Assembly (NCBI GenBank): GCA_029261895.1
Contig: JAJDAK010000013.1
Location: 8,183 to 72,182, forward strand
Direction of reading: 5' to 3'
DNA: 64,000 nucleotides
From: Deltaproteobacteria bacterium
GTDB lineage: Bacteria; Myxococcota_A; UBA9160; SZUA-336
Within the stretch, counting starts at the first letter, position 1; every line of letters begins with the position of its first letter. The translations under genes were made by a program, and so were the position numbers. Of the stretch, positions 1-64,000 are shown piece by piece. The notes beneath the pieces were generated by a model. The model had not been told where the DNA came from. It did no database searches and was given only the letters and a program-made list of their open reading frames with translations.

Positions 1-318
1 AACGCGATTCAGAAGTCCTACACGAGCGCAATCCGCTTGTCTCACAGCGTTTGGATGGCACGGAACATCGGTGCCGCGGGCACCATCACGATGGAAGGCC
101 AGCCTATCGAAATGAACGCGAATGGCTGGCCTGCGCTCGACGCCGCGATTCCCGCGCAGGATACCGCGACCGAACTCTACGACATGCTGATGAACACGCC
201 GCTTCCGAGCGGCTGGACTCCCAGCCAAGACCTGGGTGCGGGCACCGCGGCGTACAACTACAGCAATCAAACGTTTGAGTATGACGCCAACACCGGCCTC
301 GTGACGACGCTACCGTAG
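1..318 (+). CDS. hypothetical protein, C-terminal fragment (5' end outside window)
   Basis: Frame 1 is open from base 1 to the stop at 316-318; track ORF 37..318 is its tail. Third codon positions are GC-rich, as in neighbouring genes. No family recognised. Confidence 0.35.
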   Translation, partial: NAIQKSYTSAIRLSHSVWMARNIGAAGTITMEGQPIEMNANGWPALDAAIPAQDTATELYDMLMNTPLPSGWTPSQDLGAGTAAYNYSNQTFEYDANTGLVTTLP

Positions 319-334
319 CGCAAGGGATGAAGAA

Positions 335-1237
335 ATGAGCCAAGAGAACATTCGAGGTTACGTGCGAAAACCTTGGTGGATCTACGCGATTGCAATCGGG
401 TATGCGTTGGTTCCCGCAGTTACGTTGGTGCAATTCGGTCATCAATTCGGCTTCAATTCAAACGTCCTCATCGGGGTTGCAAGTTCGAGCTATTTCATCA
501 CTGAAACGCTCGCCGCGCTTTCAGGAGCATGCGCGGTGTTGATCGTATCGCGTTGGACCTTTGCGTATTTTGTTGCGCTCAGCTTCTCGACGGTTTCGTT
601 ACGGATTTTCCAATACTCACAGGATCAATTGTTAGGCACGCCGGTCGACGGAATTCTGGCCGCATTTTGGTTGGTCGCCGGGGTGATCGCGCTCTCAAAG
701 GAGTTGCGTACGCCATATCTGAATCCCCGCGTTCGGTGGTGGTCACAACCCGAACGCGTCGACTTCATTTCACATAGCGCGCTTGAGTTCGCGGGGGTCC
801 ACTACCCGATTGTAACGCTGAACATGTCCACCGGCGGCGCGTTTATCAAACTCGATCAGCGACGCTTCTCAGAGTACTCGGACGGGGCAAGCGGCATGGA
901 GAGACGGAAGCGCGAACCGACGGGCGGCGTCATTCTCAGCGCCGATCAAATCGAGGAAGCCCACGCTCACCTCGATTCCTTTCCCAACCAATTGGGGGAT
1001 CCAGTCACGCTGCACATTCAACTTCTACCCGAGGCAGCGGAAATGTTCGACAGTCCGACCTGCGACGTTCGCGCCGAGGTCGCCTGGGCGGCCGCGCAGA
1101 ACTCGGACTATCGCTACGGGCTAGGCCTTCGCTTCGTCGATCAATCCCGCGAGGCGCGCGATCAGCTCGCGGCGTACCTAGAAAACTTGCAATCCAAAGG
1201 GTTTGAAACACGCACCTCGAAGCTTACGAAGCGGTAA
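335..1237 (+). CDS. membrane protein with C-terminal PilZ (c-di-GMP-binding) domain
   Basis: 300-aa ORF. The N-terminal ~130 aa are hydrophobic (WWIYAIAIGYALVPAVTLV, LSGACAVLIVS, ILAAFWLVAGVIAL). The C-terminal part has an Arg-rich PRVRWW..PER stretch, then LNMSTGGAFI (N-x-S-x-x-G) and YGLGLRFVD, which is the PilZ signature. Confidence 0.6.
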   Translation: MSQENIRGYVRKPWWIYAIAIGYALVPAVTLVQFGHQFGFNSNVLIGVASSSYFITETLAALSGACAVLIVSRWTFAYFVALSFSTVSLRIFQYSQDQLLGTPVDGILAAFWLVAGVIALSKELRTPYLNPRVRWWSQPERVDFISHSALEFAGVHYPIVTLNMSTGGAFIKLDQRRFSEYSDGASGMERRKREPTGGVILSADQIEEAHAHLDSFPNQLGDPVTLHIQLLPEAAEMFDSPTCDVRAEVAWAAAQNSDYRYGLGLRFVDQSREARDQLAAYLENLQSKGFETRTSKLTKR

Positions 1238-1246
1238 ACATCCCTT

Positions 1247-1717
1247 CTAGACCGGCGTCAAAATCACAACCGGAATATCGCGCGGCGAACGCGCCTGGTA
1301 GGCCGCATAGTCGGCATAAACTTGGACCAAGCGCGGCCAAAGTGATGCCTTCTCATCCTTATTCGCGGTACGTGCACGATACTTTCGAACGTCGCGCCCG
1401 ATCTGAACCTCGACATCGGGATTCGCATCGAGATTCAGGTACCAAGATGGGTGATTGGACGAGCCACCCTTAGACGCAACAAGCACAAGGTTCTCGCGAT
1501 CTTGCATGTAGATCAACGGGAATGTACGGGACTTCCCACTCTTGCGACCCGTCGTCGTAACCAACAGCACCGGTGCACCACCGACAAACTTACCGCCAAT
1601 CTTTCCACCGGAAAGCTTAAACACGAAGTTGTTGATGGGCGTCATCAGCCATGCGGAGACAAAATGTAGGATCGCCTCTTCATATGACTTGTAAGGTGAC
1701 GGCTTTGGGTCAGACAT
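1247..1717 (-). CDS. deazaflavin (F420H2)-dependent nitroreductase family oxidoreductase (DDN/DUF385 type)
   Basis: 156 aa. GAPVLLVTTTGRKSGKSRTFPLIY..LVLVASKGGSSNHPSWYLNL..NPDVEVQIG matches the conserved DDN-family core. Confidence 0.75.
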   Translation of the reverse strand: MSDPKPSPYKSYEEAILHFVSAWLMTPINNFVFKLSGGKIGGKFVGGAPVLLVTTTGRKSGKSRTFPLIYMQDRENLVLVASKGGSSNHPSWYLNLDANPDVEVQIGRDVRKYRARTANKDEKASLWPRLVQVYADYAAYQARSPRDIPVVILTPV

Positions 1718-1719
1718 CT

Positions 1720-2523
1720 CTACTCCTCTTCTGCGCGCTCGCGAAGATTTCGAAAATTAGGGGGACGTTTCTCTAGGAACGCTTTGATCGCTTCTATATT
1801 CGCAGGTGAACCCGCCTGTGCGACCATTCCCGCATCTTCTGCTGCGCGGGCGGCCTTGATGGCATCGCGATGCGGCGCCATCAACGTTTGCTTCGTGGCC
1901 CGAAGCGCAGAGACCGGATGTTTTGCGATCATCTTCGCTTTCTCCAGGGCAGCAGCAAGCAATTCGTCATCGGGGTAGACCCGCGCAGCGACTCCGACTT
2001 CGAGCGCGCGCTCCGCATCGATCCACTCGGCGGTATAAAACAGCTCCGCCGCACGTTGGCTTCCTATCGCGTGCGGCAACGTGTAGCTCGATGCGGCTTC
2101 CGGCACGAGCCCGAGACTGACGAACGGCAGCTTGAGTCGCACACTCTGACCCACGTAGACAATGTCACAGGCGAAGAGGAGCGTTGCGCCAATGCCCACA
2201 CCAATGCCTTTGGCCGCGGCAATCAACGGCTTATCCAAGCTAAACAGTGCGTCCATGGTGCTCTGATAACCCGCGCCCGGATCAACGTCGCTACCCTCCG
2301 CAAAAGCCGTAGAAAAATCTGACAGGTCCTGGCCCGCAGAAAAGTCCTGCCCCGCGCCGGTCACGACGACGGCTGCAACCGAATCATCTTCCCGCGCGGC
2401 GTTCAGCGCGTCACTAAACGCATTCCACTGACTCATGTTGAAGGCGTTTTTCTTTTCAGGACGGTTCAATGTCAGCAGAAGTACGCCGTCATCGAACTCT
2501 CGGATCACTGAATTCTCGCTCAT
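1720..2523 (-). CDS. enoyl-CoA hydratase/isomerase (crotonase) family protein
   Basis: 267 aa. LLTLNRPEKKNAF, VVVTGAG.DFSAGQDL and AAAKGIGVGIGATLLFACD are typical crotonase oxyanion-hole segments. A 3-nt gap to the downstream DDN gene suggests one operon. Confidence 0.85.
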   Translation of the reverse strand: MSENSVIREFDDGVLLLTLNRPEKKNAFNMSQWNAFSDALNAAREDDSVAAVVVTGAGQDFSAGQDLSDFSTAFAEGSDVDPGAGYQSTMDALFSLDKPLIAAAKGIGVGIGATLLFACDIVYVGQSVRLKLPFVSLGLVPEAASSYTLPHAIGSQRAAELFYTAEWIDAERALEVGVAARVYPDDELLAAALEKAKMIAKHPVSALRATKQTLMAPHRDAIKAARAAEDAGMVAQAGSPANIEAIKAFLEKRPPNFRNLRERAEEE

Positions 2524-2575
2524 ACCGCCACTCTATCATGTTGAAGCCCTGCACCAAATCGTTCTATAAGAACCC

Positions 2576-3778
2576 ATGCCACAAAGTTCGAACGATATTT
2601 ACGATCCGGATATCTATGCCGAGGGTGTGCCCCATGAGACCTTTCGGCGACTCCGCCAGGAATCACCCGTCTATTGGCAAGCACTCGAGGACGGGGGGTA
2701 TTGGGCATTGCTACGACACGCGGATGTACTGGCGGCGTCGAAAAATTGGGAAACCTTTTCGGCCGCACGCGGTGGCATCATCATTGAAGAGCAGACTCCC
2801 GAAATGCTTGAGAAGATGCGAACACAGCTTCTCAGCATGGACCCGCCCGAACATCTCCGCATGCGCCGGACCGTACTAGATGCTTTCACGCCGCGGCTGG
2901 TACAAGCGATGGAGCCCTTCTTGCGCAAACAGGCAATCCAAATCATGCAGATGGCACAGCAGAAACGGGATTGCGACTTCGTCAAAGATCTCGCGAACGA
3001 GCTGCCGCTACAGGTGATCGCCGAGATGATGGCCATCCCTGAGAGTGAACGCGCGCGCTTGGTCGAACTCGCCGACGGAATCATCGGCCGGGACGACCCC
3101 GACTTCGCACCCGTGTCAGACGCTACGGATCCGACGCTGGAGCTCGGGTTGCTGGGATTCGAACTTGCTCAACAGCGCAAAGCCGAGAAAGGCTCCGACT
3201 TAATCTCACTCTTACTGACCGCCGAATTCGAGGGTCACGCGTTAACAGAAGTCGAATTCGCTGCATTGTTCGTGCAGATCGCGGTCGCGGCCAACGAAAC
3301 TACGCGGACCTTACTCTCAGGCGGTTTATTGGCACTCATCGAACATCCCGAAGCGTTTCGACGCTTGCACGATGCACCCAAGCTCCTGCCTGTCGCCATC
3401 GAAGAAATGTTGCGCTGGGTCACGCCGGTCCACTATTTCCGGCGGACCGCGACTCGCGAAATTGAATTGCATGGGAAGACCATTCGTGAAGGGGATCGTG
3501 TCGCGCTGCTTTACACCTCGGCGAACTTCGATGAAACGGTTTTCGACCAGCCCGAGCGCTTCGACATCGCCCGGAACCCCAATCCCCATGTTTCGTTTGG
3601 CTTCGGCGAACACTTTTGCCTTGGCGCACGCTTGGCCCGCTTGGAGGTGCACGTATTCTTCGATGAGTTCTTCAAAGCGTTTGATTCGGTCGAGCTGACC
3701 GGCACCCCCAAGCGCCTACGCTCAAATATGACAAATAGTCTAAAATCCATGCCCATCCGACTCACAGCTCGGAACTAG
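2576..3778 (+). CDS. cytochrome P450
   Basis: 400 aa. It has the heme-binding loop FGFGEHFCLGARLARLE (FxxGxxxCxG), the EEMLRW (ExxR) motif and an I-helix AANETT. Confidence 0.9.
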   Translation: MPQSSNDIYDPDIYAEGVPHETFRRLRQESPVYWQALEDGGYWALLRHADVLAASKNWETFSAARGGIIIEEQTPEMLEKMRTQLLSMDPPEHLRMRRTVLDAFTPRLVQAMEPFLRKQAIQIMQMAQQKRDCDFVKDLANELPLQVIAEMMAIPESERARLVELADGIIGRDDPDFAPVSDATDPTLELGLLGFELAQQRKAEKGSDLISLLLTAEFEGHALTEVEFAALFVQIAVAANETTRTLLSGGLLALIEHPEAFRRLHDAPKLLPVAIEEMLRWVTPVHYFRRTATREIELHGKTIREGDRVALLYTSANFDETVFDQPERFDIARNPNPHVSFGFGEHFCLGARLARLEVHVFFDEFFKAFDSVELTGTPKRLRSNMTNSLKSMPIRLTARN

Positions 3779-3787
3779 GAGGACGCG

Positions 3788-4702
3788 ATGTCTCAGCAAT
3801 GGACGCCCGATCAGATTCCCAACCAAAGCGGCCGAACCATCGTTATCACCGGTGCGAACAGCGGCCTCGGCTTTGAAGCCGCGCGCATGCTCGGAGAACG
3901 CGGCGCTAAGATTATCCTCGCCTGCCGAAACGCGCAGAAAGCGGCGGATGCGGCTGCGAAGTGCGGCCCCAACGCGGAGGTCATCGCCCTGGACTTGGCC
4001 GATCTCGGGTCGGTACGAGGATTTGCGAAGACCTTTACAGATCGTCACGCGAAACTCGACATATTGATCAACAACGCCGGCGTGATGGCGCTGCCCCGAC
4101 GAGAAACCGCAGACGGTTTTGAAATGCAGTTCGGCACCAATCACCTGGGGCATTTCGCTTTGACCGGTCTACTGCTTCCCCATTTACTCCAGATTCAGGG
4201 CTCGCGCGTGGTGAATCTGAGTAGTACCGCGCATAAAGCGGGCCGTATGAACTTCGATGATCTACACGGCGAGCGTAGCTATTGGCGTTGGCCTGCATAC
4301 GGGCAAAGCAAACTCGCCAATTTACTCTTTACCTACGAACTGCAGCGGCGCCTCGAAGCCGCCAACCACAAGACTGTCGCTGCTGCCTGTCATCCCGGCT
4401 GGGCGGCGACAAATCTACAGTTCGAGGGCGCACGAATGGATGAGTCACCCTTCATGTCGAAGGCAGCAGGCTTGGCGAACCGGATCTTTTCACAGGACGC
4501 GATCATGGGCGCATTGCCAACGGTATACGCAGCGGTCGCACCTGAAATCAACGGTGGCGACTACATCGGGCCCGACGGCTTCCAAGAGATGAAAGGGCAT
4601 CCCAAGAAAGTGCGGTCGACCACGCGCTCGCATGATCTCGAGAGTGCGCAGCGGCTTTGGACCATCTCCGAGGAACAAACGGGCGTTCGATTCGGATTCT
4701 AA
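3788..4702 (+). CDS. short-chain dehydrogenase/reductase (retinol-dehydrogenase-like oxidoreductase)
   Basis: 304 aa. It has TGANSGLGFE (TGxxxGxG), NNAG and YGQSK (YxxxK). AGGAGG lies upstream, and the gene starts 10 nt after the P450 stop. Confidence 0.85.
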   Translation: MSQQWTPDQIPNQSGRTIVITGANSGLGFEAARMLGERGAKIILACRNAQKAADAAAKCGPNAEVIALDLADLGSVRGFAKTFTDRHAKLDILINNAGVMALPRRETADGFEMQFGTNHLGHFALTGLLLPHLLQIQGSRVVNLSSTAHKAGRMNFDDLHGERSYWRWPAYGQSKLANLLFTYELQRRLEAANHKTVAAACHPGWAATNLQFEGARMDESPFMSKAAGLANRIFSQDAIMGALPTVYAAVAPEINGGDYIGPDGFQEMKGHPKKVRSTTRSHDLESAQRLWTISEEQTGVRFGF

Positions 4703-6114
4703 ACCGTCCGCCTCAACGCATCGGCGACGTCGTCCATCACATCATCCCAATGACCGATTTGCGATTGCCTAAACAGCCGCATCGTCGGATACCAGGGCGA
4801 ATCATCTCGCGCCTGCAACCATCGCCAGTCGCAAGGACGCGGAAGCAGGATCCAAACCGGTTTTCCGAGTGCACCTGCGAGGTGCGCAACCCCGGTATCG
4901 GCGGTGATTACGAGGTCGAGTTGGTCAATCGCGCTTGCAGTCTTGTTGAAGTCCGTACATTCACGCGCTAGGTCTCCGAAACCTTCGGGTGCCGCTGCAC
5001 CGTATTGTAAACTATGCGCGCGCACACCTTTCACGTTGGCAATTTCGCTGAAGCATTCGGGTTTAAGGGATCGTGCGGCGTCATGCGGATGCTGCGAGCT
5101 TCCTGCCCAAACCACGCCAACATTCAGCAGCGAGGAATCGAGATCGTAGTGGACGTCATTCCCTGAGGTGAGGTAAGCGTCCTCGGACGGAATCGTCTCG
5201 AGCTTCGTGCCGAAGATTCGTGGCAGACTCAGCAGTGGTGCATGACAATCGTACGTCGGTAGTTTGCAACCGTAAGTGACGACGTCTTCACAAAAAGATT
5301 GACGCGATAACAACGTCACCAGCTCGGGTTGGCACTCTAGAACAACGCTTGCACCCTGCTCGGCAGCAAGCTTGGCATACCTTACAAACTGAAGAGTATC
5401 TCCCAGGCCCTGCTCGGCGTGGAGCAGCAACCGGCGACCCTTGATCGCCGAACCGTCCCACGCTGGCGCAGACAGGTTTCGTCTCAGGTGGGCGAACTCA
5501 GGATTGCGCCAGCGCCATTCATATTCACGCCAACCCAGTTCGAACTGACCCATGAGCAACAGCTGATGCGCCCGATTCGCGCGCGTGCGCGCATCATCAG
5601 GGCGAAGCTTTAACGCGGCGGTGTAGGCGTGGATCGCATCTTCAGGTCGATCCAGACGCTCGAGCACATACCCGCGTTGCGCCATCAGATCCGGCTGGTT
5701 TGGTTGTTCGGGCAAGTCAGAGAGTGCGGCCTCAAAATTCCCCATGCAGATATGTACCAGCCCCCGCGCAAAGCGTGCAGCCGCGGAACCAGGGGCGATT
5801 CGCAGCGCCTCCTCACAAGCTTGGAGCGCGGGTTCGAATCGGCCCAGCATGCGTAGACAGTTTCCCAGGTTGATTCGGTAGGCCGCGGCCTCGGGTCGCA
5901 GACGGATGGCGCGCCGAATCAGCTTAGCGGCACGTTCGTAGCGCCCTTGTTGGCCCTCTCGAAGCCCTTGCTGGTGCAAGGCCTCGGCACTCGCAAGTGC
6001 ATCACGATCGCCCGTACGCGCGGAATCGGGTTGCATCCTATGCAAACTATCGCTCGGCTCGCGGGCGACCATTGAGCCACCCGATAACGAACGCCCCCTA
6101 GGCGCAGTGCACAC
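4699..6114 (-). CDS. TPR-repeat protein with C-terminal glycosyltransferase family 9 (heptosyltransferase-like) domain
   Basis: 471 aa. The N-terminal half contains several 34-aa TPR-like units (A..L...G....A...Y..AL.L.P). The C-terminal half (GLGDTLQFVRY, ITADTGVAHLAGALGKPVWILL) resembles GT9. Start codon uncertain (alternative Met at residues 15 and 27). Confidence 0.6.
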   Translation of the reverse strand: MCTAPRGRSLSGGSMVAREPSDSLHRMQPDSARTGDRDALASAEALHQQGLREGQQGRYERAAKLIRRAIRLRPEAAAYRINLGNCLRMLGRFEPALQACEEALRIAPGSAAARFARGLVHICMGNFEAALSDLPEQPNQPDLMAQRGYVLERLDRPEDAIHAYTAALKLRPDDARTRANRAHQLLLMGQFELGWREYEWRWRNPEFAHLRRNLSAPAWDGSAIKGRRLLLHAEQGLGDTLQFVRYAKLAAEQGASVVLECQPELVTLLSRQSFCEDVVTYGCKLPTYDCHAPLLSLPRIFGTKLETIPSEDAYLTSGNDVHYDLDSSLLNVGVVWAGSSQHPHDAARSLKPECFSEIANVKGVRAHSLQYGAAAPEGFGDLARECTDFNKTASAIDQLDLVITADTGVAHLAGALGKPVWILLPRPCDWRWLQARDDSPWYPTMRLFRQSQIGHWDDVMDDVADALRRTV

Positions 6115-6184
6115 TAAGGGGCGTCAGAATCGCCATCTCGTTTCCCGCCCACGGTGAAGCACCGCGGCCGGGTTTACGACTGGG

Positions 6185-7264
6185 CTATTTCTCGGGGATC
6201 AGCTCCACGCGTCGATTACGCGCACGACCCTCACCCGTGTCATTCGAGGCGATCGGCTCGCTTTCGCCCTTTGCTTCGGTATTGAGTCGACCTGAATCGA
6301 TACCGCCACTTGAGAGGAAGTTCTCCACCGTGGTCGCACGACGCTCGGAGAGACCTTCGTTATAGGCATCTGTTCCCAACCCGTCAGTATGGCCTCGGAT
6401 GGTGATCTTCACATCCTCGCACTCCCCAAGTCGGCTTACGATCGCGCTCAAAGTCTGCTCCCCCGAGTCAGTCAGGTTCGCCTTGTCGAAATTGAACTCT
6501 ACCGCACGGAGTCGAACGGGCGTCGTGCAGGGATCAATCGCACCAACCGCAGGCAACGTACCTGGTATGGCCGCAACCAAAACATCTCGCGAAAAACCAT
6601 TCAGGTTGCTCGCGGACTGTAGATCCGCCGCGGTTCGAACCGAACCGCAAGAAGTTAGCTGGCTCAGGCCGGTCAAGAATGCCTTGCCCTCACCACCAGC
6701 AGCGGTGTGCACCGTATGGATGCAAATCCCGGCGGGGATACTCGCAACAAGTTCACGACCTGCTTGCATCGCTGTTGCCTCCGAGTCGGGTTGGCCGTCA
6801 GAGAACAATACCAACGCAGCCGGACCCTGACCATCAAGCGTGGCATGGGCTTCAGCCAAAACATCATTCAACGGTGTTCGCGGATGCGGAACTCCCAAGA
6901 GGTGAAGATTCTCAGCATCGCTCGCCAATGCGCCACGATCGAAGGTCGCAAGCGGCGTGGTTTTGCGATCATCACCACCGAACGCGATGGCTCCCGCGGA
7001 ATACGTTGCCGCGTTTTTGCTACGAACATTCGCTTCCGGCAGCGCGGAAATAAATTCCTGCGTAAGGGCCTTCGCTTCCGAAAAGCTTCGGCTGTCCTTC
7101 ATGCTTCCCGAGGCATCGGTCACGACCAATACCTGATCCACAACCCGGGCTTCGTTGCCCGAGAGCTGCAACGGGTCCACAGCGATCGGATCACGCGGCG
7201 GCGCGTACGACACACAGCCAATACCAAAGATTGCTACCAAGGCCACTACACTAAAAAGCTTCAT
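6185..7264 (-). CDS. lipoprotein with von Willebrand factor A domain and C-terminal OmpA-like peptidoglycan-binding domain
   Basis: 359 aa. It has a lipobox (FGIGC), a MIDAS-like VVTDASGSM, and an OmpA_C signature (NFDKANLT...GHTDGLGTDAYNEGLSERRA...RARNRRVEL). Confidence 0.8.
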   Translation of the reverse strand: MKLFSVVALVAIFGIGCVSYAPPRDPIAVDPLQLSGNEARVVDQVLVVTDASGSMKDSRSFSEAKALTQEFISALPEANVRSKNAATYSAGAIAFGGDDRKTTPLATFDRGALASDAENLHLLGVPHPRTPLNDVLAEAHATLDGQGPAALVLFSDGQPDSEATAMQAGRELVASIPAGICIHTVHTAAGGEGKAFLTGLSQLTSCGSVRTAADLQSASNLNGFSRDVLVAAIPGTLPAVGAIDPCTTPVRLRAVEFNFDKANLTDSGEQTLSAIVSRLGECEDVKITIRGHTDGLGTDAYNEGLSERRATTVENFLSSGGIDSGRLNTEAKGESEPIASNDTGEGRARNRRVELIPEK

Positions 7265-7400
7265 GAGTTCGAATCCCCCAAAAGTAATTCTGGCGAGATC
7301 GTCTCATGCCAGATCAGGTATGACCAGAGCTGTAGCTCAACGTTTTATCCAAGCTGTAATGAAGCCCAGCTAAAATCGTGAATCGGCTGATTTTACTGGG

Positions 7401-8522
7401 TTATTCGTCAGGATTGAGCCGTTCGAGCCGCTCGACCGCATCGAAATATCCCTGAACCAAGTCGTAGATGACTTCGCGCGACGAGCGTGTTTCGTTCATC
7501 TGGCCGACCACCTGGCCAATCGGGTTGAACGCGACTTTCTGCGCGGCCTTGGCGTAGTGGTGGGTGCGTCGAACCGCATCCATCGTCACCATGCCCTGCA
7601 GTGGCATACCCAGTGGCTCGGGTGTGTCTTCGCTTTCCCACGCTTCCGTCCAATCATTGCGAAGCATGCGGCAAGGCTTACCGGTCCAAGAACGCGACCG
7701 CACGGTATCTTCGCTGGTCGCAACAAAGTACGAATCCATTTGCTCCGGCGGGCACATCGACTCTTCCACGGTCAGCCAAATCGAACCCGTCCAGACGCCT
7801 TCCGCTCCCAGCGCCAACGCTGACGCAACTTGGCGACCTGAGCCAATCCCACCCGCCGCAAGCACCGGCGTCGGCGCAACCGCATCGATGATCTGTGGCC
7901 AAAGGACAAGGCTCCCGATCTCGCCGGTGTGTCCACCGCCCTCGGTACCTTGCGCGATAATAATATCGACGCCCGCTTCCTTATGACGCTTGGCTTGACG
8001 AACCTTGCCACAGAGCGCCGCGACCCATCTACCGTTGTCGTGAATGTTTTTAATCACTTCCGCGGGCGGGGTACCCAACGCGTTCGCGATCAACTTCACT
8101 TTCTCGTGTTTAAGCGCGACCTCCACCTGTGGTATCGCGGTCGCCTCAGTCCAGCCGAGAAGATCGAAATGCTCTTCATCCGCCGGGAGCTCGGGCACGC
8201 CGTGGTCTGCCAGAAGTTTCGACGCGAACTCGCGATGCTGCGCGGGAATCATCTCGCGCAATTTCTTTTCGAGCTCACCAGGATCGAGTTCGCCCATGCC
8301 TTCGTATTTGCCGGGGATGACGATGTCGACGCCGTAGGGTTTGTCACCGATGTGTTCATCAATCCACTTGCACTCGATTTCCAGTTGCTCGGGTGAAAAC
8401 CCAACCGCACCCAAGACGCCAAAGCCGCCCGCCTGACTCACCGCCACCACGGTGTCACGACAATGGGTAAACGCAAAAATCGGAAACTCGATGCCTAGTT
8501 TTTCGCAGAGCTCGGTACGCAT
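7401..8522 (-). CDS. nitronate monooxygenase (2-nitropropane dioxygenase family, FMN-dependent)
   Basis: 373 aa. FPIFAFTH, IIAQGTEGGGHTG and AAGGIGSGRQVASALALGAEGVW are typical NMO TIM-barrel motifs. Confidence 0.8.
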   Translation of the reverse strand: MRTELCEKLGIEFPIFAFTHCRDTVVAVSQAGGFGVLGAVGFSPEQLEIECKWIDEHIGDKPYGVDIVIPGKYEGMGELDPGELEKKLREMIPAQHREFASKLLADHGVPELPADEEHFDLLGWTEATAIPQVEVALKHEKVKLIANALGTPPAEVIKNIHDNGRWVAALCGKVRQAKRHKEAGVDIIIAQGTEGGGHTGEIGSLVLWPQIIDAVAPTPVLAAGGIGSGRQVASALALGAEGVWTGSIWLTVEESMCPPEQMDSYFVATSEDTVRSRSWTGKPCRMLRNDWTEAWESEDTPEPLGMPLQGMVTMDAVRRTHHYAKAAQKVAFNPIGQVVGQMNETRSSREVIYDLVQGYFDAVERLERLNPDE

Positions 8523-8588
8523 GGCCCCTCCTTAGTAGGGCGCAGTGTATCAAAGCGCTTGTATAAACCGTGAACACCATTTATTTAA

Positions 8589-9341
8589 GTGAACATGATT
8601 CACTCTCTAAGCGAAAGCGGCCGCATACGGCGACACCACGAAACCCGCCAGCGCATCATTGCCAGCGCACGCCAGCTTGTAGAAGCCGAGGGATTTCAGG
8701 CCCTTAGCATGCACCGCGTGGCCGCGGCCCTCGCTTACACGGTGGGTGCGCTGTACCGCTACTTCCCCAACAAAGATGCATTGATCCTCGCTCTGCTCGG
8801 GGAGGCCGCGGAAATCCTGCACGACGAGCTCGATGAAGCCCAAGGTAGGGTCCGGGCATATGCGCGCCGGCAACAAAGCTTTTCAGCTCATGACGAGGTA
8901 CTGCTGCAAATCCTGGTCGGCGCGGTGACGTACCGGGCGCTCCCCGAGCGCCGACCCGCAATGTTCGAAGCGTTGAGCATTCGCATCGCGGACCCTAAAG
9001 GCGTGCAGGGGGATGACGAAGTTCGAGCCATCACCCCCGCACTCGCGAAGCCAGTACAAGTATGGAGTCGCCACTTTGAACGCGCGGCAGAACTCGGCGT
9101 ACTTCAACCCGGCGACTCGGGCCATCGCACCGTCGCACTCTGGTCCGCGGTACATGGCACGATGTTGATGGAAAAATTTGCGGGTCTTGGCTTGGCGGCT
9201 TTTGATTCCAAACGCCTAGCCTCAAGCGTTTCGCAGACTCTGCTCGTTGGCTGGGGCGCCGATACGAAACAAGTGAAAGCGATGTCGGATCGTGCGGAGC
9301 GACTGATCCGTGCACGAACGACACGTGTGATCGCGAACTAA
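8589..9341 (+). CDS. TetR/AcrR family transcriptional regulator
   Basis: 250 aa. An N-terminal HTH (ETRQRIIASARQLVEAEGFQALSMHRVAAALAYTVGALYRYFPNKDALI) is present. Divergent from the NMO gene. GTG start at 8589, or ATG at 8595. Confidence 0.8.
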   Translation: MNMIHSLSESGRIRRHHETRQRIIASARQLVEAEGFQALSMHRVAAALAYTVGALYRYFPNKDALILALLGEAAEILHDELDEAQGRVRAYARRQQSFSAHDEVLLQILVGAVTYRALPERRPAMFEALSIRIADPKGVQGDDEVRAITPALAKPVQVWSRHFERAAELGVLQPGDSGHRTVALWSAVHGTMLMEKFAGLGLAAFDSKRLASSVSQTLLVGWGADTKQVKAMSDRAERLIRARTTRVIAN

Positions 9342-9904
9342 GATTCGTCGCGCAAACGGATAGGACCGAACCAGTCAGGAAATTTTCCGATTTTGTCCGA
9401 ATAGAATACTCGTACGTCGTTCATCTCGTCGCGAAGATTCCCCTGCGGATGCCACTTCGGCCCGAAGCCGCCGCGTTTACGACGATAGTCCAGATACCCC
9501 ATCACGATCGGAACCTGCGCTTCTTTCGCCATGTGATAGAAGCCGGACTTCCAGTGCTGCGCATAGCCGCGCGTACCCTCTGGTGGCACCACGAGAACGA
9601 GTCTCTCGGAACGACGAAACACTTCTGCAACTTGCTTCACCAAGTCTTCCCGACGGTCACGCTGTACCGGCACTCCGCCGAGGCGCTTCATCAGACCGCC
9701 AACGGGCCAGGGGAAGAGCGTGTGTTTACCGAGCCAAGACAGCTGAATGTCGATCGTCCAGCCAATCGCGAGCAGATAGAAGAGATCCCAGTTCGAGGTA
9801 TGCGGGGCGGCGATGAGGATGCATTTGTCGGGGATAGAGCGGTCGCCTTCTAGCTCCCAGCCAGTAAGGTACAGGCACAGTCTCGCGAAGCCGCGCTTTA
9901 GCAT
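9338..9904 (-). CDS. lysophospholipid (1-acyl-sn-glycerol-3-phosphate) acyltransferase family protein
   Basis: 188 aa. It has the HX4D catalytic motif (HTSNWD) and a PEGTR block (VVPPEGTRG). Confidence 0.7.
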   Translation of the reverse strand: MLKRGFARLCLYLTGWELEGDRSIPDKCILIAAPHTSNWDLFYLLAIGWTIDIQLSWLGKHTLFPWPVGGLMKRLGGVPVQRDRREDLVKQVAEVFRRSERLVLVVPPEGTRGYAQHWKSGFYHMAKEAQVPIVMGYLDYRRKRGGFGPKWHPQGNLRDEMNDVRVFYSDKIGKFPDWFGPIRLRDES

Positions 9905-9977
9905 CTCCGAAGATTAGCACCTGCTGGGCCAACGTACGCGTATAATGCGAAACCCTGAGAAATGTTGGTGAAATCGT

Positions 9978-10982
9978 TTGAAAATTCTTGTTACAGGTGG
10001 CACCGGGTTTCTCGGATCCCACGCGGTTGAAGCATTCAAAGCCGCGGGGCACTGGGTGCGCGTTTTTGTACGGAACCCCGAGAAGGTGGAACGCGTTCTA
10101 GGAAGTCGCGGTATCGTTCCGGACGATATCTTCAAAGGCGACATCGCTGACTCCGCTACGGTTGCGCGCGCTCTTGAAGATTGTGACGCCGTGCTTCATG
10201 CCGCTGCGGATTTTGTCGGTGGCGATCAGATTCAAAGCACGAACATCGATGGCGTCCGAAATGTCGTCGGAACCGCGTTCGAACTGCATAAACAACACAT
10301 CATTTACATATCGAGCGTGGTCGTACTTTTTCCGCCGCCTGGGCCGACACTCGAAGCCAATGGGCCCGTCAGCGAACGACCGGTGACGGGCTACTCCGCC
10401 GCAAAGTCCGCAGGAGAAATCTTCGTTCGTTCGCTCCAAGATCAGGGCGCATCGATCACGACGTTTTATCCCAGCGCAATGTACGGCCCCTATGACCCCG
10501 GACCGACCGAAGCCCTCAAAGGGGTCCGGGATTGCCTGCGCTGGGTCTGGCCGGTCACCAGTGGAGGGATCAGTTTCGTCGACGTTCGTGACGTCGCGGA
10601 TGCCTTGGCGGCAGCGCTTCGACTCGAGCCCGGATCCAAACGCTTCTTGGTGGGTGGGAATTACTTTCCATGGGCTGAATACGCAGAACTCGGCGACCGT
10701 GTCACCGGAATTCACGGTCGGCGTCTTCGCCTGCCACCGACGCTGTTACGCATGGCAGGGCGTTTGGTCGATCTGATCAAGCGCGTTTCGAATTTCGACT
10801 ACCCGCTTACGCTCGACGCAGCCCAGGTCATGACGCGACTGGTTCCTTGCAATGACCAACCCACCATCGACGCGCTTGGGATCAAGTTTCGCCCCGCCGA
10901 AGAAACGCTTCGCGACACCATTCGCTGGCTCTACGAGTCCGGCGAAATCGACGTCAAGTTTATTGGCAAGGTATTGGACTAA
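9978..10982 (+). CDS. NAD-dependent epimerase/dehydratase (extended SDR)
   Basis: 334 aa with a TTG start. It has a Rossmann motif KILVTGGTGFLGSH and YSAAK (YxxxK). Confidence 0.8.
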   Translation: MKILVTGGTGFLGSHAVEAFKAAGHWVRVFVRNPEKVERVLGSRGIVPDDIFKGDIADSATVARALEDCDAVLHAAADFVGGDQIQSTNIDGVRNVVGTAFELHKQHIIYISSVVVLFPPPGPTLEANGPVSERPVTGYSAAKSAGEIFVRSLQDQGASITTFYPSAMYGPYDPGPTEALKGVRDCLRWVWPVTSGGISFVDVRDVADALAAALRLEPGSKRFLVGGNYFPWAEYAELGDRVTGIHGRRLRLPPTLLRMAGRLVDLIKRVSNFDYPLTLDAAQVMTRLVPCNDQPTIDALGIKFRPAEETLRDTIRWLYESGEIDVKFIGKVLD

Positions 10983-11347
10983 GCCGCAGCCTTGCGAATC
11001 TTTCTCTTCAGCTTGTGAATGTGACGGCGCACTTTTTTGAGCTCCACAGAGTCGTGTGCCTGCTCGGCAGCGTCGCGTTGCGCCTTGAGTGCACGAACCT
11101 GGGCTTTCAATGACGCCTTATCATCACCCGTCGGGAGTGGAGCCGATTTCTTATTCGCCGCCTTGGGTTTCGGCGCCGCAGCTGTTGGCGCGGCGCTGGC
11201 GCCACCCGTAGCGGCGAGAATCGCTGCGATCAAATCGCTCTTCTTCATACTCGAGTAGCCGGTGACAGCCTCGTGCTCAATTCCCTTCGCGATCTCGCGG
11301 AGATCCGCGACGGTCTTCGCTTCAAGATCCTCTGCTGTATGACTCAT
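10979..11347 (-). CDS. Rho termination factor N-terminal (SAP-like) domain protein with Lys-rich tail
   Basis: The track ORF runs to 11407. I prefer the ATG at 11347 (MSHTAEDLE...), which is preceded by GGGGGG. DLREIAKGI....YSSMKKSDLIAAIL matches the Rho_N helix-hairpin, and the C-terminus is basic (KLKRKIRKAAA). Confidence 0.55.
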   Translation of the reverse strand: MSHTAEDLEAKTVADLREIAKGIEHEAVTGYSSMKKSDLIAAILAATGGASAAPTAAAPKPKAANKKSAPLPTGDDKASLKAQVRALKAQRDAAEQAHDSVELKKVRRHIHKLKRKIRKAAA

Positions 11348-11459
11348 GGAATTCCCCCCGAAAGATTCGGCAGAAAATTGTAGGGATTTCATCCCTGACT
11401 TGCCCATCTATGCGGCGGCAGAACGACCGCATGTCGCATCTCGTTGTAAACTGGGGCCT

Positions 11460-12263
11460 ATGAAACTTGCTTTGTTGCCAGAAAATGGGTTGGTGGCACC
11501 TCACTACGCGGCGGATGTGGCGATGCTCGCAGAACGCCTGGGGTTTGAATCGCTTTGGTGTCTCGAGCAGGTGATTTTACCGAGCACGACTAAACTTTCG
11601 TATCCGTATTCGGGCAGTGAAAAGCTTCCGATCGAAGACCTGCCACTACCCGACCCGATCACCTGGTTGAGCTTTGCGGCCGGAGTAACGACGAAGCTTA
11701 AGCTCGGCGCGGGCGTGCTGATTTTGCCGCAGCGTAATCCGGTTTTATTCGCGAAGGAACTCGCCACACTCGATCAGCTGAGCGGCGGCCGCGTGTTGCT
11801 CGGTATGGGAATGGGCTGGCTCCGCGAGTCAGGACGGTCGAAAGAGATCGCCTTCGAACCACCCGCACTGCGGATGGATGAATACATAGAAGGCATGCAG
11901 CGCCTCTGGCGCGAGCCGCGTGCGAGCTACGCCGGTAAGCATGTCTTCTTTGGAGACGTGCGTGGGCATCCGCGGCCGGTCAAAGCAGAGATTCCGATTC
12001 TGATCGGCGGAAATTCTGTGGATGCTGTCGCTCGTGCGCATCGCTTGGGATACGGGCTCGCGCCGTTTGGCGCACCTACGTCGGAGATTGAAAACCTCAT
12101 ACGCAGTTCGCAGGTCCCAACGACATGTTTCGGTGCGCCGAATCTTGAGATTGCAAAGCGTTACCGCGAGCTGGGCGTCGATCGCCTGATCGTCCGCACG
12201 GATGAAACTGATCTAGAAACGCTTGAGCGTGAACTTAAGCGTTTCGCTACGGCGCTTGGATAG
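11460..12263 (+). CDS. luciferase-like monooxygenase (LLM) class oxidoreductase, probably F420-dependent
   Basis: The track ORF starts at 11346. I prefer the ATG at 11460 (MKLALLPE...). LGFESLW, LGAGVLILPQRNP...AKELATLDQLSGGRVLLGMGMGW is the LLM TIM-barrel core. The cofactor (F420 or FMN) cannot be decided by eye. Confidence 0.7.
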   Translation: MKLALLPENGLVAPHYAADVAMLAERLGFESLWCLEQVILPSTTKLSYPYSGSEKLPIEDLPLPDPITWLSFAAGVTTKLKLGAGVLILPQRNPVLFAKELATLDQLSGGRVLLGMGMGWLRESGRSKEIAFEPPALRMDEYIEGMQRLWREPRASYAGKHVFFGDVRGHPRPVKAEIPILIGGNSVDAVARAHRLGYGLAPFGAPTSEIENLIRSSQVPTTCFGAPNLEIAKRYRELGVDRLIVRTDETDLETLERELKRFATALG

Positions 12264-15200
12264 AGATCGAACCGTCTTCACCGTCTCCAAAGAAACCATC
12301 ACCACCCGTACTTGTCACCGCGCCGCCCACGCTCGCAGAAACGGATGCGTTAATCGCAATGCGACCTCCGCCACCACCGGTTCCGTCGGCACCGCTACGA
12401 TTCCCACCGTCCGCGCTGACGGCTCCGATGCCTGAATAGGTTTCAACAGCGAGGTTGACGGTACCACCCGAACCTTCACCCGCTCGGCTGCCATTGCCAA
12501 GACCACCGTTCGCTCGAATCGCGCCGTTGTTGATGACGTCGTCCGCGATGATGAGGATCCGTCCACCGCCGTCGCCGCCATCGGTGCCCCCAATTGCACC
12601 GCCACCACTGCCAAGGTCGACCGGGTTCAAGACGTCACCGTACACTGGATTGGGGACACCCGTACCAGCGCTAGTTCCATCTCCACCTAACCCGCCGTGG
12701 CTTCCGCCCGTTTGCGAGGTCGAACCCGTGGTAAATCCGACGGTGGTTCCGCTTTCGCTAGTGTCCTTGCCACCGAGGAACCCAAGTCCCGTAACATCAA
12801 TGGCGCTATTCGGATCGATCACGAGTGTGCCGGTCATCACATCGAGCTTGCCCGCGTAGCTATCGGACGTCTTTTCATGAGTGAGCCGGCCGAATTCCTT
12901 GAGGTCAATCGTGCCCGTCACATCGAGCTGGTCCGACGTATTGAGATGTCCACCACGGCGGAACTCGAGGTTGTCGAAGATGAAGTAACCTACGTATTCC
13001 GCACTAACCGATGCAACACTCGAAAAATCAACACCATTGCTGTTCGGTGTGATGACCGTGATCGAGTTTGCATCGTTTGACGTGATCTCGAAAACTTCAT
13101 CTTGCGATGTATCCGGGTTCACGAAGTTACCCACGAAGCCGTTGGCCAAGAACGGTCCGAGTGCGCCGTCGACGGTGAGCACATCACCCGTGACAGCCGC
13201 AGTGATTCCGGGTCCGATCAGCATCAGGTCGGTCGCAACCGGCCACGTGGCCCCGGGTGTGCCGCCATCGATGATGAGGTCACCAGCCAGTTGCTCGTTC
13301 GTATTCGTAACGATGGTTCCTGCAGCACCATCGGGACCAAAGAAACCATTCCCACCGAAAGCGGAGACGTTGCGCAGGCCACTGAGATCATCGGTTGCGT
13401 CGAGTGAATCCATGTAAATCGCAACGCGACCGCCGCCACCGGCCGTGCCATCGAAACCGCCACGGCTGCCGCCGTTCGCACGGATTTCACCCGTTCCCGC
13501 AAGCATGCCCGTGGTAATCCAAATCGAACCGCCTGAGCCTTCACCCGCGCGTGAGCCGTTACCGAGCCCGCCGTTGGAACGGATCGCCCCATCCACACGA
13601 AGCTCGTTGGTCACGATCAGACGCACGAAGCCGCCGCCGTCGCCACCGTCGGTGCCACCACTCGCGCCACCGCCACTACCGAGGAGGCTCGGGCGCTTGG
13701 GATCCCCATACACCGGATCCGGGAAACCACTGTTGCTATCGCCGTCGCCACCGATGCCACCGTAACTACCACCCACTTGATCATGTGTACCGGTAACGCC
13801 ACCCAGAGTTGTACCACGCTCGCTGCCGCTCTTACCGCCGCGATAGCCACGGCCCGTCACGTCGATTGCGCTACCGGCCTCAACGAAGATCGAATCTGCG
13901 TTGATCAACAATCCTGCTTCGCTCTGCTTTGCGTGCGTCAGCGTTGAGTTCCCGCGGATTTCCAATGCACCGCTCACACTGATGCCCGCTTCGCTCACCG
14001 TGTGCGCACCGTTCCTCAAGATGATGTTGTCGAAGCTAAACCCTGAAGGAATGATTGACGCGTCATCAGGCTCTGAGGTTCCGAAACCATCGATGATGAG
14101 ATCACCGAACGTCTGACCCGGGGTCTTTGTAAAGACGGTTCCGTTTCCACCATCGTCAAAGAATCCGTTGCCACCGAGCACGCTCACGTTGGTCAACGGC
14201 AGCGTCGCCGTGTTATAGCGCAGCGCGATGCGCCCACCGCCACCAGCGGTACCGTCCACGCCATTGCGACTGCCGCCGTCCGCTCGAATGACGCCCGTGC
14301 CGTCAAGTGACGTGGTTTGAATACCGATCGACCCGCCTGAGCCTTCGCCCGCTCGACTTCCATTGCCAAGGCCACCGTTCGAGAGAATCGCGCCATCGTT
14401 CACGATCTCGTTTGCATCGATGAAGATGCGACCGCCGCCGTCACCGCCATCAGTGCCGCCGCTTGCGCCGCCCCCGCTGCCGAGATCGATTGGGTCGGTG
14501 AGGTCACCGTAGATGGGGTTCGGAATAGAGCCGCCCCCAAATTTTCCGTCGCCCCCAAGCCCACCATAGCTACCACCGGCCTGATCCGTAGCGCCCAGGA
14601 CATTCCCGAGCGTTCTACCGGACTCGCTAGTCGCCTTACCACCAAGATAACCGCGAGCCGTCACTTCGATGCGACTGTTGGGATCAATCAGCAATCGATC
14701 CGTAGTGACATCAAGTGTCGCTTCGTACACGAGATTCGATTCTGGATGCGTGAGCAAGCCGAATTCCTTTAGGTCGATCGTGTCATTAACTCGGAGCAGA
14801 TCCGCCAAGATCAGATATCCGCCGCGGCGGAACTCAAGATTGTCGAAAATCCAAGAACCCGCGTAGGACGCACCTACGCCTGCAACCGATGCGAAGTCGA
14901 CGCCATTCCCATTGGGCGTGACGACCGTAATCGAGTTCGCGTCGTTGGAAGCAATCTCGAAGACCTCGGCCTGAACGATATTCGGATTCAGGTGGTGGCC
15001 AACAAAAGCGTTTGGCAGGAATCCTGGCAGCGTGCCGTCGACGGTTAGGCTGTTCGCGGTGACGGCTTGCGCAACACCAGGACCCATAGGTAGCAATGGC
15101 GTTCCATGAGTCGTCGTCTTAGACGACTCAGCATCATCGATGATGAGATCCCCATCGGATTGGCCCGTTTGATGCAGAAAGATCGTTCCGGCCGTGGCAC

Positions 15201-18200
15201 GCGCGAAGAAGCCGATCCCACTGAAGGCCGTGATGTTACGCTGACCGTTCAGGTCATCGAGCGGATCGATGAAATCGTACTCGATCGCGATACGGCCACC
15301 GCCACCACCGGTGCCGTCCACACCATTACGACTGCCGCCGTTCGCGGAGATCGTACCCACACCGGATAGCTTCGATGTGGTAATCCAAATCGACCCACCC
15401 GAGCCCTCGCCCGCACGACTCCCGTTGCCAAGCCCACCATCGGCACGCAACGCACCATCAACGTGGACTTCGTTGCTTACTATCAATCGGAGGTATCCAC
15501 CGCCGTCGCCGCCATCAGTACCGCCGCTCGCGCCGCCGCCGCTACCCAGTCGGTTCGGTCGCTTGGGGTTGCCGTACACCTGATTGGGGATTCCACCCCC
15601 ACCAGAGACGCCATCGCCTCCGAGTCCGCCGTAACTTCCACCTGACTGGGACGTAGAACCCAGAATATCGCCGAGTGTTCGACCCGACTCGCTGGTTGCC
15701 TTGCCACCACGATGGCCACGCCCCGTGACGTCGATCTCGGAGCCGAGCTCGACAATCACGGAATCCGCCGTGATCAGTAAGCCGTTGGGATCCTCGCTCG
15801 GATGCGTGAGTACAGAGTCACCCGTCAACAGTAGCGTGCCGCTTATCACGATCTTCGAACGCGCGATCACACGCGCACCATTGATGAGCGTGAGGTTGTC
15901 GAAGACCTGCCCCGCGGGCAACACGAGATCGGTAAACGGCGAGCCCGGGCCGACGCCGCTGATGACGAGATCACCGTCGACCTGGTCGTCCTGCTTCAGA
16001 AAGACGGTGCCGTCTGCGCCGTCATCGAAGAACCCATTGCCACCCTGTGCGGTAATGTTACCCAGGTTGGCGGTCGTCAAATCCAAGTACGAGATCGCGA
16101 TACGCCCGCCGCCGCCACCGGTACCATCGACACCATTGCGACTTCCACCATCGGCTTGGACGGTTCCCATACCCGAGAGCGTGCGCGTGGCGATGTTGAT
16201 ACCGCCGCCGCTGCCTTCGCCGGCGCGGGAACCGGCGCCCAATGCGCCGTTGCTTCGAATGGATCCGTCGACCGCGACGTTGATCGCGTTGAGCAGAAGC
16301 AGGCCGCCGCCATCACCTCCGTCAGTGCCGCCGCTTGCTCCGCCGCCACTACCGAGTTCCATCGGGTTAGTGAGATCGCCGTAGACGGGATTGGGTGTGC
16401 CACCACTACCGGAGACACCATCGCCGCCCAGGCCGCCATAGCTGCCGCCGGTTTGCGAAGTGGACCCTGGCACGTTGCCGAGCGTTTGACCCGACTCACT
16501 CGTCGCTTTACCTCCGAGATAACCGAGGCCCGATACATCGACGGAACTCGTCATATCGACCGTGAGCGTCCAAACGTCCAAGTCGAGCTCGAACTCGTCC
16601 ACGAGGTCTGTCTTGCGGTGCGTTAGTTTACCGCCGTTCACGATTTCGACGTTCCTAAAGGCGTGCGCGCCGACGATCGTGACCGTCGCACCATCGATAC
16701 GTATGTTTTGATCATCGAAGATCGGAGCCAGGATTTCCGTATCAAGGTTGAACGTCGCGACTGCGGTGCCCGTGCTGAAAGTCGTGGCCGGCAGAATGTC
16801 TGCGACTGGCTTGCCGATATTCGGATCGGTCATCACATCTTCGAGATTACCCGCGGCATCCACACCCAGCGTGAAGAATTCGAAGTCGCCGTCTCCGCCC
16901 ATGCGCGTGGAGTCGAATTCGATGGTTCCGTTAGAACCGCTCTGCGGTACGAACTCGCCGAGCGGATTCCCGCCCGCAGGGTCGGTAAAGCGGTTGAATG
17001 TGCCGATGCCGTCGCGCCTGAAGAAGAGCCGCACGTGATCGATGTCCGCGACGCCGTCCGTGATTTGGTAACCCACCGTCGTTGTCGCGGAGCTACCCGG
17101 ATTGCCAACGCTAATGACTTCAGTCATCGGTGGTGTGATATCCGCATCGGTGATCAGAATGTCGACCGGTGCTGCATCGGTTTCATTACCCGAGGCATCG
17201 CGGGCAAATGCCGTGATGCGAACATCGGGATCGGTGAGGCCGAAGGGCACGTCGAAGGTGAGCGTGGCGTTCGCATCGTTGCCCGAGACCACAATCGAGT
17301 CCGAGGTCACGAGTGCGCCTGAAGTATTGAAACCCACTTCCGCAAGTGCGACGTCATCCTGCGCGGTCACACGCAGGGTAACGGTATCGCCGAAATTAAA
17401 TTGCGTATCGGGGACGGGGCTTAAGAGTTGCACTGTTGGTGGCGTGTCATCGACCACCGTGAGGGAGATCGAATCGACCGGGGAAACGCCTCCGCTGGTA
17501 TCTTCAGTGAAGGCGTCGATGTCAATCGTACTGCTGATCGGCGCATTGGCGTCCACGTTGAAGTTGAAGAGCTGAATCGTATTTACGGACGGCGTTCCAA
17601 GGACTCTAACTTCACTGAACGTGGCGCTTCCCGTCACATCAACATCGAAGATGGAAACGCCGCCCGGCGCGTCCGTTCCCCGGACCGAAAGCGTAATCTG
17701 TTCGCCGCGTTCGAACTCCGCGCCGTCACCGGGCGATAGAATCTCAACGGTCGGCGGCGGATCGGACGCGATATCTACACTGACCGGGATCTCGATCGGA
17801 ATCTCACCGCTGCGAGATACGAAGACTGATGTGCTACCTTCGCCGATCGCGGTGACCAGTCCCGAGGTGTTGACCGTGGCGACACTCGGATTGCCGATGG
17901 AGTAAGCATTGCCCTCGGTGAGCGGCGAAGAGCTTCCGTCACTGAAAAATCCGGTCACACCGATCTGCACTGTCTGCTGCAGGAACGTGAACGAAATGGT
18001 GGTCGGAGCCACCGTGAACGAATCTAGCGTAACGACATCCACATTCACCGGGATCTGATCCATAACACCGTTCAGCGTAGCGCTGATGTTCGCCGTACCA
18101 TCGGCGATCGCGAGCACGCGACCGGTTCCGCTTACAGACGCAGCCGCGATATTGTCGGAGTCATAGGCCACTTGGTTGGTGACATCCGTAGACGATGCGT

Positions 18201-21144
18201 CACTGAAGAACGCCGTCACCGTCACATCTGCGAAATCAGCCAACGCGTTGAACGTGAGTGAAGTCGGCGTGATCTGCAAACCGGTCAGTACCGCTGCGAC
18301 CGGAGCCACAACATCAGTCGGCGCGCTCGGGCTCGCGGATTCCGAGAGACTAAACGCAATTAATCGAAGAACGTCCCCGGAGATTGCGTTGACGGTGGTA
18401 GTGAAGGCGCCTGTGGCGTCAGCGAAGACGGTAGATTCGGTGGCATCGGTGAGGTTGGTGACGTCGATGCGAGCGCCAGGAACGCTCGTGCCTGTGATGG
18501 TGGTTTCACCGTTGCTATCCGGAACTGAGACTGTACTCACGAGCGGGGCGGCAGGCGGGTTGCCAGTTGGCTGATCCAGGACGATAAAATCGAGTACCGC
18601 GTCAGGGTTTGCGGCGCTATTCGTCACACCGACGTTATTCGTGGCTTGAATGATGACCTGATGCGCACCCGCGGCGAGCGCGGCGGTATCGACCAAGAAG
18701 GCCTCGCTACCCTCGAAGAGTGGCGTACCACCGAGCGTATCGAGGAAAAAACTCACGGACGCGATGCCCACCGGGTCGTCCGCATTGCCGTTGACCGAGA
18801 ACTGCGAACCCACGATGTACTCGGCACCATCGGCTACACCGACGAATTCAACCATCGGCTCGTTCGGATTCTCGACCAGCTCAAAGCTAAACGTGTCTTC
18901 GGTTGTTTGGCCGAGACCGTCCTCCGCGACGGCGCGAATGGTATGCGGCCCCAGTGGCAACTCGCTGGTTCGCAACGACGCCTGGAACGGTGAGATGAAC
19001 ACCGTCTTAAAGGGTTCGAGTTCGGCGTCGAGGAAGTACGTGATCCGCTGCACCGCACCGGAAACAAACTCGGGAATCACCGTGACCGAAATACCCTGCA
19101 GGACCGGATCATTCGGATCATCGGGCAGGATCAATGTTGGCGGTGCATTCGAGGTCGCGATCACGGCAGCGACGGTCGCGTCTTGACGGTTGCCCGCCTT
19201 ATCGAAAGCGCTGCCCTTAAACTGATAGGTATGGCCGGGCACGAGTCGACCTGAATCGATCGCAAACACGCAGGGCAAGGTCGTCGAATCAAAGACGGTC
19301 TTCTGATCGATCAACTCAAATGTGGGATTGTTGGCATCCTGGTCTTGGATCCGCAGTTCAACGCGATCGAGTCGACTGCCTTGGTCGGTGGGGAATGCGT
19401 CGATCTCTATGATCTGCCCGGGCAAGACGTTCGTCGGGTCGACCGGCGGTTGAATCGCCATCGTGAGGAACGGTGGCGTCGTGTCGTTCGTTGGATCCGT
19501 CGTCGTAAACGTGCTGGTCCACTCATTGAAGAGTTGATTGCCGTCGAGGTCTCGAATGCCGTTGCTGACAAAGATGGTGTACTCGGTGTTGCCATCGAGC
19601 TTGCCGAAGTTATCGAAGCGCTGCCAAACCGCCGCCGTGCGTTCCAAAATGATATCGGTCTGAATAAACCCGGGAACGGCCTGGCCCAGATCATCGAAGA
19701 CAGTGAACGTTGATTCCGACTTGATCGTGTCGTCATCCATCTTCTCGCTGAAGAACGCGACTACGGGCGAATCGGGATTGATGCCGAAACTATTTGGGGT
19801 CGGTAGCACCGAGACGGTGGGAATGCCCTCGGGCTCACCGAGATCCGGCGGGAATTTTCCTACGACACAACCCAAGTTCCCAACGAAGACCTCAAGCGCG
19901 ATGTTCTGATCTGAGACGCCCATGCATGAGCTCAAAGGTCCGGTCGAAAACGGTGTAACGGTAAAGATCTCAAGCACTTTTTGACCGGGCAGAATATGGC
20001 CCAGGTCTCGCGTCTGCGAGCCTTCGATCAATACGCAATCCGGTTCCATCGTCGCTTCGTTGATGGTGCATTCCGTGAGTTCCGCATCCGCACCCACGTC
20101 GAGTTCAAGCGAGGCATAGAGCGCAGGAATCTCATCGGTGTTGGTGATCTCAACACTGAGTTCGTACGGTTCGAATGCCGTGACCGTATCTGGGTGCACG
20201 ACTTTGACCGTGAACTGCGGCGGACCTTTGACCTCGACCTCCGTCAATGCCGAGCCACTGAACGGAATCGGATCGTTGGGATCGATGCCGGGGCCCGTGA
20301 GCTCGCCACCAAAGTCCACGCGCACGGGCTGAACACCGATCTCATCACCGCGAATGATGAACTCTCGTTCCTTTTGTGCGGGCGATGTCGGAGTTCCCGG
20401 AAGAATCGTGTTGAAGAGCGCGATGCCGTCAGCCGGGAAGGTATTCGAGAGCCCGCCTTCGGGAAAGTCGATCATCGCCGTCACGTTCTCCAACGTGAAG
20501 ATGCCCGATGTGTTCATCAGCAGCAGACGCACGCTGAAGAATTCTTTCAGTGTCTTGATATCACCCTGAATGATAATGACACCCGGGATTCGGGGTCGAA
20601 TCTCTAAGTCGCCGGGCGGCCTAGTTTCAAAAACGATGATCTGCGTATCCGAAACCCTTCCTGCTCGACCGCCGCCGAGCACACGCTTCTTTAACAGAAT
20701 CTCCTCGAATTCTTCCTCTGGTACCTTGGGAATCGCGACGGGAATATCGAATACGAAGGATTCCTTCGCGATCGTGAGCGCGATCGCGAAGCTCGACACG
20801 TTGAAGTTCTCAGGGTCGTCGAGGTCGATGATGCCGTCTTCGACGAGTTGCTCGATCTCCTCGACCGAGAGCCGTTCGGCTTTAACTTCGGCGACAACGA
20901 TTTCATCCAGGGAGATCTGTGTAATTTCGAGGTCGCGCGAAACTTCATTGCCCGCATTGTCTTCCGCAGTCACGGTGAAACGGTTCACCGCGTTCTTACG
21001 CAGCGGGACATTCGGGAAGACCCACTGCCCGGCCGTGTTTGGATCCTGCGGACCAAGTCGCGCGCCACCGTTCAGCGAGATCGTCGTGTCCGCCGAGGCG
21101 GTCATCGCGAAGAGCAGCATCAGCGTGGTGAAGAAAGGCCTCAT
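12247..21144 (-). CDS. giant secreted protein (2,965 aa): Ig-like N-terminal half plus five glycine-rich beta-solenoid-like modules
   Basis: The track ORF 12247..21207 is trimmed to the ATG at 21144 (MRPFFTTLMLLFAMTASA-DT, a Sec signal peptide). That ATG overlaps the upstream stop as ATGA. Domains by eye: an SbsA/Big_5-like Ig domain (approx 19498-19821); further Ig-like units with TPP.V..L.P boundaries; two Big_2 domains (approx 17773-18285); then the Gly-rich array at 12250-16719. No C-terminal sorting signal recognised. Confidence 0.85.
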   Translation of the reverse strand: MRPFFTTLMLLFAMTASADTTISLNGGARLGPQDPNTAGQWVFPNVPLRKNAVNRFTVTAEDNAGNEVSRDLEITQISLDEIVVAEVKAERLSVEEIEQLVEDGIIDLDDPENFNVSSFAIALTIAKESFVFDIPVAIPKVPEEEFEEILLKKRVLGGGRAGRVSDTQIIVFETRPPGDLEIRPRIPGVIIIQGDIKTLKEFFSVRLLLMNTSGIFTLENVTAMIDFPEGGLSNTFPADGIALFNTILPGTPTSPAQKEREFIIRGDEIGVQPVRVDFGGELTGPGIDPNDPIPFSGSALTEVEVKGPPQFTVKVVHPDTVTAFEPYELSVEITNTDEIPALYASLELDVGADAELTECTINEATMEPDCVLIEGSQTRDLGHILPGQKVLEIFTVTPFSTGPLSSCMGVSDQNIALEVFVGNLGCVVGKFPPDLGEPEGIPTVSVLPTPNSFGINPDSPVVAFFSEKMDDDTIKSESTFTVFDDLGQAVPGFIQTDIILERTAAVWQRFDNFGKLDGNTEYTIFVSNGIRDLDGNQLFNEWTSTFTTTDPTNDTTPPFLTMAIQPPVDPTNVLPGQIIEIDAFPTDQGSRLDRVELRIQDQDANNPTFELIDQKTVFDSTTLPCVFAIDSGRLVPGHTYQFKGSAFDKAGNRQDATVAAVIATSNAPPTLILPDDPNDPVLQGISVTVIPEFVSGAVQRITYFLDAELEPFKTVFISPFQASLRTSELPLGPHTIRAVAEDGLGQTTEDTFSFELVENPNEPMVEFVGVADGAEYIVGSQFSVNGNADDPVGIASVSFFLDTLGGTPLFEGSEAFLVDTAALAAGAHQVIIQATNNVGVTNSAANPDAVLDFIVLDQPTGNPPAAPLVSTVSVPDSNGETTITGTSVPGARIDVTNLTDATESTVFADATGAFTTTVNAISGDVLRLIAFSLSESASPSAPTDVVAPVAAVLTGLQITPTSLTFNALADFADVTVTAFFSDASSTDVTNQVAYDSDNIAAASVSGTGRVLAIADGTANISATLNGVMDQIPVNVDVVTLDSFTVAPTTISFTFLQQTVQIGVTGFFSDGSSSPLTEGNAYSIGNPSVATVNTSGLVTAIGEGSTSVFVSRSGEIPIEIPVSVDIASDPPPTVEILSPGDGAEFERGEQITLSVRGTDAPGGVSIFDVDVTGSATFSEVRVLGTPSVNTIQLFNFNVDANAPISSTIDIDAFTEDTSGGVSPVDSISLTVVDDTPPTVQLLSPVPDTQFNFGDTVTLRVTAQDDVALAEVGFNTSGALVTSDSIVVSGNDANATLTFDVPFGLTDPDVRITAFARDASGNETDAAPVDILITDADITPPMTEVISVGNPGSSATTTVGYQITDGVADIDHVRLFFRRDGIGTFNRFTDPAGGNPLGEFVPQSGSNGTIEFDSTRMGGDGDFEFFTLGVDAAGNLEDVMTDPNIGKPVADILPATTFSTGTAVATFNLDTEILAPIFDDQNIRIDGATVTIVGAHAFRNVEIVNGGKLTHRKTDLVDEFELDLDVWTLTVDMTSSVDVSGLGYLGGKATSESGQTLGNVPGSTSQTGGSYGGLGGDGVSGSGGTPNPVYGDLTNPMELGSGGGASGGTDGGDGGGLLLLNAINVAVDGSIRSNGALGAGSRAGEGSGGGINIATRTLSGMGTVQADGGSRNGVDGTGGGGGRIAISYLDLTTANLGNITAQGGNGFFDDGADGTVFLKQDDQVDGDLVISGVGPGSPFTDLVLPAGQVFDNLTLINGARVIARSKIVISGTLLLTGDSVLTHPSEDPNGLLITADSVIVELGSEIDVTGRGHRGGKATSESGRTLGDILGSTSQSGGSYGGLGGDGVSGGGGIPNQVYGNPKRPNRLGSGGGASGGTDGGDGGGYLRLIVSNEVHVDGALRADGGLGNGSRAGEGSGGSIWITTSKLSGVGTISANGGSRNGVDGTGGGGGRIAIEYDFIDPLDDLNGQRNITAFSGIGFFARATAGTIFLHQTGQSDGDLIIDDAESSKTTTHGTPLLPMGPGVAQAVTANSLTVDGTLPGFLPNAFVGHHLNPNIVQAEVFEIASNDANSITVVTPNGNGVDFASVAGVGASYAGSWIFDNLEFRRGGYLILADLLRVNDTIDLKEFGLLTHPESNLVYEATLDVTTDRLLIDPNSRIEVTARGYLGGKATSESGRTLGNVLGATDQAGGSYGGLGGDGKFGGGSIPNPIYGDLTDPIDLGSGGGASGGTDGGDGGGRIFIDANEIVNDGAILSNGGLGNGSRAGEGSGGSIGIQTTSLDGTGVIRADGGSRNGVDGTAGGGGRIALRYNTATLPLTNVSVLGGNGFFDDGGNGTVFTKTPGQTFGDLIIDGFGTSEPDDASIIPSGFSFDNIILRNGAHTVSEAGISVSGALEIRGNSTLTHAKQSEAGLLINADSIFVEAGSAIDVTGRGYRGGKSGSERGTTLGGVTGTHDQVGGSYGGIGGDGDSNSGFPDPVYGDPKRPSLLGSGGGASGGTDGGDGGGFVRLIVTNELRVDGAIRSNGGLGNGSRAGEGSGGSIWITTGMLAGTGEIRANGGSRGGFDGTAGGGGRVAIYMDSLDATDDLSGLRNVSAFGGNGFFGPDGAAGTIVTNTNEQLAGDLIIDGGTPGATWPVATDLMLIGPGITAAVTGDVLTVDGALGPFLANGFVGNFVNPDTSQDEVFEITSNDANSITVITPNSNGVDFSSVASVSAEYVGYFIFDNLEFRRGGHLNTSDQLDVTGTIDLKEFGRLTHEKTSDSYAGKLDVMTGTLVIDPNSAIDVTGLGFLGGKDTSESGTTVGFTTGSTSQTGGSHGGLGGDGTSAGTGVPNPVYGDVLNPVDLGSGGGAIGGTDGGDGGGRILIIADDVINNGAIRANGGLGNGSRAGEGSGGTVNLAVETYSGIGAVSADGGNRSGADGTGGGGGRIAINASVSASVGGAVTSTGGDGFFGDGEDGSISIQAP
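12250..16719 (-). repeat. coding super-repeat: 623/624-aa (1,869/1,872-nt) unit present about 2.4 times, containing five glycine-rich modules
   Basis: Anchor strings are IFDNLEFRRGG at 14841 and 12972, and IFDDQNIRIDG near 16719. The Gly-rich cores lie at roughly 16087-16527, 15286-15723, 14215-14655, 13414-13851 and 12349-12786. Confidence 0.85.
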
Positions 21145-24100
21145 GGCAGCTGAAGCTCCCGTCGTGACAGACCCACGGGCTCCATCGGGATGACGACGGC
21201 CTGCCACTCGTCTTCGCCGGTCGCTACGTTCGAGAGCTGAACCCGCGCACGGATCTCTCGGCGCTGATGATCGAACTCGGTCGGATCCAGCACGAAATGC
21301 GGATTGCCGTTACGGTCGAGCCTCACCAATACGTCGTTCTCCTTGCTGAAGTTCACCGTCTTCATCGCACGGATTTCGTTGGTCTTCTTTACAACCACCG
21401 GCAGCAGGAACTGCTGAACACCCGATCGAGTAGATACCACGAGCTTCTTGCGTTCCTGATCCAGCTCGATATCGAATGGCGAATCGTTGACACTAAGGAT
21501 GGGCACTGCGTTCGGCGGGTCGGCCAAGACGTCTTCGAGTGCCCTGAGCTCGTCGATCGTGATCGTGAAGATGTCTCCCGAGTTGAAATCGGCAAAGTAG
21601 AAGTTGCCGGCTTCATCAAACGCCATCCCTGAGAACTGGCGACCCGATTCAATGATCAAGGCGAGAAGCGAACCGGTGCCCAGACTCACGTTGTGGGTAA
21701 TCAGCCAGATTTTATCTTTATCGGAGAGATAGATGCGTTGGATCTCGCTGCCCTCTTCCCGCGGCAGAATTTCCATATCCGACGGCCCACTGAGATCCAA
21801 AAGGTCGCTTTCGATCAACGTCTGCCCGACCAGGCGGATCCTTTGAAATTGCGTGCCATAAGAGTTGGGGAACGCTTCCGCGGCTCCGACCGGAATCGCC
21901 TTGATCTGTTTGCGCCCCGCCCCTCCGGAGTTGTTGTTGTTATCGAGGAAGTCGATATTCGCGATGAAGTAAGTCGGCACGTCCTTACCCGCCAGATTGA
22001 ACTCGCCGATCGCACCCGTAATTGGATTGGCGGGTCGCGCGTAGAGGAGCATCTGACTGAAATAGTTGATCGAACCCGCAAACTCGCGACGGAAGTTCTC
22101 TCCGGGGAACCAGCGGAAGTTGCGACCGCCGTAGCGTTGGTTCGAATTGAAGTTATTGGCGTAGATCAAGTCGTTCGGGTCCACGGATAAAAATTCGGGA
22201 GGGAATCCGGCACGGATCTCAAAGAAGTCCTCGCCTGCATCGGGATATAAGGTAGTAAGCCAACCCTGCTTGCGTTCGTCGAGCTGTTCACCGGTCGCCG
22301 GGTCAATGACGGGTTGACCGTCGTCATCCACCACCAATGTACCCTTGCGCCCCGCAAGAATACCGCGGAAGTTATTCAAGTTCGGATGCGCTTCGATGAC
22401 AATCGGTGCAGTTTCACGGCTAAAGTTCGTGAACATGTGGACCGCAGAGAAATCGCTGTAGATGACCTTGAACGCTTTGCTGAAATCGTTCCAAACGTCT
22501 TTGAGCGCGATGAAGTTTGCACCCGCGGACGCGACCTGTGCACCGCGTTGGATGCCCTTCTTGTTACGAACTAACACATTCTGTTGGTTGCGAGAATTTG
22601 CGCGCCGGTTTTGCATGCCGACTTCAGCCCGCTGATAGTCGACTTGCGCGTTTGTCCGATTGCGCTCCAACGAGCGCTGAACTTCAGCGCTGTCCTTAAT
22701 CCGAGCCTTTTCAGCATCCCACTCCGGCCCAACGCGCTCCCGTACCATATCGTCGGATAGGCGATTGACCTCGGTATTGGCCGCCTCGAGCTTCGGACGC
22801 GCATCCTTAATCGTTTCCTTTTCGAGTTCGATCGTGTTGTTCACGAACTCATCAAAGATCGCAAGGTCGGCTGGGTTACTCGGATTCACATCGAAGTCGA
22901 ACGGAATGACCGAACCATTCGGCTGGATCTGGTCGAATTGGACTTCAACCGTCCGAGTGGAACCGAAGTTCCGAAGCCGCTGCATATCAGTTTTGAGCTG
23001 ATCGATATCCGCAAGCGAGTCCTGGGCCAGGTTGATGCGAGTTTTTTGGAACTCCGCGTTCTTGGTTTCAAGCGCGATGCCGGTGAGGTTCGTTTCCACC
23101 CCAGGGGGCAAGGTCCGCAATGGATCGCCGAGAATGTCTCTTGCTCGCCCGTTCGCATCCGATTCGACGCGCACGAGGTCGAAAGGGTCCGAACCACTCG
23201 CACCGTGCTCAATCGCAAGGCGCTTCAGCTGATCCGCTTCGCGGATACCCTGCGCGTGCTCGTTGCGGAAACCCGCGAGGTCGGTCGAACTTCGACTACG
23301 GTGCCGCGATTCAGCGGCCCCCAACGCATCCATCTCATAGCGAGATTGATGGATCGCCTCATCGAAATCGACTTGAAAGTCTCGCTGAAAGTCAGCACGT
23401 GCGCGCATTTCAATCAGTGCAGCTTCGGATTCGGTAAGGTCGAATTTAAACTTCACAATCGTACTGTCGCTCACCGTATCAGGGATCGAAGTGTTCACAC
23501 CTAATTGCGACTCGAAGGGGAACGCGATCCGTGCCGCATTCAGACTGAACTCCGCCTGGGAAACGTACTGCACGGTTGCGATGCGGAAGAAGTGCACGCC
23601 GATCCGAAGGCGTGCTACCGGAATCACGAATTGCAACTTGCCGGGGTTGTCTAACGATTGTTCAAGCGTGGCAAAGTTGACCAACGTCGCGTTGCCGATG
23701 TTGAGTGTCTCTGGGTTATTGAATTCAAAGAGCTGATAGGTAAAGCGCACCCATTCATCGGGAATCCCCGGTGAAAACGGTGGCGCGGATTCCGCGCCAC
23801 TGGGCGAGAACACCAGAATAAACTTATCGCCCTCGATTCGGCTCGACTCCGGGATCGGTGGCGGCGGTTCAACGCTTTGCGCAGCGGCGGCCAAACCCAA
23901 GCCGAAGAGCAGCTTTTGAATGATGGCATCCATCACACCGCCGAGCAGCGCGGTTACCGCGGCAGTCGCTGCAACCGCACCCAACGCACCGCCCGTCGCC
24001 CCCGCAGAAGCCGCGAGTGCGACCTGCATCGCTACCGCGATGGCCGCGCCAATCGCATTACCGATCGTCACTTCAGCCAGGAATGCCTTGCCGGAGTAAC

Positions 24101-27100
24101 TCATGATACGCGTAAAGGTTCGAGCGCGGAACGGGTTGTCGACACCACCCGCGTTATTGAGTGTGATGCCACCCTCTTGCGCGTGCGCCACACCGGTGCC
24201 GATGAAGTCCTCAACAAGTGAATCGATTGCGGCGTAGAATTGGCTGCGCGACTCGAGCGAACGCGGCGCGCCGGCGACAACGGAATTCGGATCCACGCCC
24301 TGGTCGATGATGATTTCATCGATCGATTGTTCGATGGTGGTCTGATTGAAGACCAGGAAGCTCTGAAGGAGTAACGCGGCCTGCACGCGGTTGAGGCGCG
24401 TGTTGGGCGAAAGCAGCGGCGGCTCGACGCTGACCTGGGTACCGTCATTAAAGAGTGTGAGGGCCATCGCGTTGAGCGGGTTTTCAGGTTCTGCCCAAGC
24501 GACGTTGACGGCTTCCTGCCAACCGAGAATGGCGTTTTCGAGCACCAGGTCTTCGCCGAAGAAGCTGAAGATATTCGTCAGCATCCAGACGATGTCTCGG
24601 AGCGTGTAGACATCGCCGCCGATCAGTGCGCGTGCTTGAGCTTCGAGACCCTTGGGCGTGAGGGAAAGAATGCCCTCGCCAACGATATTCGGATTGAGCT
24701 GATTGCCGTCTTCATCGAGCAGCCCGACGTCGTTGCCACCGACCGTGAGATAGACATCGCGCACCAACTCGATGGCTTGATCAAGATCGAGGCCACCGCC
24801 GTCTTTCGCGCTAAAGCCGCGATCCAGAACACTCGCGGGTGAAGGTTCTGCCGGCAACGAACCCGCGGGTGCCGCAGGGCGTGCCAGAGCGCGCAAGCTG
24901 ATTTCATCGCCGAGGCTGATCTCCTGGTTGGTGTCGACCGCGATTTCGATCTTATTGACCTTGAAGTTCGGCGCCATCACGAGCAGCGTTTGAATGCCAT
25001 CCGGCACGCCGTCCAAGAAGAAGCTGCCATCCGCGCCTGTCGTCGTGGAGATATTGGTGCCGTTGATGGTGATCAACACGCCAGCAAGCGGTGCCTGCGT
25101 GAATGGATCAATGACCTTACCCGCAACACTGGCCGCGCCTTCGGTCACATTGAAGGCGACCGCCGAATAAATCTCACCGTCGGCTTCCACCATCTTGACC
25201 TGGCGTTGACCGACTTCGGCGTCTTCGTCGATTTGCACCGTCGCATGTGCTGATGTCGGCGACAGAATCTCAAAGTCGGTGACTTCGGTACCGGGACCGA
25301 AGTCGGGCACGCTCTTTCCAGCCTCAAACGCTGTATTCAACGCGTTGAGGTCGACCTCAACGGTGCGTCCCTGTCGTCCGGTCGCAGGACTCAGTCCGGT
25401 GATGAAGGCGGGAATCTCAGGTGCGGCCGGCTGCCCCGGCTCGCCCGTCACGTTACCCGAGATCGTTTGGCGCGTGCGGAACGTCGGCGAAACCGTCTCG
25501 TCAACCACGAGCTCCAGCACCTCTGCCGGTGGGGTCACGTCATTGATGAGAATCGTCACCGTCAGCGGAACCATGACGGTGCCATCGCTGACTTCGAAAT
25601 CTACGTCAACGCTACCCGACTGATCGAAACTCGGCCGAAATGTGAAGACGCGCGTGATCTCGTTGAAGAAACTATTTTCAAGTGCCAGCCCCGGTGCGCT
25701 GAAGCGGAGTGGATCGCCGTCGGTATCCGTCGCTGAAACCGCAAAATTCAGCTCCTGGCCTTCATCAACGGTCGGCGAACCCGCAGGATCGAAGATCGGG
25801 GGTTGATTGTCCTTGAGGACCTCAACAGTCACCAACGTCGAAACGTTTTCGTTCGCGAAACGCGCGCTGAAGGCAAGCGTGTGAAACCCGACCTGATTGG
25901 GATCAGGCGTAAAGGCGAAGAGGCCTGAATTCAGATCCGCGTTCGATGGCAATGGGTCCACACCGAGAATCGCATCCGCGTAATTTGAACTGACCGGGAG
26001 TTGCAGCTCGTCACCCACATTGACCTGGAACGCGCCACTCGGTGAAAGCAATGAGAGCGGGTCATCGATAATGGTCAGATCAAATGACTGCCGCGCGTTC
26101 AAGCCATTCGGGTCTTGCACACGCAGGATCAACGTAACCGGACCGACGGCACCCGTCGGGGGTGTCCAAACAACCAGGCCGGAATTCGGATCGATCGTCA
26201 TGCCAGTCGGTGTATTGGCATCAAAGAGGTAAGTGAGCGGATCCTGCTCAGGATCGAACGCTTCTACGTCGTAAGTGTAGAGCTCGCCGACTTTGGCATA
26301 GGGCTGGGGAAACGACGTGATGATCGGAGGATCGTTCGTCGTCCCTACATTGATCGAGTAAATCTGCTTCGATGCCTGACCCGCTGCATCGGTGACGCGA
26401 ACCTCGACATTGTGATTGCCAAGTTGGCCCTCGCGCGGAACCCAGCTCACCTTCCCCTCGCTCGACATACTCATGCCGGCGGGGCCAGCACCCAAAGTGT
26501 AGAACAGCGCCGCTTGCTCGGGATCTTCCGCTAATACGGGATAGTCGTAGATGCGATTCTCGAATCCAGTAACAGGCGGCGTCGAAAGAATATTCGGTGG
26601 CAAATTTCCGGCGCAGAGCGCCACGTCGTCGACTTCGCCATTGCAGTCATCGTCGATCTGATTCTCACAGAGCTCCGGCAACGGCGCACCGGCTTCGCAG
26701 GTTTGGAGTTCACCAAAGAGACAGTTGTCGACGGTCCTGAAGCAAGCACCGATGCCGCAGCTGCTTTGGCCGAGCTCGTCATCGATCTCGCCGTCGCAAT
26801 CGTTATCGATCCCGTCACAGGTTTCGATCTCAGGATTCGTCGCCGCACAGATGGAATCACCAAAGGGACCATCGGGGCAAGTGGTCAGACCATTAGCGCA
26901 AACACCCTCGAGCCCGGTCTCACAAACCTCACCCACGATGCAGCTGACCACCTGGCAGAGTGGCGGATCATCGACCACGCCATTGCAGTCGTCGTCGAGA
27001 TCGTTCGAACAAACCTCGGTGACCGCGCCCGCATTGGGGTCGCAGAGCTGAGGCTGACCGTCCTGGCAGTTATCGACGCTCTTCGCGCAGATCCCGATGC

Positions 27101-27695
27101 CACAACTGGTCTCGCCGAGCTCTTCGTCGACGAGATCATCGCAATCGTTGTCGACACCATCACAGACCTCGTCGTCGGGGATACAAGCGGGCTGGTTGGG
27201 ATCATTCGGATCGTTGGGGTCGATCGGCGTAACACAGAGTTGCTGGATGCCGGGCGCAAGACCGAGCAGCGCACGGTGAATCGTGAGCCAGTCTTCGATA
27301 TCGCAGTCGTCGGATCCCTGAACATTGCACTTCTCGGGTGCCGCCATGCCGGGGCCGAGCTCGGCAAGGCTGCGCTGAATAATGGTGGCGTCATTCAGAT
27401 GAACCAGACCGTCGTTGTTTACGTCACCGCATTCGCAGCCGTCGCCACGACCGTTGGGAACGAACGTGCCTAAACCGCCGGAATCCCGCTGATCCGCATT
27501 CGGGGTATCGGGACAGTTGTCGACGGTATCCAGTACCCCGTCCTGGTCCCGGTCCTGCGCATAGACCGTGCCCGAAGCGAGCAGGAGCACCAGGCCCACG
27601 ATCGCGGGCCAGAGGAAGTTTGAATTGATAGGACGCTGCTGCACAACCACCGATCCCGATACGAGTCTTAGCCAAAAATTACGTCGCAATCCCAT
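21141..27695 (-). CDS. giant secreted/anchored multidomain protein (2,184 aa): TSP3, dockerin-like, Cys-rich MopE-type repeats, cadherin-like Ig, IPT, CarboxypepD_reg, plus a ~1,240-aa uncharacterised C-terminal region
   Basis: The track ORF starts with GTG at 27719; ATG at 27695 (MGLRRNFW...) is preferred. Residue numbers follow the track. Hydrophobic core and cleavage-like site: LLLASGTVYA-QD. TSP3 repeat DRDQDGVLDTVDNCPDTPNADQRD (aa 56-80). Dockerin-like GDVNNDGLVHLNDATIIQRSL. Two copies of a CDG.DNDCD...DEELG..SCG.G.C...DNC unit (aa 178-370). Four putative-Ig/cadherin-like units (aa 375-730). IPT-like segment (aa 770-860). GKVIDPFTQAPLAGVLITINGT...GADGSFFL is a carboxypeptidase-regulatory-like fold. 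The rest is unassigned. Confidence 0.85.
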   Translation of the reverse strand: MGLRRNFWLRLVSGSVVVQQRPINSNFLWPAIVGLVLLLASGTVYAQDRDQDGVLDTVDNCPDTPNADQRDSGGLGTFVPNGRGDGCECGDVNNDGLVHLNDATIIQRSLAELGPGMAAPEKCNVQGSDDCDIEDWLTIHRALLGLAPGIQQLCVTPIDPNDPNDPNQPACIPDDEVCDGVDNDCDDLVDEELGETSCGIGICAKSVDNCQDGQPQLCDPNAGAVTEVCSNDLDDDCNGVVDDPPLCQVVSCIVGEVCETGLEGVCANGLTTCPDGPFGDSICAATNPEIETCDGIDNDCDGEIDDELGQSSCGIGACFRTVDNCLFGELQTCEAGAPLPELCENQIDDDCNGEVDDVALCAGNLPPNILSTPPVTGFENRIYDYPVLAEDPEQAALFYTLGAGPAGMSMSSEGKVSWVPREGQLGNHNVEVRVTDAAGQASKQIYSINVGTTNDPPIITSFPQPYAKVGELYTYDVEAFDPEQDPLTYLFDANTPTGMTIDPNSGLVVWTPPTGAVGPVTLILRVQDPNGLNARQSFDLTIIDDPLSLLSPSGAFQVNVGDELQLPVSSNYADAILGVDPLPSNADLNSGLFAFTPDPNQVGFHTLAFSARFANENVSTLVTVEVLKDNQPPIFDPAGSPTVDEGQELNFAVSATDTDGDPLRFSAPGLALENSFFNEITRVFTFRPSFDQSGSVDVDFEVSDGTVMVPLTVTILINDVTPPAEVLELVVDETVSPTFRTRQTISGNVTGEPGQPAAPEIPAFITGLSPATGRQGRTVEVDLNALNTAFEAGKSVPDFGPGTEVTDFEILSPTSAHATVQIDEDAEVGQRQVKMVEADGEIYSAVAFNVTEGAASVAGKVIDPFTQAPLAGVLITINGTNISTTTGADGSFFLDGVPDGIQTLLVMAPNFKVNKIEIAVDTNQEISLGDEISLRALARPAAPAGSLPAEPSPASVLDRGFSAKDGGGLDLDQAIELVRDVYLTVGGNDVGLLDEDGNQLNPNIVGEGILSLTPKGLEAQARALIGGDVYTLRDIVWMLTNIFSFFGEDLVLENAILGWQEAVNVAWAEPENPLNAMALTLFNDGTQVSVEPPLLSPNTRLNRVQAALLLQSFLVFNQTTIEQSIDEIIIDQGVDPNSVVAGAPRSLESRSQFYAAIDSLVEDFIGTGVAHAQEGGITLNNAGGVDNPFRARTFTRIMSYSGKAFLAEVTIGNAIGAAIAVAMQVALAASAGATGGALGAVAATAAVTALLGGVMDAIIQKLLFGLGLAAAAQSVEPPPPIPESSRIEGDKFILVFSPSGAESAPPFSPGIPDEWVRFTYQLFEFNNPETLNIGNATLVNFATLEQSLDNPGKLQFVIPVARLRIGVHFFRIATVQYVSQAEFSLNAARIAFPFESQLGVNTSIPDTVSDSTIVKFKFDLTESEAALIEMRARADFQRDFQVDFDEAIHQSRYEMDALGAAESRHRSRSSTDLAGFRNEHAQGIREADQLKRLAIEHGASGSDPFDLVRVESDANGRARDILGDPLRTLPPGVETNLTGIALETKNAEFQKTRINLAQDSLADIDQLKTDMQRLRNFGSTRTVEVQFDQIQPNGSVIPFDFDVNPSNPADLAIFDEFVNNTIELEKETIKDARPKLEAANTEVNRLSDDMVRERVGPEWDAEKARIKDSAEVQRSLERNRTNAQVDYQRAEVGMQNRRANSRNQQNVLVRNKKGIQRGAQVASAGANFIALKDVWNDFSKAFKVIYSDFSAVHMFTNFSRETAPIVIEAHPNLNNFRGILAGRKGTLVVDDDGQPVIDPATGEQLDERKQGWLTTLYPDAGEDFFEIRAGFPPEFLSVDPNDLIYANNFNSNQRYGGRNFRWFPGENFRREFAGSINYFSQMLLYARPANPITGAIGEFNLAGKDVPTYFIANIDFLDNNNNSGGAGRKQIKAIPVGAAEAFPNSYGTQFQRIRLVGQTLIESDLLDLSGPSDMEILPREEGSEIQRIYLSDKDKIWLITHNVSLGTGSLLALIIESGRQFSGMAFDEAGNFYFADFNSGDIFTITIDELRALEDVLADPPNAVPILSVNDSPFDIELDQERKKLVVSTRSGVQQFLLPVVVKKTNEIRAMKTVNFSKENDVLVRLDRNGNPHFVLDPTEFDHQRREIRARVQLSNVATGEDEWQAVVIPMEPVGLSRRELQLP
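26610..27188 (-). repeat. two tandem Cys-rich units of the CDGxDNDCDGxxDE (MopE-like putative metal-binding) type, coding
   Basis: CDGVDNDCDDLVDEELGETSCGIGICAKSVDNCQDG...CSNDLDDDCNGVVDD aligns with CDGIDNDCDGEIDDELGQSSCGIGACFRTVDNCLFG...CENQIDDDCNGEVDD. Cys spacing is conserved between the copies. Confidence 0.75.
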
Positions 27696-27760
27696 GCCCG
27701 GCGGGCCGCAGTCTATCACTGCGATTGCTGAACTGGAACGTTCGAGGTTATGATCCAGCC

Positions 27761-28360
27761 ATGTTTCGGACGCTCTATTTACTGACGCTCAGTCTGTTTT
27801 TGCCCATTGCGAGTGCAAACGCGCTCCCAGCCGTGTATGACAGCACCGGCAACAACGGCATCAACACCGGGATCGCTCAAGTGAATTCAGGAGGCAGCCC
27901 ACGCGCGCTGAACCTGTTCTTCGATGCTGGCAAGACGTCGTTCGGCTATCTCCTGACCCTTCAAGCCGACCTAGGAATGGAACTTATTTCATTCACAGCC
28001 GAACCCTCTCTCACGCTCGTGGACTTTGGCGCCGGCGATGGCGGGTTTCTCAATCTCACCGGCGGAGACACACAGAACGGTAACCCAGGCGCGACACGAC
28101 TGGGCACGCTCGTCGTCCGGGGCACAGCCCCTGGACGCGAGCTAAGACTGATCAACCGTGATCCGACGGGTACAGGACCGGTCTTTGTCGACGATACGTT
28201 CGCCTTCGTACCAATTCAGACACCACAGACCATCGCGATCACAATAGGAAGCAACAGCATGCCGGTTCCCGAGCCCCGTGCTTGGGTCTGTTTTGCGATG
28301 GGATTGGCGCTCGTTGGCTGGCGCGTTTTGCATCGCACGCCGACACAACTCAGTCCTTAA
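27761..28360 (+). CDS. PEP-CTERM sorting-domain protein (small secreted protein)
   Basis: The track ORF 27725 (TTG) is trimmed to the ATG at 27761. It has a signal peptide (MFRTLYLLTLSLFLPIASANA). The C-terminus is PVPEP, then a hydrophobic helix (AWVCFAMGLALVGW), then basic RVLHR, which is the PEP-CTERM pattern. The body matches no family I recognise. Confidence 0.7.
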   Translation: MFRTLYLLTLSLFLPIASANALPAVYDSTGNNGINTGIAQVNSGGSPRALNLFFDAGKTSFGYLLTLQADLGMELISFTAEPSLTLVDFGAGDGGFLNLTGGDTQNGNPGATRLGTLVVRGTAPGRELRLINRDPTGTGPVFVDDTFAFVPIQTPQTIAITIGSNSMPVPEPRAWVCFAMGLALVGWRVLHRTPTQLSP

Positions 28361-28377
28361 GGTTCTATTTCTATCGA

Positions 28378-28413
28378 CCGAGCAGAGAGCTGAGAACTCG
28401 ACCTCGGCTTTTT
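28378..28413 (+). terminator. weak candidate rho-independent terminator after the PEP-CTERM gene
   Basis: CCGAG (28378-28382) can pair with CTCGG (28403-28407), and an inner GAG/CTC pair is possible. A CTTTTTC run follows. The stem is short and interrupted. Confidence 0.3.
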
Positions 28414-28489
28414 CAACGGTTGGCCCACGTTTGGTTGACAGTGGCGACAGCGGAGGAACGTGGCGCCAAACCAAATGGGGGATTCGAAC

Positions 28490-28789
28490 ATGGCAATCAC
28501 AGCGCAAGCGAGCAACGCGACGCTAACGCTTAACATTTCGGGTAGCTTTGACTTCAAGGCGCAACAGGAGTTTCGCAACGCCTACAAGAACGTAGATGGC
28601 GAAATTAAGAGTTACATCGTCAACCTCAGTGCGACTGAATACTTGGATAGCTCCGCACTCGGGATGATGCTGATGCTCCGCGAGCACGCGGGCGGTGACA
28701 GTGCGGATATAGAAATCCGCGGCTCCAACGATGAAGTCGGGCGTATTCTAAAAATTGCGCGCTTCGACAAAATGTTCCGCATCGCGTAA
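28490..28789 (+). CDS. STAS-domain anti-sigma-factor antagonist (SpoIIAA/HsbA-like)
   Basis: The track ORF 28460 (GTG) is trimmed to the ATG at 28490, which is preceded by GGGGGA. The phosphorylatable-serine motif YLDSSALGMMLML (DSSxLG) is present, and the length (99 aa) is typical. Confidence 0.8.
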   Translation: MAITAQASNATLTLNISGSFDFKAQQEFRNAYKNVDGEIKSYIVNLSATEYLDSSALGMMLMLREHAGGDSADIEIRGSNDEVGRILKIARFDKMFRIA

Positions 28790-28798
28790 CGCTCACCC

Positions 28799-30493
28799 AT
28801 GAAAATTCTGCTCGCAGAGGATGAAGCGGTCAGCCGCTTGATGCTCAGCCACTACCTCGAGTCCGAGGGATACGATGTAATCACTGCCCAAACCGGCATC
28901 GAAGCGGTGGAAGCGTTCGAACGCGAGCAACCCGACATCATTCTGATGGACGTCATCATGCCGCAAATGGACGGCTATGAGGCGACACAAATTATCAAGC
29001 AAAAAGCCGGAGAAAACTTCATACCGGTTCTCTTCCTTACTGCATTGAACGACGAGCAGCAGCTCGCGAATTGCGTTGCCTGCGGTGGCGACGACTTTCT
29101 GACAAAACCGTATTCCAAAGTCATCCTTAGGGCCAAACTCGAAGCGCTAGAACGCCAACGCGACCTGCATACGGCACTCACAGAAGAGCGTGATCGCGTG
29201 CAGTACCACCAGAATCGGCTAGTCCAAGAGCAAGCAGTTGCTGAATCGCTCTTCAGGCGCGTCGTGCATTCAGGTTGTCTCGACGCGGAAAACATTCGCT
29301 ACCACCTATCACCGATGGCAATCTTCAACGGGGATCTCCTGCTAGCAACGCCGCGGCCCGAGGGTGGCCAGTACATCCTCTTGGGTGACTTTACGGGTCA
29401 CGGACTACCCGCGGCTGTCGGCGCGATGCCCGTCGCAGATATCTTCTATACAATGACCGCGAGTGGCTTCTCTGGGCCCGAAATTCTGAACGAGGTCAAT
29501 GGAAAACTCCGGAACATTCTGCCCACGGGCGTCTTCCTAGCAACCTGCTTCATCGAAACCGATCCCGAGCTTCATCGTCTCTGGGTTTGGAACGGTGGGA
29601 TGCCCGACATATTGATTCGGGGCCCAGAGGGCATTAAGTACCGCATTGAATCTAGTCATGTTCCGCTCGGCATCATCGGAAACAAAAAACTCGACATCAA
29701 ACCCGAACACTTAGAAATTGCCGAAGGCGATCGCATCTACATGTACTCCGATGGTGTGGTTGAAACACAGAACGCGCTTTCAGAAATGTTTGGATATGAT
29801 CGCCTGGATGGGATCATCGACAAAACGAACGACCCCAATAACATTTTTGATCTCGTCTTAGAATCGATCACTGACTTCCGTGGCCCGGAAGAACAGAGTG
29901 ATGATGTGACGCTGATCGAAGTCGTCTGCACGCGCAAAGGCTGCGACGCGATAGCTCGAATCGATTCGAGCGAATGTAACGAGACAGCAACCCGGTGGAC
30001 ACTATCGTTCGAACTTAAAGCGGATGCACTACAAAACATTGATCCCATTCCCGTCGTCACAAATATGGTCGGACGAATTCAAGGACTGGATCGCTACAAG
30101 CGTGACCTGTACGTGATTCTGATCGAGCTCTTCAACAACGCGCTCGATCACGGAGTACTGGGTCTAAAGTCTGCGCTCAAGAATTCACACCAAGGCTTTA
30201 CCGAGTTTTACGAGGAACGCGAACGGCGACTTAGCATGCTCAAGGAGGGCTGGATTCGAATTGACCTCAAGCACCATCCCCAAGACAGCGGCGGCCTGCT
30301 TCATATTCACATACACGACAGCGGACCTGGGTTTGAGTATCAGAAACCTGACGCCCGGCTAGAGGCCAATCGGACGGCCGCAGGACGCGGCATTCCATTG
30401 GTACGGAAGCTCTGCAAATCGCTGGAATACCGCGACGTGGGAAATCACGTGGAAGCCCAGTACGAATGGGGAATGGGCACCTCGAAAGCTTAG
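28799..30493 (+). CDS. fused response-regulator receiver / PP2C (SpoIIE) phosphatase / RsbW-type HATPase protein (HsbR-like partner-switching regulator)
   Basis: 564 aa. REC domain: KILLAEDE...DIILMDVIMPQMDGYE...LTALND...FLTKP. PP2C domain: GDFTGHGLPAAVGAMP...YMYSDGVVE...SDDVTLIEV. C-terminal GHKL-like ATPase: LFNNALDHG...HIHDSGPGFEY...GRGIPLVRKL. It starts 9 nt after the STAS gene. Confidence 0.85.
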   Translation: MKILLAEDEAVSRLMLSHYLESEGYDVITAQTGIEAVEAFEREQPDIILMDVIMPQMDGYEATQIIKQKAGENFIPVLFLTALNDEQQLANCVACGGDDFLTKPYSKVILRAKLEALERQRDLHTALTEERDRVQYHQNRLVQEQAVAESLFRRVVHSGCLDAENIRYHLSPMAIFNGDLLLATPRPEGGQYILLGDFTGHGLPAAVGAMPVADIFYTMTASGFSGPEILNEVNGKLRNILPTGVFLATCFIETDPELHRLWVWNGGMPDILIRGPEGIKYRIESSHVPLGIIGNKKLDIKPEHLEIAEGDRIYMYSDGVVETQNALSEMFGYDRLDGIIDKTNDPNNIFDLVLESITDFRGPEEQSDDVTLIEVVCTRKGCDAIARIDSSECNETATRWTLSFELKADALQNIDPIPVVTNMVGRIQGLDRYKRDLYVILIELFNNALDHGVLGLKSALKNSHQGFTEFYEERERRLSMLKEGWIRIDLKHHPQDSGGLLHIHIHDSGPGFEYQKPDARLEANRTAAGRGIPLVRKLCKSLEYRDVGNHVEAQYEWGMGTSKA

Positions 30494-30517
30494 CAAGTGG
30501 TGATACTCTAGTCCGCG

Positions 30518-32560
30518 TTGATGAACTCCGCGCGTGCGTTTCCGATCCTCATAATACTCTTGTCGCTTTTTGGCGGGAGCCACTCGCGCGCGCGAGAGGT
30601 CAGTGATCTCGATGTCTCGCGATCGCCGGCAAAACGTTTGGAAACCCCACTTTCGGTCGCGGTGGTTTCTGGCGACGAATTTCGACCCGCGCAACCCAGC
30701 CTCGGTCTCGACGAAGCATTGGATCGTGTCCCCGGTGTTTGGGTACAACAGAGCGGAAACTTCGCCCAGGACACGCGTGTGTCGATCCGAGGCTATGGTG
30801 CACGATCGGCTTTCGGCATTCGTGGGATACGCGTGCTCGTCGACGGAATTCCGACCACGTTGCCCGACGGCCAATCGGAGCTTGATTCAATCGAGCTCGG
30901 TTTCGTGGACCAGATTGAAGTGCTCCGCGGTCCAAGTTCATCGCTCTACGGGGCTGAAGGCGGGGGTGTTTTAGCACTCAAAACTGTTGGCCCGAGTGAC
31001 CGCCCTGCCCTTCGAGCACGGACGCTTTTTGGCAGCGGACATCTCTCCCGCCACCAAGTTCTCGGCACCGGTCGCTATCGGCACACCGGATATGTCATAG
31101 GCATCGCTACCACAAGAAACGGCGGGTACCGCGATCACTCAAGGGCCGAACACCAGACGCTACTGACGAAGTTCGAACACACGCTTCAAGACGGCACTTG
31201 GTTGGAGTTTCAATTCGCTGGCGTTCACGCACCCGAAGCCCAGGACTCCGGCAGTGTCACCGCCTTCGTGCGCGACATGGATCGGCGTGCAGCCCGCGGG
31301 TCTGCGCGTTCCTTCGACGCGGGCGAATCGGTCGATCAGCATAAATTCGCAATGCGAATTCATCGTCCGCTTGCGAACGAACGGGAAGTCAATATTTCGG
31401 CCTACTACCTAGGCCGGGACTTCGAGAATAAGCTGCCCTTCAATCGACAAGTCGATTTGAATCGCAGCGTATACGGTGCATCGATTATTGCATCGGGAGA
31501 AGTCGCCGCAACACCATGGACACTTGGTTTCGAATTCGATGAACAATCGGACGACAGGCGCAATTTCGAAAATATCAGCGGAGCGCGCGGTGCAATGACT
31601 CTGGACCAGCGCGAAGAAGTCCGTTCCTATGGGGTCTTCGCGCGCGCAGAGCACGAAATCTACAACGATTTCCGAGTTGTTGCAGGCATCCGCTATGACT
31701 CGAAACGTTTCCAACTGCGCGACCAATTCTTCACCGACGGTAAGGATTCCACGGACCGCCTACGTTTCAATGAATGGTCTCCTCGGGTTGGGCTGATCTG
31801 GACCCCACACGCTTGCTTCAATCTCTACGCCAACTGGAGTACGGCCTTTCAAGTGCCGACGCTGACCGAGCTACGTCCTGCCAGTGGTAACGGCGGATTC
31901 GACGCGGACATTAAGCCAGAAAGAACATCTGGTTTCGAGTTAGGCATCAAAGGAATATTTGCGAACCGAATCGTATATGACGTGGCGGCGTTTCATCTGA
32001 ACATTCGAAACGGACTTGTACCCTTTACAGATGGCGTCGGCGATACCTTTTTCACCAATGCGGGGCGCGTTCAGCGTCGCGGACTTGAGTTTGGAGCTTC
32101 GGTCGAAGTCATCCCTGGAACCACGATCCGCAGCGCCTACACCTTCAGCGATTTTAAATTCGTTGACTTCGATCGCCTGCGAGCCATGACACTTGCCGAT
32201 CTGGACGGGAAACGCGAGCCTAACATCCCGCAACACCATGTTTTCATCGAACTGCGCAGCGAGCTTGAGAACGGATTTTTCGGCGCCATCAACCTGACCC
32301 ATGCATCCAGATCCGAGCTGAACGATGAAAACAATGCCAGTAGTTCCGGCTTTTTTCGTTCCGACATACGTGCAGGCTATCGGGCTCGAATACGACAGGG
32401 GACGCTCGCACCATTCATCGGCATCCGAAATTGGAGCGGAACCTCTTACGACGGAAGTCTGCGACCCAACGATGCGAACTTTCGCTATTTCGAACCGGCG
32501 CCCCAACGCGAAATCTACGGCGGCCTCGAATTCGAATGGGGTGGAGACACGACGCGCTGA
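30518..32560 (+). CDS. TonB-dependent outer-membrane receptor
   Basis: 680 aa with a signal peptide and a TonB-box-like ETPLSVAVVSG. Plug motifs are DEALDRVPGVWVQQSG, VSIRGYG and IRVLVDGIP. The long beta-barrel has alternating aromatic residues. TTG start at 30518, or ATG at 30521. It starts 25 nt after the HsbR-like gene. Confidence 0.85.
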   Translation: MMNSARAFPILIILLSLFGGSHSRAREVSDLDVSRSPAKRLETPLSVAVVSGDEFRPAQPSLGLDEALDRVPGVWVQQSGNFAQDTRVSIRGYGARSAFGIRGIRVLVDGIPTTLPDGQSELDSIELGFVDQIEVLRGPSSSLYGAEGGGVLALKTVGPSDRPALRARTLFGSGHLSRHQVLGTGRYRHTGYVIGIATTRNGGYRDHSRAEHQTLLTKFEHTLQDGTWLEFQFAGVHAPEAQDSGSVTAFVRDMDRRAARGSARSFDAGESVDQHKFAMRIHRPLANEREVNISAYYLGRDFENKLPFNRQVDLNRSVYGASIIASGEVAATPWTLGFEFDEQSDDRRNFENISGARGAMTLDQREEVRSYGVFARAEHEIYNDFRVVAGIRYDSKRFQLRDQFFTDGKDSTDRLRFNEWSPRVGLIWTPHACFNLYANWSTAFQVPTLTELRPASGNGGFDADIKPERTSGFELGIKGIFANRIVYDVAAFHLNIRNGLVPFTDGVGDTFFTNAGRVQRRGLEFGASVEVIPGTTIRSAYTFSDFKFVDFDRLRAMTLADLDGKREPNIPQHHVFIELRSELENGFFGAINLTHASRSELNDENNASSSGFFRSDIRAGYRARIRQGTLAPFIGIRNWSGTSYDGSLRPNDANFRYFEPAPQREIYGGLEFEWGGDTTR

Positions 32561-32580
32561 GCACGGTGTCCCGCCGAGTA

Positions 32581-32949
32581 CTACTTCTTGACGCTACTTG
32601 GGTCTTCTTCGCCGCGCGCCTGCAGATAGGTGCCTATTGCATCCTTTTGCCGCGCGGTCAGACTCAGAAACTCCACACCGAAAAACTTATCACCCAGACC
32701 TAACTCGGTGTTGTGTCGAATCTTGCTTCGCACAACGAACGACTTGCGACGCGGTAGCGTGATCACAAGATCCACTTCACTCGAGATATCGCAGCCGACA
32801 AAGCCATGACCAATCCAAACCCCCACGCCACCCATACCGATGTCGCGCGCGCGCACGATATCAAGGAAATCGTCGCCGATGATCTGAACCTCAATCGGAG
32901 CGGTCTTCGACGGTTCGACTCGGGAGCAATTATTGCGACGACGGGGCAT
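32581..32949 (-). CDS. single-domain PilZ protein (c-di-GMP effector candidate)
   Basis: This is the C-terminal 122 aa of track ORF 32581..33387, starting at Met147 (MPRRRNNCSR...). It has an Arg cluster, ARDIGMGGVGVWI (D-x-G-x-x-G variant of the PilZ loop) and FFGVEFLSLTARQKDAIGTYL. The upstream 146 codons look non-coding and are antisense to a convincing membrane-protein gene. Confidence 0.55.
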   Translation of the reverse strand: MPRRRNNCSRVEPSKTAPIEVQIIGDDFLDIVRARDIGMGGVGVWIGHGFVGCDISSEVDLVITLPRRKSFVVRSKIRHNTELGLGDKFFGVEFLSLTARQKDAIGTYLQARGEEDPSSVKK

Positions 32950-33078
32950 ACGGACTGCATCGGCGTCACTGAGCTCCTTCTCAATACCACCCAAGTCTTT
33001 ACCTCTGCCAACAGCGTATATTCGCCAACACTTGGGTACATCGCTGTCAAAGCTATACTTGCGGCTAGGAGGACACAG

Positions 33079-33495
33079 ATGATGGACTGGCGACAAGAAT
33101 GGGCCAAACGGCCGCTCTGGATGAACTTTGCGCTGCTGTTTTGCGCCTACATGGCACTCCTCTACGTGCCCTGGGATTTCTTCTTCAAACCCGTTGAGGA
33201 AGACGTGGAAGTCTGGTTCGGCGTGATGTTTCACGGGGAGACTGCAAAGTGGCTCACCCCACTCCACTGGATCGTTTACGCGGCCGGCACGATCGGGTTT
33301 TGGCAGATGAGTCGTTGGATGTGGCCATGGGCCACGATCTACATCGCCCAGATTGGGATCGGGTTTCTGGTCTGGAGCGTAAATCACTGGAGTGGGAGTT
33401 GGCTCGGTTGGGCGCTCGGCATCACATCGCTGGCACTCTGGGCGATTCCATGTGTCGCGCTCGCGCGCAATCGCAAACTCTTTGGTGCTGACTAG
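33079..33495 (+). CDS. small Trp-rich integral membrane protein (about 4 TM), unknown family
   Basis: The ATG at 33079 is preceded by AGGAGG (33067-33072). The sequence is MMDWRQEWAKRPLWMNFALLFCAYMALLYVPW...IGIGFLVWSV...LGITSLALWAIPCVAL. The upstream part of track ORF 32806 is antisense to the PilZ gene. Confidence 0.55.
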   Translation: MMDWRQEWAKRPLWMNFALLFCAYMALLYVPWDFFFKPVEEDVEVWFGVMFHGETAKWLTPLHWIVYAAGTIGFWQMSRWMWPWATIYIAQIGIGFLVWSVNHWSGSWLGWALGITSLALWAIPCVALARNRKLFGAD

Positions 33496-33529
33496 TGGTC
33501 CGATGGAGTCTTTCGGCCAGGGGTTAAAA

Positions 33530-34726
33530 CTATGGATGCAACACCTTACTCCAGGTCTTTACTGAAAAAGAAATCCGTTCACGCTGAACCTTTACGCCAC
33601 AAAAAACTGTTACATAGAGACTGTCTCCCTCTATAACACCGGTATAGAAAAGAAAACGTCCTGCGGTCGTCGGACAATCCTTAGGTGTCTCAAGATTGAA
33701 CTCCGAGTAGTGAAAGTCATTGCCCGTTGGAAAAACCAACACGATGCGACCGGACCAAAACGTCACGACCACTTGGCCCTGCGCGTTTACTTTCACATCC
33801 TGCGCAAAATCCAACGGGTCACGTGCGTCGAGCTTGATACGACCGACTTCACGGCCCTCCATCGTAATCCGAATCTGCAACTCGGGACCGTCTTCAACAA
33901 AATATCCACGGCCCCAGGCATCGAACGCCACGAAGAGCAGCTCAGGCGGCGCCGAATGACGACTCAGCGTGGTGCCGTCCGCCGCGAGCCGAATGGATTC
34001 AAAACGCAGCGTACCATCGGGGAGAAAAGTGTCTGTGTTGAGCCAGATGTCTTTGGACTTCGGGTCGACAGCAACCGACTTGACCGCGGTAAAAACTCCC
34101 AGCACCTGATCGAAGCGGACCTCCTGAACCACCTGACCATCGGGTGTCAACTCGAGCACACCCGCGTAGGTCTGCTTTGACACGTCCGCGGGAGAATCCG
34201 AATACCGCGTCACGTAGACATTGCCGTTCGGACCTTCTGTGAGCTCGTTGAATCCCGTGCCGATATCCTTGAACAGGTGCACATCACCCGACATGGGTTC
34301 GACATAGCCAAACTCCTCGAAATAGGTGGTGAAGTACACACGGCCATTCGAATGGGCCAGTACGTCCCAAACACTGGAACGCGCACCGGAACCCTTTCCG
34401 CGCAGGAGCAACGGTTCGAGAAACCGGTCACGCTTCATATCAAAACGACCCATCAGATGGTCGCCGACTTCGTGCAAATCTACTCGCGGATCTCCATCGT
34501 GCCGCCACCAGAGTTCCCAGAAAGGGCTCAGGCCGAAGTACAGCACGCCGTCACGTGCGTCGGCGTACCATGCGGAATAGTTCTCGCGCCCCGAGTTCCG
34601 ATCCCGCTGCTCAAAGATTCGACCTTCGCGACCACCGGGATGGTGACACGCGAGTACCGCGACCCCAACGAGCACGAAGACGAGTTGACGAAGACTAGGC
34701 ATCACGGCCAGACTAGCGCGCATCAT
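33530..34726 (-). CDS. putative lipoprotein, beta-propeller-like, unknown family
   Basis: 398 aa. It has a signal peptide with a lipobox-like VLAC. Repeated beta-strand-rich segments (GRVYFTTY, GNVYVTRY, DIWLNTD, GRGYFVED, QVVVTFW) suggest propeller blades. Confidence 0.55.
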   Translation of the reverse strand: MMRASLAVMPSLRQLVFVLVGVAVLACHHPGGREGRIFEQRDRNSGRENYSAWYADARDGVLYFGLSPFWELWWRHDGDPRVDLHEVGDHLMGRFDMKRDRFLEPLLLRGKGSGARSSVWDVLAHSNGRVYFTTYFEEFGYVEPMSGDVHLFKDIGTGFNELTEGPNGNVYVTRYSDSPADVSKQTYAGVLELTPDGQVVQEVRFDQVLGVFTAVKSVAVDPKSKDIWLNTDTFLPDGTLRFESIRLAADGTTLSRHSAPPELLFVAFDAWGRGYFVEDGPELQIRITMEGREVGRIKLDARDPLDFAQDVKVNAQGQVVVTFWSGRIVLVFPTGNDFHYSEFNLETPKDCPTTAGRFLFYTGVIEGDSLYVTVFCGVKVQRERISFSVKTWSKVLHP

Positions 34727-35387
34727 GGCAGATACACCGAAATCGTTTCACCTGAGTCCAGAGATTCATCACTACCTCGTAGAGCATGGCACTCCGCCCG
34801 ATACGATACTGCAAGGCCTGATTCAGGAAACCATGCAGCTCGGCGGCGTGTCGGTGATGCAGGTCGCCCCCGAGCAGGGTGCGTTCCTCACTCTCATCGC
34901 CAAGCTCATCGGCGCGCGCCAGGCCGTCGAGATAGGAACCTTCACGGGCTACTCCGCACTTTCTATCGCACGCGGACTTCTAGACGACGGGAAGCTGCTC
35001 TGCTGCGATGTCAGCGACGAATGGACGGCGATCGGTCGCAAATACTGGGAGAAAGCCGATGTCGCGCAGAAAATTGAGTTACGTATCGCACCTGCGCTCG
35101 ATACCTTGCGCGCGCTGCCGAGTGAGCCATGGATTGATTTGAGTTTCATTGACGCAGATAAAACGAATTACCTCGGGTACTACACTGAGCTCGTCTCGCG
35201 CACGAAACCCGGTGGGTTGATTTTGGTGGATAACGTGCTTTGGTTTGGTCGCGTTGTGGATGCGACGGCGAATGATCCGGACACGATCGCGATTCGTGAG
35301 TTCAATTCAGCGATCGCCGCGGATGCTCGAGTCGAGGCGGTGATGTTACCGATCGCCGATGGTCTAACGCTGATTCGAAAATTTTAG
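34725..35387 (+). CDS. class I SAM-dependent O-methyltransferase (caffeoyl-CoA OMT family)
   Basis: 220 aa. VEIGTFTGYSALSIA (SAM motif I), DLSFIDADKTNY and GGLILVDNVLW are hallmark motifs of the cation-dependent OMT family. Confidence 0.85.
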   Translation: MADTPKSFHLSPEIHHYLVEHGTPPDTILQGLIQETMQLGGVSVMQVAPEQGAFLTLIAKLIGARQAVEIGTFTGYSALSIARGLLDDGKLLCCDVSDEWTAIGRKYWEKADVAQKIELRIAPALDTLRALPSEPWIDLSFIDADKTNYLGYYTELVSRTKPGGLILVDNVLWFGRVVDATANDPDTIAIREFNSAIAADARVEAVMLPIADGLTLIRKF

Positions 35388-36961
35388 ACCGAATTGCGCG
35401 CAGCGAACTGTTCCCCGAGAAGGAACAGAATTGCGTCGTGGAGGTCAGCCTGGTTCACAGGACGTACAAGATAGGCGTCGAAGCCGGCATCGATGAGGTC
35501 CGAACCCTGTTGCCGATCGCCAGACTGAATGAGCGCCATGAGTCGTAGCGCAACGAAACGTTTGTCTTCCCGTAGTGTCTGGGCCAACTCGATTCCTTGT
35601 GGATCGTCCGCATTTACTTCGATCAATGCGGCGTGATACGGCTTTTGCGCGTTGATGTCCTGCTCGATCAGAACGCACACATCCGTCCCATGACCGATCT
35701 CCGTAACATCGCAGTCCCATGCGCGGAGTTGGTCTCCCAGAATCAAACGTCGCGTCGACGACGCTTCAACCAGCAGCAGGCGAGCGCTACGAATATCGCG
35801 GTCCTTCGCTTCGACAACCTGCGCTTTCTCTGAGATCTCGAACGAAACCTCACACCAGAATGTGGATCCCATCTCGGGTTCGCTTCGCACACCGATTCGT
35901 CCGCCCATCAGCTCAACGATTTCCTTGCAGATAGGTAGTCCGAGCCCGGTTGCCGCGGAACTATCGTGCTCCAACGCGCCCTCATCGTATGCAGAATTAA
36001 ATAGTGTATCGACTCGATCGGCTGGGACCCCAATTCCTGTATCGTGAATCTCGAATCGAAGGTGTACGGCCTTGCGGCGACGATAGAGTTGGCTGACACG
36101 GACGTTAACTTCACCACTATCCGTATATTTGATCGCGTTGTTGACTAGATTCAAGAGCACATGGCGAAGTCGTGCGGGGTCGCCTTTCAATCGCGCAGGC
36201 ACATCGGAACCGATCTGAACATCCAAGTATAGGCCGCGCTCTTGGGCTCGCAGATCGAGAATTGCGTAGAGGTCTTGGATGCAGTCGCGGATATCGAAGT
36301 CGATTGATTCGAGATGGAGCTTCGACGCTTCAATTTTCGAAAAATCAAGAATGTCATCGATGAGCTCGCGCAGAGCATCGTTGCAACCGCGCACAGTTTC
36401 CGCGTAGCGCCGAAGCTGATCTGGGGGATCGGACTCAAGCAGGAGATTCGTCATACCCAGGAGTCGATTGATGGGCCGACGCACTTCATGACTCATATTG
36501 GCCAGAAACTCACTCTTGATTCGAGATGCGCGTTCTGCTTGACACCGGTCGTCGTCGATTCGATGTACCAGCACCTCAACCGTGTCATACGCAATCTTCA
36601 CCCGAAGCGCAGAACGAACGCGAGCGGAAACGATCTCCATATCGAACGGCTTGATGACGTAGTCCTGCGCACCTGCATCAAGACCCTGGATGATCTGATG
36701 ACTGTTTTCCTCTGAAGACATCAGCAGTACGGGTACGCGCCGAAGTTTGCTATTCGTCTGCAGCCGACGACATACCTCGATGCCATCCACTTCTGGCGTC
36801 ATCACGTCGAGCAAAATGACGTCCGGGCTTTCGACACGCGCCAGTTTCAAAGCTTCGGCGCCGCCCCCGGCACGCACGACCTCGTACCCCTCGCGCTCGA
36901 AGCGCGCCGCAAGTAACAGCAGCGTTTCGCGGTCGTCGTCGACTATCAGAAGCTTGGCCAA
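35384..36961 (-). CDS. cytoplasmic hybrid histidine kinase: REC - HisKA - HATPase - degenerate REC
   Basis: 525 aa. N-terminal receiver: LLIVDDD...VILLDVMTPEVDG...VIKPF. H-box: FLANMSHEVRRPIN. N, G1 and G2 boxes: LVNNAIKYT, DTGIGV, GLGLPICKE. In the C-terminal receiver-like domain, Glu448 and Arg500 replace the phospho-Asp and conserved Lys. No TM or sensor domain. Confidence 0.85.
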   Translation of the reverse strand: MAKLLIVDDDRETLLLLAARFEREGYEVVRAGGGAEALKLARVESPDVILLDVMTPEVDGIEVCRRLQTNSKLRRVPVLLMSSEENSHQIIQGLDAGAQDYVIKPFDMEIVSARVRSALRVKIAYDTVEVLVHRIDDDRCQAERASRIKSEFLANMSHEVRRPINRLLGMTNLLLESDPPDQLRRYAETVRGCNDALRELIDDILDFSKIEASKLHLESIDFDIRDCIQDLYAILDLRAQERGLYLDVQIGSDVPARLKGDPARLRHVLLNLVNNAIKYTDSGEVNVRVSQLYRRRKAVHLRFEIHDTGIGVPADRVDTLFNSAYDEGALEHDSSAATGLGLPICKEIVELMGGRIGVRSEPEMGSTFWCEVSFEISEKAQVVEAKDRDIRSARLLLVEASSTRRLILGDQLRAWDCDVTEIGHGTDVCVLIEQDINAQKPYHAALIEVNADDPQGIELAQTLREDKRFVALRLMALIQSGDRQQGSDLIDAGFDAYLVRPVNQADLHDAILFLLGEQFAARNSV

Positions 36962-37025
36962 GATATACCCAAATCCACAAAGGGTTCACGGCTACTTCGG
37001 CAGATGATTGCGCACTCTTGAGACG

Positions 37026-37880
37026 CTATTCCGTCAGAAGGCTCAGCCAAATGACACCGGTAGCCACGATCGCCGACGCAGCCAAACGGCGCTTACCGAG
37101 AGGCTCGCCGAGAAAACGCGAACCAATCCAGGCGGCAAATACGACGCTCGTTTCACGAAGTGACGCCACATAGGCAAGCGGGCCTTGGCTCATCGCCCAG
37201 AGCACGATCGTGAAACCAAGGGTGCCGAGTACACCCCCTACGATTCCGCGAAGAACGTCCCGCCGTGGCGTACGAAATAACTGTGAACCACGACGCCAGA
37301 TACAGACAGCCAGTACCGGAATGCCATCGAAAACGAAGATCCAAGCCACGTAGGAAAAAGGATTCATCGTTGAGCGAACACCCAACCCATCCAACACAGT
37401 GTACGTGCCTATCATGGCCGCTGTTGCTAAGCCGACGATAACCGGTCGCAGGTCGCGTACGGTTTCACCTCCAGGAAAGGCGAGCAGAAAAATCCCGACC
37501 GAAACCACCAGCAGCGCCACCCCCTGCATCGGTGTCGGTACTTCGTTCGCATATAGGGCGGAAAGTACCGCAACCAGAAGCGGCGCGGTGCCACGCGCAA
37601 TGGGGTAGACATGACTCAGATCTCCAATGCGGAACCCCAATAGGAGAAAGGAATGATAGAGGGCATGAACGACGATCGACATCGCGAGAATCGACCACGC
37701 TGAACGGTCTAGCGGTGCTACAAAGCACAGGCCGATCAGACCCATCAATGATCCCGTGCAGTTCACCAAGGTCTGCGAAACGAGCCGATCGCTACTGCTT
37801 TTGACGATCGCATTCCAGGTTGCGTGGAGCAACGCTGACAGCAGTACCAAGCAGACGACTATGCTTCCTAGACCGGACAC
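37026..37880 (-). CDS. EamA/DMT family transporter
   Basis: 284 aa with about 10 hydrophobic helices in two similar halves. The N-terminus (LLSALLHATWNAIVK) is typical of EamA. Confidence 0.8.
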   Translation of the reverse strand: MSGLGSIVVCLVLLSALLHATWNAIVKSSSDRLVSQTLVNCTGSLMGLIGLCFVAPLDRSAWSILAMSIVVHALYHSFLLLGFRIGDLSHVYPIARGTAPLLVAVLSALYANEVPTPMQGVALLVVSVGIFLLAFPGGETVRDLRPVIVGLATAAMIGTYTVLDGLGVRSTMNPFSYVAWIFVFDGIPVLAVCIWRRGSQLFRTPRRDVLRGIVGGVLGTLGFTIVLWAMSQGPLAYVASLRETSVVFAAWIGSRFLGEPLGKRRLAASAIVATGVIWLSLLTE

Positions 37881-37937
37881 GTGGCGGAGGCTAACACGCG
37901 CGTACAGTCTTCGAAGGTCGTCGCCGATGCCCCCCCT

Positions 37938-38447
37938 ATGGGTACCGACGTCTTTATGAAAGCCGGCATGCTTCTGGGTGGCAGCTTAATGCTCGCAATC
38001 TACTTTAAACCTGTGGACATCAGCCTGCCTGAAATTCCCAATCCTAAACAATGGATTCAAGACATCGCCACGGGAAAGAAGAGCCCGACGATGAGCTCCT
38101 CGGAACCCAAGATCACTGTGATGGTCGTTGACACCAGGGCTAACGTCGACGCCATGCGTTCCGCAGTCGAACCCGGACGCATCATTGCCGATTCGCCAAA
38201 CGCATTTGCACTGAAAGAGGGCCGCGTGTTTACGACCGATGTCGCGTCGGCAAATATTCCTATCAACGATGCGGGCTGGGCGGGCCGACCGCTCGACATC
38301 ATTCAACCGCCATCACGTCGCGCAGATGTAACGGGCGAACTCTTCGATCCCGAGGAGAGCGAGCATGGTGGCGACAACAGCGACCTGATCAATAAAAAAG
38401 AACTGAGCTACGGCGAAACGATGCGCGTACTCAAGAACATGAACTAG
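37938..38447 (+). CDS. hypothetical protein with N-terminal TM/signal anchor
   Basis: The track ORF 37881 (GTG) abuts the divergent EamA start, so I prefer the ATG at 37938 or 37956. It has a hydrophobic MKAGMLLGGSLMLAIYF. No family recognised. Confidence 0.4.
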   Translation: MGTDVFMKAGMLLGGSLMLAIYFKPVDISLPEIPNPKQWIQDIATGKKSPTMSSSEPKITVMVVDTRANVDAMRSAVEPGRIIADSPNAFALKEGRVFTTDVASANIPINDAGWAGRPLDIIQPPSRRADVTGELFDPEESEHGGDNSDLINKKELSYGETMRVLKNMN

Positions 38448-39588
38448 TGCGCGTCGACTTAAGCGGGCTACTGCTCTGCAAGTGATCCACCGCACGATCC
38501 GCCTCTCGCCGCTCAGCCTCTAGAAACTGCCCTACCGCTTCACGCAAACGAAGATCTTCGATGTAGTGCATGCTGCGCGTTGTCTGTGCATCGAACCCGC
38601 GCACCTGCTTATGCTCGCCGCCTGCACCCGGCTCAAAGCGACGCAAACCCTGCTCGATGCAATACTCCACGGCGGAGTAGTAGCTCACATTGAAATGTAG
38701 GTGTCGTAGTTGCCGGGTACATCCCCAATAGCGGCCATAAAATACGTCGCCTTTGACAACATTGAGTGTTCCGGCAATCGGCTCGCCATCTAAATATGCA
38801 ACGATCAAACAAAGTCGGGAACGAAACCGTTCCCAAATCAGTTCAAAGAATTTTCTATTTAGATACTGGCGGCCCCATACATGCGCCGACACATTCGCAC
38901 AGTAAAACCGGTACATCGGATCTAAGAGCGAGTCGTCAATGTCTGCGCCCGCGTGCACCTTGATCTCAACACCCTGCTCGACGAGCGCCCGACGTTCTCG
39001 GCGGATCTGATTGCGCCGCTTGCTACGGAAATCGCTGAGATAGGCGTCAAAATTCGCATAGCCCGGATTCTGCCAATGATATTGGATGCCGTGACGAAGC
39101 TCGTATCCGGCCGCCCGCAGCGGAGCGACTTCATCATCCAGACAAAAACATGCGTGTACGCTCGAAAATCCCTGCTTTGCGCAGAGCTCGCGAACCGCGT
39201 TTCCGAGGTCCTGAATCCAGCGCGCTCGATCCTGTAATGGATCAACCAAGAAGCGGGTTCCGGTTACGGGCGTGAATGGAACTCCGATCCATAGCTTGGG
39301 ATAATATTTCTGCCCTGCCCGTTCGGCAGCATCCGCCCAGCCCCAGTCAAAGACGAACTCACCTTCGCTGTGTTGTTTGATGTAGAGCGGGCTTGCGGCG
39401 AGGAGTTCTCCGGCCTCTCGAGCGACAAGGATTCGGGGGTACCAACCGGATTCAGGCGCTAGCGCACCTGAATCTTCGAGAGATGCAAGCCAGTCCCACT
39501 CAAGAAAGGGCGAATCCGCGCCAACCAGCCGATCCCACGCATCACGATCCAGCTCGGCAACGCCATCTATGACCTCGAGTTTCGCCAT
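38431..39588 (-). CDS. GNAT-fold acyltransferase-like protein of the DUF482/COG3146 (FemAB-like) family
   Basis: 385 aa. The family was recognised from the N-terminal DAWDRLVG..SPFLEWDWLASLEDSG block and the overall length. Function unknown. Confidence 0.65.
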   Translation of the reverse strand: MAKLEVIDGVAELDRDAWDRLVGADSPFLEWDWLASLEDSGALAPESGWYPRILVAREAGELLAASPLYIKQHSEGEFVFDWGWADAAERAGQKYYPKLWIGVPFTPVTGTRFLVDPLQDRARWIQDLGNAVRELCAKQGFSSVHACFCLDDEVAPLRAAGYELRHGIQYHWQNPGYANFDAYLSDFRSKRRNQIRRERRALVEQGVEIKVHAGADIDDSLLDPMYRFYCANVSAHVWGRQYLNRKFFELIWERFRSRLCLIVAYLDGEPIAGTLNVVKGDVFYGRYWGCTRQLRHLHFNVSYYSAVEYCIEQGLRRFEPGAGGEHKQVRGFDAQTTRSMHYIEDLRLREAVGQFLEAERREADRAVDHLQSSSPLKSTRTSSCS

Positions 39589-39627
39589 GGCGTCAGTCTA
39601 CTGCAGATTCGCTGTTACAATCTCTAG

Positions 39628-39960
39628 ATGGCCGACAAACCGCAAAAACCCGAGCGCGCTCCCGGCACCGATCGAGAGCTCGGCGTAAAAGAGCGTCTGC
39701 GAGTCGCGCGACCGAAGCGATTCAAGGTCGTGTTGTATAACGATAGCTACACGCCCATGGAGTTTGTGGTGCAATTGCTTGAACAGCTCTTCCAGAAGGG
39801 ACCCGCGGAGGCCACACAATTGATGCTGGAAATTCATCACAAAGGCGCAGGCATCGCGGGGGTCTATGTTTTGGAGGTTGCCGAGACAAAAGTCGTCGCG
39901 GTGCACCGATTGGCAGAAGAAAGAGGTTATCCTCTGCGCGCTGGAGCCGAACCCGAATGA
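39628..39960 (+). CDS. clpS: ATP-dependent Clp protease adaptor ClpS
   Basis: 110 aa. FKVVLYNDSYTPMEFVVQLLEQLF...ATQLMLEIHHKG.A is the conserved ClpS core. The junction with clpA is an ATGA overlap. Confidence 0.9.
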   Translation: MADKPQKPERAPGTDRELGVKERLRVARPKRFKVVLYNDSYTPMEFVVQLLEQLFQKGPAEATQLMLEIHHKGAGIAGVYVLEVAETKVVAVHRLAEERGYPLRAGAEPE

Positions 39961-42188
39961 GTCATATCAACAGAGAGCTTGAACTCGCACTTCAGGCAGC
40001 TTTTCGCGAAGCTGCAGCGCGCCGACATGCGTACTTAACGGTCGAACATCTGCTTTATTCGCTCCTACACGATGAGAACGGTGCACGCATACTGCGGAAC
40101 TGTGGCGTGAATCTCGACGTTCTGCGTCGTGGCTTGGAGCGTTTCTTTGATGAGGAGCTTGAATCAAGTGAGGGCGACGAGCCCGTGCAGCCCTCACAAA
40201 CGCTAGCGTTTCATCGTGTAGTGCAATCTGCATTGCAACATGCCGAAACCGCGGAGAAGGAAGAGGTCGAAGCCGGCGATCTGCTGGCCGCGCTGTTTCA
40301 GGAACCTGACGCCCACGCACTGGCACTGCTTCGCGCACAGGGGGTCTCGCGAATTGATGTGCTTCGGTACATCTCGCACGGCGCTTCAAAAGGCGCCGAG
40401 GACGTGACAGGTGCGACCCCGTTCGATGATGACGGCGACGAAATCGCGGATCCACTGACCGCTTACGCGAGTAACCTAACCGCGCTCGCGCTCGATGGAA
40501 AACTCGACCCGATGATTGGAAGAGATATCGAAATCGAGCGCACGATTCATGTGTTAGCACGAAGGCGCAAGAACAATCCGATTTTCGTTGGCGAAACCGG
40601 TGTTGGAAAAACCGCGCTCGCTGAAGGTTTGGCATTGCGAATTCATCAAGGCCAAGTGCCGGACTTACTAAAGGATGCCGAAATCTATTCTTTGGATATG
40701 GGATCCTTGCTCGCAGGAACCAAGTATCGGGGAGACTTTGAGGCGCGGTTTAAGGCGCTGGTGGGTGCAGTCGCGGAACGACCCAATGCGATTGTTTTTA
40801 TCGACGAGATTCATTCGATCCTGGGCGCAGGGGCCGCGCAGGGTGCAACCGTCGATGCCTCGAGCATGCTCAAGCCATTGCTCCAGTCCGGCGAACTGCG
40901 CTGCATGGGGTCGACGACATTTGCAGAATATCGACGCTTCGAGAAGGACCGCGCACTGGCTCGGCGTTTCCAGCGCATCGATGTTCCTGAACCGTCGATC
41001 GACGATACGGTGAAAATTCTGCAGGGCCTCGCGCCACGCTACGAAGAGCATCACCAGGTGCACTACACCGTCCCCGCATTGCGGGCATGTGCGGAACTAT
41101 CTGCACGGCATTTGCTGGATCGGTTTCTGCCTGATAAAGCGATCGATTTAATGGACGAGGCAGGCGCTGCCGTTCGACTCCGCCGCGGCAAGGATCGGCG
41201 CAAGACCGTTGGCGTGCGGGATATCGAAGTCCTGATCGCGCGGATGGCGCAGATTCCAATCCCATCCGCGACCACGTCCGACCGCGACCAGCTTGAAAAT
41301 CTCGAATCGAAACTTAAGCGCGCCGTCTTCGGTCAGGACGCCGCCATTCGCAAAGTCGTTCAGGCGACCAAGCGATCACGCGCCGGACTCGGCGGTGAGG
41401 ATCGACCGGTCGGGTCATTTCTCTTCATGGGCCCCACCGGTGTGGGAAAGACCGAACTCGCGAAACAACTTGCCGCGAGTCTAGAAGTGCCCTTTCACCG
41501 CTTCGATATGAGCGAGTACGTGGAGAAGCATGCGATCGCACGCCTGATTGGCGCACCTCCCGGTTACGTGGGCTATGACGAGGGAGGAATCCTGGTCGAA
41601 CGCATCCGGCGCAGTCCTCACGCGGTTCTGCTGTTGGATGAAATCGAGAAAGCTCATCCTGACCTCTTCGATATTTTGTTGCAGGTCATGGATCATGCGA
41701 CACTGACCGACAATCATGGGCGCGAGGCAAACTTCAGGCATGTAACCCTGATCATGACGTCGAATGTGGGTGCACGCGAAATGACGACCCGGTCCATCGG
41801 GTTCTCCGGTGGCGCTGCCGGAGACGGCAGCCGTGAAATAGAACGGCTCTTCAGCCCCGAATTTCGAAATCGACTTGATGAGATCATCAAGTTCGAACAA
41901 CTGACACCGGAAGTAATGCACCGTGTCGTGGATAAATTCTTGGACGAAATTCGCGCCCAGCTCAAGGAAAAGAAGGTATCGCTAGAAATTTCCGATGCGG
42001 CCCTCGCTTGGTTGGCCCAGCGTGGCTTTGACCCTCTCTTTGGTGCGCGACCATTGGCACGGCTGCTTCAGACCGAACTCAAGGATAAACTTGCAAATGA
42101 GCTCTTGCTCGGCGCACTGACCAAAGGTGGCGTCGCGCGTATCGATGCCGGCGAAGACGAACTCACCTTTCAGTTCGATGGCGAGTAA
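39957..42188 (+). CDS. clpA: ATP-dependent Clp protease ATP-binding subunit ClpA
   Basis: 743 aa with a Clp_N repeat. There are two AAA+ modules, with Walker A motifs GETGVGKT and GPTGVGKT, plus Walker B motifs IVFIDEIH and VLLLDEIEKAH. No middle domain, so ClpA rather than ClpB. Confidence 0.92.
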   Translation: MSHINRELELALQAAFREAAARRHAYLTVEHLLYSLLHDENGARILRNCGVNLDVLRRGLERFFDEELESSEGDEPVQPSQTLAFHRVVQSALQHAETAEKEEVEAGDLLAALFQEPDAHALALLRAQGVSRIDVLRYISHGASKGAEDVTGATPFDDDGDEIADPLTAYASNLTALALDGKLDPMIGRDIEIERTIHVLARRRKNNPIFVGETGVGKTALAEGLALRIHQGQVPDLLKDAEIYSLDMGSLLAGTKYRGDFEARFKALVGAVAERPNAIVFIDEIHSILGAGAAQGATVDASSMLKPLLQSGELRCMGSTTFAEYRRFEKDRALARRFQRIDVPEPSIDDTVKILQGLAPRYEEHHQVHYTVPALRACAELSARHLLDRFLPDKAIDLMDEAGAAVRLRRGKDRRKTVGVRDIEVLIARMAQIPIPSATTSDRDQLENLESKLKRAVFGQDAAIRKVVQATKRSRAGLGGEDRPVGSFLFMGPTGVGKTELAKQLAASLEVPFHRFDMSEYVEKHAIARLIGAPPGYVGYDEGGILVERIRRSPHAVLLLDEIEKAHPDLFDILLQVMDHATLTDNHGREANFRHVTLIMTSNVGAREMTTRSIGFSGGAAGDGSREIERLFSPEFRNRLDEIIKFEQLTPEVMHRVVDKFLDEIRAQLKEKKVSLEISDAALAWLAQRGFDPLFGARPLARLLQTELKDKLANELLLGALTKGGVARIDAGEDELTFQFDGE

Positions 42189-42198
42189 AGCTGCTTAG

Positions 42199-42987
42199 AT
42201 GGGCGAACCCGCGCGCTTTGTTGAACTCGACGGCTGCTTGAACTTCCGAGACATCGGCGGTTACCCGACGCAAGATGGCCGGCGTGTACGCTGGCGCCAG
42301 GTTTTTCGGAGCGACGCGCTACACGGCTTGTCGGAAGCCTCTGCGGACCATGTAAAAAGCGAATTAGGAATCACATCCGTGATCGATTTGCGTTCGACGG
42401 ATGAACTTCAGGAGACCGGACGAGGCCCGTTGGAAAAGCGACACGTGGACTTTCATCATCTATCTCTTTTCGCAGAGGTGGAACGTACCCGGCAAATGCC
42501 CACCATTCCCGATGTACCACACGGTTTCTATATGGTGATGGCCGATATTGCCGCATCGATTCTGGTTCGAATTGTCCAGGAGATCGCGACAAACTCCGGA
42601 GCAACGGTATTCCACTGTGCTGCAGGAAAAGATCGTACGGGGATCGTCGCCGCGGTGACGCTGGGTCTGCTTGGTGTGAGCGACGATGACATCGTCGAGG
42701 ACTACACGGAAACTGGCCGCCATATCGAAGACATCCTTGCGCGATTGAGTGCTAACGCGACATATCAAGCACGATTCGCTGAGTTGCCACCGAGCGCGCT
42801 CGAAGCAAATCCGACAATGATGGTCGGCCTTCTTCAGTACCTGCAGTCGGAATACGGTGGCATTCTGCCTTACATGCGTGATGCGGGACTCGTCGATAAG
42901 ACCGTCGATCAGCTCCGATCTCGCTTGCTCACACCCCCTGACTCAGAGGAAAGAACCGATGCACGAAAATCTAAGTCTCAGCGGTAA
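42199..42987 (+). CDS. protein-tyrosine phosphatase (Y_phosphatase3 family)
   Basis: 262 aa. It has NFRDIGGY and FRSDAL near the N-terminus, and the CX5R P-loop HCAAGKDRTG. Confidence 0.75.
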   Translation: MGEPARFVELDGCLNFRDIGGYPTQDGRRVRWRQVFRSDALHGLSEASADHVKSELGITSVIDLRSTDELQETGRGPLEKRHVDFHHLSLFAEVERTRQMPTIPDVPHGFYMVMADIAASILVRIVQEIATNSGATVFHCAAGKDRTGIVAAVTLGLLGVSDDDIVEDYTETGRHIEDILARLSANATYQARFAELPPSALEANPTMMVGLLQYLQSEYGGILPYMRDAGLVDKTVDQLRSRLLTPPDSEERTDARKSKSQR

Positions 42988-43780
42988 AACAGCGATTGTC
43001 ACGGGCGCATCCAGTGGCATCGGCAAAGCCATCTGCATCGCACTCGGGCGCGCGGGTGCGAAAGTTTATCTTGCAGGTCGGACGCTGGCGCCGATGCACG
43101 AAACCGCCAAACTCATTGTCGATGAAGGTGGTGAGGCTGAGGTCGCCACACTCGATGTACGAGAACCCGCGCAAGTCCAAGCGTTGGTTGCGCGCGCCGT
43201 CCAGGAGACAGGCCGACTCGATATCATGGTCAACAACGCAGGCCTTTCTTATCCAGGGGCCATTGCAGAGGGAGACCCAGTGCAGTGGCGGGAGATGCTC
43301 GATACCAACGTGTTTTCGCTACTGGTCGGTTGCCAAGCCGCAATTCAGGCGATGCGAGCGTGTGGTGCTGACGGTCATATCGTGAACATTTCTTCGATCG
43401 CCGCGCGACGCGACGCAAGTGGTGTATACGGCGCCACCAAGGCTGCAGTGAACGCAATCGCTACCACATTGCGTGAAGAACTCGAGGATGAATCGATTCG
43501 TGTGGTCAACATTATGCCGGGCGCGGTTGCGAGCAACTTCGCCAGGCACTTCGATCCAAAATTCGTTGAGGGCTTCGTCAAAGCCACGGGGATGAAGGCA
43601 GATTTCACCCCGGGTGCCCACCTACCGGATGAAGTGATCTCGAAGCTGCAAGAAGTCGCATCGAAAACCTTGGCTCATGTGGACGACATCGCCAACGCAG
43701 TTCTCTACGCTGTGACCCAGCGGCCGGAACTCAACGTTTTCGAAATTGTAGTGCGCCCACAGAAAGCGCTCCGGCTCTAA
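42959..43780 (+). CDS. short-chain dehydrogenase/reductase
   Basis: The track ORF 42857 is trimmed to the ATG at 42959 (MHENLSLSGKTAIVTGASSGIGKA), preceded by AGAGGAAAG. NNAG and YGATK (YxxxK) are present. It overlaps the phosphatase 3' end by 29 nt. Confidence 0.85.
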   Translation: MHENLSLSGKTAIVTGASSGIGKAICIALGRAGAKVYLAGRTLAPMHETAKLIVDEGGEAEVATLDVREPAQVQALVARAVQETGRLDIMVNNAGLSYPGAIAEGDPVQWREMLDTNVFSLLVGCQAAIQAMRACGADGHIVNISSIAARRDASGVYGATKAAVNAIATTLREELEDESIRVVNIMPGAVASNFARHFDPKFVEGFVKATGMKADFTPGAHLPDEVISKLQEVASKTLAHVDDIANAVLYAVTQRPELNVFEIVVRPQKALRL

Positions 43781-43796
43781 ACAAGGGAGATAGACA

Positions 43797-44918
43797 TTGC
43801 GTTGGCTCAGACGATTACTGGTGTTTTTGTCCATCGTCGCGTTCGTCCTCGTGGCCGTAATTTGGATCCGACACGGGGGCGGCGACCTCTTTCCCAATCG
43901 AACCACCGACCCGGAAATGACCTGGGATCAGGTGGAGGTCGTGGCGAACCTCGAGCTTCCACCGGGGAATATCGCGGTCTCGCGCAGCGATCGTGTCTTT
44001 TTTAGCTTTCATCCAGAAGCCAACCCCGAAGTTCAGCTCGCGGAACTCATCGACGGCAACGCAATCCCGTACCCGACTGAGAATGCGCCAACATTAGAAT
44101 CGATCCTGTCACTGCGAATTGATCGCCAAAATCGACTTTGGGTACTCGACAACGCAAACCACGGAACCGGAAAACCCCAGATCCTCGCTTTCAATTTGAT
44201 TAATGATCGCATGATCCACCAGCATGACTTCGACAAAGTGATCGCGCCGCTCGGTTCTCATTTGAACGATTTCCAAGTCGACCCCGCCGGGCGCAAAATC
44301 TACATCGCAGACGCAAGCATCATGGCGAAAAATCCCGCGATCATCGTCTATGACACCCAAACCAAAATCAGCCGTCGGTTGCTAGAAAATCATGAGTCCG
44401 TGTCACCTGAACATTACGTGCCGGTGGTCCAGGATAAGAAGATGCAGATTTTTGGTGTCTTCGCGATCCGACCCGGCGTTGATTCCATCGCGCTCGATCG
44501 TACGGGCGAATGGCTGTACTTCGCTGCAGTGACGGCTCGACATCTGTACCGCGTGCGTACGCGAGACATAAACGATGAGTCGCTATCACCAGGCGAACTC
44601 GCGAAACGTGTTGAACCCTATGGGCGCAAGACGATGAGTGATGGCATCAGCACCGATAATCAAGGCAATGTCTACCTCACCGATCTCGAGCATTCCGCGA
44701 TCGTACTCATGGGCGCCGATCGCAAAATGCGCACGCTGCTGAAGGATCGGCGCCTACGCTGGCCCGATGGGCTTAGTTTCGGGCCGGGCGGCTGGCTTTA
44801 CATCACCTGCAGCTCCCTTCACACGGTGATCATGGAGTCGCGAGAAACCGTACAAAGCCATGCCCCATATCAGATTTTTCGCTTCAGGCCACCCGCTGGC
44901 GCAGTTCCGGGTCATTAG
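43797..44918 (+). CDS. major royal jelly protein / yellow family-like beta-propeller protein, N-terminal membrane anchor
   Basis: 373 aa with a TTG start and a TM segment (LLVFLSIVAFVLVAVIWI). RLWVLDNANHG..KPQILAFNL, YIADAS....AIIVYD, GVDSIALD..GEWLYFAAV....LYRV and NQGNVYLTD resemble the MRJP/yellow consensus. Identified by eye only. Confidence 0.5.
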   Translation: MRWLRRLLVFLSIVAFVLVAVIWIRHGGGDLFPNRTTDPEMTWDQVEVVANLELPPGNIAVSRSDRVFFSFHPEANPEVQLAELIDGNAIPYPTENAPTLESILSLRIDRQNRLWVLDNANHGTGKPQILAFNLINDRMIHQHDFDKVIAPLGSHLNDFQVDPAGRKIYIADASIMAKNPAIIVYDTQTKISRRLLENHESVSPEHYVPVVQDKKMQIFGVFAIRPGVDSIALDRTGEWLYFAAVTARHLYRVRTRDINDESLSPGELAKRVEPYGRKTMSDGISTDNQGNVYLTDLEHSAIVLMGADRKMRTLLKDRRLRWPDGLSFGPGGWLYITCSSLHTVIMESRETVQSHAPYQIFRFRPPAGAVPGH

Positions 44919-44974
44919 AAACGCCGAACCTGATACCATCCGGCGACCAAGTTTGACCTGGAGGAATCGCCGCC

Positions 44975-46798
44975 GTGAGTACCCCGATCCCGACTTTTGA
45001 CGCGCCCTTAGTAGTCGGTGCTCAAATCGAAGCACGCGCCAATCATCCCGAAGTCGCGAACCGCGTTTTTCTGCGACACGGTGACCGAAATTGGACGTTC
45101 CTGAGATACCGTGACGAGTCGGTTCGCCTCGCGCACTTCTTGCTGCGGCGCCTCGGCAGAACCGATGAAACTCGACCCGGCCATGTGGCGATGATGCTCG
45201 ACAACCACTTCGAACTGCTATCGCTCTTTGGCGGCTGTGCGTACGGCGGATTGACACTTTTTGGCATCAACACCGGCCTCCGAGGAGAAACACTCGCTGG
45301 CGTACTCAATCACTCGCGTGCACGAATCCTCGTGATCGATGAGCGGTACTTGCCCGAGTTGCAACGCATTCAGACCTCACTGAAGCATATTGCGCCTGAG
45401 AACATCCTGGTATTGCGTACTCAAGGCGGTGAAGTCGACGCAGCCAACGACTTCGAAGCACGCGTGACGGACGAGGTCGCGAAGCCTGGGGCTTCTCTCG
45501 ATGCTCCCCTCGTGCAAGTCGAGCTCGCCGACAATCTGATGGTTATCTACACCTCCGGTACTACGGGACTCCCCAAAGGCATCAACAACAACCACTTTAA
45601 ACTCTGCGCGACCGGAATCGCGGTTTCGCAGCGTCTGGGAATCACGCCCGATGACATGGGCTACGCCTGCATGCCGCTCTTCCATTCCAACGCGATGTTC
45701 ATCGCCTTCATGCCCTCTCTATGGGCTTGCGGCGGTCTCGGCATTCGCGAACGCTTCAGCGCCAGCGGTTTCCTGCCGGACATCCTTAAGTATGGGGTGA
45801 CGTTTTGGAACTACGTGGGCGAGCCGGTGCACTACGTGCTTTCGTCGATCGAAAAGCAATTCGAAGGCGATGCGGCGCGTATCGAAGCCGAAGTTACGAA
45901 CAATACGCAGAACAAGATGCGTTATGCGGTAGGAAATGGCGCAGCACCTCCTGATATCGACCAGTTCGAGCGTTGGTTTGGACTCGAAGATATTTTCGAG
46001 CTCTACGGCTCGACCGAAGCCGCGATTAGTACGTTCAGGGTCAAGGGAGACCCGCGAGGCAGCGTCGGTGAGATTCAAGATGAGGCGGTCAAAATTCTGG
46101 ACGAACGCGGCGGCGAATGCCCACCGGCAACGCTCGACACCGAGGGGAAAATCGCCAACTACGAGGAAGCCGTGGGCGAAATCTGCCGCAAGGCTGAGGA
46201 CACGGGACTGTTTCAGGGATACTTCGACAACGATGAAGCCAACACCAGCAAGTATCGAGACGGTGTCTATCACTCGGGCGACCTGGGACACGTGCTCGAG
46301 CGAGACGGGAAGCGATATCTCTTCTTCGATGGGCGCACCGATGATTGGATTCGCAAGGACGGAGAGAATTTCTCCGCGCTCCAGGTCGCTCGGTTGCTTC
46401 AGGAATATCCGGACATCGACCTCGCTGCCGCGTACGGTGCGCCCTGCGCGGTATCGGATGAGCTTGTGATGGTAGCGGTACGCATTCGCGAAGGTGCTGA
46501 GTTCGACCCGCAGGACTTCTTCAAGTATTGCGACAATCAGGTTTCCAGCGGAAGCATGGATAAAAAATGGTTCCCAGACTTCGTTCGCTTAGTAAGCGAA
46601 TTTGAGTTTACGGGCACGCAGAAGATTTTGGTTCGAAACCTCAAGCAGGTGCACTTTGACCTGAATCGATTAAAGGACGAGCCTATCTTTTGGCGCGAAC
46701 GTGGGGACACCAGCTACAAGCCTCTCACGCAGGAAGACTACGCGCAGCTTCGTGCTGAATTTGAGAAGGCTGAGAAACTCGATGTTCTCGATCGTTAG
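44975..46798 (+). CDS. AMP-dependent acyl-CoA synthetase/ligase
   Basis: 607 aa with a GTG start. It has the AMP-binding motif I (IYTSGTTGLPKG), motif II (YGSTE), and GDLG...DG..YF.GR.DDWIR..GEN. Confidence 0.85.
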   Translation: MSTPIPTFDAPLVVGAQIEARANHPEVANRVFLRHGDRNWTFLRYRDESVRLAHFLLRRLGRTDETRPGHVAMMLDNHFELLSLFGGCAYGGLTLFGINTGLRGETLAGVLNHSRARILVIDERYLPELQRIQTSLKHIAPENILVLRTQGGEVDAANDFEARVTDEVAKPGASLDAPLVQVELADNLMVIYTSGTTGLPKGINNNHFKLCATGIAVSQRLGITPDDMGYACMPLFHSNAMFIAFMPSLWACGGLGIRERFSASGFLPDILKYGVTFWNYVGEPVHYVLSSIEKQFEGDAARIEAEVTNNTQNKMRYAVGNGAAPPDIDQFERWFGLEDIFELYGSTEAAISTFRVKGDPRGSVGEIQDEAVKILDERGGECPPATLDTEGKIANYEEAVGEICRKAEDTGLFQGYFDNDEANTSKYRDGVYHSGDLGHVLERDGKRYLFFDGRTDDWIRKDGENFSALQVARLLQEYPDIDLAAAYGAPCAVSDELVMVAVRIREGAEFDPQDFFKYCDNQVSSGSMDKKWFPDFVRLVSEFEFTGTQKILVRNLKQVHFDLNRLKDEPIFWRERGDTSYKPLTQEDYAQLRAEFEKAEKLDVLDR

Positions 46799-47259
46799 AA
46801 CGGGCTCAGTTTCCGAAAGAACTTGGGGACTTTGCTCACAACCTGGGTCTCTGCCCAGTGGGTCAGCCTGTGCACTAACTTGATGACGTCCCCTTTGCCC
46901 GACCAATGAAAACGCACGACATCTGGATGAACCCCATTTAAAATGCGCGATAGCGCGGCGGTGACGACGAAGAGATCGTCGAGCAACGCGATCGGCGCAA
47001 ACAAGATATCGGGAATGATATCGATGGGTGAAAGCACGTAGGCGACACCAAACGCTGCAAGCACCTTTGCGCCGATGGGCACGCGATCATCTCGCATCAA
47101 GCGAATCAACAGGACCGTCAGATCTGGAAGCAGCAAAACCAGGTCGCGAATACCGGACTTTGATCCCGGTTCATTTCGAACGACCATCGAACGTACCCGA
47201 TCGTAGAACCGCCGTTCGCGCGCCGTGAGGTCGAGCGTAATCTTGTCTTCGCCTTCCAT
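46795..47259 (-). CDS. DUF1232 (YkvA-like) membrane protein
   Basis: 154 aa. LLIRLMRDDRVPIGAKVLAAFGVAYVLSPIDIIPD matches the DUF1232 core. Confidence 0.65.
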   Translation of the reverse strand: MEGEDKITLDLTARERRFYDRVRSMVVRNEPGSKSGIRDLVLLLPDLTVLLIRLMRDDRVPIGAKVLAAFGVAYVLSPIDIIPDILFAPIALLDDLFVVTAALSRILNGVHPDVVRFHWSGKGDVIKLVHRLTHWAETQVVSKVPKFFRKLSPF

Positions 47260-47273
47260 GGCAGAAGTCTAGC

Positions 47274-48554
47274 TCATGCCGCCTGCTCGAGTTCAACCCC
47301 CAGCTTTGTACGCCAACGCCCGCGCAGGAACGCCCAAATCACCCAAGCGCTCCGCGCAAGATGATCGAAGACCAGCGCGGACCAGACCCAGATCACATCC
47401 CAGTCGAGAACACGGGCGAAGAGAAATGCCAAGGGCACACGGAAAACCCAATTACCGACCAGCGATCCCCAAAAGGGAGACAATGTATCGCCGGCGCCAC
47501 GGAGCGCGCCACCAAGAGTGAAATGAAGTCCGAGCAACGGTTGCGCCAGCGCGAGAAGCAACATAAACGGAACCAGCGCATCAATGACCAGCGGATCAGT
47601 CGTAAACAATCTAGCAATCGGAACACGCGCCACCGCATACACGATGCCTAGCCCGACAGAAACCATCAGCGCGAATCGGGTCGATCGCCAGCCCGCCCGT
47701 TTCGCTTCCTCGAGATCCGACGCGCCAAGTGCTTGTCCCACGAGCGTCGCTGCGGCAACGGAAAAACCGATACCGGGAATCCATGAAAAACTGAGCACAC
47801 GCACACCCACGGTATACGCAGCGATGGCGACTGAGCCGTACTGTACCAGCACGGCAAAGTAGACCAAAATCGCGAGATTCATCGCGGCCCGTTCACCAAT
47901 TGCGGGTAACGCAAGTCGAGTCGCCTCTCGAAAAACACCACGAGCCGCTTGCCAGTCACGGCGCCGCAGTCGCATCACAGCCGCCGCACGACGGCGCTGA
48001 CTTAACCATAGAAAGAGCAATACGCCGACGAACTGTGAAACCAGCGTCGCGATCCCCGCGCCCACGAGATCCAGCTTGGGAAACCCAAACAGTCCAAAGA
48101 TCAGCAACGCATTTAAAACAAGTTTGCTCGCGGTAACAAAACCCGTGACCAAGAGAGGAGTTCGCGCATCCTTGGTGGCGCGGAACGCACTCTCGATGGT
48201 GAAACTCACGGCCATTAACAGCGACGAGGCCAGCGTGAGCTTGAAATACGGCAGCGCTAGCTCGATGGTGGATTCTGCGGCACCGAGTACGCGCAAGAGG
48301 GGTTCCGGTGCAGCAAATATGGCCCCCGTGAAGACCAGCGCGAAGCCAATCTGCAAGATCATGCATGCCGCAAACCCAGCACGCGCTCGTGCGGCGTCAC
48401 CGCCACCGATCGACCGCGCCATCAATGCAACGCAAACCGCACCCACAGCAAGAAATATCGAAAGACCCAGATAGAAGTACTGCGTTACATAACCAACCGC
48501 CGCGAGTGCTTCGGTGCCGAGGCGGCCGAGCATCGCGATGTCAACGACGGTCAC
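47274..48554 (-). CDS. MATE family efflux transporter (annotated from first canonical start; true start probably further upstream)
   Basis: 426 aa from the GTG at 48554, with about 11 TM helices. The same frame stays open upstream to 48836 and encodes a MATE-like TM1 (RQIWQLAWPTILSHTLASI), but contains no ATG, GTG or TTG. Confidence 0.75.
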   Translation of the reverse strand: MTVVDIAMLGRLGTEALAAVGYVTQYFYLGLSIFLAVGAVCVALMARSIGGGDAARARAGFAACMILQIGFALVFTGAIFAAPEPLLRVLGAAESTIELALPYFKLTLASSLLMAVSFTIESAFRATKDARTPLLVTGFVTASKLVLNALLIFGLFGFPKLDLVGAGIATLVSQFVGVLLFLWLSQRRRAAAVMRLRRRDWQAARGVFREATRLALPAIGERAAMNLAILVYFAVLVQYGSVAIAAYTVGVRVLSFSWIPGIGFSVAAATLVGQALGASDLEEAKRAGWRSTRFALMVSVGLGIVYAVARVPIARLFTTDPLVIDALVPFMLLLALAQPLLGLHFTLGGALRGAGDTLSPFWGSLVGNWVFRVPLAFLFARVLDWDVIWVWSALVFDHLARSAWVIWAFLRGRWRTKLGVELEQAA

Positions 48555-48727
48555 AATGCTCGCGAGCGTGTGGGAAAGAATCGTGGGCCAGGCGAGCTGC
48601 CAGATCTGACGATCTGTCCCCGACCGTGCAGAGGCAAGCGACTCCGCCGCCTGCGCAGCAAGCGCGGCCGACGGAATCGCTGTGGACTCGTTGTCCTGAA
48701 CCTCTTCTATACGATCACCGTCGTTGA

Positions 48728-49927
48728 TCAGGCCGCAAACTCGGGCTTGCGATACATCGTCACGACCGCTGCACCGCCGAGTCCGAGATTGTGCTGAAGC
48801 GCGGCTTTGGCACCGTCGACCTGGCGCTTGTCCGCTTCACCACGAAGCTGCCAATTCAGTTCCGCACACTGCGCCAATCCCGTAGCCCCGAGCGGATGGC
48901 CCTTTGAGATCAAACCACCGGATGGATTGACCACGACCTTACCACCGTAGGTCTGCGCGCCGGATTCCACGAACTCGCCGGCTTTGCCCTCATCACAGAG
49001 TCCCAGAGCGTCGTAGGTGATGAGTTCGTTCGCCGAGAAGCAATCATGCAGTTCGACAACATCAACATTTTCCGGCCCAAGTCCTGATTGCTCGTAGACC
49101 TTCAGCGCGGCGTTCTTCGTCATATCGAACCCAACCATCTTGATGCAACTTTTGTCCTCAAAGCTACTCGGATAGTCGGTCGTCATAGCCTGACCAGCGA
49201 TCTCGATCGCCTGTGCCTGCAGTCCGTGCTTCTTCACGAAGTCTTCACTGCAGAGAATCGCAGCACCGGCGCCATCCGACGTCGGGCAGCACTGTAGCCT
49301 TGTTAGCGGATCGTAGACCTTCGGCGAATTCAAGATATCTTCCAGTGAATATTCATCTTGGAATTGCGAATACGGATTATTGACCGAATGCTTGTGATTC
49401 TTCCAACCGATCTTCGCAAATGTTTCGGGTTTAACGCCGTACTTCTCCATGTATTCGCGGCCCGCGTTACCAAAGAGTTGCGGCGCCGCCGGTGCCTTCG
49501 CAAAACCGCGAAGATCCACCATCAACTGGAAGTGCTTGTCCATTGGGTTGGTTCGATCGGTGTACTTGATCCCGAGCGAGCCCTTCTCCATCTTCTCGAA
49601 GCCAAGCGCCATCGTGCATTCCGCCAAGCCACCTTCAACGAACTGCTTAGCCATGAAGAGTGCAGTCGATCCCGTGGAACAGTTATTGTTCACGTTGTAG
49701 ATCGGCACACCCGTCAGACCGAGCGTGTACGCAGCGCGTTCGCCGCATGTGCTATCGCCGTAGCAGTAGCCCACAGCAACCTGTTCGATTTCGTCATATT
49801 TGACACCAGCGTCAGCCAAAGCCTTTTCACCGGCTTCCTTCGCCATATCGGGATAGTCCCATTCTCTCGAACCGGGCTTCTCGAATTTGGTCATGCCGAC
49901 ACCCACTACGAATACTTTGCGTCCCAT
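48728..49927 (-). CDS. SCP2/SCPx-type thiolase (lipid-transfer-protein-like 3-ketoacyl-CoA thiolase)
   Basis: 399 aa. [20 protein letters not shown] and [16 protein letters not shown]...GG.AEC..ALGFEKM are very close to the thiolase domain of eukaryotic SCPx. Confidence 0.85.
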
Positions 49928-49961
49928 TTTTTATTCCTCTATGAAAAATTATTCCGCCAAA

Positions 49962-50006
49962 GGCACGCGCGACGCGTGCCGTGTGGGCAGCACAGCTTTG
50001 CTGTGC
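49962..50006 (-). promoter_or_regulatory. twin perfect hairpins in the MaoC-thiolase intercistronic spacer
   Basis: GGCACGCG-CGA-CGCGTGCC (49962-49980) has an 8-bp stem. GCACAGC-TTT-GCTGTGC (49990-50006) has a 7-bp stem. The second begins 1 nt after the MaoC stop on the transcribed strand. No long U-tract follows. Confidence 0.5.
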
Positions 50007-50007
50007 G

Positions 50008-50862
50008 CTAACCCACTAAGTGTATCGCGGTGTTTTTAAGGACAGGTTCACCGCGCTCCTTGGTCGTGGCCGAAAGCAGTAGTTTGTCGCCCTCGTTCCA
50101 GACCGAAGTCACGATCGTTTCACCCGGGAAGACCACACCTGCGAAACGCGCCTGGTACCGCGCGACCTTCGTGACATCGCCACCGAGTACGTTGTCGACC
50201 GCCGCCTTACAGACGACGCCGTAAGTACAAAGCCCATGAAGAATCGGTGTATCGAAACCGCCCATCTTCGAGAACTCTGGATCCGCGTGCAGCGGATTCT
50301 TATCACCACAGAGGCGATACAGTAGCGCCTGCTGTGGCAAGGTCGGCGATTCGATCACGTGATCCGGTTCGCGATCAGGCGCCGCGTTGCCGGGCTTTGG
50401 ACCTGGATCACCGCCGAACCCACCTTCGCCGCGCAAGAAAAGTGTGAAGCGATTGGTAAACAGCGGATCTCCGGAATCGTCCTTGGTGTTCATCTCAATC
50501 ACGACGACCGCGGCCTTGCCCTTGTCATAGATCGCCGCGATGCGACCGGAGCTTTCGGCTTTGGCTTCGACCGGAATCGGCTTGTGGATTTCGATGTCCT
50601 GCTCCCCGTGCAAAAGCATCGCGAAGTTGAACTTGAGTCCAGGTACCGAGCCCAAACCACCCATCGCCCCGAAAACGGGAATCACCGCGAAACTCGGCAT
50701 CACCTTGAGATTTTTCTCATACGTGTACGCCAACTCGCGCGGATCGGTTTGCGGTACGCCCGCACCGATACCCAGGTGATAGAGAATGACTTTGTCTTTA
50801 TCCCATTGCCCGACACCACCACTCATCTCGTAGCCGAGCGCTTTGGCTAGATCAATCGGCAT
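50008..50862 (-). CDS. MaoC-like double hot-dog (R)-specific enoyl-CoA hydratase (hydratase-2 type)
   Basis: 284 aa. YRLCGDKNPLHADPEFSKMGGFDTPILHG is the MaoC hydratase motif. The N-terminal half is a degenerate hot-dog, as in the MFE-2 hydratase-2 domain. Confidence 0.85.
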   Translation of the reverse strand: MPIDLAKALGYEMSGGVGQWDKDKVILYHLGIGAGVPQTDPRELAYTYEKNLKVMPSFAVIPVFGAMGGLGSVPGLKFNFAMLLHGEQDIEIHKPIPVEAKAESSGRIAAIYDKGKAAVVVIEMNTKDDSGDPLFTNRFTLFLRGEGGFGGDPGPKPGNAAPDREPDHVIESPTLPQQALLYRLCGDKNPLHADPEFSKMGGFDTPILHGLCTYGVVCKAAVDNVLGGDVTKVARYQARFAGVVFPGETIVTSVWNEGDKLLLSATTKERGEPVLKNTAIHLVG

Positions 50863-50871
50863 GACGACCTC

Positions 50872-51777
50872 CTACGAATTGAAGAGTTGGCCGAGGATTT
50901 TGAGCTCCTCAGTCGCGTTATCGGGAACGATGTGATCGTCCAGGTTGCGAATCGATTCGATATTGTCACGAACCGTTTCCACCGTCGGCGTCACGTCCTT
51001 GCCGGCAAACCAACCCTGATTCACACCCACAAAGGCGCGAGCATAACGACCCCCACCGATCGAAAAGGTCTCGTGTGTGATGTCGCATTGCTCCGAGCAG
51101 AGATACGCGACCAGCGCGGTGACCTGTTCAGGATCGAGCAGGTCAGCCATCGGCCCGAGCAACTCTTCGGTCATGCGTGTACGTGCAATCGGCGCAATCA
51201 CGTTCGAACGGATGTTGTTCTTGAAACCTTCGATCGCGAGAACCTGCGAAAGACCCACGAGCCCCATCTTTGCCGCGCCATAGTTGGCTTGGCCGAAGTT
51301 TCCAAAGAGCCCAGCGGCTGAGGTTGTAAAGATCAAACGACCGTAGCCTCGCTCCTTCATCACTTTGAATGCCGGCTGCGTGACATAGAACGCACCGCGG
51401 AGATGGACGTCGAGCACGAGGTTGATTTCATCAATACTCATCTTTGCGAACGTCTTATCGCGCAGAATACCGGCATTGTTGATCAGAATGTCGACTTGAC
51501 CAAAGTTATCCATGGCGGTTTGAACGATCGCCTCGCCACCTTCGGGCGTCGAAACCGAATCGTAGTTCGCTACCGCGGTTCCACCGGCTTCGGTGATTTC
51601 CTTGACCACGGTATCCGCTGCACTCTGGCTCGCACCGGAACCATCGGTCTTGCCACCGAGATCGTTTACAACAACCTTCGCACCACGTGAACCCAAGAGC
51701 AGTGCATGACAACGACCTAAGCCGCCTCCCGCACCGGTCACGATCGCGACCCTGTTATCAAATCGTATGTCACTCAT
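50872..51777 (-). CDS. SDR family (3R)-hydroxyacyl-CoA dehydrogenase (MFE-2/HSD17B4 dehydrogenase-domain-like)
   Basis: 301 aa. RFDNRVAIVTGAGGGLGR...VVVNDLGG...VANYDSV...NNAGILRD...YGNFGQANYGAAK closely tracks the N-terminal domain of peroxisomal multifunctional enzyme 2. Confidence 0.85.
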   Translation of the reverse strand: MSDIRFDNRVAIVTGAGGGLGRCHALLLGSRGAKVVVNDLGGKTDGSGASQSAADTVVKEITEAGGTAVANYDSVSTPEGGEAIVQTAMDNFGQVDILINNAGILRDKTFAKMSIDEINLVLDVHLRGAFYVTQPAFKVMKERGYGRLIFTTSAAGLFGNFGQANYGAAKMGLVGLSQVLAIEGFKNNIRSNVIAPIARTRMTEELLGPMADLLDPEQVTALVAYLCSEQCDITHETFSIGGGRYARAFVGVNQGWFAGKDVTPTVETVRDNIESIRNLDDHIVPDNATEELKILGQLFNS

Positions 51778-51803
51778 TATTTGTCTCCTTTATGAGAATC
51801 GAA

Positions 51804-52445
51804 TTAAACCGTAGGCGCGATGTCGTGACTCAGTAGCGAGACCGCCATCGACTTCCAACGTTCAAAAAGACGGCGACGCTCGGCATCGTCGTCACGCAAA
51901 ATCTTTTGGAGGGACATCCCTCGCAATAGATGAAAACTGAGCTGGAGTATCTCATCAAAACGCGGATCTACGTCCGTGATTTCGTGGGCGAGCTCTTGCC
52001 AGAGCGTGGCGATCGCACGCCAGACGTTGCGCTCGAAGTCGTACACGCTGCCATGCAGTTCTGTATCGGTGCGAGCCGCGACCCAGAGCTCGAGCGCGGC
52101 GTAGAAGAGCGGACCCGAAAAACTTTCCCAGACCAATTCGAGAAGCAGCGCGGGTTCATCGGAATGCTGCTCACGCAGCAGTGAAGCGCGTTTACCGAAG
52201 TCCTCCGCTTGCTTCTGCGCCAGATGGGCTACCGCGGAGAGCACGAGATCGGTTTTGGTCGGAAAATGATGGAGCTGCGCGCCGCGAGAAACCCCTGCTC
52301 TTTCAGCAACTTCCGTGGTTGTGGTCCCGGCATAGCCAAGGTCGATCAAGCATTCGATCGTCGCATCAAGCAGAAGCGCGCGGGTGGTCGCGCTGCGTTC
52401 TGCCTGGGTACGCCGAGGCCGAGTTTGGGTGGGTGCTGCCGCCAT
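51804..52445 (-). CDS. TetR/AcrR family transcriptional regulator
   Basis: The track ORF 52481 is trimmed to the Met at 52445 (MAAAPTQTRPRR...). The HTH is TRALLLDATIECLIDLGYAGTTTTEVAERAGVSRGAQLHHFPTKTDLV. It lies 26 nt upstream of the SDR gene. Confidence 0.8.
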   Translation of the reverse strand: MAAAPTQTRPRRTQAERSATTRALLLDATIECLIDLGYAGTTTTEVAERAGVSRGAQLHHFPTKTDLVLSAVAHLAQKQAEDFGKRASLLREQHSDEPALLLELVWESFSGPLFYAALELWVAARTDTELHGSVYDFERNVWRAIATLWQELAHEITDVDPRFDEILQLSFHLLRGMSLQKILRDDDAERRRLFERWKSMAVSLLSHDIAPTV

Positions 52446-52566
52446 TTGCCCGATCCTATGCCTCCAGAAACAAACAGTCAAGCCTGAATGTAAGTAGTTA
52501 TTCTGAGCAACGGCGCAGCGCGCAGGTGGCGCCTAGACTCTTGTCCCGCCATAAGGAGGATTCGAG

Positions 52567-52881
52567 TTGATCGTGAGCAACATAGAGACCGTCCCGGGCA
52601 AAACCATCATCGAGTTTTACGGCGTCGTCACCGGCAGTACGGTTCGCGCCAAACATATCGGCCGGGACTTCATGGCGGGACTGAAGAACTTGGTCGGCGG
52701 TGAGCTCAAGGGCTACACCGAACTGCTTCATGAAGCGCGCACCGAGGCTTTGGCACGAATGGCCAAGGAAGCCCAATCGATGGGCGCAAACGCCGTGGTG
52801 AACGTGCGCTTCTCTACGAGCTCCGTAGCGCAGGGCGCCGCAGAGCTCTTTGCTTACGGCACTGCCGTAAAGGTTGAGTAG
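52567..52881 (+). CDS. YbjQ/UPF0145 family (heavy-metal-binding-domain) protein
   Basis: 104 aa with a TTG start, 6 nt after AAGGAGGA. GKTI.EFYGVV.G..VRAK...RDF.AGLKN.VGGE..GYTELL...R.EAL.RM...A...GANAVV..RF is the YbjQ consensus. Confidence 0.85.
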   Translation: MIVSNIETVPGKTIIEFYGVVTGSTVRAKHIGRDFMAGLKNLVGGELKGYTELLHEARTEALARMAKEAQSMGANAVVNVRFSTSSVAQGAAELFAYGTAVKVE

Positions 52882-53358
52882 ATGCCCGAACTCATCCAAC
52901 TTGGCATCCAATACGGTGGCTTTCTCTTACTACTGGTTGTGACCTATTTCATCGGGTCGATGATCGAGCGACGACATTTTCGCAAACTCCGTCTGCGCGA
53001 AGAAGCTTCCACTCACTTCCCATGCGTCACCTTCAGAAGCGTTCCGTCTGATTGGCAGGTGACCGAAGCAAATTTAGTTACCGGAAGCGTAGTGGTTTCG
53101 CTGGACTACTTTAAGCGTTTCCTTGCAGGCCTTCGTGGCATCGTCGGAGGACGCATCCGGTCGTACGAAACATTGCTCGATCGAGCGCGACGAGAAGCCA
53201 TCATGCGAATGAAGGATGCCGCTCATACGGCCGGGTATAGCGCGATCATCAACGTTCGCCTCGAGACATCGCGCCTTGCTAGTACGGCCCGAAACGGTGA
53301 GGGAACTGCGGGCGTAGAGATTCTCGCATTCGGAACTGCGATCAAGCTGGCGCGCTAA
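52882..53358 (+). CDS. YbjQ-like domain protein with N-terminal TM helix
   Basis: 158 aa. The start abuts the previous stop (TAGATG). It has a TM helix (YGGFLLLLVVTYFIGSMI). The YbjQ-like core is VVVSLDYFKRFLAGLRGIVGGRIRSYETLLDRARREAIMRMKDAAHTAGYSAIINVRLET. Confidence 0.7.
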   Translation: MPELIQLGIQYGGFLLLLVVTYFIGSMIERRHFRKLRLREEASTHFPCVTFRSVPSDWQVTEANLVTGSVVVSLDYFKRFLAGLRGIVGGRIRSYETLLDRARREAIMRMKDAAHTAGYSAIINVRLETSRLASTARNGEGTAGVEILAFGTAIKLAR

Positions 53359-54159
53359 ATGAAATTCGACCCTCGATTGCCGGACAAAGGCATCAATGTT
53401 TCCCACGACAGGCCCATAAGAGAAGCCTTACTGCTCATCGCCGGTGTTACCGGCGCACTCGCCGTACTGATCATCGTGCTGAGCTTCACAATCGATCGGC
53501 TCGTACCCTTTGTCCCACCGTCGGTCGAAACTTGGATGTTCAGCGCTTTCAAGCCTTCCGACAGCATCGATCCAAGCGACGCGCGTGTAGATCGCGTGCA
53601 AGATATCGTGGATCGCCTCGCTATAGGTTGGCCCGACTGTCCCTACGAGTTCGACGTGATGATCATCGACACGGGCCAGGTAAACGCATTCGCGTTTCCA
53701 GGTGGTGTGATTGGCATTACGACCGGGCTGCTCGAGTCCGCAGAGAGCGAGAACGAAGTCGCATTTGTTCTGGGCCATGAAATCGGCCACTTCCGCGCCC
53801 GAGACCACCTGCGTGGGCTCGGGCGCGGCCTCATCATCAGCCTGGTCGCCAGCGGTTCTGGCGCACATAGTTTGATTCAAGCGGCACCGTTGATTGCTGC
53901 ACGAAGTTTTGATCGCAATCAAGAACGGCAGGCTGACGCATATGGGTTGGAGCTGGTAGAAAGGATGTACGGCCATGTTCGCGGCGCGGGCGATTTCTTT
54001 TCCACACTCGACGAATTCCAGCCCGACACGAAGAAGCGCCATCTCGCGACCTATCTCTCGACCCATCCAGGACATGCAGAACGCTCCGAGGCGTTAGAAG
54101 ATCTCGCGCTCGAGAATGGTTGGTCTGCGGACGGAGAGCTCGAACCCGGCGAATTCTAG
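53359..54159 (+). CDS. M48 family zinc metallopeptidase, membrane-anchored
   Basis: 266 aa. The start abuts the previous stop (TAAATG). It has a TM helix (LLIAGVTGALAVLIIVLSF), a zinc motif VLGHEIGHF (HExxH), and a downstream E...D.YG and HP...R typical of M48. Confidence 0.8.
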   Translation: MKFDPRLPDKGINVSHDRPIREALLLIAGVTGALAVLIIVLSFTIDRLVPFVPPSVETWMFSAFKPSDSIDPSDARVDRVQDIVDRLAIGWPDCPYEFDVMIIDTGQVNAFAFPGGVIGITTGLLESAESENEVAFVLGHEIGHFRARDHLRGLGRGLIISLVASGSGAHSLIQAAPLIAARSFDRNQERQADAYGLELVERMYGHVRGAGDFFSTLDEFQPDTKKRHLATYLSTHPGHAERSEALEDLALENGWSADGELEPGEF

Positions 54160-54824
54160 TCGCGCTCGTAATGCCAGCCGTCTGCGCGCGACCAGAGTCG
54201 ATGACGCGCACCTGCCGCATCGGGGTTTCGGTCGTCGTAGCCCGCGTCACCCGGGTACAGGATGCACGCACCTTGGTCGTGGGGAATGATCCGCGGGTGA
54301 AAGGTGATCAACTCCTGCTTGGAAAGCGCACCCATCGCAGCCTCGACGGACGCGTGCTCGAGCAACCAGTGGATTGTCACGTACGTTGGCGGCGCCAGAC
54401 GAAGCTCCTGCGCACGATACGCAGCAATTGCAGCCGCCGGGGTCATCCAGCGATGATCGTCAATCTCGGTTCCGTCCACTTGGACGTTGGCTTCGTCAGC
54501 GATCGCCGACAGAAAGAACCAGGTATCAAATCGCTTTGGACTCATCTTCGGCGTAATCCAACGCGAGATTGGTAATAAGCGATCCGTGGCGAGCTCAAGA
54601 CCGGCCTCTTCGCGCGTTTCGCGCGTAGCCGCGTAACGTGCCTGGCGCTCCGAATCATCCGGCGCAAGGGCACGATCGGAATCTTCGACCTTGCCACCCG
54701 GGAAAACCCAAACACCGGGCTTCTCGGGTTCGCTTGACGCCCGCCGGAGTAGCAGTAACTCCAAACTCCGCCCGGGGTTTCGCAGCACAACCACAGTCGC
54801 TGACGGCTTCGGTAAGTCACTCAT
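54156..54824 (-). CDS. NUDIX hydrolase
   Basis: 222 aa. The Nudix box is GGKVEDSD...ATRETREEAGLEL (GX5EX7REUXEEXGU-like, with an insertion). Confidence 0.75.
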   Translation of the reverse strand: MSDLPKPSATVVVLRNPGRSLELLLLRRASSEPEKPGVWVFPGGKVEDSDRALAPDDSERQARYAATRETREEAGLELATDRLLPISRWITPKMSPKRFDTWFFLSAIADEANVQVDGTEIDDHRWMTPAAAIAAYRAQELRLAPPTYVTIHWLLEHASVEAAMGALSKQELITFHPRIIPHDQGACILYPGDAGYDDRNPDAAGARHRLWSRADGWHYERD

Positions 54825-54863
54825 GTGACCACTTTACGCGTAATTCACTAAACTTCCACACCG

Positions 54864-56081
54864 ATGCCTACACCACGTTTCATTCGAGTCCTCGTCTACG
54901 CCCTGTTCCTTCCCTGGATCGTGGTTTGTCTTTGGAAGACGTACTACGGCTTTTGGATTTGGTTGGCGCATATTCCTCTGGTTCTTGCTGCAGCGTACGC
55001 TCTACGGCGGTTCGCGGAACGTCGCTGGTTTCAAGCGCTCGAGATTACGTTATGGAATGTCGTCTTGATCTTGGTGCTCTTTGAAATCGGACTGCGAATG
55101 TTTATCGCGTTTGGAGACGCGCCGATTTGGATGACGCCGGAGCCGAACCACGTGGTCTACCGCCTCAACCCGAATGCGGAATGGATGGGCGATACACCTA
55201 ACTCCAAGGGCTTCTTTGAGGAGGAGTTCGTACCCAAAGAAGCGGGGCGCACACGCGTGGCCGTACTCGGCGACTCGTTTGTCGTAGGGATGGTGCCGTT
55301 CGCCCAGAACTACATCACCTTGGCGGACCGCGCTCTGGGTGACAATGTCGAAGTCATCAATCTCGGTGTGGTCCATACCGCACCACCGGAATATCTACAG
55401 ATCCTGAGGACCGAGGCGCTACCGCTCGAACCCGACCTCATCGTACTTTCGATCTTTCTTGGAAACGATATCCAACCAGCCGAATCATCTGGCCTATTTT
55501 CGCGCGCTGGCTCGGTCGCGTTTCAAACCCTGCGTATGCTTAACGTCGTGCTCAAAGAAGGCGCGCCGTTTAAAGAACAGTCCAGCCTCGAAGGGTTCTT
55601 ACCGCTTCAAGCCGATGGCACGCGGCGCGAGATAGCAGGCATGTCGGTCGATCGCCATCTCAAACGCGGCTGGAAACATCTGCAGCGCATCCATCAACCG
55701 CCGCAAGATGTCCGAATGCGTCGCGCATGGGAGGATACGATCGAAAATATTCAGAAGATCGTCGCGGAAACACAGGACGCTGGGATCCCGGTCATCGCGA
55801 CGATCGCGCCTGAAGAATTACAAATTTCCAACGCGTACCTCCGAGACACGCTGAAAGCAAAACAAGCAAACGCCGAAGACTTTGAGCTTCAATACAGCGC
55901 AAAGCGAATTTCAGAGATATTCCGTGAACTCGGCGTGCCCACGCTATACTTCGACGAAGCGATACGCGACGCGGAAGCAAGTGCTCCGACCTATCACCTA
56001 CGCGCGTTGCATTGGAACCAACATGGCAACGCCGCAGCTGCGAAGGCTTTGGTTACGTTCATACAGCAGCATTTACCCTGA
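54864..56081 (+). CDS. membrane-anchored SGNH/GDSL-type hydrolase family protein
   Basis: 405 aa with three N-terminal TM segments. Block I is VAVLGDSFVVG (GDS), followed by IFLGND. The C-terminal HWNQHGN resembles block V (DxxH-type). Confidence 0.55.
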   Translation: MPTPRFIRVLVYALFLPWIVVCLWKTYYGFWIWLAHIPLVLAAAYALRRFAERRWFQALEITLWNVVLILVLFEIGLRMFIAFGDAPIWMTPEPNHVVYRLNPNAEWMGDTPNSKGFFEEEFVPKEAGRTRVAVLGDSFVVGMVPFAQNYITLADRALGDNVEVINLGVVHTAPPEYLQILRTEALPLEPDLIVLSIFLGNDIQPAESSGLFSRAGSVAFQTLRMLNVVLKEGAPFKEQSSLEGFLPLQADGTRREIAGMSVDRHLKRGWKHLQRIHQPPQDVRMRRAWEDTIENIQKIVAETQDAGIPVIATIAPEELQISNAYLRDTLKAKQANAEDFELQYSAKRISEIFRELGVPTLYFDEAIRDAEASAPTYHLRALHWNQHGNAAAAKALVTFIQQHLP

Positions 56082-57375
56082 GTGGCGCGCGTCCTATTCC
56101 AGGCCAGATCCGCAACACGCCCAGAACCGCACGAACTGTGATCCAATACGTGGTCGTCCACCAAACCGCCTCGAGCGAGTCCGCCCAGAACACGAGAACC
56201 GATGCGGCCGTCGCCGTAGCTAGAAACATCGCATTGCGTAAATACCCGTAGTCCGCTGCGCCCCAATGAATACCGTCGGTCGCAAACGAGATCGCGTTCA
56301 ACGGTTGCGCGACCGCGGCCACCCACCAAATGGTCGAGAAAGCGCCCAACGCGGTTACCGGGACGAACAGATCACTCACCATTTGCTCGCTCAGAAGCAT
56401 CCCAAACGCGAGAGCAGCGCCGCTAATGAAGGCCCAGATGCACGAGATGCGTGCGACTTTAATCGCGGTCGTCTTATGACCAGCGCCAAGAAAATATCCG
56501 ACAAGACTTTGGGCCGTTGCCGCATAGGCATCTAGAACCAACGCGGTCAGTAACCAAATCTGACGCACGACCTGGTGCGCAGCACCGGCATCTGCACCAA
56601 TAATCGTAGCTGCGCGCGTGCTCAGCACGATAAAAGTAATCAACAAGCCCGTACGTAGAAACATGTCACGGCCAACGATCATCAATCTAGATACTGCATG
56701 GGTATCGATGCTGAGCGAAATCCCGAGTCTCCGATTTACGCGCGACAACGCCCAAGCTGCGGCGATCCATTGTGTGACCGTACTCGCCCAAGCCGCGCCC
56801 GCAACGCCGAGACCGAACTGAAAAATCAAAATGGGATCAAGAATCACATTGAGAAGATTCGCCGCTAACGCGATTACCATGGGGGCGCGCATGTCCTGCA
56901 GACCACGCAACGCGCCGAAACAGGCGATCATCACCAACGTGCCCGGGCCGCCAAGCAGGCGGATCTGTAGGTAAACTTCGGCAACCTCTGACATTTGACC
57001 GGATGCGCCCATCCAATGCGTCGCCAGGTCAAGAAAACTCCACGCAAAGGCAGAAAGCACGATGCCTAAAAGAAGTGCAGCGGTGATCGCAACCGATGTC
57101 GCACGCCGTGCGGCTTCGGGTTCTTCCTGACCCAACGCACGCGCAACTTGCGTCTGCGTTCCGATTCCTAGAAAGTTAAAGACCCAGAAAACACTCGACA
57201 GCAACGTGGTCGCAACACCGAGTGCGGCGAGCTCCATCGAACCCAGGTACTTGATGAAGTAGTTATCTGCGAGACCCGTAAGCGGTTCCGCGATCAATGA
57301 AAACATCACCGGCAACGAAAGAACGAACAACGTTCGGTTCGGCGACCGAACGAAAGGATGATCGTCGGCTGTCAC
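56059..57375 (-). CDS. MATE family efflux transporter (DinF-like)
   Basis: 438 aa with 12 predicted TM helices. The N-terminus (LSLPVMFSLIAEPLTGLADNYFIKYLG..ELAALGVA) is typical of MATE. Confidence 0.8.
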   Translation of the reverse strand: MTADDHPFVRSPNRTLFVLSLPVMFSLIAEPLTGLADNYFIKYLGSMELAALGVATTLLSSVFWVFNFLGIGTQTQVARALGQEEPEAARRATSVAITAALLLGIVLSAFAWSFLDLATHWMGASGQMSEVAEVYLQIRLLGGPGTLVMIACFGALRGLQDMRAPMVIALAANLLNVILDPILIFQFGLGVAGAAWASTVTQWIAAAWALSRVNRRLGISLSIDTHAVSRLMIVGRDMFLRTGLLITFIVLSTRAATIIGADAGAAHQVVRQIWLLTALVLDAYAATAQSLVGYFLGAGHKTTAIKVARISCIWAFISGAALAFGMLLSEQMVSDLFVPVTALGAFSTIWWVAAVAQPLNAISFATDGIHWGAADYGYLRNAMFLATATAASVLVFWADSLEAVWWTTTYWITVRAVLGVLRIWPGIGRAPLRVNAAV

Positions 57376-57387
57376 CGGGTTGGATCT

Positions 57388-57963
57388 TTAGCGAGGTGCG
57401 AGGCCGGGCGCGGTCACGCGCTCGAGTTCCGGACCACGGAGTGGTTCCTCAATCGCGTTGTCGGCAACGAGTCCGGAAAATTCTGGCAGCAATTGAACGA
57501 CCAACATGCCGTCTTCGTACATGTGATTGCCAAAGAGGATCGGTCGACCATCGGAGAGTTGCAGACGCGTACTCATCACACCCGGCATCTCCAACTGTAT
57601 GTGCAGCTGACGACGCACGACGGAAATTGGACGGATGCGCACTTCACGACCGGACGGCAGCACCACCCGCGCTTGCTCACCAAAGGCCAGTTGATAGCGA
57701 TGCTGATTCAATAACCGAATACGATTGATATTGGCCATATGGCCGCGGAGTCGACGATGAATATCGCCGCAACGTGGATCAATGTCGGGGCGGTGACTGG
57801 CTTGTACAGATCCACGAAATACGTGCGCAACAATGATCTGAACACCGACCGGACGGATGGTGCGAGGCGGTGGCGAATCATCCGCATAAACCGCTTGCAC
57901 GGCCAGTAAGCCCGCCGCAGCAATACAGCCGGCCCAAATCAGCGATCCACCCAATCGCATCAT
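57388..57963 (-). CDS. secreted hypothetical protein, third gene of the ECF sigma operon
   Basis: The track ORF 58131 is trimmed to the ATG at 57963 (MMRLGGSLIWAGCIAAAGLLAVQAVYA-DD), 1 nt after the anti-sigma stop. No family recognised. Confidence 0.5.
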   Translation of the reverse strand: MMRLGGSLIWAGCIAAAGLLAVQAVYADDSPPPRTIRPVGVQIIVAHVFRGSVQASHRPDIDPRCGDIHRRLRGHMANINRIRLLNQHRYQLAFGEQARVVLPSGREVRIRPISVVRRQLHIQLEMPGVMSTRLQLSDGRPILFGNHMYEDGMLVVQLLPEFSGLVADNAIEEPLRGPELERVTAPGLAPR

Positions 57964-57964
57964 C

Positions 57965-58507
57965 CTATGCAAGGCCCTCGCTTCTACCGCGGGCACGCTG
58001 AACATTTTCTTCATCTTCTTCGAGGGTCCAAATAATCGTGGCCCCATCTTCCCCCTCGAAGACCATAAGGGGACTTTCACCGGAGTCCAAGTCATAGATC
58101 GTCGCAGGGAATGCGGGCAAGATCTCGGCACGCGCGATGGTCTGCCCCGGTGCTGTCAAATCCAGTTGAATCGCCACCAACGCAATCACTGCCGCACAAC
58201 CCGCAGCCAAAGCGCCCATCGGAGCGGGACGTAGCCAATTCAACCAACTTGGCTCTGGCGTTTGCTCCGCACGCTCGGCATCGATACGTGCCATCTCCGG
58301 ACGCAACGAGGCAATCAGGTACTCGGGAGACGGCGCACGCGGAATGTCTTGAAACGACTTCCGCACCGCTTTGCTCACCGCATCGCTCTGCTCGAGCCAA
58401 GACGCACTTTCAGCGTCTTCAGCCAACCACGCTTCAACCTTGCGGCGCTTACGCTCCGAAAGCTCACCGTCGCGGTAGGCATCAATCCATTGCTGCTTGC
58501 GCTTCAT
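57965..58507 (-). CDS. anti-sigma factor (single-pass membrane protein)
   Basis: 180 aa, overlapping the sigma gene stop by 4 nt. The N-terminal anti-sigma helix is WIDAYRDGELSERKRRKVEAWL. It has one TM segment (MGALAAGCAAVIALVAI). There is no HxxxCxxC zinc motif. Confidence 0.6.
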   Translation of the reverse strand: MKRKQQWIDAYRDGELSERKRRKVEAWLAEDAESASWLEQSDAVSKAVRKSFQDIPRAPSPEYLIASLRPEMARIDAERAEQTPEPSWLNWLRPAPMGALAAGCAAVIALVAIQLDLTAPGQTIARAEILPAFPATIYDLDSGESPLMVFEGEDGATIIWTLEEDEENVQRARGRSEGLA

Positions 58508-59136
58508 GAAGCATCCTCAGCCGTCACACCGTGTCGCGCGAGAAATTGAATCATCTTCTTGCGCGCATAGTGTAGTCGACTCATCACCGTACCCTTCGAG
58601 ATTTTCATTTCCTTGGCGATTTCGTCGTAGCTCAGACCGTCGACTTCGCGCAGCATCAACACTTCTCGTTGGCCCTCCGGGAGTTCGAGCATACCGTCGG
58701 ACACCAGATGGAGAACGTGACTCCGTTGTGACGCGAGCTCAGGATTTACGGCCTCCGGGACCATGCCGCGTGGCTCGACCTCGCGCGCGATATTGTCGTC
58801 CCATTCGAGCGAAAACGCACCCTTGTCACTTCGGCGCCGATCGAGCGCGAGATTAACCACGATTCGATAGAACCAGGTGTAGAAGGAGGATCTCGATTCA
58901 AACTTGGGTAGATTCCGGTACGCCTTCAGGAACGCCTCCTGGAGGATGTCCTCCGAGAGCTCACTGTTGCGTACCACGCGGTATGCGGCCCGAAAGGCCC
59001 GCTCGGAATACTTCCGAACCAAGGCCTCAAACGCCCGATGGTCCCCTTTTTGGGCCGCCGCGACTAATTCCAGGTCAGGACGCTCCGCCTCTGTCTTCAT
59101 GCCCGGCATCGCCGCCAGAGTCGCTATTGCTCGCAC
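58504..59136 (-). CDS. ECF-type RNA polymerase sigma-70 factor
   Basis: 210 aa with a GTG start, 6 nt after GGGAGA. Region 2 is FEALVRKYSERAFRAAYRVVRN..LSEDILQEAFLKAY. Region 4 is REVLMLREVDGLSYDEIAKEMKISKGTVMSRLHYARKKM. Confidence 0.85.
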   Translation of the reverse strand: MRAIATLAAMPGMKTEAERPDLELVAAAQKGDHRAFEALVRKYSERAFRAAYRVVRNSELSEDILQEAFLKAYRNLPKFESRSSFYTWFYRIVVNLALDRRRSDKGAFSLEWDDNIAREVEPRGMVPEAVNPELASQRSHVLHLVSDGMLELPEGQREVLMLREVDGLSYDEIAKEMKISKGTVMSRLHYARKKMIQFLARHGVTAEDAS

Positions 59137-59173
59137 CTGCCGTCTCCCTCTGAAGTTGCCCTATCTGCCGTGT

Positions 59174-59201
59174 TTGGACGGGCTGGCTTCAGAAGAAATT
59201 C
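59174..59201 (-). promoter_or_regulatory. candidate ECF-type (autoregulated) promoter: GAATTT - 16 nt - GTCCAA (contains CGTC)
   Basis: On the minus strand, CCGAATTTCTTCTGAAGCCAGCCCGTCCAAAC lies 38-65 nt upstream of the sigma GTG. It resembles the generic ECF GAAC-N16/17-CGTC architecture. Motif match only. Confidence 0.35.
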
Positions 59202-59224
59202 GGCGGGATTTCGGGGTTTTAGGC

Positions 59225-61879
59225 TCAGTGGGCCTCCCTCCAATTGGAGCCGATCCCGAGGTGAACCTCCAGCGGAACGCTCAGCGTTGCGACGGAATTC
59301 ATGCGGAATTCCACCAGGTTAGAGAGTTCATCCGCGTCTTGAGGCAGAACCTCAAAGAGCAATTCATCGTGTACCTGGAGAATCATTCGTGCATCCAGGG
59401 CATTTGGGGCCAGTAGATCGGCATCGATCTGAACCATAGCGCGCTTGATCAGGTCCGCGGCTGTGCCCTGGATCACGGCATTGGTCGCCATGCGTTCAGC
59501 AGCCGCTCGAATCACACGATTCTTAGAGTTCAGATCGGGCAGATAACGCCGGCGGCCGTATAGCGTCTCCGCGTAACCCTGCTCACGAGCCTGCGCGATC
59601 GTACGATCCAGAAACCCCCGCACGCCGGGATAGCGCGCAAAGTAGCTATCGATATGCTTCTTGGCCTCGCTCTGCGCGATACCCAGCTGCTTCGCGATGC
59701 CGAATGCGGACGAGCCGTAGAGAATGCCGAAGTTGATGGCCTTGGTCTGATCGCGCTGCTCAGCACTGACGTCTTCGACGGCGACGTCGAAGACTTGCGA
59801 CGCCGTTCGAACATGAATGTCCTGTCCCGTTTGAAATGCTTCGACTAACTCGGCGTCCTCAGAACAATGCGCCAGGATCCGCAATTCGATCTGACTATAG
59901 TCAGCCGAAAGTAGCTGGCGGCCCTCCGCGGGGATGAACGCTTCACGGATGCGCTGGCCTGCCGGCGTTCGGATCGGAATATTTTGCAGATTCGGATTCG
60001 AAGCCGAGAGTCGACCGGTTGATGCGACGGTCTGATTGAAATGGCAGTGGATGCGTCCGGTTTCAGGGTTTACGAGCTTGGGTAAAGCATCCACGTAGGT
60101 ACTTTTGAGTTTCGTGAGTTTTCGGAACTGGATAATTTCGCGCGGCAAATCAAATTCGATCGCGAGTTCTTCCAGCACCGATTCGTCCGTCGAAAATCCG
60201 GTCTTGGTTTTCTTGATCGGCGGCAGCGCGAGCTTTTCAAAGAGAATCTGTTGCAATTGCTTGGGCGAGTTGATGTTAAACTCTTCACCCGCGAGTTCGT
60301 AGATACGCCGTTGTAACTCGCCCGATTGTGTTTCGAGCTCATCGGAGAGCGCCGCAAGCAGCGGCTCATCGATACGCACACCGGCCTGTTCCATACGCGA
60401 TAACACACCAACGAGCGGTACCTCGATTTCGCGATACAGCTCCGTCTCGCGATCGTTCTCCAATCGTTCGCTGAGCTTGGGCAGCAATGCGAACGCGGCC
60501 GTGGTCCGCTGCGCAAAGAACTCTCCCAGTGCATCTGCATCGACTTCCGTAAAAGGAATGCGTTTCGCTCCCTTGCCGATGAGATCCTCCAACGCGGATA
60601 TCTCGCGCTCGAGATACGTCGTTACCAGAACTTCGGGCCGCTGCACCTGCTGGGACGAATCCGCCAGATAGGCACCAACCGTCGTATCCATCAGCAGCCC
60701 CTCGAAGCTGTGCCCTCGACGCGAAATCGCGATCGAAGCCGCTTTCAAATTAAATCCCGTCCACGTGAGATCTTTTCGATTTAATAGTGGCCCCAACGCT
60801 TCGAGCGTGTCGTCTACCCCGATCGCAGCCGCATCCAGATAAACGGCTGTGTTCTCAGCCACCGATAAACAGATACCGATCAACGCACCACTCATAGGTT
60901 CTTCAGGCTCCAGCACGACTTCGATCGCAATGCGATCCAGTTCTCCGGCACCGGGAAGCTGCGCGTTAAGTTCCGCTAACGAACGGCAGACCTGAACCGC
61001 CAACTTGGTTGTGGGCGCTTTCGGTGCCGAGTCTGGGTCGACTTCATCCAAGAGACGGCGAAAACCGAACTCTTTGAATAATTCTGTAAGCTTCACCTTA
61101 TCCGGTTCGGGCAGTGCGAAACGCCGCTGATCAAAGTCTACCGGGAGGTCATCCCGCAGGCGCGACAGTTCCCGCGAGAGCCTGGCATCGTCGGCGCCAG
61201 CGATGATTTTTTCACGCTGACCTTTCGCCTTGATCTCCGACGCAGCACCAAGCAATGCATCCAGCGAACCATATTCTCCGATGAGTTTAGCGGCGCCTTT
61301 GTCGCCGATTCCCGTAACACCCGGGATGTTGTCGGACTTATCCCCGACGAGTGATCGGAAATCTAGCATTTGCGCCGGTGTCACTCCGAAGCGTGCCTCG
61401 ACGTCCGCGGGAGCGTAGCGCCGGTCACGAACCGTATCGAGTAAGCAAACACGGTCGCTCACGAGTTGCATCAGGTCTTTGTCGGTCGAAATAATCACGA
61501 CATCGATACCGGCGGCTTCGCCTTGGCGAGCCAAGGTTGCGATCACATCGTCGGCTTCTTCGCCTTCGTGTTCTAACGACGCCCAGCCGAAGGCTTCGAC
61601 GATGCGACGAATATTCGGAAACTGCGCGCGGAGATCCTCTGGCATCGTCTCACGATTGGCTTTGTAATCGGCGAAGAGTTCCTTCCGTCGTTTCGGCCGG
61701 CTGTCCCAAACGACACCCACATAGGTCGGTGTCTCATCGCGCAGCACTTTCTGCAACATCGTGGTGAAACCGAGTGTTGCGTTGGTTGGCACGCCCGCGG
61801 CGTTCGCCATTGGAGGGAGCGCGAAAAATGCGCGGTAGATGCTCGAGCTGGCATCGATGAGGACGAGTTTCTCAGCCAT
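59225..61879 (-). CDS. polA: DNA polymerase I
   Basis: The track ORF (TTG at 61903) is trimmed to the ATG at 61879 (MAEKLVLIDASSSIYRAFFALP). It has a 5'-3' exonuclease domain, a 3'-5' exonuclease-like domain, and polymerase motifs A (LLSADYSQIELRILAH), B (RDQTKAINFGILYG) and C (LQVHDELLFE). Confidence 0.92.
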   Translation of the reverse strand: MAEKLVLIDASSSIYRAFFALPPMANAAGVPTNATLGFTTMLQKVLRDETPTYVGVVWDSRPKRRKELFADYKANRETMPEDLRAQFPNIRRIVEAFGWASLEHEGEEADDVIATLARQGEAAGIDVVIISTDKDLMQLVSDRVCLLDTVRDRRYAPADVEARFGVTPAQMLDFRSLVGDKSDNIPGVTGIGDKGAAKLIGEYGSLDALLGAASEIKAKGQREKIIAGADDARLSRELSRLRDDLPVDFDQRRFALPEPDKVKLTELFKEFGFRRLLDEVDPDSAPKAPTTKLAVQVCRSLAELNAQLPGAGELDRIAIEVVLEPEEPMSGALIGICLSVAENTAVYLDAAAIGVDDTLEALGPLLNRKDLTWTGFNLKAASIAISRRGHSFEGLLMDTTVGAYLADSSQQVQRPEVLVTTYLEREISALEDLIGKGAKRIPFTEVDADALGEFFAQRTTAAFALLPKLSERLENDRETELYREIEVPLVGVLSRMEQAGVRIDEPLLAALSDELETQSGELQRRIYELAGEEFNINSPKQLQQILFEKLALPPIKKTKTGFSTDESVLEELAIEFDLPREIIQFRKLTKLKSTYVDALPKLVNPETGRIHCHFNQTVASTGRLSASNPNLQNIPIRTPAGQRIREAFIPAEGRQLLSADYSQIELRILAHCSEDAELVEAFQTGQDIHVRTASQVFDVAVEDVSAEQRDQTKAINFGILYGSSAFGIAKQLGIAQSEAKKHIDSYFARYPGVRGFLDRTIAQAREQGYAETLYGRRRYLPDLNSKNRVIRAAAERMATNAVIQGTAADLIKRAMVQIDADLLAPNALDARMILQVHDELLFEVLPQDADELSNLVEFRMNSVATLSVPLEVHLGIGSNWREAH

Positions 61880-61899
61880 GTTCAGGGTGTACCACGGAC

Positions 61900-63012
61900 T
61901 CAACGATCACTGAAGCGCTCAATCAATACAGGGTCTGCGCGCATGGCATCCAGGTCGCTGGGTGTCTTCACCGGCAAAAACCGACCCCCGGGGCCATCAC
62001 GGGGCGTGGCGAGATACGCGGTCGCAGCGCATGCGCTGAGTTCACCGACAAGGCGTTCCATCTGCACCGCTTTTCTACCTTCGACGGTCTTTTCTACGTA
62101 GAACCAAGTCAGTGAGGGGGATGACTCCAACGCTTCGAGCGAGATCATGAACGTGTTGGTATTCATGAACGGTACGCTGTCGAAATTGAAGTCCTTCGGG
62201 AAGCGAAACCCTTCAACGACCTGAAGTTTTCCGTCTACGCGTGCGGGCGCTCCCCCGATGTCACCTTTGCGCGTTTTGGCAACTTCAACCGTCAGCGCTT
62301 TGCCATGTTCGAGGTGATAGCCCACGATCAATGGATCGAGTTCCGCTCCGAGGTTATCGACGTTCGAAAGCATCAGGGCGACAACGCCACGTTCACGCAA
62401 CTGCTGCAGACGCCCCGAACTCGCGAGTACCTCGCAGAAATCACCGTGTCCGGGCGCATAGAGAGAAAGTCGATTGTCGTCCTGACGAAAAGGCAGGCCT
62501 TCAGGGGTCAAACGCACGGATGCAGCTTGAAGAAAAGGCATCACATCGTTCGCAAGGCCTTTCTCTTCGATGAAACGCAACGTGGGGTGATGCGTTGCGA
62601 AACTGTTCATGGTCAGGAACGGCACCTCGCCATAGCGGCGCACATCCGCAAGCTTGAGTTCGAGAAAGGAACGTCCGCCGAGTGCTTCGACCACGCCCTT
62701 CACCACGCCACCAAAACGGGTCGCCATGCCGCCATTCAACACCACGGAAGCCACTTGGCCGGCTTCCAACGCCGCGCGACCGCGCGCGATAAATCGTTCT
62801 CGCTCGGCAGCCGAAAACGCTTCGGCATCCTGCACGGTATCGAGGCCCGCGGGTTCGGGGATGGTATCGAGCTGATTGATCTGGGGACCGAGCTCGCCGC
62901 TCGCAATGCCCTCGGCGAAGCGCTGGATTCGGGCGACGTCGACACGTACCTCATCCAGCCCGTGCAGCATCTGCCGAACTTCATCCGCGATTCCTGGCCA
63001 GTCGACCGCCAT
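61900..63012 (-). CDS. UDPGP-family (eukaryotic-type) UTP--sugar-1-phosphate uridylyltransferase
   Basis: 370 aa. VVLNGGMATRFGG and LYAPGHGDF match the LNGGLGTxMG and PPGHGD motifs of UDP-glucose/UDP-sugar pyrophosphorylases. It is not GalU-like. It ends 20 nt upstream of the polA ATG. Confidence 0.7.
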   Translation of the reverse strand: MAVDWPGIADEVRQMLHGLDEVRVDVARIQRFAEGIASGELGPQINQLDTIPEPAGLDTVQDAEAFSAAERERFIARGRAALEAGQVASVVLNGGMATRFGGVVKGVVEALGGRSFLELKLADVRRYGEVPFLTMNSFATHHPTLRFIEEKGLANDVMPFLQAASVRLTPEGLPFRQDDNRLSLYAPGHGDFCEVLASSGRLQQLRERGVVALMLSNVDNLGAELDPLIVGYHLEHGKALTVEVAKTRKGDIGGAPARVDGKLQVVEGFRFPKDFNFDSVPFMNTNTFMISLEALESSPSLTWFYVEKTVEGRKAVQMERLVGELSACAATAYLATPRDGPGGRFLPVKTPSDLDAMRADPVLIERFSDR

Positions 63013-63081
63013 CCACGCCTCCCCGCGCCGGGAGTCTGACTCCCCTTGCGACGGACCTCAACCTCGCGTCAAAATCAGGGC

Positions 63082-63348
63082 ATGCCAAAACCTGCACCGA
63101 TGCCCCATGCGAGGGCACGCTTCATGCCGCGTGCCACGATTTTTCTGCTGATCGCGTTCGTGCTCTTCATCGCGATCTCGATGCTCTACGTGCTGCCCAC
63201 CCTACTCGAACCGCCACCCCCGGGTGCGATCGCCGACTACACACGCGAACGCGTAATCGCACGCATGGAAGGCAAGGTGATGATTTTTGCCACGATTGCG
63301 GTCGTAGTCTCGGGTGCCTTCGCGGCTTGGCGAAACCGCACGTCGTAG
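63082..63348 (+). CDS. small membrane protein (2 TM), hypothetical
   Basis: The track ORF 63046 is trimmed to the Met at 63082 (start uncertain). It has TM segments ATIFLLIAFVLFIAISMLYVL and VMIFATIAVVVSGAFAAW. Confidence 0.4.
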   Translation: MPKPAPMPHARARFMPRATIFLLIAFVLFIAISMLYVLPTLLEPPPPGAIADYTRERVIARMEGKVMIFATIAVVVSGAFAAWRNRTS

Positions 63349-63398
63349 TCGACCCGCTGCACCGAATCAGTACGATTGAGCGCTAAGCCACTCAGACG

Positions 63399-63644
63399 TT
63401 AGGCGTTCGCCACGGCCTTGTTCTCTAAGTAGGTCACGATATCGCCAATGGTCCGGATACCTTCGACATCTTCGTCGGGAACTTCGATGCCGAATTCCTC
63501 TTCAAGCGCCATCACCAACTCGACGACGTCCAATGAATCCGCGCCCAGGTCATCCAGTAGATTGGCCTCGGGCACCAGCGTGGTTTTTTCCACGCCGAGC
63601 TGATCAATGATGATCGCGTTGACTTTGTCGTTTAGCGCTTCCAT
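63399..63644 (-). CDS. acpP: acyl carrier protein
   Basis: 81 aa with the phosphopantetheine attachment motif [21 protein letters not shown]. No fab genes are adjacent in the window. Confidence 0.85.
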
Positions 63645-63717
63645 GAAGTTCCCCCGAAGGAATGACTCTGAGTCATGAGCTGAGTTATCCGGAATCTACG
63701 GCTATTTGCGCCGTCGG

Positions 63718-64000
63718 TCAACCGCTCTTGCGAAGGCCGCGGAGCAGTAACTCAATGTTGTCGTTGAACACTCGTTGGAGATCGCGACCTCGAAGCTCTC
63801 GCAACTCCGGATATTCATCGGTTTGGATCAGGCCGTTGGCCATCACCCAGAAAATATTCGCGGTTTCCCAGGGATCACAAGCCACAAAATCACCGGCCTC
63901 GCTGCCTCGCTCGATTTGATCCGCGAGGATTTGCAGGCACTGTTGCCAAACACCGATCACCGACCTGACCTGATCAGCCGGCAAACCGCCGATGAGTCGC
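63718..64000 (-). CDS. TetR-family regulator, C-terminal part (5' end outside window)
   Basis: The open frame continues to the window edge. The helical ligand-binding-domain-like sequence (WETANIFWVMANGLIQ...) resembles a TetR_C domain, and the N-terminal HTH is not visible. Low certainty. Confidence 0.45.
   Translation of the reverse strand, partial: RLIGGLPADQVRSVIGVWQQCLQILADQIERGSEAGDFVACDPWETANIFWVMANGLIQTDEYPELRELRGRDLQRVFNDNIELLLRGLRKSG

Follow-up and report, generated by a model that had tools for sequence, protein, structure and literature searches.

A conserved, tightly coupled pair of genes for giant signal-peptide proteins, with a recurrent small PEP-CTERM neighbor

When a Gram-negative bacterium displays a giant surface protein, the explanation is nearly always a T1SS, T5SS or T9SS device. 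The pair described here – genes A and B, found in a 64,000-nucleotide stretch of a deltaproteobacterial genome (the window) – resembles several known systems in part. With the T1SS RTX adhesins (LapA, MpIBP, SiiE and the Aeromonas RTX adhesin) it shares a size of multiple thousands of residues, arrays of Ig-like extender domains, a Gly-rich beta-solenoid near the C-terminus and a presumed surface or biofilm role; unlike those adhesins, A and B carry Sec signal peptides, lack tandem RTX repeats, T1SS genes and an N-terminal retention module, and make up a two-protein system of strongly conserved length. The repeat units of B are modelled as beta-solenoids and so recall the beta-helices of TpsA/FHA and autotransporter passengers, but B has no TPS domain, TpsB or beta-barrel, and its best TM-score does not exceed 0.24. 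A dockerin-like module at the N-terminus of A, and a cohesin-like small protein in eight related loci, recall the cohesin-dockerin pairs of cellulosomes; here, however, the hosts are Gram-negative, the anchor is a PEP-CTERM rather than an SLH or sortase signal, the cargo is a giant Ig/NHL protein and not an enzyme, the dockerin is N-terminal, and no cohesin was detected in the window. The fourth comparison is with the exosortase/PEP-CTERM system. Exosortases traffic PEP-CTERM proteins to the cell exterior; proteins with such tails are exported to the Gram-negative cell surface, take part in aggregation and are needed for floc formation (PMC12188702, PMC9850573). A small protein of the window, with its signal peptide, VPEP motif, TM helix and basic tail, resembles the floc-forming PepA of Zoogloea and Aquincola, whereas the giants themselves have no PEP-CTERM and no exosortase or EPS genes adjoin the cassette. 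We found no published account in which giant proteins partner a PEP-CTERM protein. Our tentative reading, which we hold to be a little short of probable, is that the cassette encodes a surface or matrix fiber linked to the exosortase system.

Two minus-strand ORFs occupy 12247-27719 (15,473 nt, 24% of the window), and the sequence around 21144 confirms the original prediction of two giant genes joined by an ATGA junction: the minus strand reads ...GCTGCCATGAGGCC..., in which the ATG of gene B (21144-21142) overlaps the TGA of gene A (21143-21141). Gene A (21141-27644, minus strand) has its longest ORF from 27719 and an alternative ATG at 27695; the database call begins at the GTG at 27644 and gives 2,167 aa, opening MQQRPINSNFLWPAIVGLVLLLASGTVYA followed by QD. 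Gene B (12247-21144, minus strand) encodes 2,965 aa. The ORF lister extends its longest ORF upstream to a GTG at 21207, but the sequence supports a start at 21144 instead, because the ATG there opens MRPFFTTLMLLFAMTASA followed by DT and matches the N-termini of homologues in the alignment. An independent Logan assembly has an identical A/B structure; in P0122, the closest relative of gene A, A also overlaps B by 4 nt; and among 54 related loci with a same-strand upstream ORF, 19 have an overlap (18 at -4/-1 nt, one at -8), while the gap is at most 21 nt in most of the 54. These observations exclude both coincidence and an assembly error as the source of the junction, the second of which had been raised as a risk with the original prediction. 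Both giants begin with Sec-type signal peptides (27558-27644 in A, where the crude hydrophobicity scan marks a hydrophobic core; 21091-21144 in B; both minus strand), again as predicted, a judgement made by eye and with that crude scale only; a regex detected no lipobox in either. These N-terminal signals, together with conserved cysteines, mark A and B as extracytoplasmic.

Gene A (all coordinates of A and B are on the minus strand) continues at 27267-27557 with a TSP type-3 repeat (Pfam TSP_3, 3.7e-5), then a dockerin-like module with calcium-binding loop-helix motifs (GDVNNDGLVHLNDATIIQRSL...), found with Pfam and phmmer. Next comes a variable adhesin-type region (24912-27182) with 30 Cys residues, in which Pfam places Cys-rich MopE repeats, two He_PIG domains, Big_9/cadherin-like domains and CarboxypepD_reg. 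The adhesin modules attributed to A therefore stand; the roughly 1,240 aa that follow, said to be unassignable, have no Pfam match, but part of them is an NHL-type beta-propeller. This tail contains the best-conserved stretch of the A family, ‘A_mid’ (24345-24842; 30-40% identity by tblastn across loci), with an invariant D..G..D..G.Q.NP motif (invariant columns of alignment A2) and no match to any known family in Pfam or the PDB. It is followed at 23877-24086 by an Ala/Gly-rich hydrophobic stretch of about 70 aa, found by a Kyte-Doolittle scan, which may be a membrane-interacting hairpin. By the same scan the stretch belongs to one A subfamily only, being present in 7 of 24 homologues and absent from 17; by a rough estimate its free energy of insertion comes to +1.35 kcal/mol for the window, and four relatives (L003, L023, L026, L045) have values below zero. 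The propeller itself is six-bladed and maps by hmmalign to 21390-22292, with a profile-matching core at 21402-21803 and a small beta domain after it. The A2 profile matches Pizza6 designed NHL propellers (9.5e-12), the PknD sensor propeller (1.6e-6) and TRIM2/3 NHL (6e-6) in the PDB, with two to six matched stretches per hit; one A homologue reaches Pfam NHL (4.2e-5), and likeness to the teneurin NHL domain is weak (E 0.009-0.15). With profile values of 1e-11 to 1e-6 the kinship to PknD, TRIM-NHL and teneurin propellers is at domain level only: A has no kinase, TRIM or YD shell.

The head of B (‘B_N’, 19825-21090) consists of tandem beta-sandwich domains and is the most conserved part of the protein (50-60% identity). 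It includes a disordered acidic loop (aa 129-181), two invariant cysteines (C407 and C426) and two more (C359 and C370) that at least 90% of sequences retain (alignments A1 and A6). Its AF2 model (pLDDT 81.9) matches transglutaminase C-terminal barrels, complement/A2M MG domains and ASH/PapD-like sandwiches by Foldseek at E ~1e-4, and only 385 of 1.84 billion cluster representatives match the head at E≤1e-3. Pfam then resolves an Ig-like stalk (16705-19824) of Big_5, three Big_7, Big_6 and two Big_2 domains followed by a conserved Fn3-like domain. Over the whole of B, Pfam gives Big_13/5/7/6/2 domains and then about 1,490 aa with 22.6% glycine, which is the predicted layout of an Ig-like half and a glycine-rich repeat half. 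The latter (12250-16704) comprises five Gly-rich beta-solenoid units ordered as (a, b, linker domain) twice plus a final a, with a period of 624 aa and unit motifs at residues 1541, 1810, 2165, 2433 and 2788; between the two periods, identity is 60% at the protein level and ~68% in DNA. The AF2 model of residues 1440-2110 (pLDDT 92.7, pTM 0.90) is a beta-solenoid whose coils are Gly-rich and contain long ordered stretches lacking regular strands. The units have no match in Pfam or NCBIfam, and Foldseek against the PDB gives nothing at E<0.08: the module, of about 270 aa, thus combines a high-confidence model with no solved structural relative. Matches in BFVD range from 5e-7 to 8e-4, and the only significant structural ones are ‘collagen-like’ or fiber proteins of giant viruses and phages (S4VX73 of Pandoravirus, A0A2I2L380 of Orpheovirus, prasinovirus; E 5e-7 to 4e-5, ~310-350 aligned columns, 16-19% identity). 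These, however, are predicted models with function-less annotation and TM-scores of only 0.27-0.37, and the window has no viral context.

The pairing is conserved in relatives, as had been predicted. More than 190 full-length B homologues (40-51% identity) were found, with full-length relatives (43-51% identity, mostly 2,940-3,020 aa) in 102 species genomes from at least ten phyla: carriers belong to Myxococcota, Desulfobacterota, Nitrospirota, Acidobacteriota, Verrucomicrobiota, Hydrogenedentota, Lentisphaerota, Binatia, Chromatiaceae and others. Nearly every locus with enough upstream DNA has an A-like gene immediately upstream of B, and both the A-then-B order and the tight junction are kept across phyla. 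The data support the pair as a genuine, conserved, tightly coupled two-gene unit. The family is undescribed: every source name found is uninformative (‘hypothetical’, ‘Ig-like domain-containing’ or similar) or absent. It lacks T1SS, T5SS and T9SS devices, yet is conserved in over 100 species of environmentally important phyla, among them sulfate reducers, Nitrospirota, Myxococcota, Acidobacteriota, Verrucomicrobiota and purple sulfur bacteria. Five-unit B proteins of 2,940-3,020 aa account for 73 of 120 homologues. A near-constant length together with 43-51% identity across phyla is unusual for an adhesin, and counts against a fiber.

Divergent from A lies a gene for a small secreted protein of 199 aa (27761-28360, plus strand), with a signal peptide, a core of ~145 aa and a C-terminal tail (~28256-28336) whose translation – VPEP, a hydrophobic helix and basic residues – reads ...SMPVPEPRAWVCFAMGLALVGWRVLHR.... 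The tail reaches Pfam PEP-CTERM at E=0.03 (14.9 bits, below the cut-off of 20.7) and matches the tails of four NCBIfam PEP-CTERM families (3e-4 to 0.056); for the core, neither relatives nor a recognizable fold emerged. In at least 20 related loci the neighbor of the A-like gene is a small PEP-CTERM gene, which either sits immediately upstream in the same orientation or points away from A, the arrangement of the window. Most loci of the pair have such a companion, and 20 of 25 small proteins match Pfam PEP-CTERM. If PEP-CTERM proteins make up about 1% of genes, as we estimate, adjacency on this scale is far above chance. The PEP-CTERM gene recurs as a third component of the cassette and is more than island context. 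The same does not hold for the partner-switch module, TonB receptor and PilZ protein, which had been taken as signs of a surface or biofilm island; they are not conserved beside the cassette in 80 other loci, so the argument from these genes fails. The small proteins form four or more groups, with no detectable homology between their cores from one group to another (the L005 protein weakly matches NCBIfam floc_PepA, 2.3e-7, below cut-off), a heterogeneity that counts against a fiber. No exosortase was found among the 30 neighboring window ORFs scanned, and no exosortase or secretion genes recur in the 80 related loci; this too speaks against a fiber.

The claim that the giants have no anchoring device was too strong: A has its N-terminal dockerin-like module, and a PEP-CTERM gene recurs beside the cassette. 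The module matches Pfam Dockerin_1 at E=7.2e-4 (20.1 bits, where the cut-off is 22.9) over positions 2-56 of a 57-position model, with a degenerate second repeat; by phmmer against the PDB, 13 of its 15 matches are dockerins themselves or cellulosomal enzymes that carry one (best 4fl4_A, 4.5e-5). Of 30 N-termini of A homologues, 10 match Dockerin_1 (best 1.1e-10). About two-thirds of the homologues, including the closest relatives of the window, lack a dockerin, so no one tether mechanism fits the whole family. Eight related loci have a cohesin-like small protein that bears a cell-anchoring signal. Pfam Cohesin is matched by 4 of 25 small proteins, those of L063 and L076 were added to the set by a local HMM, and the A8 profile matches hardly anything in the PDB but cellulosomal cohesins (best 1.7e-4). 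A dockerin-motif giant lies directly downstream in six of the eight loci (L005, L063, L073, L076, L079, L080), and one also lies directly downstream in L081; in L059 gene A was not called, which places this locus outside the count. Some loci thus offer a testable cohesin-dockerin tether. The cohesin-like profile from related loci found no cohesin in the six-frame ORFs of the window, and in an hhalign comparison of the window's small protein (used as a single sequence) with that profile the PEP-CTERM tail alone aligns. That no cohesin was detected here, and that the small-protein core has no recognizable relatives, counts against a fiber, as do four loci in which a dockerin-bearing A has no adjoining PEP-CTERM gene (L010, L014, L015, L072).

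Could the pair belong to a system already described? Membership in a known export class, be it LapA-type T1SS RTX adhesin, autotransporter or T9SS cargo, is highly improbable. The giant Ig array and C-terminal Gly-rich beta-solenoid do resemble RTX adhesins, and autotransporter passengers and the EtpA TPS domain head the Foldseek list for the B units, but that list is non-significant (E≥0.08, TM≤0.24). B has two isolated GGxGxD nonapeptides (shuffled mean 0.47, maximum 3) and A none, so neither has a tandem block; Pfam finds no HemolysinCabind, TPS (haemagglutination activity) domain or 12-strand autotransporter beta-barrel on A or B; and no T9SS CTD matches either in Pfam or NCBIfam at E≤0.01. 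Each giant opens with a Sec signal peptide, whereas a T1SS signal would sit at the C-terminus. Neither T1SS genes (ABC transporter, MFP, TolC) nor a POTRA/TpsB neighbor occur among the 30 window ORFs scanned or recur in the 80 loci. With no Pfam or NCBIfam match to PEP-CTERM on A or B, and no [VILAT]P[ED][PAGS] in their last 60 aa, the list of export and anchoring signals that the original prediction found missing by eye is upheld by HMM scans and structure models. A contact-dependent or polymorphic toxin system (CdiA/TpsA, Rhs or teneurin-like), which that prediction had allowed, is largely refuted and now barely credible. Both proteins are giant, B has a beta-solenoid, the A propeller is weakly like teneurin NHL, and the Big_2 repeats of B match the bacterial teneurin-like protein 9ifo at 1.5e-61; yet PDB profile matches to the stalk, that to 9ifo among them, are confined to the Big_2 Ig domains, which counts against a teneurin-like identity for B. 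Pfam and NCBIfam detect no YD/Rhs repeats or toxin domain, and the scanned window ORFs include no immunity gene; the N-terminus of B is modelled as beta-sandwiches and not as a TPS beta-helix; and in all homologues inspected B ends inside the fifth Gly-rich unit, flush with this conserved structural repeat, in place of a variable C-terminal tip.

There are two further rival explanations. A and B might be independent giant adhesins or matrix proteins, secreted and merely co-transcribed, with the PEP-CTERM gene reflecting a shared regulon or neighborhood and not a physical anchor. The unrelated small-protein cores, the divergent orientation of the small gene in the window, the restriction of dockerin to about one third of A proteins, and the existence of distant B_N-containing giants without any A gene all agree with this. 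It is nevertheless rather unlikely, given that gene order and a tight or overlapping junction are kept in at least ten phyla though the C-terminal part of A is only 20-34% identical between relatives, and given the above-chance placing of PEP-CTERM genes directly beside A-like genes. Alternatively, the proteins might form an envelope-integrated structure (an S-layer, sheath or inner-membrane-anchored scaffold) in which A is held in the membrane by its Ala/Gly hairpin and B is an element of fixed length. The near-invariant length of B and the TM-like segments at the same place in A of the four relatives named above point this way, as does a weak NCBIfam match to an anammox S-layer glycoprotein; but that match covers the generic CarboxypepD_reg domain only (29.6 against a cut-off of 1,400 bits), the hydrophobic stretch is missing from most A homologues and marginal in the window, and dockerin, TSP3 and Cys-rich modules usually belong to extracellular proteins. 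We consider such a structure improbable.

We therefore return to the fiber, in which the three products would build a cell-surface or matrix structure tied to the exosortase/PEP-CTERM pathway. The small protein, sorted by an exosortase, would be the cell-proximal anchor or partner; A would be held non-covalently, by way of its dockerin where it has one, as in the window and roughly one relative in three; and A and B, made in fixed proportion through coupling, would bind each other, the likeliest contact being between their most conserved parts (the propeller/C-terminus of A and the head of B). The rigid Gly-rich solenoids of B would form the distal shaft, and passage across the outer membrane may use a general pathway encoded elsewhere, for example a T2SS or exosortase-associated export. 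Aggregation, matrix structure or adhesion is the likely role. In its most specific form – an exosortase-sorted PEP-CTERM anchor for a dockerin-bearing A that in turn holds a fixed-length B with five solenoid modules of new fold, together an undescribed surface assembly found across phyla – the proposal is possible but doubtful. If true, it would give Gram-negative bacteria a non-enzymatic parallel to the anchoring of cellulosomes, would explain how giant Sec-dependent proteins are retained at the surface without T1SS, T5SS or T9SS devices, and would tie such proteins to the poorly understood exosortase/PEP-CTERM pathway. Experiments are feasible, because the carriers include a named strain from a culture collection (DSM), Thiohalocapsa halophila DSM 6210.

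The interval 12247-27719 (15,473 nt, 24% of the window) is filled by two minus-strand ORFs, here termed A (27644-21141) and B (21144-12247). At the junction the minus strand reads ...GCTGCCATGAGGCC..., with the ATG of B (21144-21142) overlapping the TGA of A (21143-21141): the ATGA-joined giant pair of the original prediction can thus be read directly in the sequence. Counted from the ATG at 21144, B comprises 2,965 aa and opens with the predicted signal peptide MRPFFTTLMLLFAMTASA-DT. The mechanical ORF reaches farther, to a GTG at 21207; the ATG at 21144 is nevertheless the supported start, because it opens the signal peptide and sits where the N-termini of homologues extrapolate. From its first possible start A is 2,192 aa long; the public gene call begins at a GTG (27644), for a product of 2,167 aa that opens with MQQRPINSNFLWPAIVGLVLLLASGTVYA-QD. 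An assembly error at the junction was considered. However, an independent Logan assembly (SRR15505518; 45.9-kb contig) contains the same genes and an identical 4-nt overlap, and the junction is therefore not an artefact. A weak stem-loop (6 pairs, 3 G-C) lies across the junction at 21138-21156 and could mask the B start codon until ribosomes complete A, but it may be due to chance, since terminator-like matches in the region are not above shuffle expectation. A promoter and terminator scan of 11800-28500 gave counts below shuffle expectation and is thus uninformative. The 3' end of B overlaps that of a convergent luciferase-like monooxygenase gene (11346-12263, plus strand) by 17 nt (12247-12263).

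Homologues of B number more than 190. The best 120 are mostly full-length, with 40-51% identity, and 73 of them fall between 2,940 and 3,020 aa; source names, where given, are 'hypothetical', 'Ig-like domain-containing' or similar. Scanning a single genome per species gave B relatives in 102 species, from which 80 loci were retrieved for comparison (designated by L numbers). These stem from Myxococcota, Desulfobacterota, Nitrospirota, Acidobacteriota, Verrucomicrobiota, Hydrogenedentota, Lentisphaerota, Binatia, Bdellovibrionales and Chromatiaceae, the last including the culture-collection strain Thiohalocapsa halophila DSM 6210. In nearly all loci with enough upstream DNA, tblastn with segments of A places an A-like gene directly upstream of B. 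The C-terminal part of A is only 20-34% identical between loci, yet the A-B order is kept. Among the 54 loci having a same-strand upstream ORF, stop and start codons overlap in 19 and the A-B gap is at most 21 nt in most; in the closest relative of A (P0122) the overlap with the adjoining B gene (3,004 aa) is 4 nt. These data show that the cassette is conserved and that its two genes are tightly coupled. The pairing recurs in relatives, and the finding is broader than could be seen from the single sequence in which the pair was predicted.

Pfam recognises in A a TSP type-3 repeat, Cys-rich MopE repeats, two He_PIG domains, Big_9/cadherin-like domains and CarboxypepD_reg. Scanned alone, the first 200 aa match TSP_3 (3.7e-5) and essentially the whole Dockerin_1 model (E=7.2e-4), the latter at 20.1 bits, just below the 22.9-bit cut-off. 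Searched singly against the PDB, aa 55-140 returned almost only dockerins (best 4fl4_A, 4.5e-5), and Pfam Dockerin_1 is reached in 10 of 30 N-termini of A homologues (best 1.1e-10). The ~1,240 aa following CarboxypepD_reg have no Pfam match. This tail had been considered unassignable, which holds for Pfam but not for the whole of it: a profile of 24 A C-terminal parts matches NHL-type six-bladed propellers in the PDB (Pizza6 designs, 9.5e-12; PknD sensor, 1.6e-6; TRIM2/3 NHL). The predicted propeller occupies ~21390-22292, the profile match itself covering 21402-21803. Upstream of it lie the best-conserved stretch of the A family (24345-24842), for which neither Pfam nor the PDB gave a relative, and an Ala/Gly-rich hydrophobic segment (23877-24086) found in only 7 of 24 A homologues; on a rough scale this segment is TM-like in four of the seven and marginal in the window. 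Capped word-indexed searches with the C-terminal part of A, as a single sequence or as the 24-sequence profile, returned only six A-family proteins.

In B, Pfam recognises Big_13, Big_5, three Big_7, Big_6 and Big_2 domains and nothing in the ~1,490 aa after them; NCBIfam adds nothing further. Conservation in B is highest over the N-terminal 440 aa (50-60% identity), where two cysteines are invariant (C407, C426) and two more (C359, C370) occur in at least 90% of sequences. An AlphaFold2 model of this head (pLDDT 81.9) consists of tandem beta-sandwiches plus a disordered acidic loop. Foldseek matched it to generic MG/Ig-type sandwiches only – transglutaminase barrels, complement/A2M MG domains and ASH/PapD-like domains – and returned no enzymatic or secretion domain; the head is not a TPS domain. 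A teneurin-like identity for B (PDB match of 1.5e-61) was also discarded, the signal being tandem Big_2 only; indeed, Ig (Big_2) domains alone are matched in the PDB by the whole-B profile.

The glycine-rich half that had been described behind the Ig-like half of B is present as stated (12250-16704) and comprises five Gly-rich units. These follow the layout (a, b, linker) x2 + a with a period of 624 aa, the two periods being 60% identical in protein and ~68% in DNA; a consensus drawn from 29 aligned homologues has the same five-unit layout. For one period, a 671-aa model (aa 1440-2110; pLDDT 92.7, pTM 0.90) shows solenoid-like strand ladders together with long ordered Gly-rich stretches (pLDDT >95) that lack DSSP strands and might indicate polyglycine-II-like packing. 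Against the PDB, Foldseek with a Gly-rich unit found nothing below E=0.08, the non-significant top list consisting of beta-helix proteins. The only significant structural matches are predicted viral and phage proteins: in a viral model library the unit matches (5e-7 to 8e-4, TM 0.27-0.37) uncharacterised 'collagen-like' or fibre proteins, themselves predicted models, of giant viruses (Pandoravirus, Orpheovirus, prasinoviruses) and uncultured phages. In every homologue inspected B stops flush with unit 5 and carries no sorting tail.

A and B are thus giant proteins of extracellular-type modules with predicted Sec signals, which were judged by eye and on a crude hydrophobicity scale. The original proposal that neither bears a known export or anchoring device is too strong as to anchoring, given the dockerin-like module of A, but was borne out for the classical devices: TPS, autotransporter barrel, HemolysinCabind, T9SS CTD and PEP-CTERM models are unmatched on both at E<=0.01 (Pfam, NCBIfam), and regex searches found no lipobox or PEP motif. 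B contains two isolated RTX-like nonapeptides (regex) against 0.47 expected by shuffling; RTX, lipobox and PEP identities were all rejected on the regex checks. Classical export devices for giant proteins are therefore absent from A and B, and membership of the pair in a known export class is essentially excluded. No secretion system and no exosortase were found among the 30 flanking ORFs scanned, whose products belong to ordinary metabolism and regulation. The stretch 28460-33387, adjoining the small gene divergent from A, encodes a STAS protein, a fusion of response regulator, SpoIIE phosphatase and anti-sigma kinase, a TonB-dependent receptor (weakly PqqU-like) and a PilZ protein; a second PilZ protein lies at 335-1237. 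As parts of the system, the partner-switch, TonB and PilZ neighbours were rejected, none of them recurring in the 80 other loci. A 398-aa ORF at 33530-34726 has no Pfam family; its sole match, a very weak one, is to ScyD/ScyE (E=0.048). Some 5 kb downstream of B, an OmpA-family protein containing a VWA domain (6185-7264) stands beside a TPR protein (4699-6114) that weakly matches glycosyltransferase-9; the two are related to the envelope, and neither is conserved with the cassette.

The small divergent gene (27761-28360, plus strand; 199 aa) encodes a signal peptide and the tail ...VPEPRAWVCFAMGLALVGWRVLHR, a predicted PEP-CTERM sorting signal with weak HMM support. The gene for a PEP-CTERM protein (200-275 aa) stands immediately beside the A-like gene in at least 20 other loci, mostly in the same orientation, and 20 of 25 small proteins next to A-like genes match Pfam PEP-CTERM. 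PEP-CTERM proteins are estimated to make up ~1% of the genes in a genome: if this share holds, such adjacency far exceeds chance. A small PEP-CTERM partner gene thus recurs beside the pair. The partners are not a single family, falling into at least four groups with cores not detectably related; hhalign found no relationship between four groups, nor of any group with the small protein of the window.

One group is cohesin-like (L005, L059, L073, L079, L080 and L081, joined on a local HMM by L063 and L076). Its Pfam Cohesin matches reach 4e-7, and its profile matches almost exclusively cellulosomal cohesins in the PDB (best 1.7e-4). In six of the eight loci (L005, L063, L073, L076, L079, L080) a giant with a dockerin motif close to the N-terminus is encoded directly downstream, as also in L081; L059, where the A gene was not called, falls outside the count. 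Cohesins sought in the small protein of the window (hhalign against the cohesin-like group) and across the window (local HMM) gave negative results, and a tether there is proposed by analogy. Searches with this small protein (phmmer against all ORFs of 83 loci; metagenome scan) were negative or empty. A literature search found no paper naming PEP-CTERM, cohesin and dockerin together.

Beyond the cassette, an exhaustive HMMER search of 1.84 billion cluster representatives found the B head in only 385, some of which hold it internally, in other giant architectures. Distant giants of this kind (L077, 2356-10164; L079, 8318-15373; L080, 8672-17302; L081, 2793-6764; L082, 1062-7235) measure 1,300-2,900 aa and have neither Gly-rich units nor an A gene. 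An N-terminal dockerin motif occurs in those of L079, L080 and L081, each with a small, cohesin-like PEP-CTERM protein encoded directly before it; Dockerin_1 is matched N-terminally in L077 and L079, and DUF11 or ASH-type Ig domains occur in the three scanned (L077, L079, L080).

We place A and B within the known kind of giant bacterial surface or matrix proteins, and infer that the cassette products form a fibre of the surface or matrix, linked to the exosortase pathway, by which PEP-CTERM proteins – required for flocculation – are trafficked to the exterior (PMC12188702, PMC9850573). The small PEP-CTERM protein would serve as an anchor or a partner; A would be held non-covalently, by cohesin-dockerin binding in one subgroup at least; A and B would associate in fixed proportion, and outer-membrane export would be supplied by genes elsewhere. 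This simple picture is weakened by the heterogeneity of the small proteins, by the absence of the dockerin from two thirds of A proteins, by the lack of a nearby exosortase in the genes scanned, and by the near-constant length of B across phyla, which resembles that of a structural element or ruler more than that of a fast-evolving adhesin.

Two less probable rivals stand against such a fibre. A and B may be two independent adhesins. Alternatively, the cassette may be an envelope-integrated scaffold. A toxin delivery system, in contrast, is essentially excluded by the tests run. Apparently undescribed so far are the A/B family, its linkage to PEP-CTERM and the Gly-rich solenoid module.

The cassette itself varies. 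Thirteen loci have a shorter or split A, with an additional gene of 660-1,270 aa placed between it and B (among them L001, 6845-9937; L006, 5990-9802; L017, 2724-4706; also L031, L037, L043, L048, L062, L064 and L071); the window is without it. The one member scanned, that of L001, gave weak caspase/legumain-like matches overall (Peptidase_C13, 6e-8; Peptidase_C14, 1e-6; 'caspase, EACC1-associated', 1e-7) and also carries Glucodextran_B and CarboxypepD_reg. Two B-family loci occur together in a Victivallales MAG (CAZWQJ01; L031 and L040) and in a Myxococcaceae MAG (CAYGXT01; L034 and L078), and thus some genomes have two copies of the cassette.

What the first reader, a model, noticed from the sequence alone, without database searches (positions are those of the whole stretch)
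12250..16719. 1,490-aa array of five glycine-rich beta-solenoid-like modules organised as a 623-aa A-B-linker super-repeat
Seen: the C-terminal half of the 2,965-aa protein is a 623/624-aa super-repeat (1,869/1,872 nt). The anchor strings are IFDNLEFRRGG at 14841 and 12972, and IFDDQNIRIDG near 16719. The unit is present about 2.4 times, giving modules A1-B1-A2-B2-A3. Every module shares a strictly spaced core. It reads GY.GGK.TSESG.TLG (then ~10 aa) GGSYGGLGGDG (then ~8 aa) PNPVYGD...P..LGSGGGASGGTDGGDGGG (then ~20 aa) NGGLGNGSRAGEGSGGSI (then ~15 aa) A.GGSRNGVDGT.GGGGRIA. The core is preceded by L.I.V rungs that end in THxxx, as in right-handed beta-helices. After each B module comes a ~150-aa non-Gly linker (LTVDG.L..FL.N.FVG...NP...Q.EVFEI.SNDANSITV.TPN.NGVDF). 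Copies look roughly two-thirds identical at protein level by eye and are clearly diverged at DNA level, so the array is old and maintained rather than an assembly artefact. Only isolated strings fit the RTX nonapeptide (GGLGGDGVS). It is not collagen-like or random low complexity. I cannot name a family for this module.
Basis: seen in the sequence. Interest (0 to 1): 0.7.

Follow-up and report, generated by a model that had tools for sequence, protein, structure and literature searches.

The report
Uncatalogued glycine-rich beta-solenoid module array
The C-terminal half of a roughly 3,000-residue exported protein from an uncultured Myxococcota-like bacterium consists of five copies of a ~265-residue glycine-rich beta-solenoid domain that is very common in giant surface proteins of uncultured microbes, matches no curated family or solved structure, and has no known function.

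Summary
ORF 12247..21207 (-), with a likely ATG start at 21144 (2,965 aa), ends in five ~265-aa modules that are 23-25% Gly and 50-61% identical to each other. They are arranged A1-B1-linker-A2-B2-linker-A3, with a 624/623-aa super-repeat that is 59% identical in protein and 66% in DNA.

AlphaFold2 models are very confident (pLDDT 93-96, pTM 0.91-0.93). Each module is a beta-solenoid: three short N-terminal coils, a 78-aa Gly-rich segment without regular secondary structure, then ~33-aa coils closed by stacked 17-residue Gly arcs. The linker is a folded ~83-aa beta-rich domain.

Pfam, NCBIfam, PDB sequence and profile searches, and Foldseek against PDB all find nothing specific. The family is nevertheless large: 13,224 clusters at 50% identity (4,951 at E<=1e-30), in proteins of up to ~7,000 aa with 1-12 modules, across many bacterial phyla and some archaea, often fused to Ig-like, RHS or dockerin domains.

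Full-length orthologs (40-51% identity) keep the same five-module layout and the same giant upstream partner gene. Asp in the Gly arcs is not conserved, so the module is not RTX-like.

Most likely it is a rigid extracellular rod or contact module at the distal end of an Ig-stalked surface fibre. This is a new domain family within a familiar class; its function is inferred, not shown.

The parts
12247..21144 (-). Gene for the 2,965-aa exported giant protein. The mechanical ORF starts at GTG 21207; the likely start is ATG 21144; the stop codon is 12247-12249.
   Evidence: single ORF. (ATGA overlap with the upstream stop). (the ortholog shows the same 4-nt overlap).
21088..21144 (-). Predicted Sec signal peptide MRPFFTTLMLLFAMTASA|DTT.
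   Evidence: Read from the translation. Inferred from the n/h/c-region pattern; no predictor was run.
16726..21087 (-). N-terminal stalk of bacterial Ig-like domains (Big_13, Big_5, Big_6, Big_2 x2, Big_7 x3, HL_N-beta-like).
   Evidence: Pfam scan.
15925..16725 (-). Module A1 (aa 1495-1761), glycine-rich beta-solenoid.
15103..15909 (-). Module B1 (aa 1767-2035), joined to A1 by 5 residues.
14854..15102 (-). Linker domain 1 (aa 2036-2118), a small beta-rich domain.
   Evidence: linker 1 vs linker 2 scores 262 against 30 for shuffles. (a linker HMM finds it in 164 of 268 family proteins).
14056..14853 (-). Module A2 (aa 2119-2384).
   Evidence: Modelled.
13234..14040 (-). Module B2 (aa 2390-2658).
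   Evidence: Modelled.
12985..13233 (-). Linker domain 2 (aa 2659-2741). In the model it has five short strands (model residues 549-600).
   Evidence: DSSP. (about 80-column Foldseek hits to small beta-barrel domains; their assignment to the linker is inferred).
12250..12984 (-). Module A3 (aa 2742-2986). It is the C-terminal module and the protein ends with it.
   Evidence: pLDDT 96.3. (in the closest homologs the last module also ends at the C-terminus).
21141..27719 (-). Upstream, probably translationally coupled (ATGA start/stop overlap) partner gene of ~2,190 aa. It has a signal peptide, TSP3, MopE-like Cys repeats, He_PIG, Big_9/Cadherin_5 and CarboxypepD_reg, followed by ~1,240 aa with no match.
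   Evidence: A comparable partner sits upstream in the four other loci examined.

Best explanation
The five modules are copies of a previously uncatalogued, widespread extracellular domain of about 245-270 aa, a glycine-rich beta-solenoid.

Fold. Each module starts with three short coils (a 10-residue strand, a turn, a 3-residue strand; the second coil ends in the conserved L-T-H). Next comes a 78-residue Gly-rich segment that is modelled confidently but has no regular secondary structure (GY.GG...GGSYGGLGG...PNPVYG...P..LGSGGG...GGDGGG). Then come three to four coils of 33-34 residues. In these, a long strand and a short strand form two faces, and a 17-residue Gly arc (A-x-G-G...G-x-G-G) closes the third face.

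Assembly. A and B are joined by only five residues and probably form one continuous rod. A small ~83-aa beta-rich domain then connects to the next A module.

Biological role. The protein is exported by a Sec signal peptide. Its N-terminal ~1,450 aa of Ig-like domains probably act as a stalk, and the solenoid cassette A-B-l-A-B-l-A is probably the rigid distal part of a cell-surface or extracellular fibre. That part would make multivalent contact with a surface, polymer or another cell. It probably works together with the giant protein encoded by the overlapping upstream gene.

Shown: the repeat architecture, the fold class, the absence from curated libraries, the family size and spread, the conserved operon, and the exclusively extracellular domain partners.

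Inferred: rod continuity, surface location, the adhesion or contact role, and cooperation with the partner.
For: Architecture.

Fold:
- The AF2 model of A2-B2-linker-A3 has pLDDT 93.2 and pTM 0.91. The A3 model has pLDDT 96.3 and pTM 0.93.
- DSSP shows regular strand-turn-strand coils. Isolated bridges at A3 residues 134, 169 and 202 (spacing 35 and 33) put the Gly arcs in register.
- The 33-34-aa internal coil repeat is visible in all five modules.
- Strands continue through the A2-B2 junction.
- The only weak structural neighbours are beta-solenoids: EtpA TPS domain, Ag43, ice-binding proteins, bactofilin and GH110.

Family:
- 991 proteins at E<=1e-5 among short entries.
- 13,224 clusters at 50% identity at E<=1e-3 and 4,951 at E<=1e-30, in proteins of ~700-7,090 aa (many of the short ones fragments), with 1-12 modules per protein.
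- At least 196 confirmed genomic loci in Nitrospirota, Verrucomicrobiota, Desulfobacterota, Myxococcota, Bdellovibrionota, Acidobacteriota, Patescibacteria and archaea.

Extracellular context:
- A signal peptide and Ig-like domains in this protein.
- Fusion partners elsewhere are RHS/YD, LamG-like, dockerin, cadherin, CarboxypepD_reg, SdrD_B, PPC and Big_5.

Repetition: up to 12 copies per protein, with conservation dominated by Gly plus a few residues (H36, D63, Y69, S95, Y115, P121, R208, T239). This fits a structural or avidity module better than an enzyme.

Conserved two-gene unit.
Against: - No member has any experimental or curated functional annotation, so the adhesion or contact role rests on analogy and domain company only.
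- No known outer-membrane export or anchoring signal was found in this protein. It has no T1SS/RTX, T5SS barrel, T9SS CTD, PEP-CTERM or LPXTG.
- Model coordinates could not be inspected. Rod continuity, handedness and the conformation of the Gly-rich segment are therefore unverified.
- Several polar residues (H, D, S, R) are conserved in about 77-98% of 563 modules. They could mark a binding or catalytic site rather than serve a purely structural role.
Confidence: 0.55

Rival explanations
1. RTX-like calcium-binding beta-roll. The Gly/Asp-rich arcs would bind Ca2+ and fold only outside the cell, as in T1SS-secreted RTX adhesins and toxins.
For: The window's modules are rich in G and D (GGLGGDG, GGTDGGDGGG, NGVDGTGGGGG). 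Two strings fit GGxGxDxUx. The upstream partner carries TSP3 and dockerin-like Ca-binding motifs.
Against: - There is no HemolysinCabind hit even at E<=10.
- The coil period is 33-34 aa, not 9 or 18.
- Arc Asp residues are not conserved across 563 modules. D138 is N 32%, D 27%, A 15%; D135, D200, D234 and D237 are each below 20%.
- The protein has an N-terminal Sec signal peptide rather than a C-terminal T1SS signal.
Confidence: 0.07
2. Enzymatic beta-helix. Each module would be a catalytic domain, either a polysaccharide lyase or hydrolase like the pectate-lyase-fold enzymes, or a hydrolase using the conserved His36/Asp63/Ser95 (GGSYG resembles a GxSxG motif).
For: H36 (83%), D63 (77%) and S95 (83%) are conserved in all five window copies and across the family. 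The best Foldseek hit of the cassette is a GH110 beta-helix glycosidase (E 1.5e-3).
Against: - The GH110 hit has TM 0.12 and probability 0.23. The single module has no hit below E 0.36.
- No Pfam enzyme family matches.
- Loss of H36 and loss of D63 are uncorrelated across 563 modules (OR 1.2, p 0.5).
- Five to twelve tandem catalytic copies in one chain would be unusual.
- In so Gly-rich a sequence, a GxSxG match is expected by chance.
Confidence: 0.1
3. Polyglycine-II-type receptor-binding domain. The Gly-rich segment and arcs would form a lattice of PGII helices, as in the phage T4-like gp38 adhesin tip, the ALK/LTK glycine-rich domain, the snow-flea antifreeze protein or PE_PGRS models. The modules would then be specific receptor-binding heads rather than rods.
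For: - A 78-residue stretch has pLDDT above 90 but no DSSP helix or strand. This is what PGII helices look like to DSSP.
- It contains clustered Gly motifs with conserved aromatic or His residues (GGS[YH]GG, VYG).
- The top PDB hit of the single module by E-value is a gp38 receptor-binding domain (9v85_C).
- BFVD neighbours are Gly-rich 'collagen-like' giant-virus proteins.
Against: - The gp38 hit is insignificant (E 0.36, probability 0.02, TM 0.13).
- Pfam Gly_rich models do not match.
- Isolated beta-bridges in register (residues 134, 169, 202) indicate stacked beta-arcs of a solenoid.
- More than half of each module is ordinary strand-turn-strand coils.
Confidence: 0.15
4. Targeting or delivery module of polymorphic toxin systems. 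The module's primary role would be to bind target cells or to present C-terminal toxin cargo, as in relatives where it precedes RHS/YD shells. The window protein would be a cargo-less derivative.
For: Many relatives carry RHS_repeat, DUF6531 or TEN_YD-shell domains C-terminal to three or more modules.
Against: - The window protein and its orthologs end exactly with the last module and carry no toxin or RHS domain.
- Most family architectures consist only of modules, linkers and Ig-like or other adhesin-type domains.
- No immunity-like small gene was noted downstream; the next ORF is a luciferase-like monooxygenase.
Confidence: 0.1
5. Not a real feature: low-complexity Gly-rich sequence or a mis-assembled repeat.
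For: The modules are 23-25% Gly. The sequence comes from a metagenome.
Against: - Strictly spaced non-Gly conserved positions exist.
- Alignment scores are more than 100 SD above shuffles.
- DNA copies are only 60-88% identical.
- The same five-module layout occurs in seven independently assembled homologous proteins.
- Model pLDDT is 93-96.
Confidence: 0.01

Closest known systems
Parallel beta-helix passenger and adhesin domains of Gram-negative surface proteins (autotransporters such as Ag43, pertactin and Hbp; two-partner-secretion TPS/FHA-type domains such as EtpA and HxuA; Pfam clan Pec_lyase-like)
   Same: They share a single-chain stacked-coil beta-solenoid in very large extracellular proteins, a repetitive pattern of inward-facing hydrophobic residues, and modules used as rigid rods or adhesive surfaces. 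They are the only kind of PDB structure that Foldseek returns at all.
   Different: There is no significant structural or sequence match (best E 0.36-0.63, TMq <=0.33). One face here is built from 17-residue Gly arcs instead of a third beta-sheet. A 78-aa Gly-rich insertion is present. There is no T5SS barrel or TPS secretion signal. The modules are discrete ~265-aa units separated by small linker domains.
RTX calcium-binding beta-roll (Pfam HemolysinCabind, PF00353)
   Same: Both are Gly- and Asp-rich solenoids in giant exported proteins with Ig-like stalks, as in LapA, SiiE and MpIBP-type adhesins.
   Different: The period is 33-34 aa rather than 9. The nonapeptide occurs only twice. The Asp residues are not conserved. 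There is no HMM hit. The protein has a Sec signal peptide and no C-terminal T1SS signal.
Glycine-rich polyglycine-II domains (phage gp38 adhesin tip, ALK/LTK glycine-rich domain PF12810, PE_PGRS)
   Same: All have clusters of GG-containing motifs punctuated by conserved aromatic or His residues, and a long confident segment without DSSP helix or strand.
   Different: There is no HMM hit. The gp38 Foldseek match is insignificant (probability 0.02, TM 0.13). Most of the module is a regular beta-solenoid.
Predicted Gly-rich solenoids of giant viruses and phages in BFVD (Bathycoccus virus PA14-domain protein A0A7S6NY19, Ostreococcus mediterraneus virus 2 A0A6H1QWC9, Orpheovirus and Pandoravirus 'collagen-like' proteins, uncultured Caudovirales proteins)
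   Same: These are the best structural neighbours found (E 2e-8 to 2e-4, probability 1.0, TMq 0.36-0.53, 12-20% identity). They are also Gly-rich, also uncharacterised, and also part of large surface or fibre proteins.
   Different: They are predicted structures only, and none has a known function. TM values near 0.5 with rmsd 6-19 A indicate a similar class rather than the same domain. tblastn against 50,697 phage genomes found no homolog, and only 3 IMG/VR contigs carry the module's motifs.

Membership tests
RTX / HemolysinCabind beta-roll | Tandem nonapeptides GGxGxDxUx | tested here: not met
   Only two isolated matches in 1,492 aa. No PF00353 hit at E<=10.
RTX / HemolysinCabind beta-roll | Invariant Ca2+-ligating Asp in each turn | tested here: not met
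   Arc Asp positions are below 30% conserved across 563 modules.
RTX / HemolysinCabind beta-roll | C-terminal T1SS secretion signal, no N-terminal signal peptide, adjacent ABC/MFP/TolC genes | tested here: not met
   An N-terminal Sec-type signal peptide is present. The neighbouring genes scanned are not T1SS components.
Pectate-lyase-like right-handed parallel beta-helix (Pfam Beta_helix, Pectate_lyase, autotransporter and TPS passengers) | Profile match to a clan member | tested here: not met
   No Pfam or NCBIfam hit on the modules. The PDB profile search gave 0 hits at E<=1.
Pectate-lyase-like right-handed parallel beta-helix (Pfam Beta_helix, Pectate_lyase, autotransporter and TPS passengers) | Three-sheet (PB1-PB3) right-handed coil superposable on known members | tested here: inconclusive
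   Foldseek returns only such proteins, but at E>=0.36 and TMq<=0.33. DSSP shows two strands per coil plus a Gly arc.
Polyglycine-II glycine-rich domains (gp38 / ALK GRD, PF12810) | HMM match to Gly_rich families | tested here: not met
   No hit at E<=10.
Polyglycine-II glycine-rich domains (gp38 / ALK GRD, PF12810) | Lattice of PGII helices in the structure | not testable with these tools
DSSP leaves residues 64-141 unassigned, which neither supports nor excludes PGII.
Collagen-like repeats | Long uninterrupted G-X-Y tracts | tested here: not met
   One run of four triplets in 1,492 aa.
The new family itself (module defined by the five-copy HMM) | About 245-270-aa unit containing L-T-H, I-D-V-x-G-x-G-Y, GGS[YH]GG, VYG...P..LGSGGG, GG[DN]GGG, GxGSGG and GGGGGR[IV]A in fixed order and spacing | tested here: met
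   All five window modules align in register. 563 full-length instances from 268 proteins keep these positions at 77-100%.
The orthologous group of ~2,950-3,000-aa 'MMlMMlM' proteins | Ig-like N-terminal half, five modules with two linker domains ending at the C-terminus, and a giant partner gene immediately upstream | tested here: met
   P0126, P0130, P0131, P0138 and P0142 align over the full length at 40-51% identity with modules at matching positions. The partner gene is present in the window and in four other loci.

The most novel reading that the evidence does not exclude
The module would be a new hybrid fold: a beta-solenoid whose third face and 78-residue insertion are built from stacked glycine arcs or polyglycine-II-like segments. 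It would define one of the largest still-uncatalogued extracellular domain families (more than 13,000 clusters at 50% identity, in bacteria, archaea and some giant viruses). It would act as a generic, rigid, multivalent cell-contact device, used both in free-standing giant fibres such as this one and as the targeting end of RHS-type toxins. The invariant Arg, His and Tyr positions would form a repeated ligand-binding site.
Probability: 0.2. Interest if true: 0.65.

Novelty: new variant of a known kind. Interest (0 to 1): 0.4.

Why it matters
Giant surface proteins of uncultured bacteria are mostly unannotated. This module alone accounts for thousands of residues in each of thousands of such proteins, and it currently receives no annotation from Pfam, NCBIfam or PDB-based tools.

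Defining it as a family would do three things:
- It would annotate a large amount of metagenomic dark matter.
- It would flag extracellular fibres and the N-terminal regions of RHS-type toxins.
- It would give structural biologists a compact, confidently predicted target: module A3 (245 aa), or the A-B pair.

A cultured carrier, Microbulbifer sp. TYP-18, makes functional tests feasible. The finding does not yet change understanding of any mechanism.

Tried and rejected
- Pfam and NCBIfam scans of the whole protein and of single modules and the linker, down to E<=10, gave nothing on the C-terminal half.
- PDB sequence search with one B module plus linker, and a profile search with 60 sequences, gave nothing meaningful.
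- Foldseek against PDB was run with the three-module model and with the single module. It returned only generic beta-solenoids at non-significant scores.
- tblastn against 50,697 phage genomes gave no match.
- The first genome-contig scans failed. Alignment A1 was too diverse. The single protein yielded only window-specific peptides and found no relative. A small alignment centred on GGSYGGLGG and GGGGGRIA solved this.
- Looking up source names for ten large relatives returned only 'hypothetical protein' or nothing.
- Three literature searches and a reading of the 'giant genes' preprint found no description of this module.
- The catalytic-triad idea (H36/D63/S95) was tested by co-loss statistics and is not supported.
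- The RTX/Ca2+ idea was rejected on motif counts and lack of Asp conservation.
- C-terminal tails of relatives were inspected for sorting signals. They are a linker plus a truncated module, with no known sorting domain.
- The partner protein's C-terminal 1,240 aa was checked against Pfam at E<=1 and against PDB, with nothing found.
- Model coordinates are not exposed to the sandbox. Handedness, PGII content, residue clustering and rod geometry therefore could not be measured.


Full report
**1. What is in the sequence**

The finding lies in a single uninterrupted ORF on the minus strand, 12247..21207, with 2,986 codons from the first GTG. The ATG at codon 22 (nt 21144) overlaps the stop codon of the upstream gene as ATGA. 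An ortholog has the same 4-nt overlap. It begins MRPFFTTLMLLFAMTASA|DTT, which I read as a Sec signal peptide by inspection. The first ~1,450 residues carry Big_13, Big_5, Big_6, Big_2 (x2) and Big_7 (x3) Ig-like domains.

IFDDQNIRIDG is at aa 1496, and IFDNLEFRRGG is at aa 2120 and 2743, giving periods of 624 and 623 aa. An HMM built from the five copies delimits the modules:

| Module | aa range |
|---|---|
| A1 | 1495-1761 |
| B1 | 1767-2035 |
| A2 | 2119-2384 |
| B2 | 2390-2658 |
| A3 | 2742-2986 |

This corresponds to nt 12250-16725. Two ~83-aa inter-module segments follow B1 and B2.

**2. Is it more than chance or artefact?**

- Modules are 50-61% identical (A-A 55-58%, B-B 61%, A-B 50-54%).
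- The two full super-repeats are 59% identical in protein and 66% in DNA.
- Composition-preserving shuffles score far lower: 1843 vs 135 +/- 15 for the super-repeat, 649 vs 88 +/- 13 for A1/B1, and 262 vs 30 +/- 5 for the linkers.
- At DNA level the copies are 60-88% identical, with no long exact repeats that could confuse an assembler.
- Seven independently assembled homologous proteins have five modules in the same order, six of them at nearly the same positions; five of them align with the window protein over essentially its full length at 40-51% identity.

**3. Fold**

Two AlphaFold2 models were made with homolog alignments.

| Model | Length | pLDDT | pTM |
|---|---|---|---|
| A2-B2-linker-A3 | 868 aa | 93.2 | 0.91 |
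| A3 alone | 245 aa | 96.3 | 0.93 |

In A3 numbering, DSSP shows the following:
- Three short coils come first: strands 2-8/13-16, 20-28/33-36 and 47-56/61-63. The second ends in the conserved L-T-H.
- A 78-residue Gly-rich stretch (64-141) follows. It is confidently modelled but almost without assigned secondary structure.
- Regular coils follow, each with a 10-11-residue strand, a 2-3-residue turn, a 3-residue strand and a 17-residue Gly arc (142-174, 175-207, 208-238). A final strand closes the module.
- Isolated beta-bridges at residues 134, 169 and 202 (spacing 35 and 33) put the Gly arcs in register.

The 33-34-residue coil repeat (x-I-x-I-x4-L-x3-G-x-I-x-A-x-G-G ... G-x-G-G) is visible directly in all five modules.

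In the three-module model, strands continue through the five-residue A2-B2 junction. The high pTM also implies a fixed relative arrangement. I infer a continuous A-B rod, but I could not inspect coordinates.

The segment after B2 forms five short strands (model residues 549-600). Foldseek hits of about 80 columns to small beta-barrel domains probably correspond to it. These include the phage tail-tube protein 9n71_A (probability 0.97) and the N-terminal barrels of F1/V1-ATPase subunits. The tool does not report query coordinates, so this assignment is an inference.

The 'linker' is therefore a folded ~83-aa domain.

**4. Comparison with known families**

- No Pfam or NCBIfam model matches the C-terminal half, even when modules are scanned alone at E<=10.
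- phmmer and a 60-sequence profile find nothing in PDB sequences.
- Foldseek against PDB with the pLDDT-96 single module gives no hit better than E 0.36. TMq does not exceed 0.33.
- The list consists of generic beta-solenoids (EtpA and HxuA TPS domains, Ag43, Hbp, ice-binding proteins, bactofilin, tapirin) and an insignificant gp38 match.
- The cassette's best hit is a GH110 beta-helix at E 1.5e-3 and TM 0.12.
- Against predicted viral structures there are seven hits with E<1e-3 (TMq 0.36-0.53, 12-20% identity). They are prasinovirus, Orpheovirus and Pandoravirus 'collagen-like' or PA14 proteins and uncultured phage proteins, all uncharacterised.
- tblastn finds no homolog in 50,697 phage genomes, and only three IMG/VR contigs carry the motifs.

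The RTX idea fails on several counts:
- There are only two nonapeptide matches.
- There is no HemolysinCabind hit.
- The coil period is 33 aa.
- The Asp residues of the arcs are not conserved in the family. For example, position 138 is N 32%, D 27%, A 15%.

Collagen-like periodicity is absent.

**5. The family**

A search with one super-repeat found 991 proteins at E<=1e-5. A profile search of 1.84 billion cluster representatives found 13,224 at E<=1e-3, 9,269 at E<=1e-10 and 4,951 at E<=1e-30. Listed members range from about 700 to 7,090 aa, and many of the short ones are fragments. Among the 268 proteins in hand, each carries 1-12 modules.

Architectures include the window's MMlMMlM (at least 12 clusters), alternating MlMlMl..., and pure MMMMMMM arrays. 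Some have modules at the N-terminus followed by thousands of other residues.

Domain partners are all extracellular: Big_7, Big_5, LamG-like, dockerin, cadherin, CarboxypepD_reg, SdrD_B, PPC, and RHS/YD shells with DUF6531.

A motif-seeded scan of GTDB species representatives confirmed at least 196 loci. They lie in Nitrospirota, Verrucomicrobiota, Desulfobacterota, Myxococcota, Bdellovibrionota, Acidobacteriota, Spirochaetota, Patescibacteria and several archaea. Nearly all are MAGs.

One cultured carrier is Microbulbifer sp. TYP-18. Its ORF of more than 3,596 aa has a signal peptide followed by at least 8 modules. No source gives any of these proteins a functional name.

Across 563 full-length module instances, conservation is dominated by Gly. 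The other conserved positions are H36 (83%), D63 (77%), Y69 (78%), S95 (83%), Y115 (93%), P121 (95%), R208 (98%) and T239 (89%). Loss of H36 and loss of D63 are not correlated, which argues against a catalytic dyad or triad.

**6. Genomic context**

The window is chromosomal. It carries PolA, a ClpA-like ATPase, a thiolase and a TonB-dependent receptor, among others. It comes from a metagenome. The PolA's best named relatives are Myxococcota or 'Deltaproteobacteria' MAGs at only 59-63% identity. This indicates a diderm of a poorly sampled lineage.

Immediately upstream, overlapping by ATGA, is another giant gene (21141..27719, ~2,190 aa). It has a signal peptide, TSP3 and dockerin-like motifs, four MopE-like Cys-rich repeats, He_PIG, Big_9/Cadherin_5 and CarboxypepD_reg. 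Its last ~1,240 aa contain a long Ala/Gly-rich hydrophobic segment and match nothing in Pfam or PDB.

A comparable giant partner gene (Big_9 and CarboxypepD_reg domains; 1,746+ to 2,143 aa) lies directly upstream of the ortholog in all four other loci examined. In one of them (L001) the ortholog itself is split into several gene calls. The two genes therefore form a conserved unit.

**7. Most likely mechanism**

Shown:
- The protein carries an N-terminal signal-peptide-like sequence, read by inspection, and has an Ig-domain N-terminal half.
- The C-terminal half is five discrete Gly-rich beta-solenoids with two small linker domains.
- This layout and the partner gene are conserved.
- The module occurs only alongside extracellular domains.

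Inferred:
- The Ig array acts as a stalk.
- A-B pairs form rigid rods. Roughly 7-10 coils per module at ~4.8 A per coil gives about 4-5 nm per module.
- The cassette is the distal, contact-making part of a surface or extracellular fibre that acts through multivalent binding.
- The partner protein helps in anchoring or assembly.

Why these inferences:
- The heavy use of Gly lets the arcs pack tightly against the sheet.
- The nearly invariant Arg that follows the GGGGG run may cap the stacked arcs.
- High copy number and Gly-dominated conservation favour a structural or avidity role over catalysis.

I put about 0.55 on this overall picture. Fold class and family status are much more certain than function.

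**8. Rivals**

| Rival | Confidence | Status |
|---|---|---|
| RTX-like Ca2+ roll | 0.07 | Motif and Asp tests failed |
| Enzymatic beta-helix or H/D/S hydrolase | 0.10 | No match; co-loss test negative |
| PGII-lattice receptor-binding head like gp38 or the ALK GRD | 0.15 | Cannot be excluded without coordinates |
| Toxin-targeting module as in RHS-fused relatives | 0.10 | This protein has no cargo |
| Artefact or low complexity | 0.01 | Refuted |

**9. Novelty and verdict**

The thing itself is a new, very large domain family within a familiar class: beta-solenoid modules of giant extracellular proteins. It is not a new kind of system.

It is worth cataloguing and is a good structural-genomics target. 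With no functional evidence and no bearing on an open question, interest is moderate (0.4).

One side observation is that paralogous modules within the window protein are as similar or more similar to each other than to their positional orthologs. Modules 2 and 4 are 61% identical and modules 3 and 5 are 58%, against 51-57% for orthologs. This hints at old intragenic homogenisation.

Noticed in passing
window 21141-27719 (-): The upstream giant gene (~2,190 aa) overlaps the start of the finding's gene by ATGA. Its last ~1,240 aa include a ~60-residue Ala/Gly-rich hydrophobic segment and a charged, coiled-coil-looking stretch, and they match nothing in Pfam (E<=1) or PDB. A comparable giant partner gene (Big_9 and CarboxypepD_reg domains) precedes the ortholog in four other loci (L001, L079, L081, L082).
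   Followed up: partly
window 27725-28360 (+); L081 17199-17834: A 211-aa ORF with weak PEP-CTERM-family hits sits next to the giant gene pair in the window. A 211-aa PEP-CTERM (PF07589) protein also sits next to the ortholog in L081. This may be a conserved third member of the locus.
   Followed up: no
window 12250-16725 compared with orthologs P0126 and P0130: Paralogous modules inside the window protein are at least as similar to each other as to the corresponding modules of orthologs. Modules 2 and 4 are 61% identical and modules 3 and 5 are 58%, against 51-57% for orthologs. The five-module layout is nevertheless shared by all orthologs. This suggests ancient intragenic gene conversion or parallel constraint.
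   Followed up: partly
L038 9614-20402 (Microbulbifer sp. TYP-18, NZ_JBFRBC010000002.1): A cultured gammaproteobacterium encodes an ORF of more than 3,596 aa that runs off the fetched locus. It has a signal peptide followed directly by at least 8 copies of the module, which makes it a possible experimental handle.
   Followed up: partly
Relatives P0137, P0145, P0148, P0152 (C-terminal ~170 aa): Several family members end with a linker domain plus a truncated module (its first three coils only). The chain terminates in a C-x-x-C-P motif (CADCP, CINCP, SNYSCP) of unknown meaning.
   Followed up: no
L083, L084, L085 (IMG/VR contigs); BFVD hits A0A7S6NY19, A0A6H1QWC9, S4VX73: The module's motifs occur on three viral contigs, one of them 320 kb long. 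Structurally similar Gly-rich solenoids are predicted in prasinovirus, Orpheovirus and Pandoravirus proteins annotated 'collagen-like' or PA14.
   Followed up: no
P0028 (812 aa); L079 18986-21964: P0028 carries two modules (aa 218-812) yet is listed with Pfam Trans_reg_C and AAA_16. In L079 a 992-aa Trans_reg_C/AAA_16 regulator lies directly downstream of the ortholog. This could be a real fusion, a gene-call artefact or linked regulation.
   Followed up: no
window 33530-34726 (-): A 398-aa ORF has no Pfam or NCBIfam match.
   Followed up: no
P0015; L021, L039, L064, L073: The module is present in MAGs assigned to archaea (Methanomethylicaceae, Woesearchaeota, Methanobacterium, Aenigmatarchaeota, Methanosarcinales) at 39-50% identity to the bacterial consensus. 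This points to either inter-domain transfer or binning contamination.
   Followed up: no
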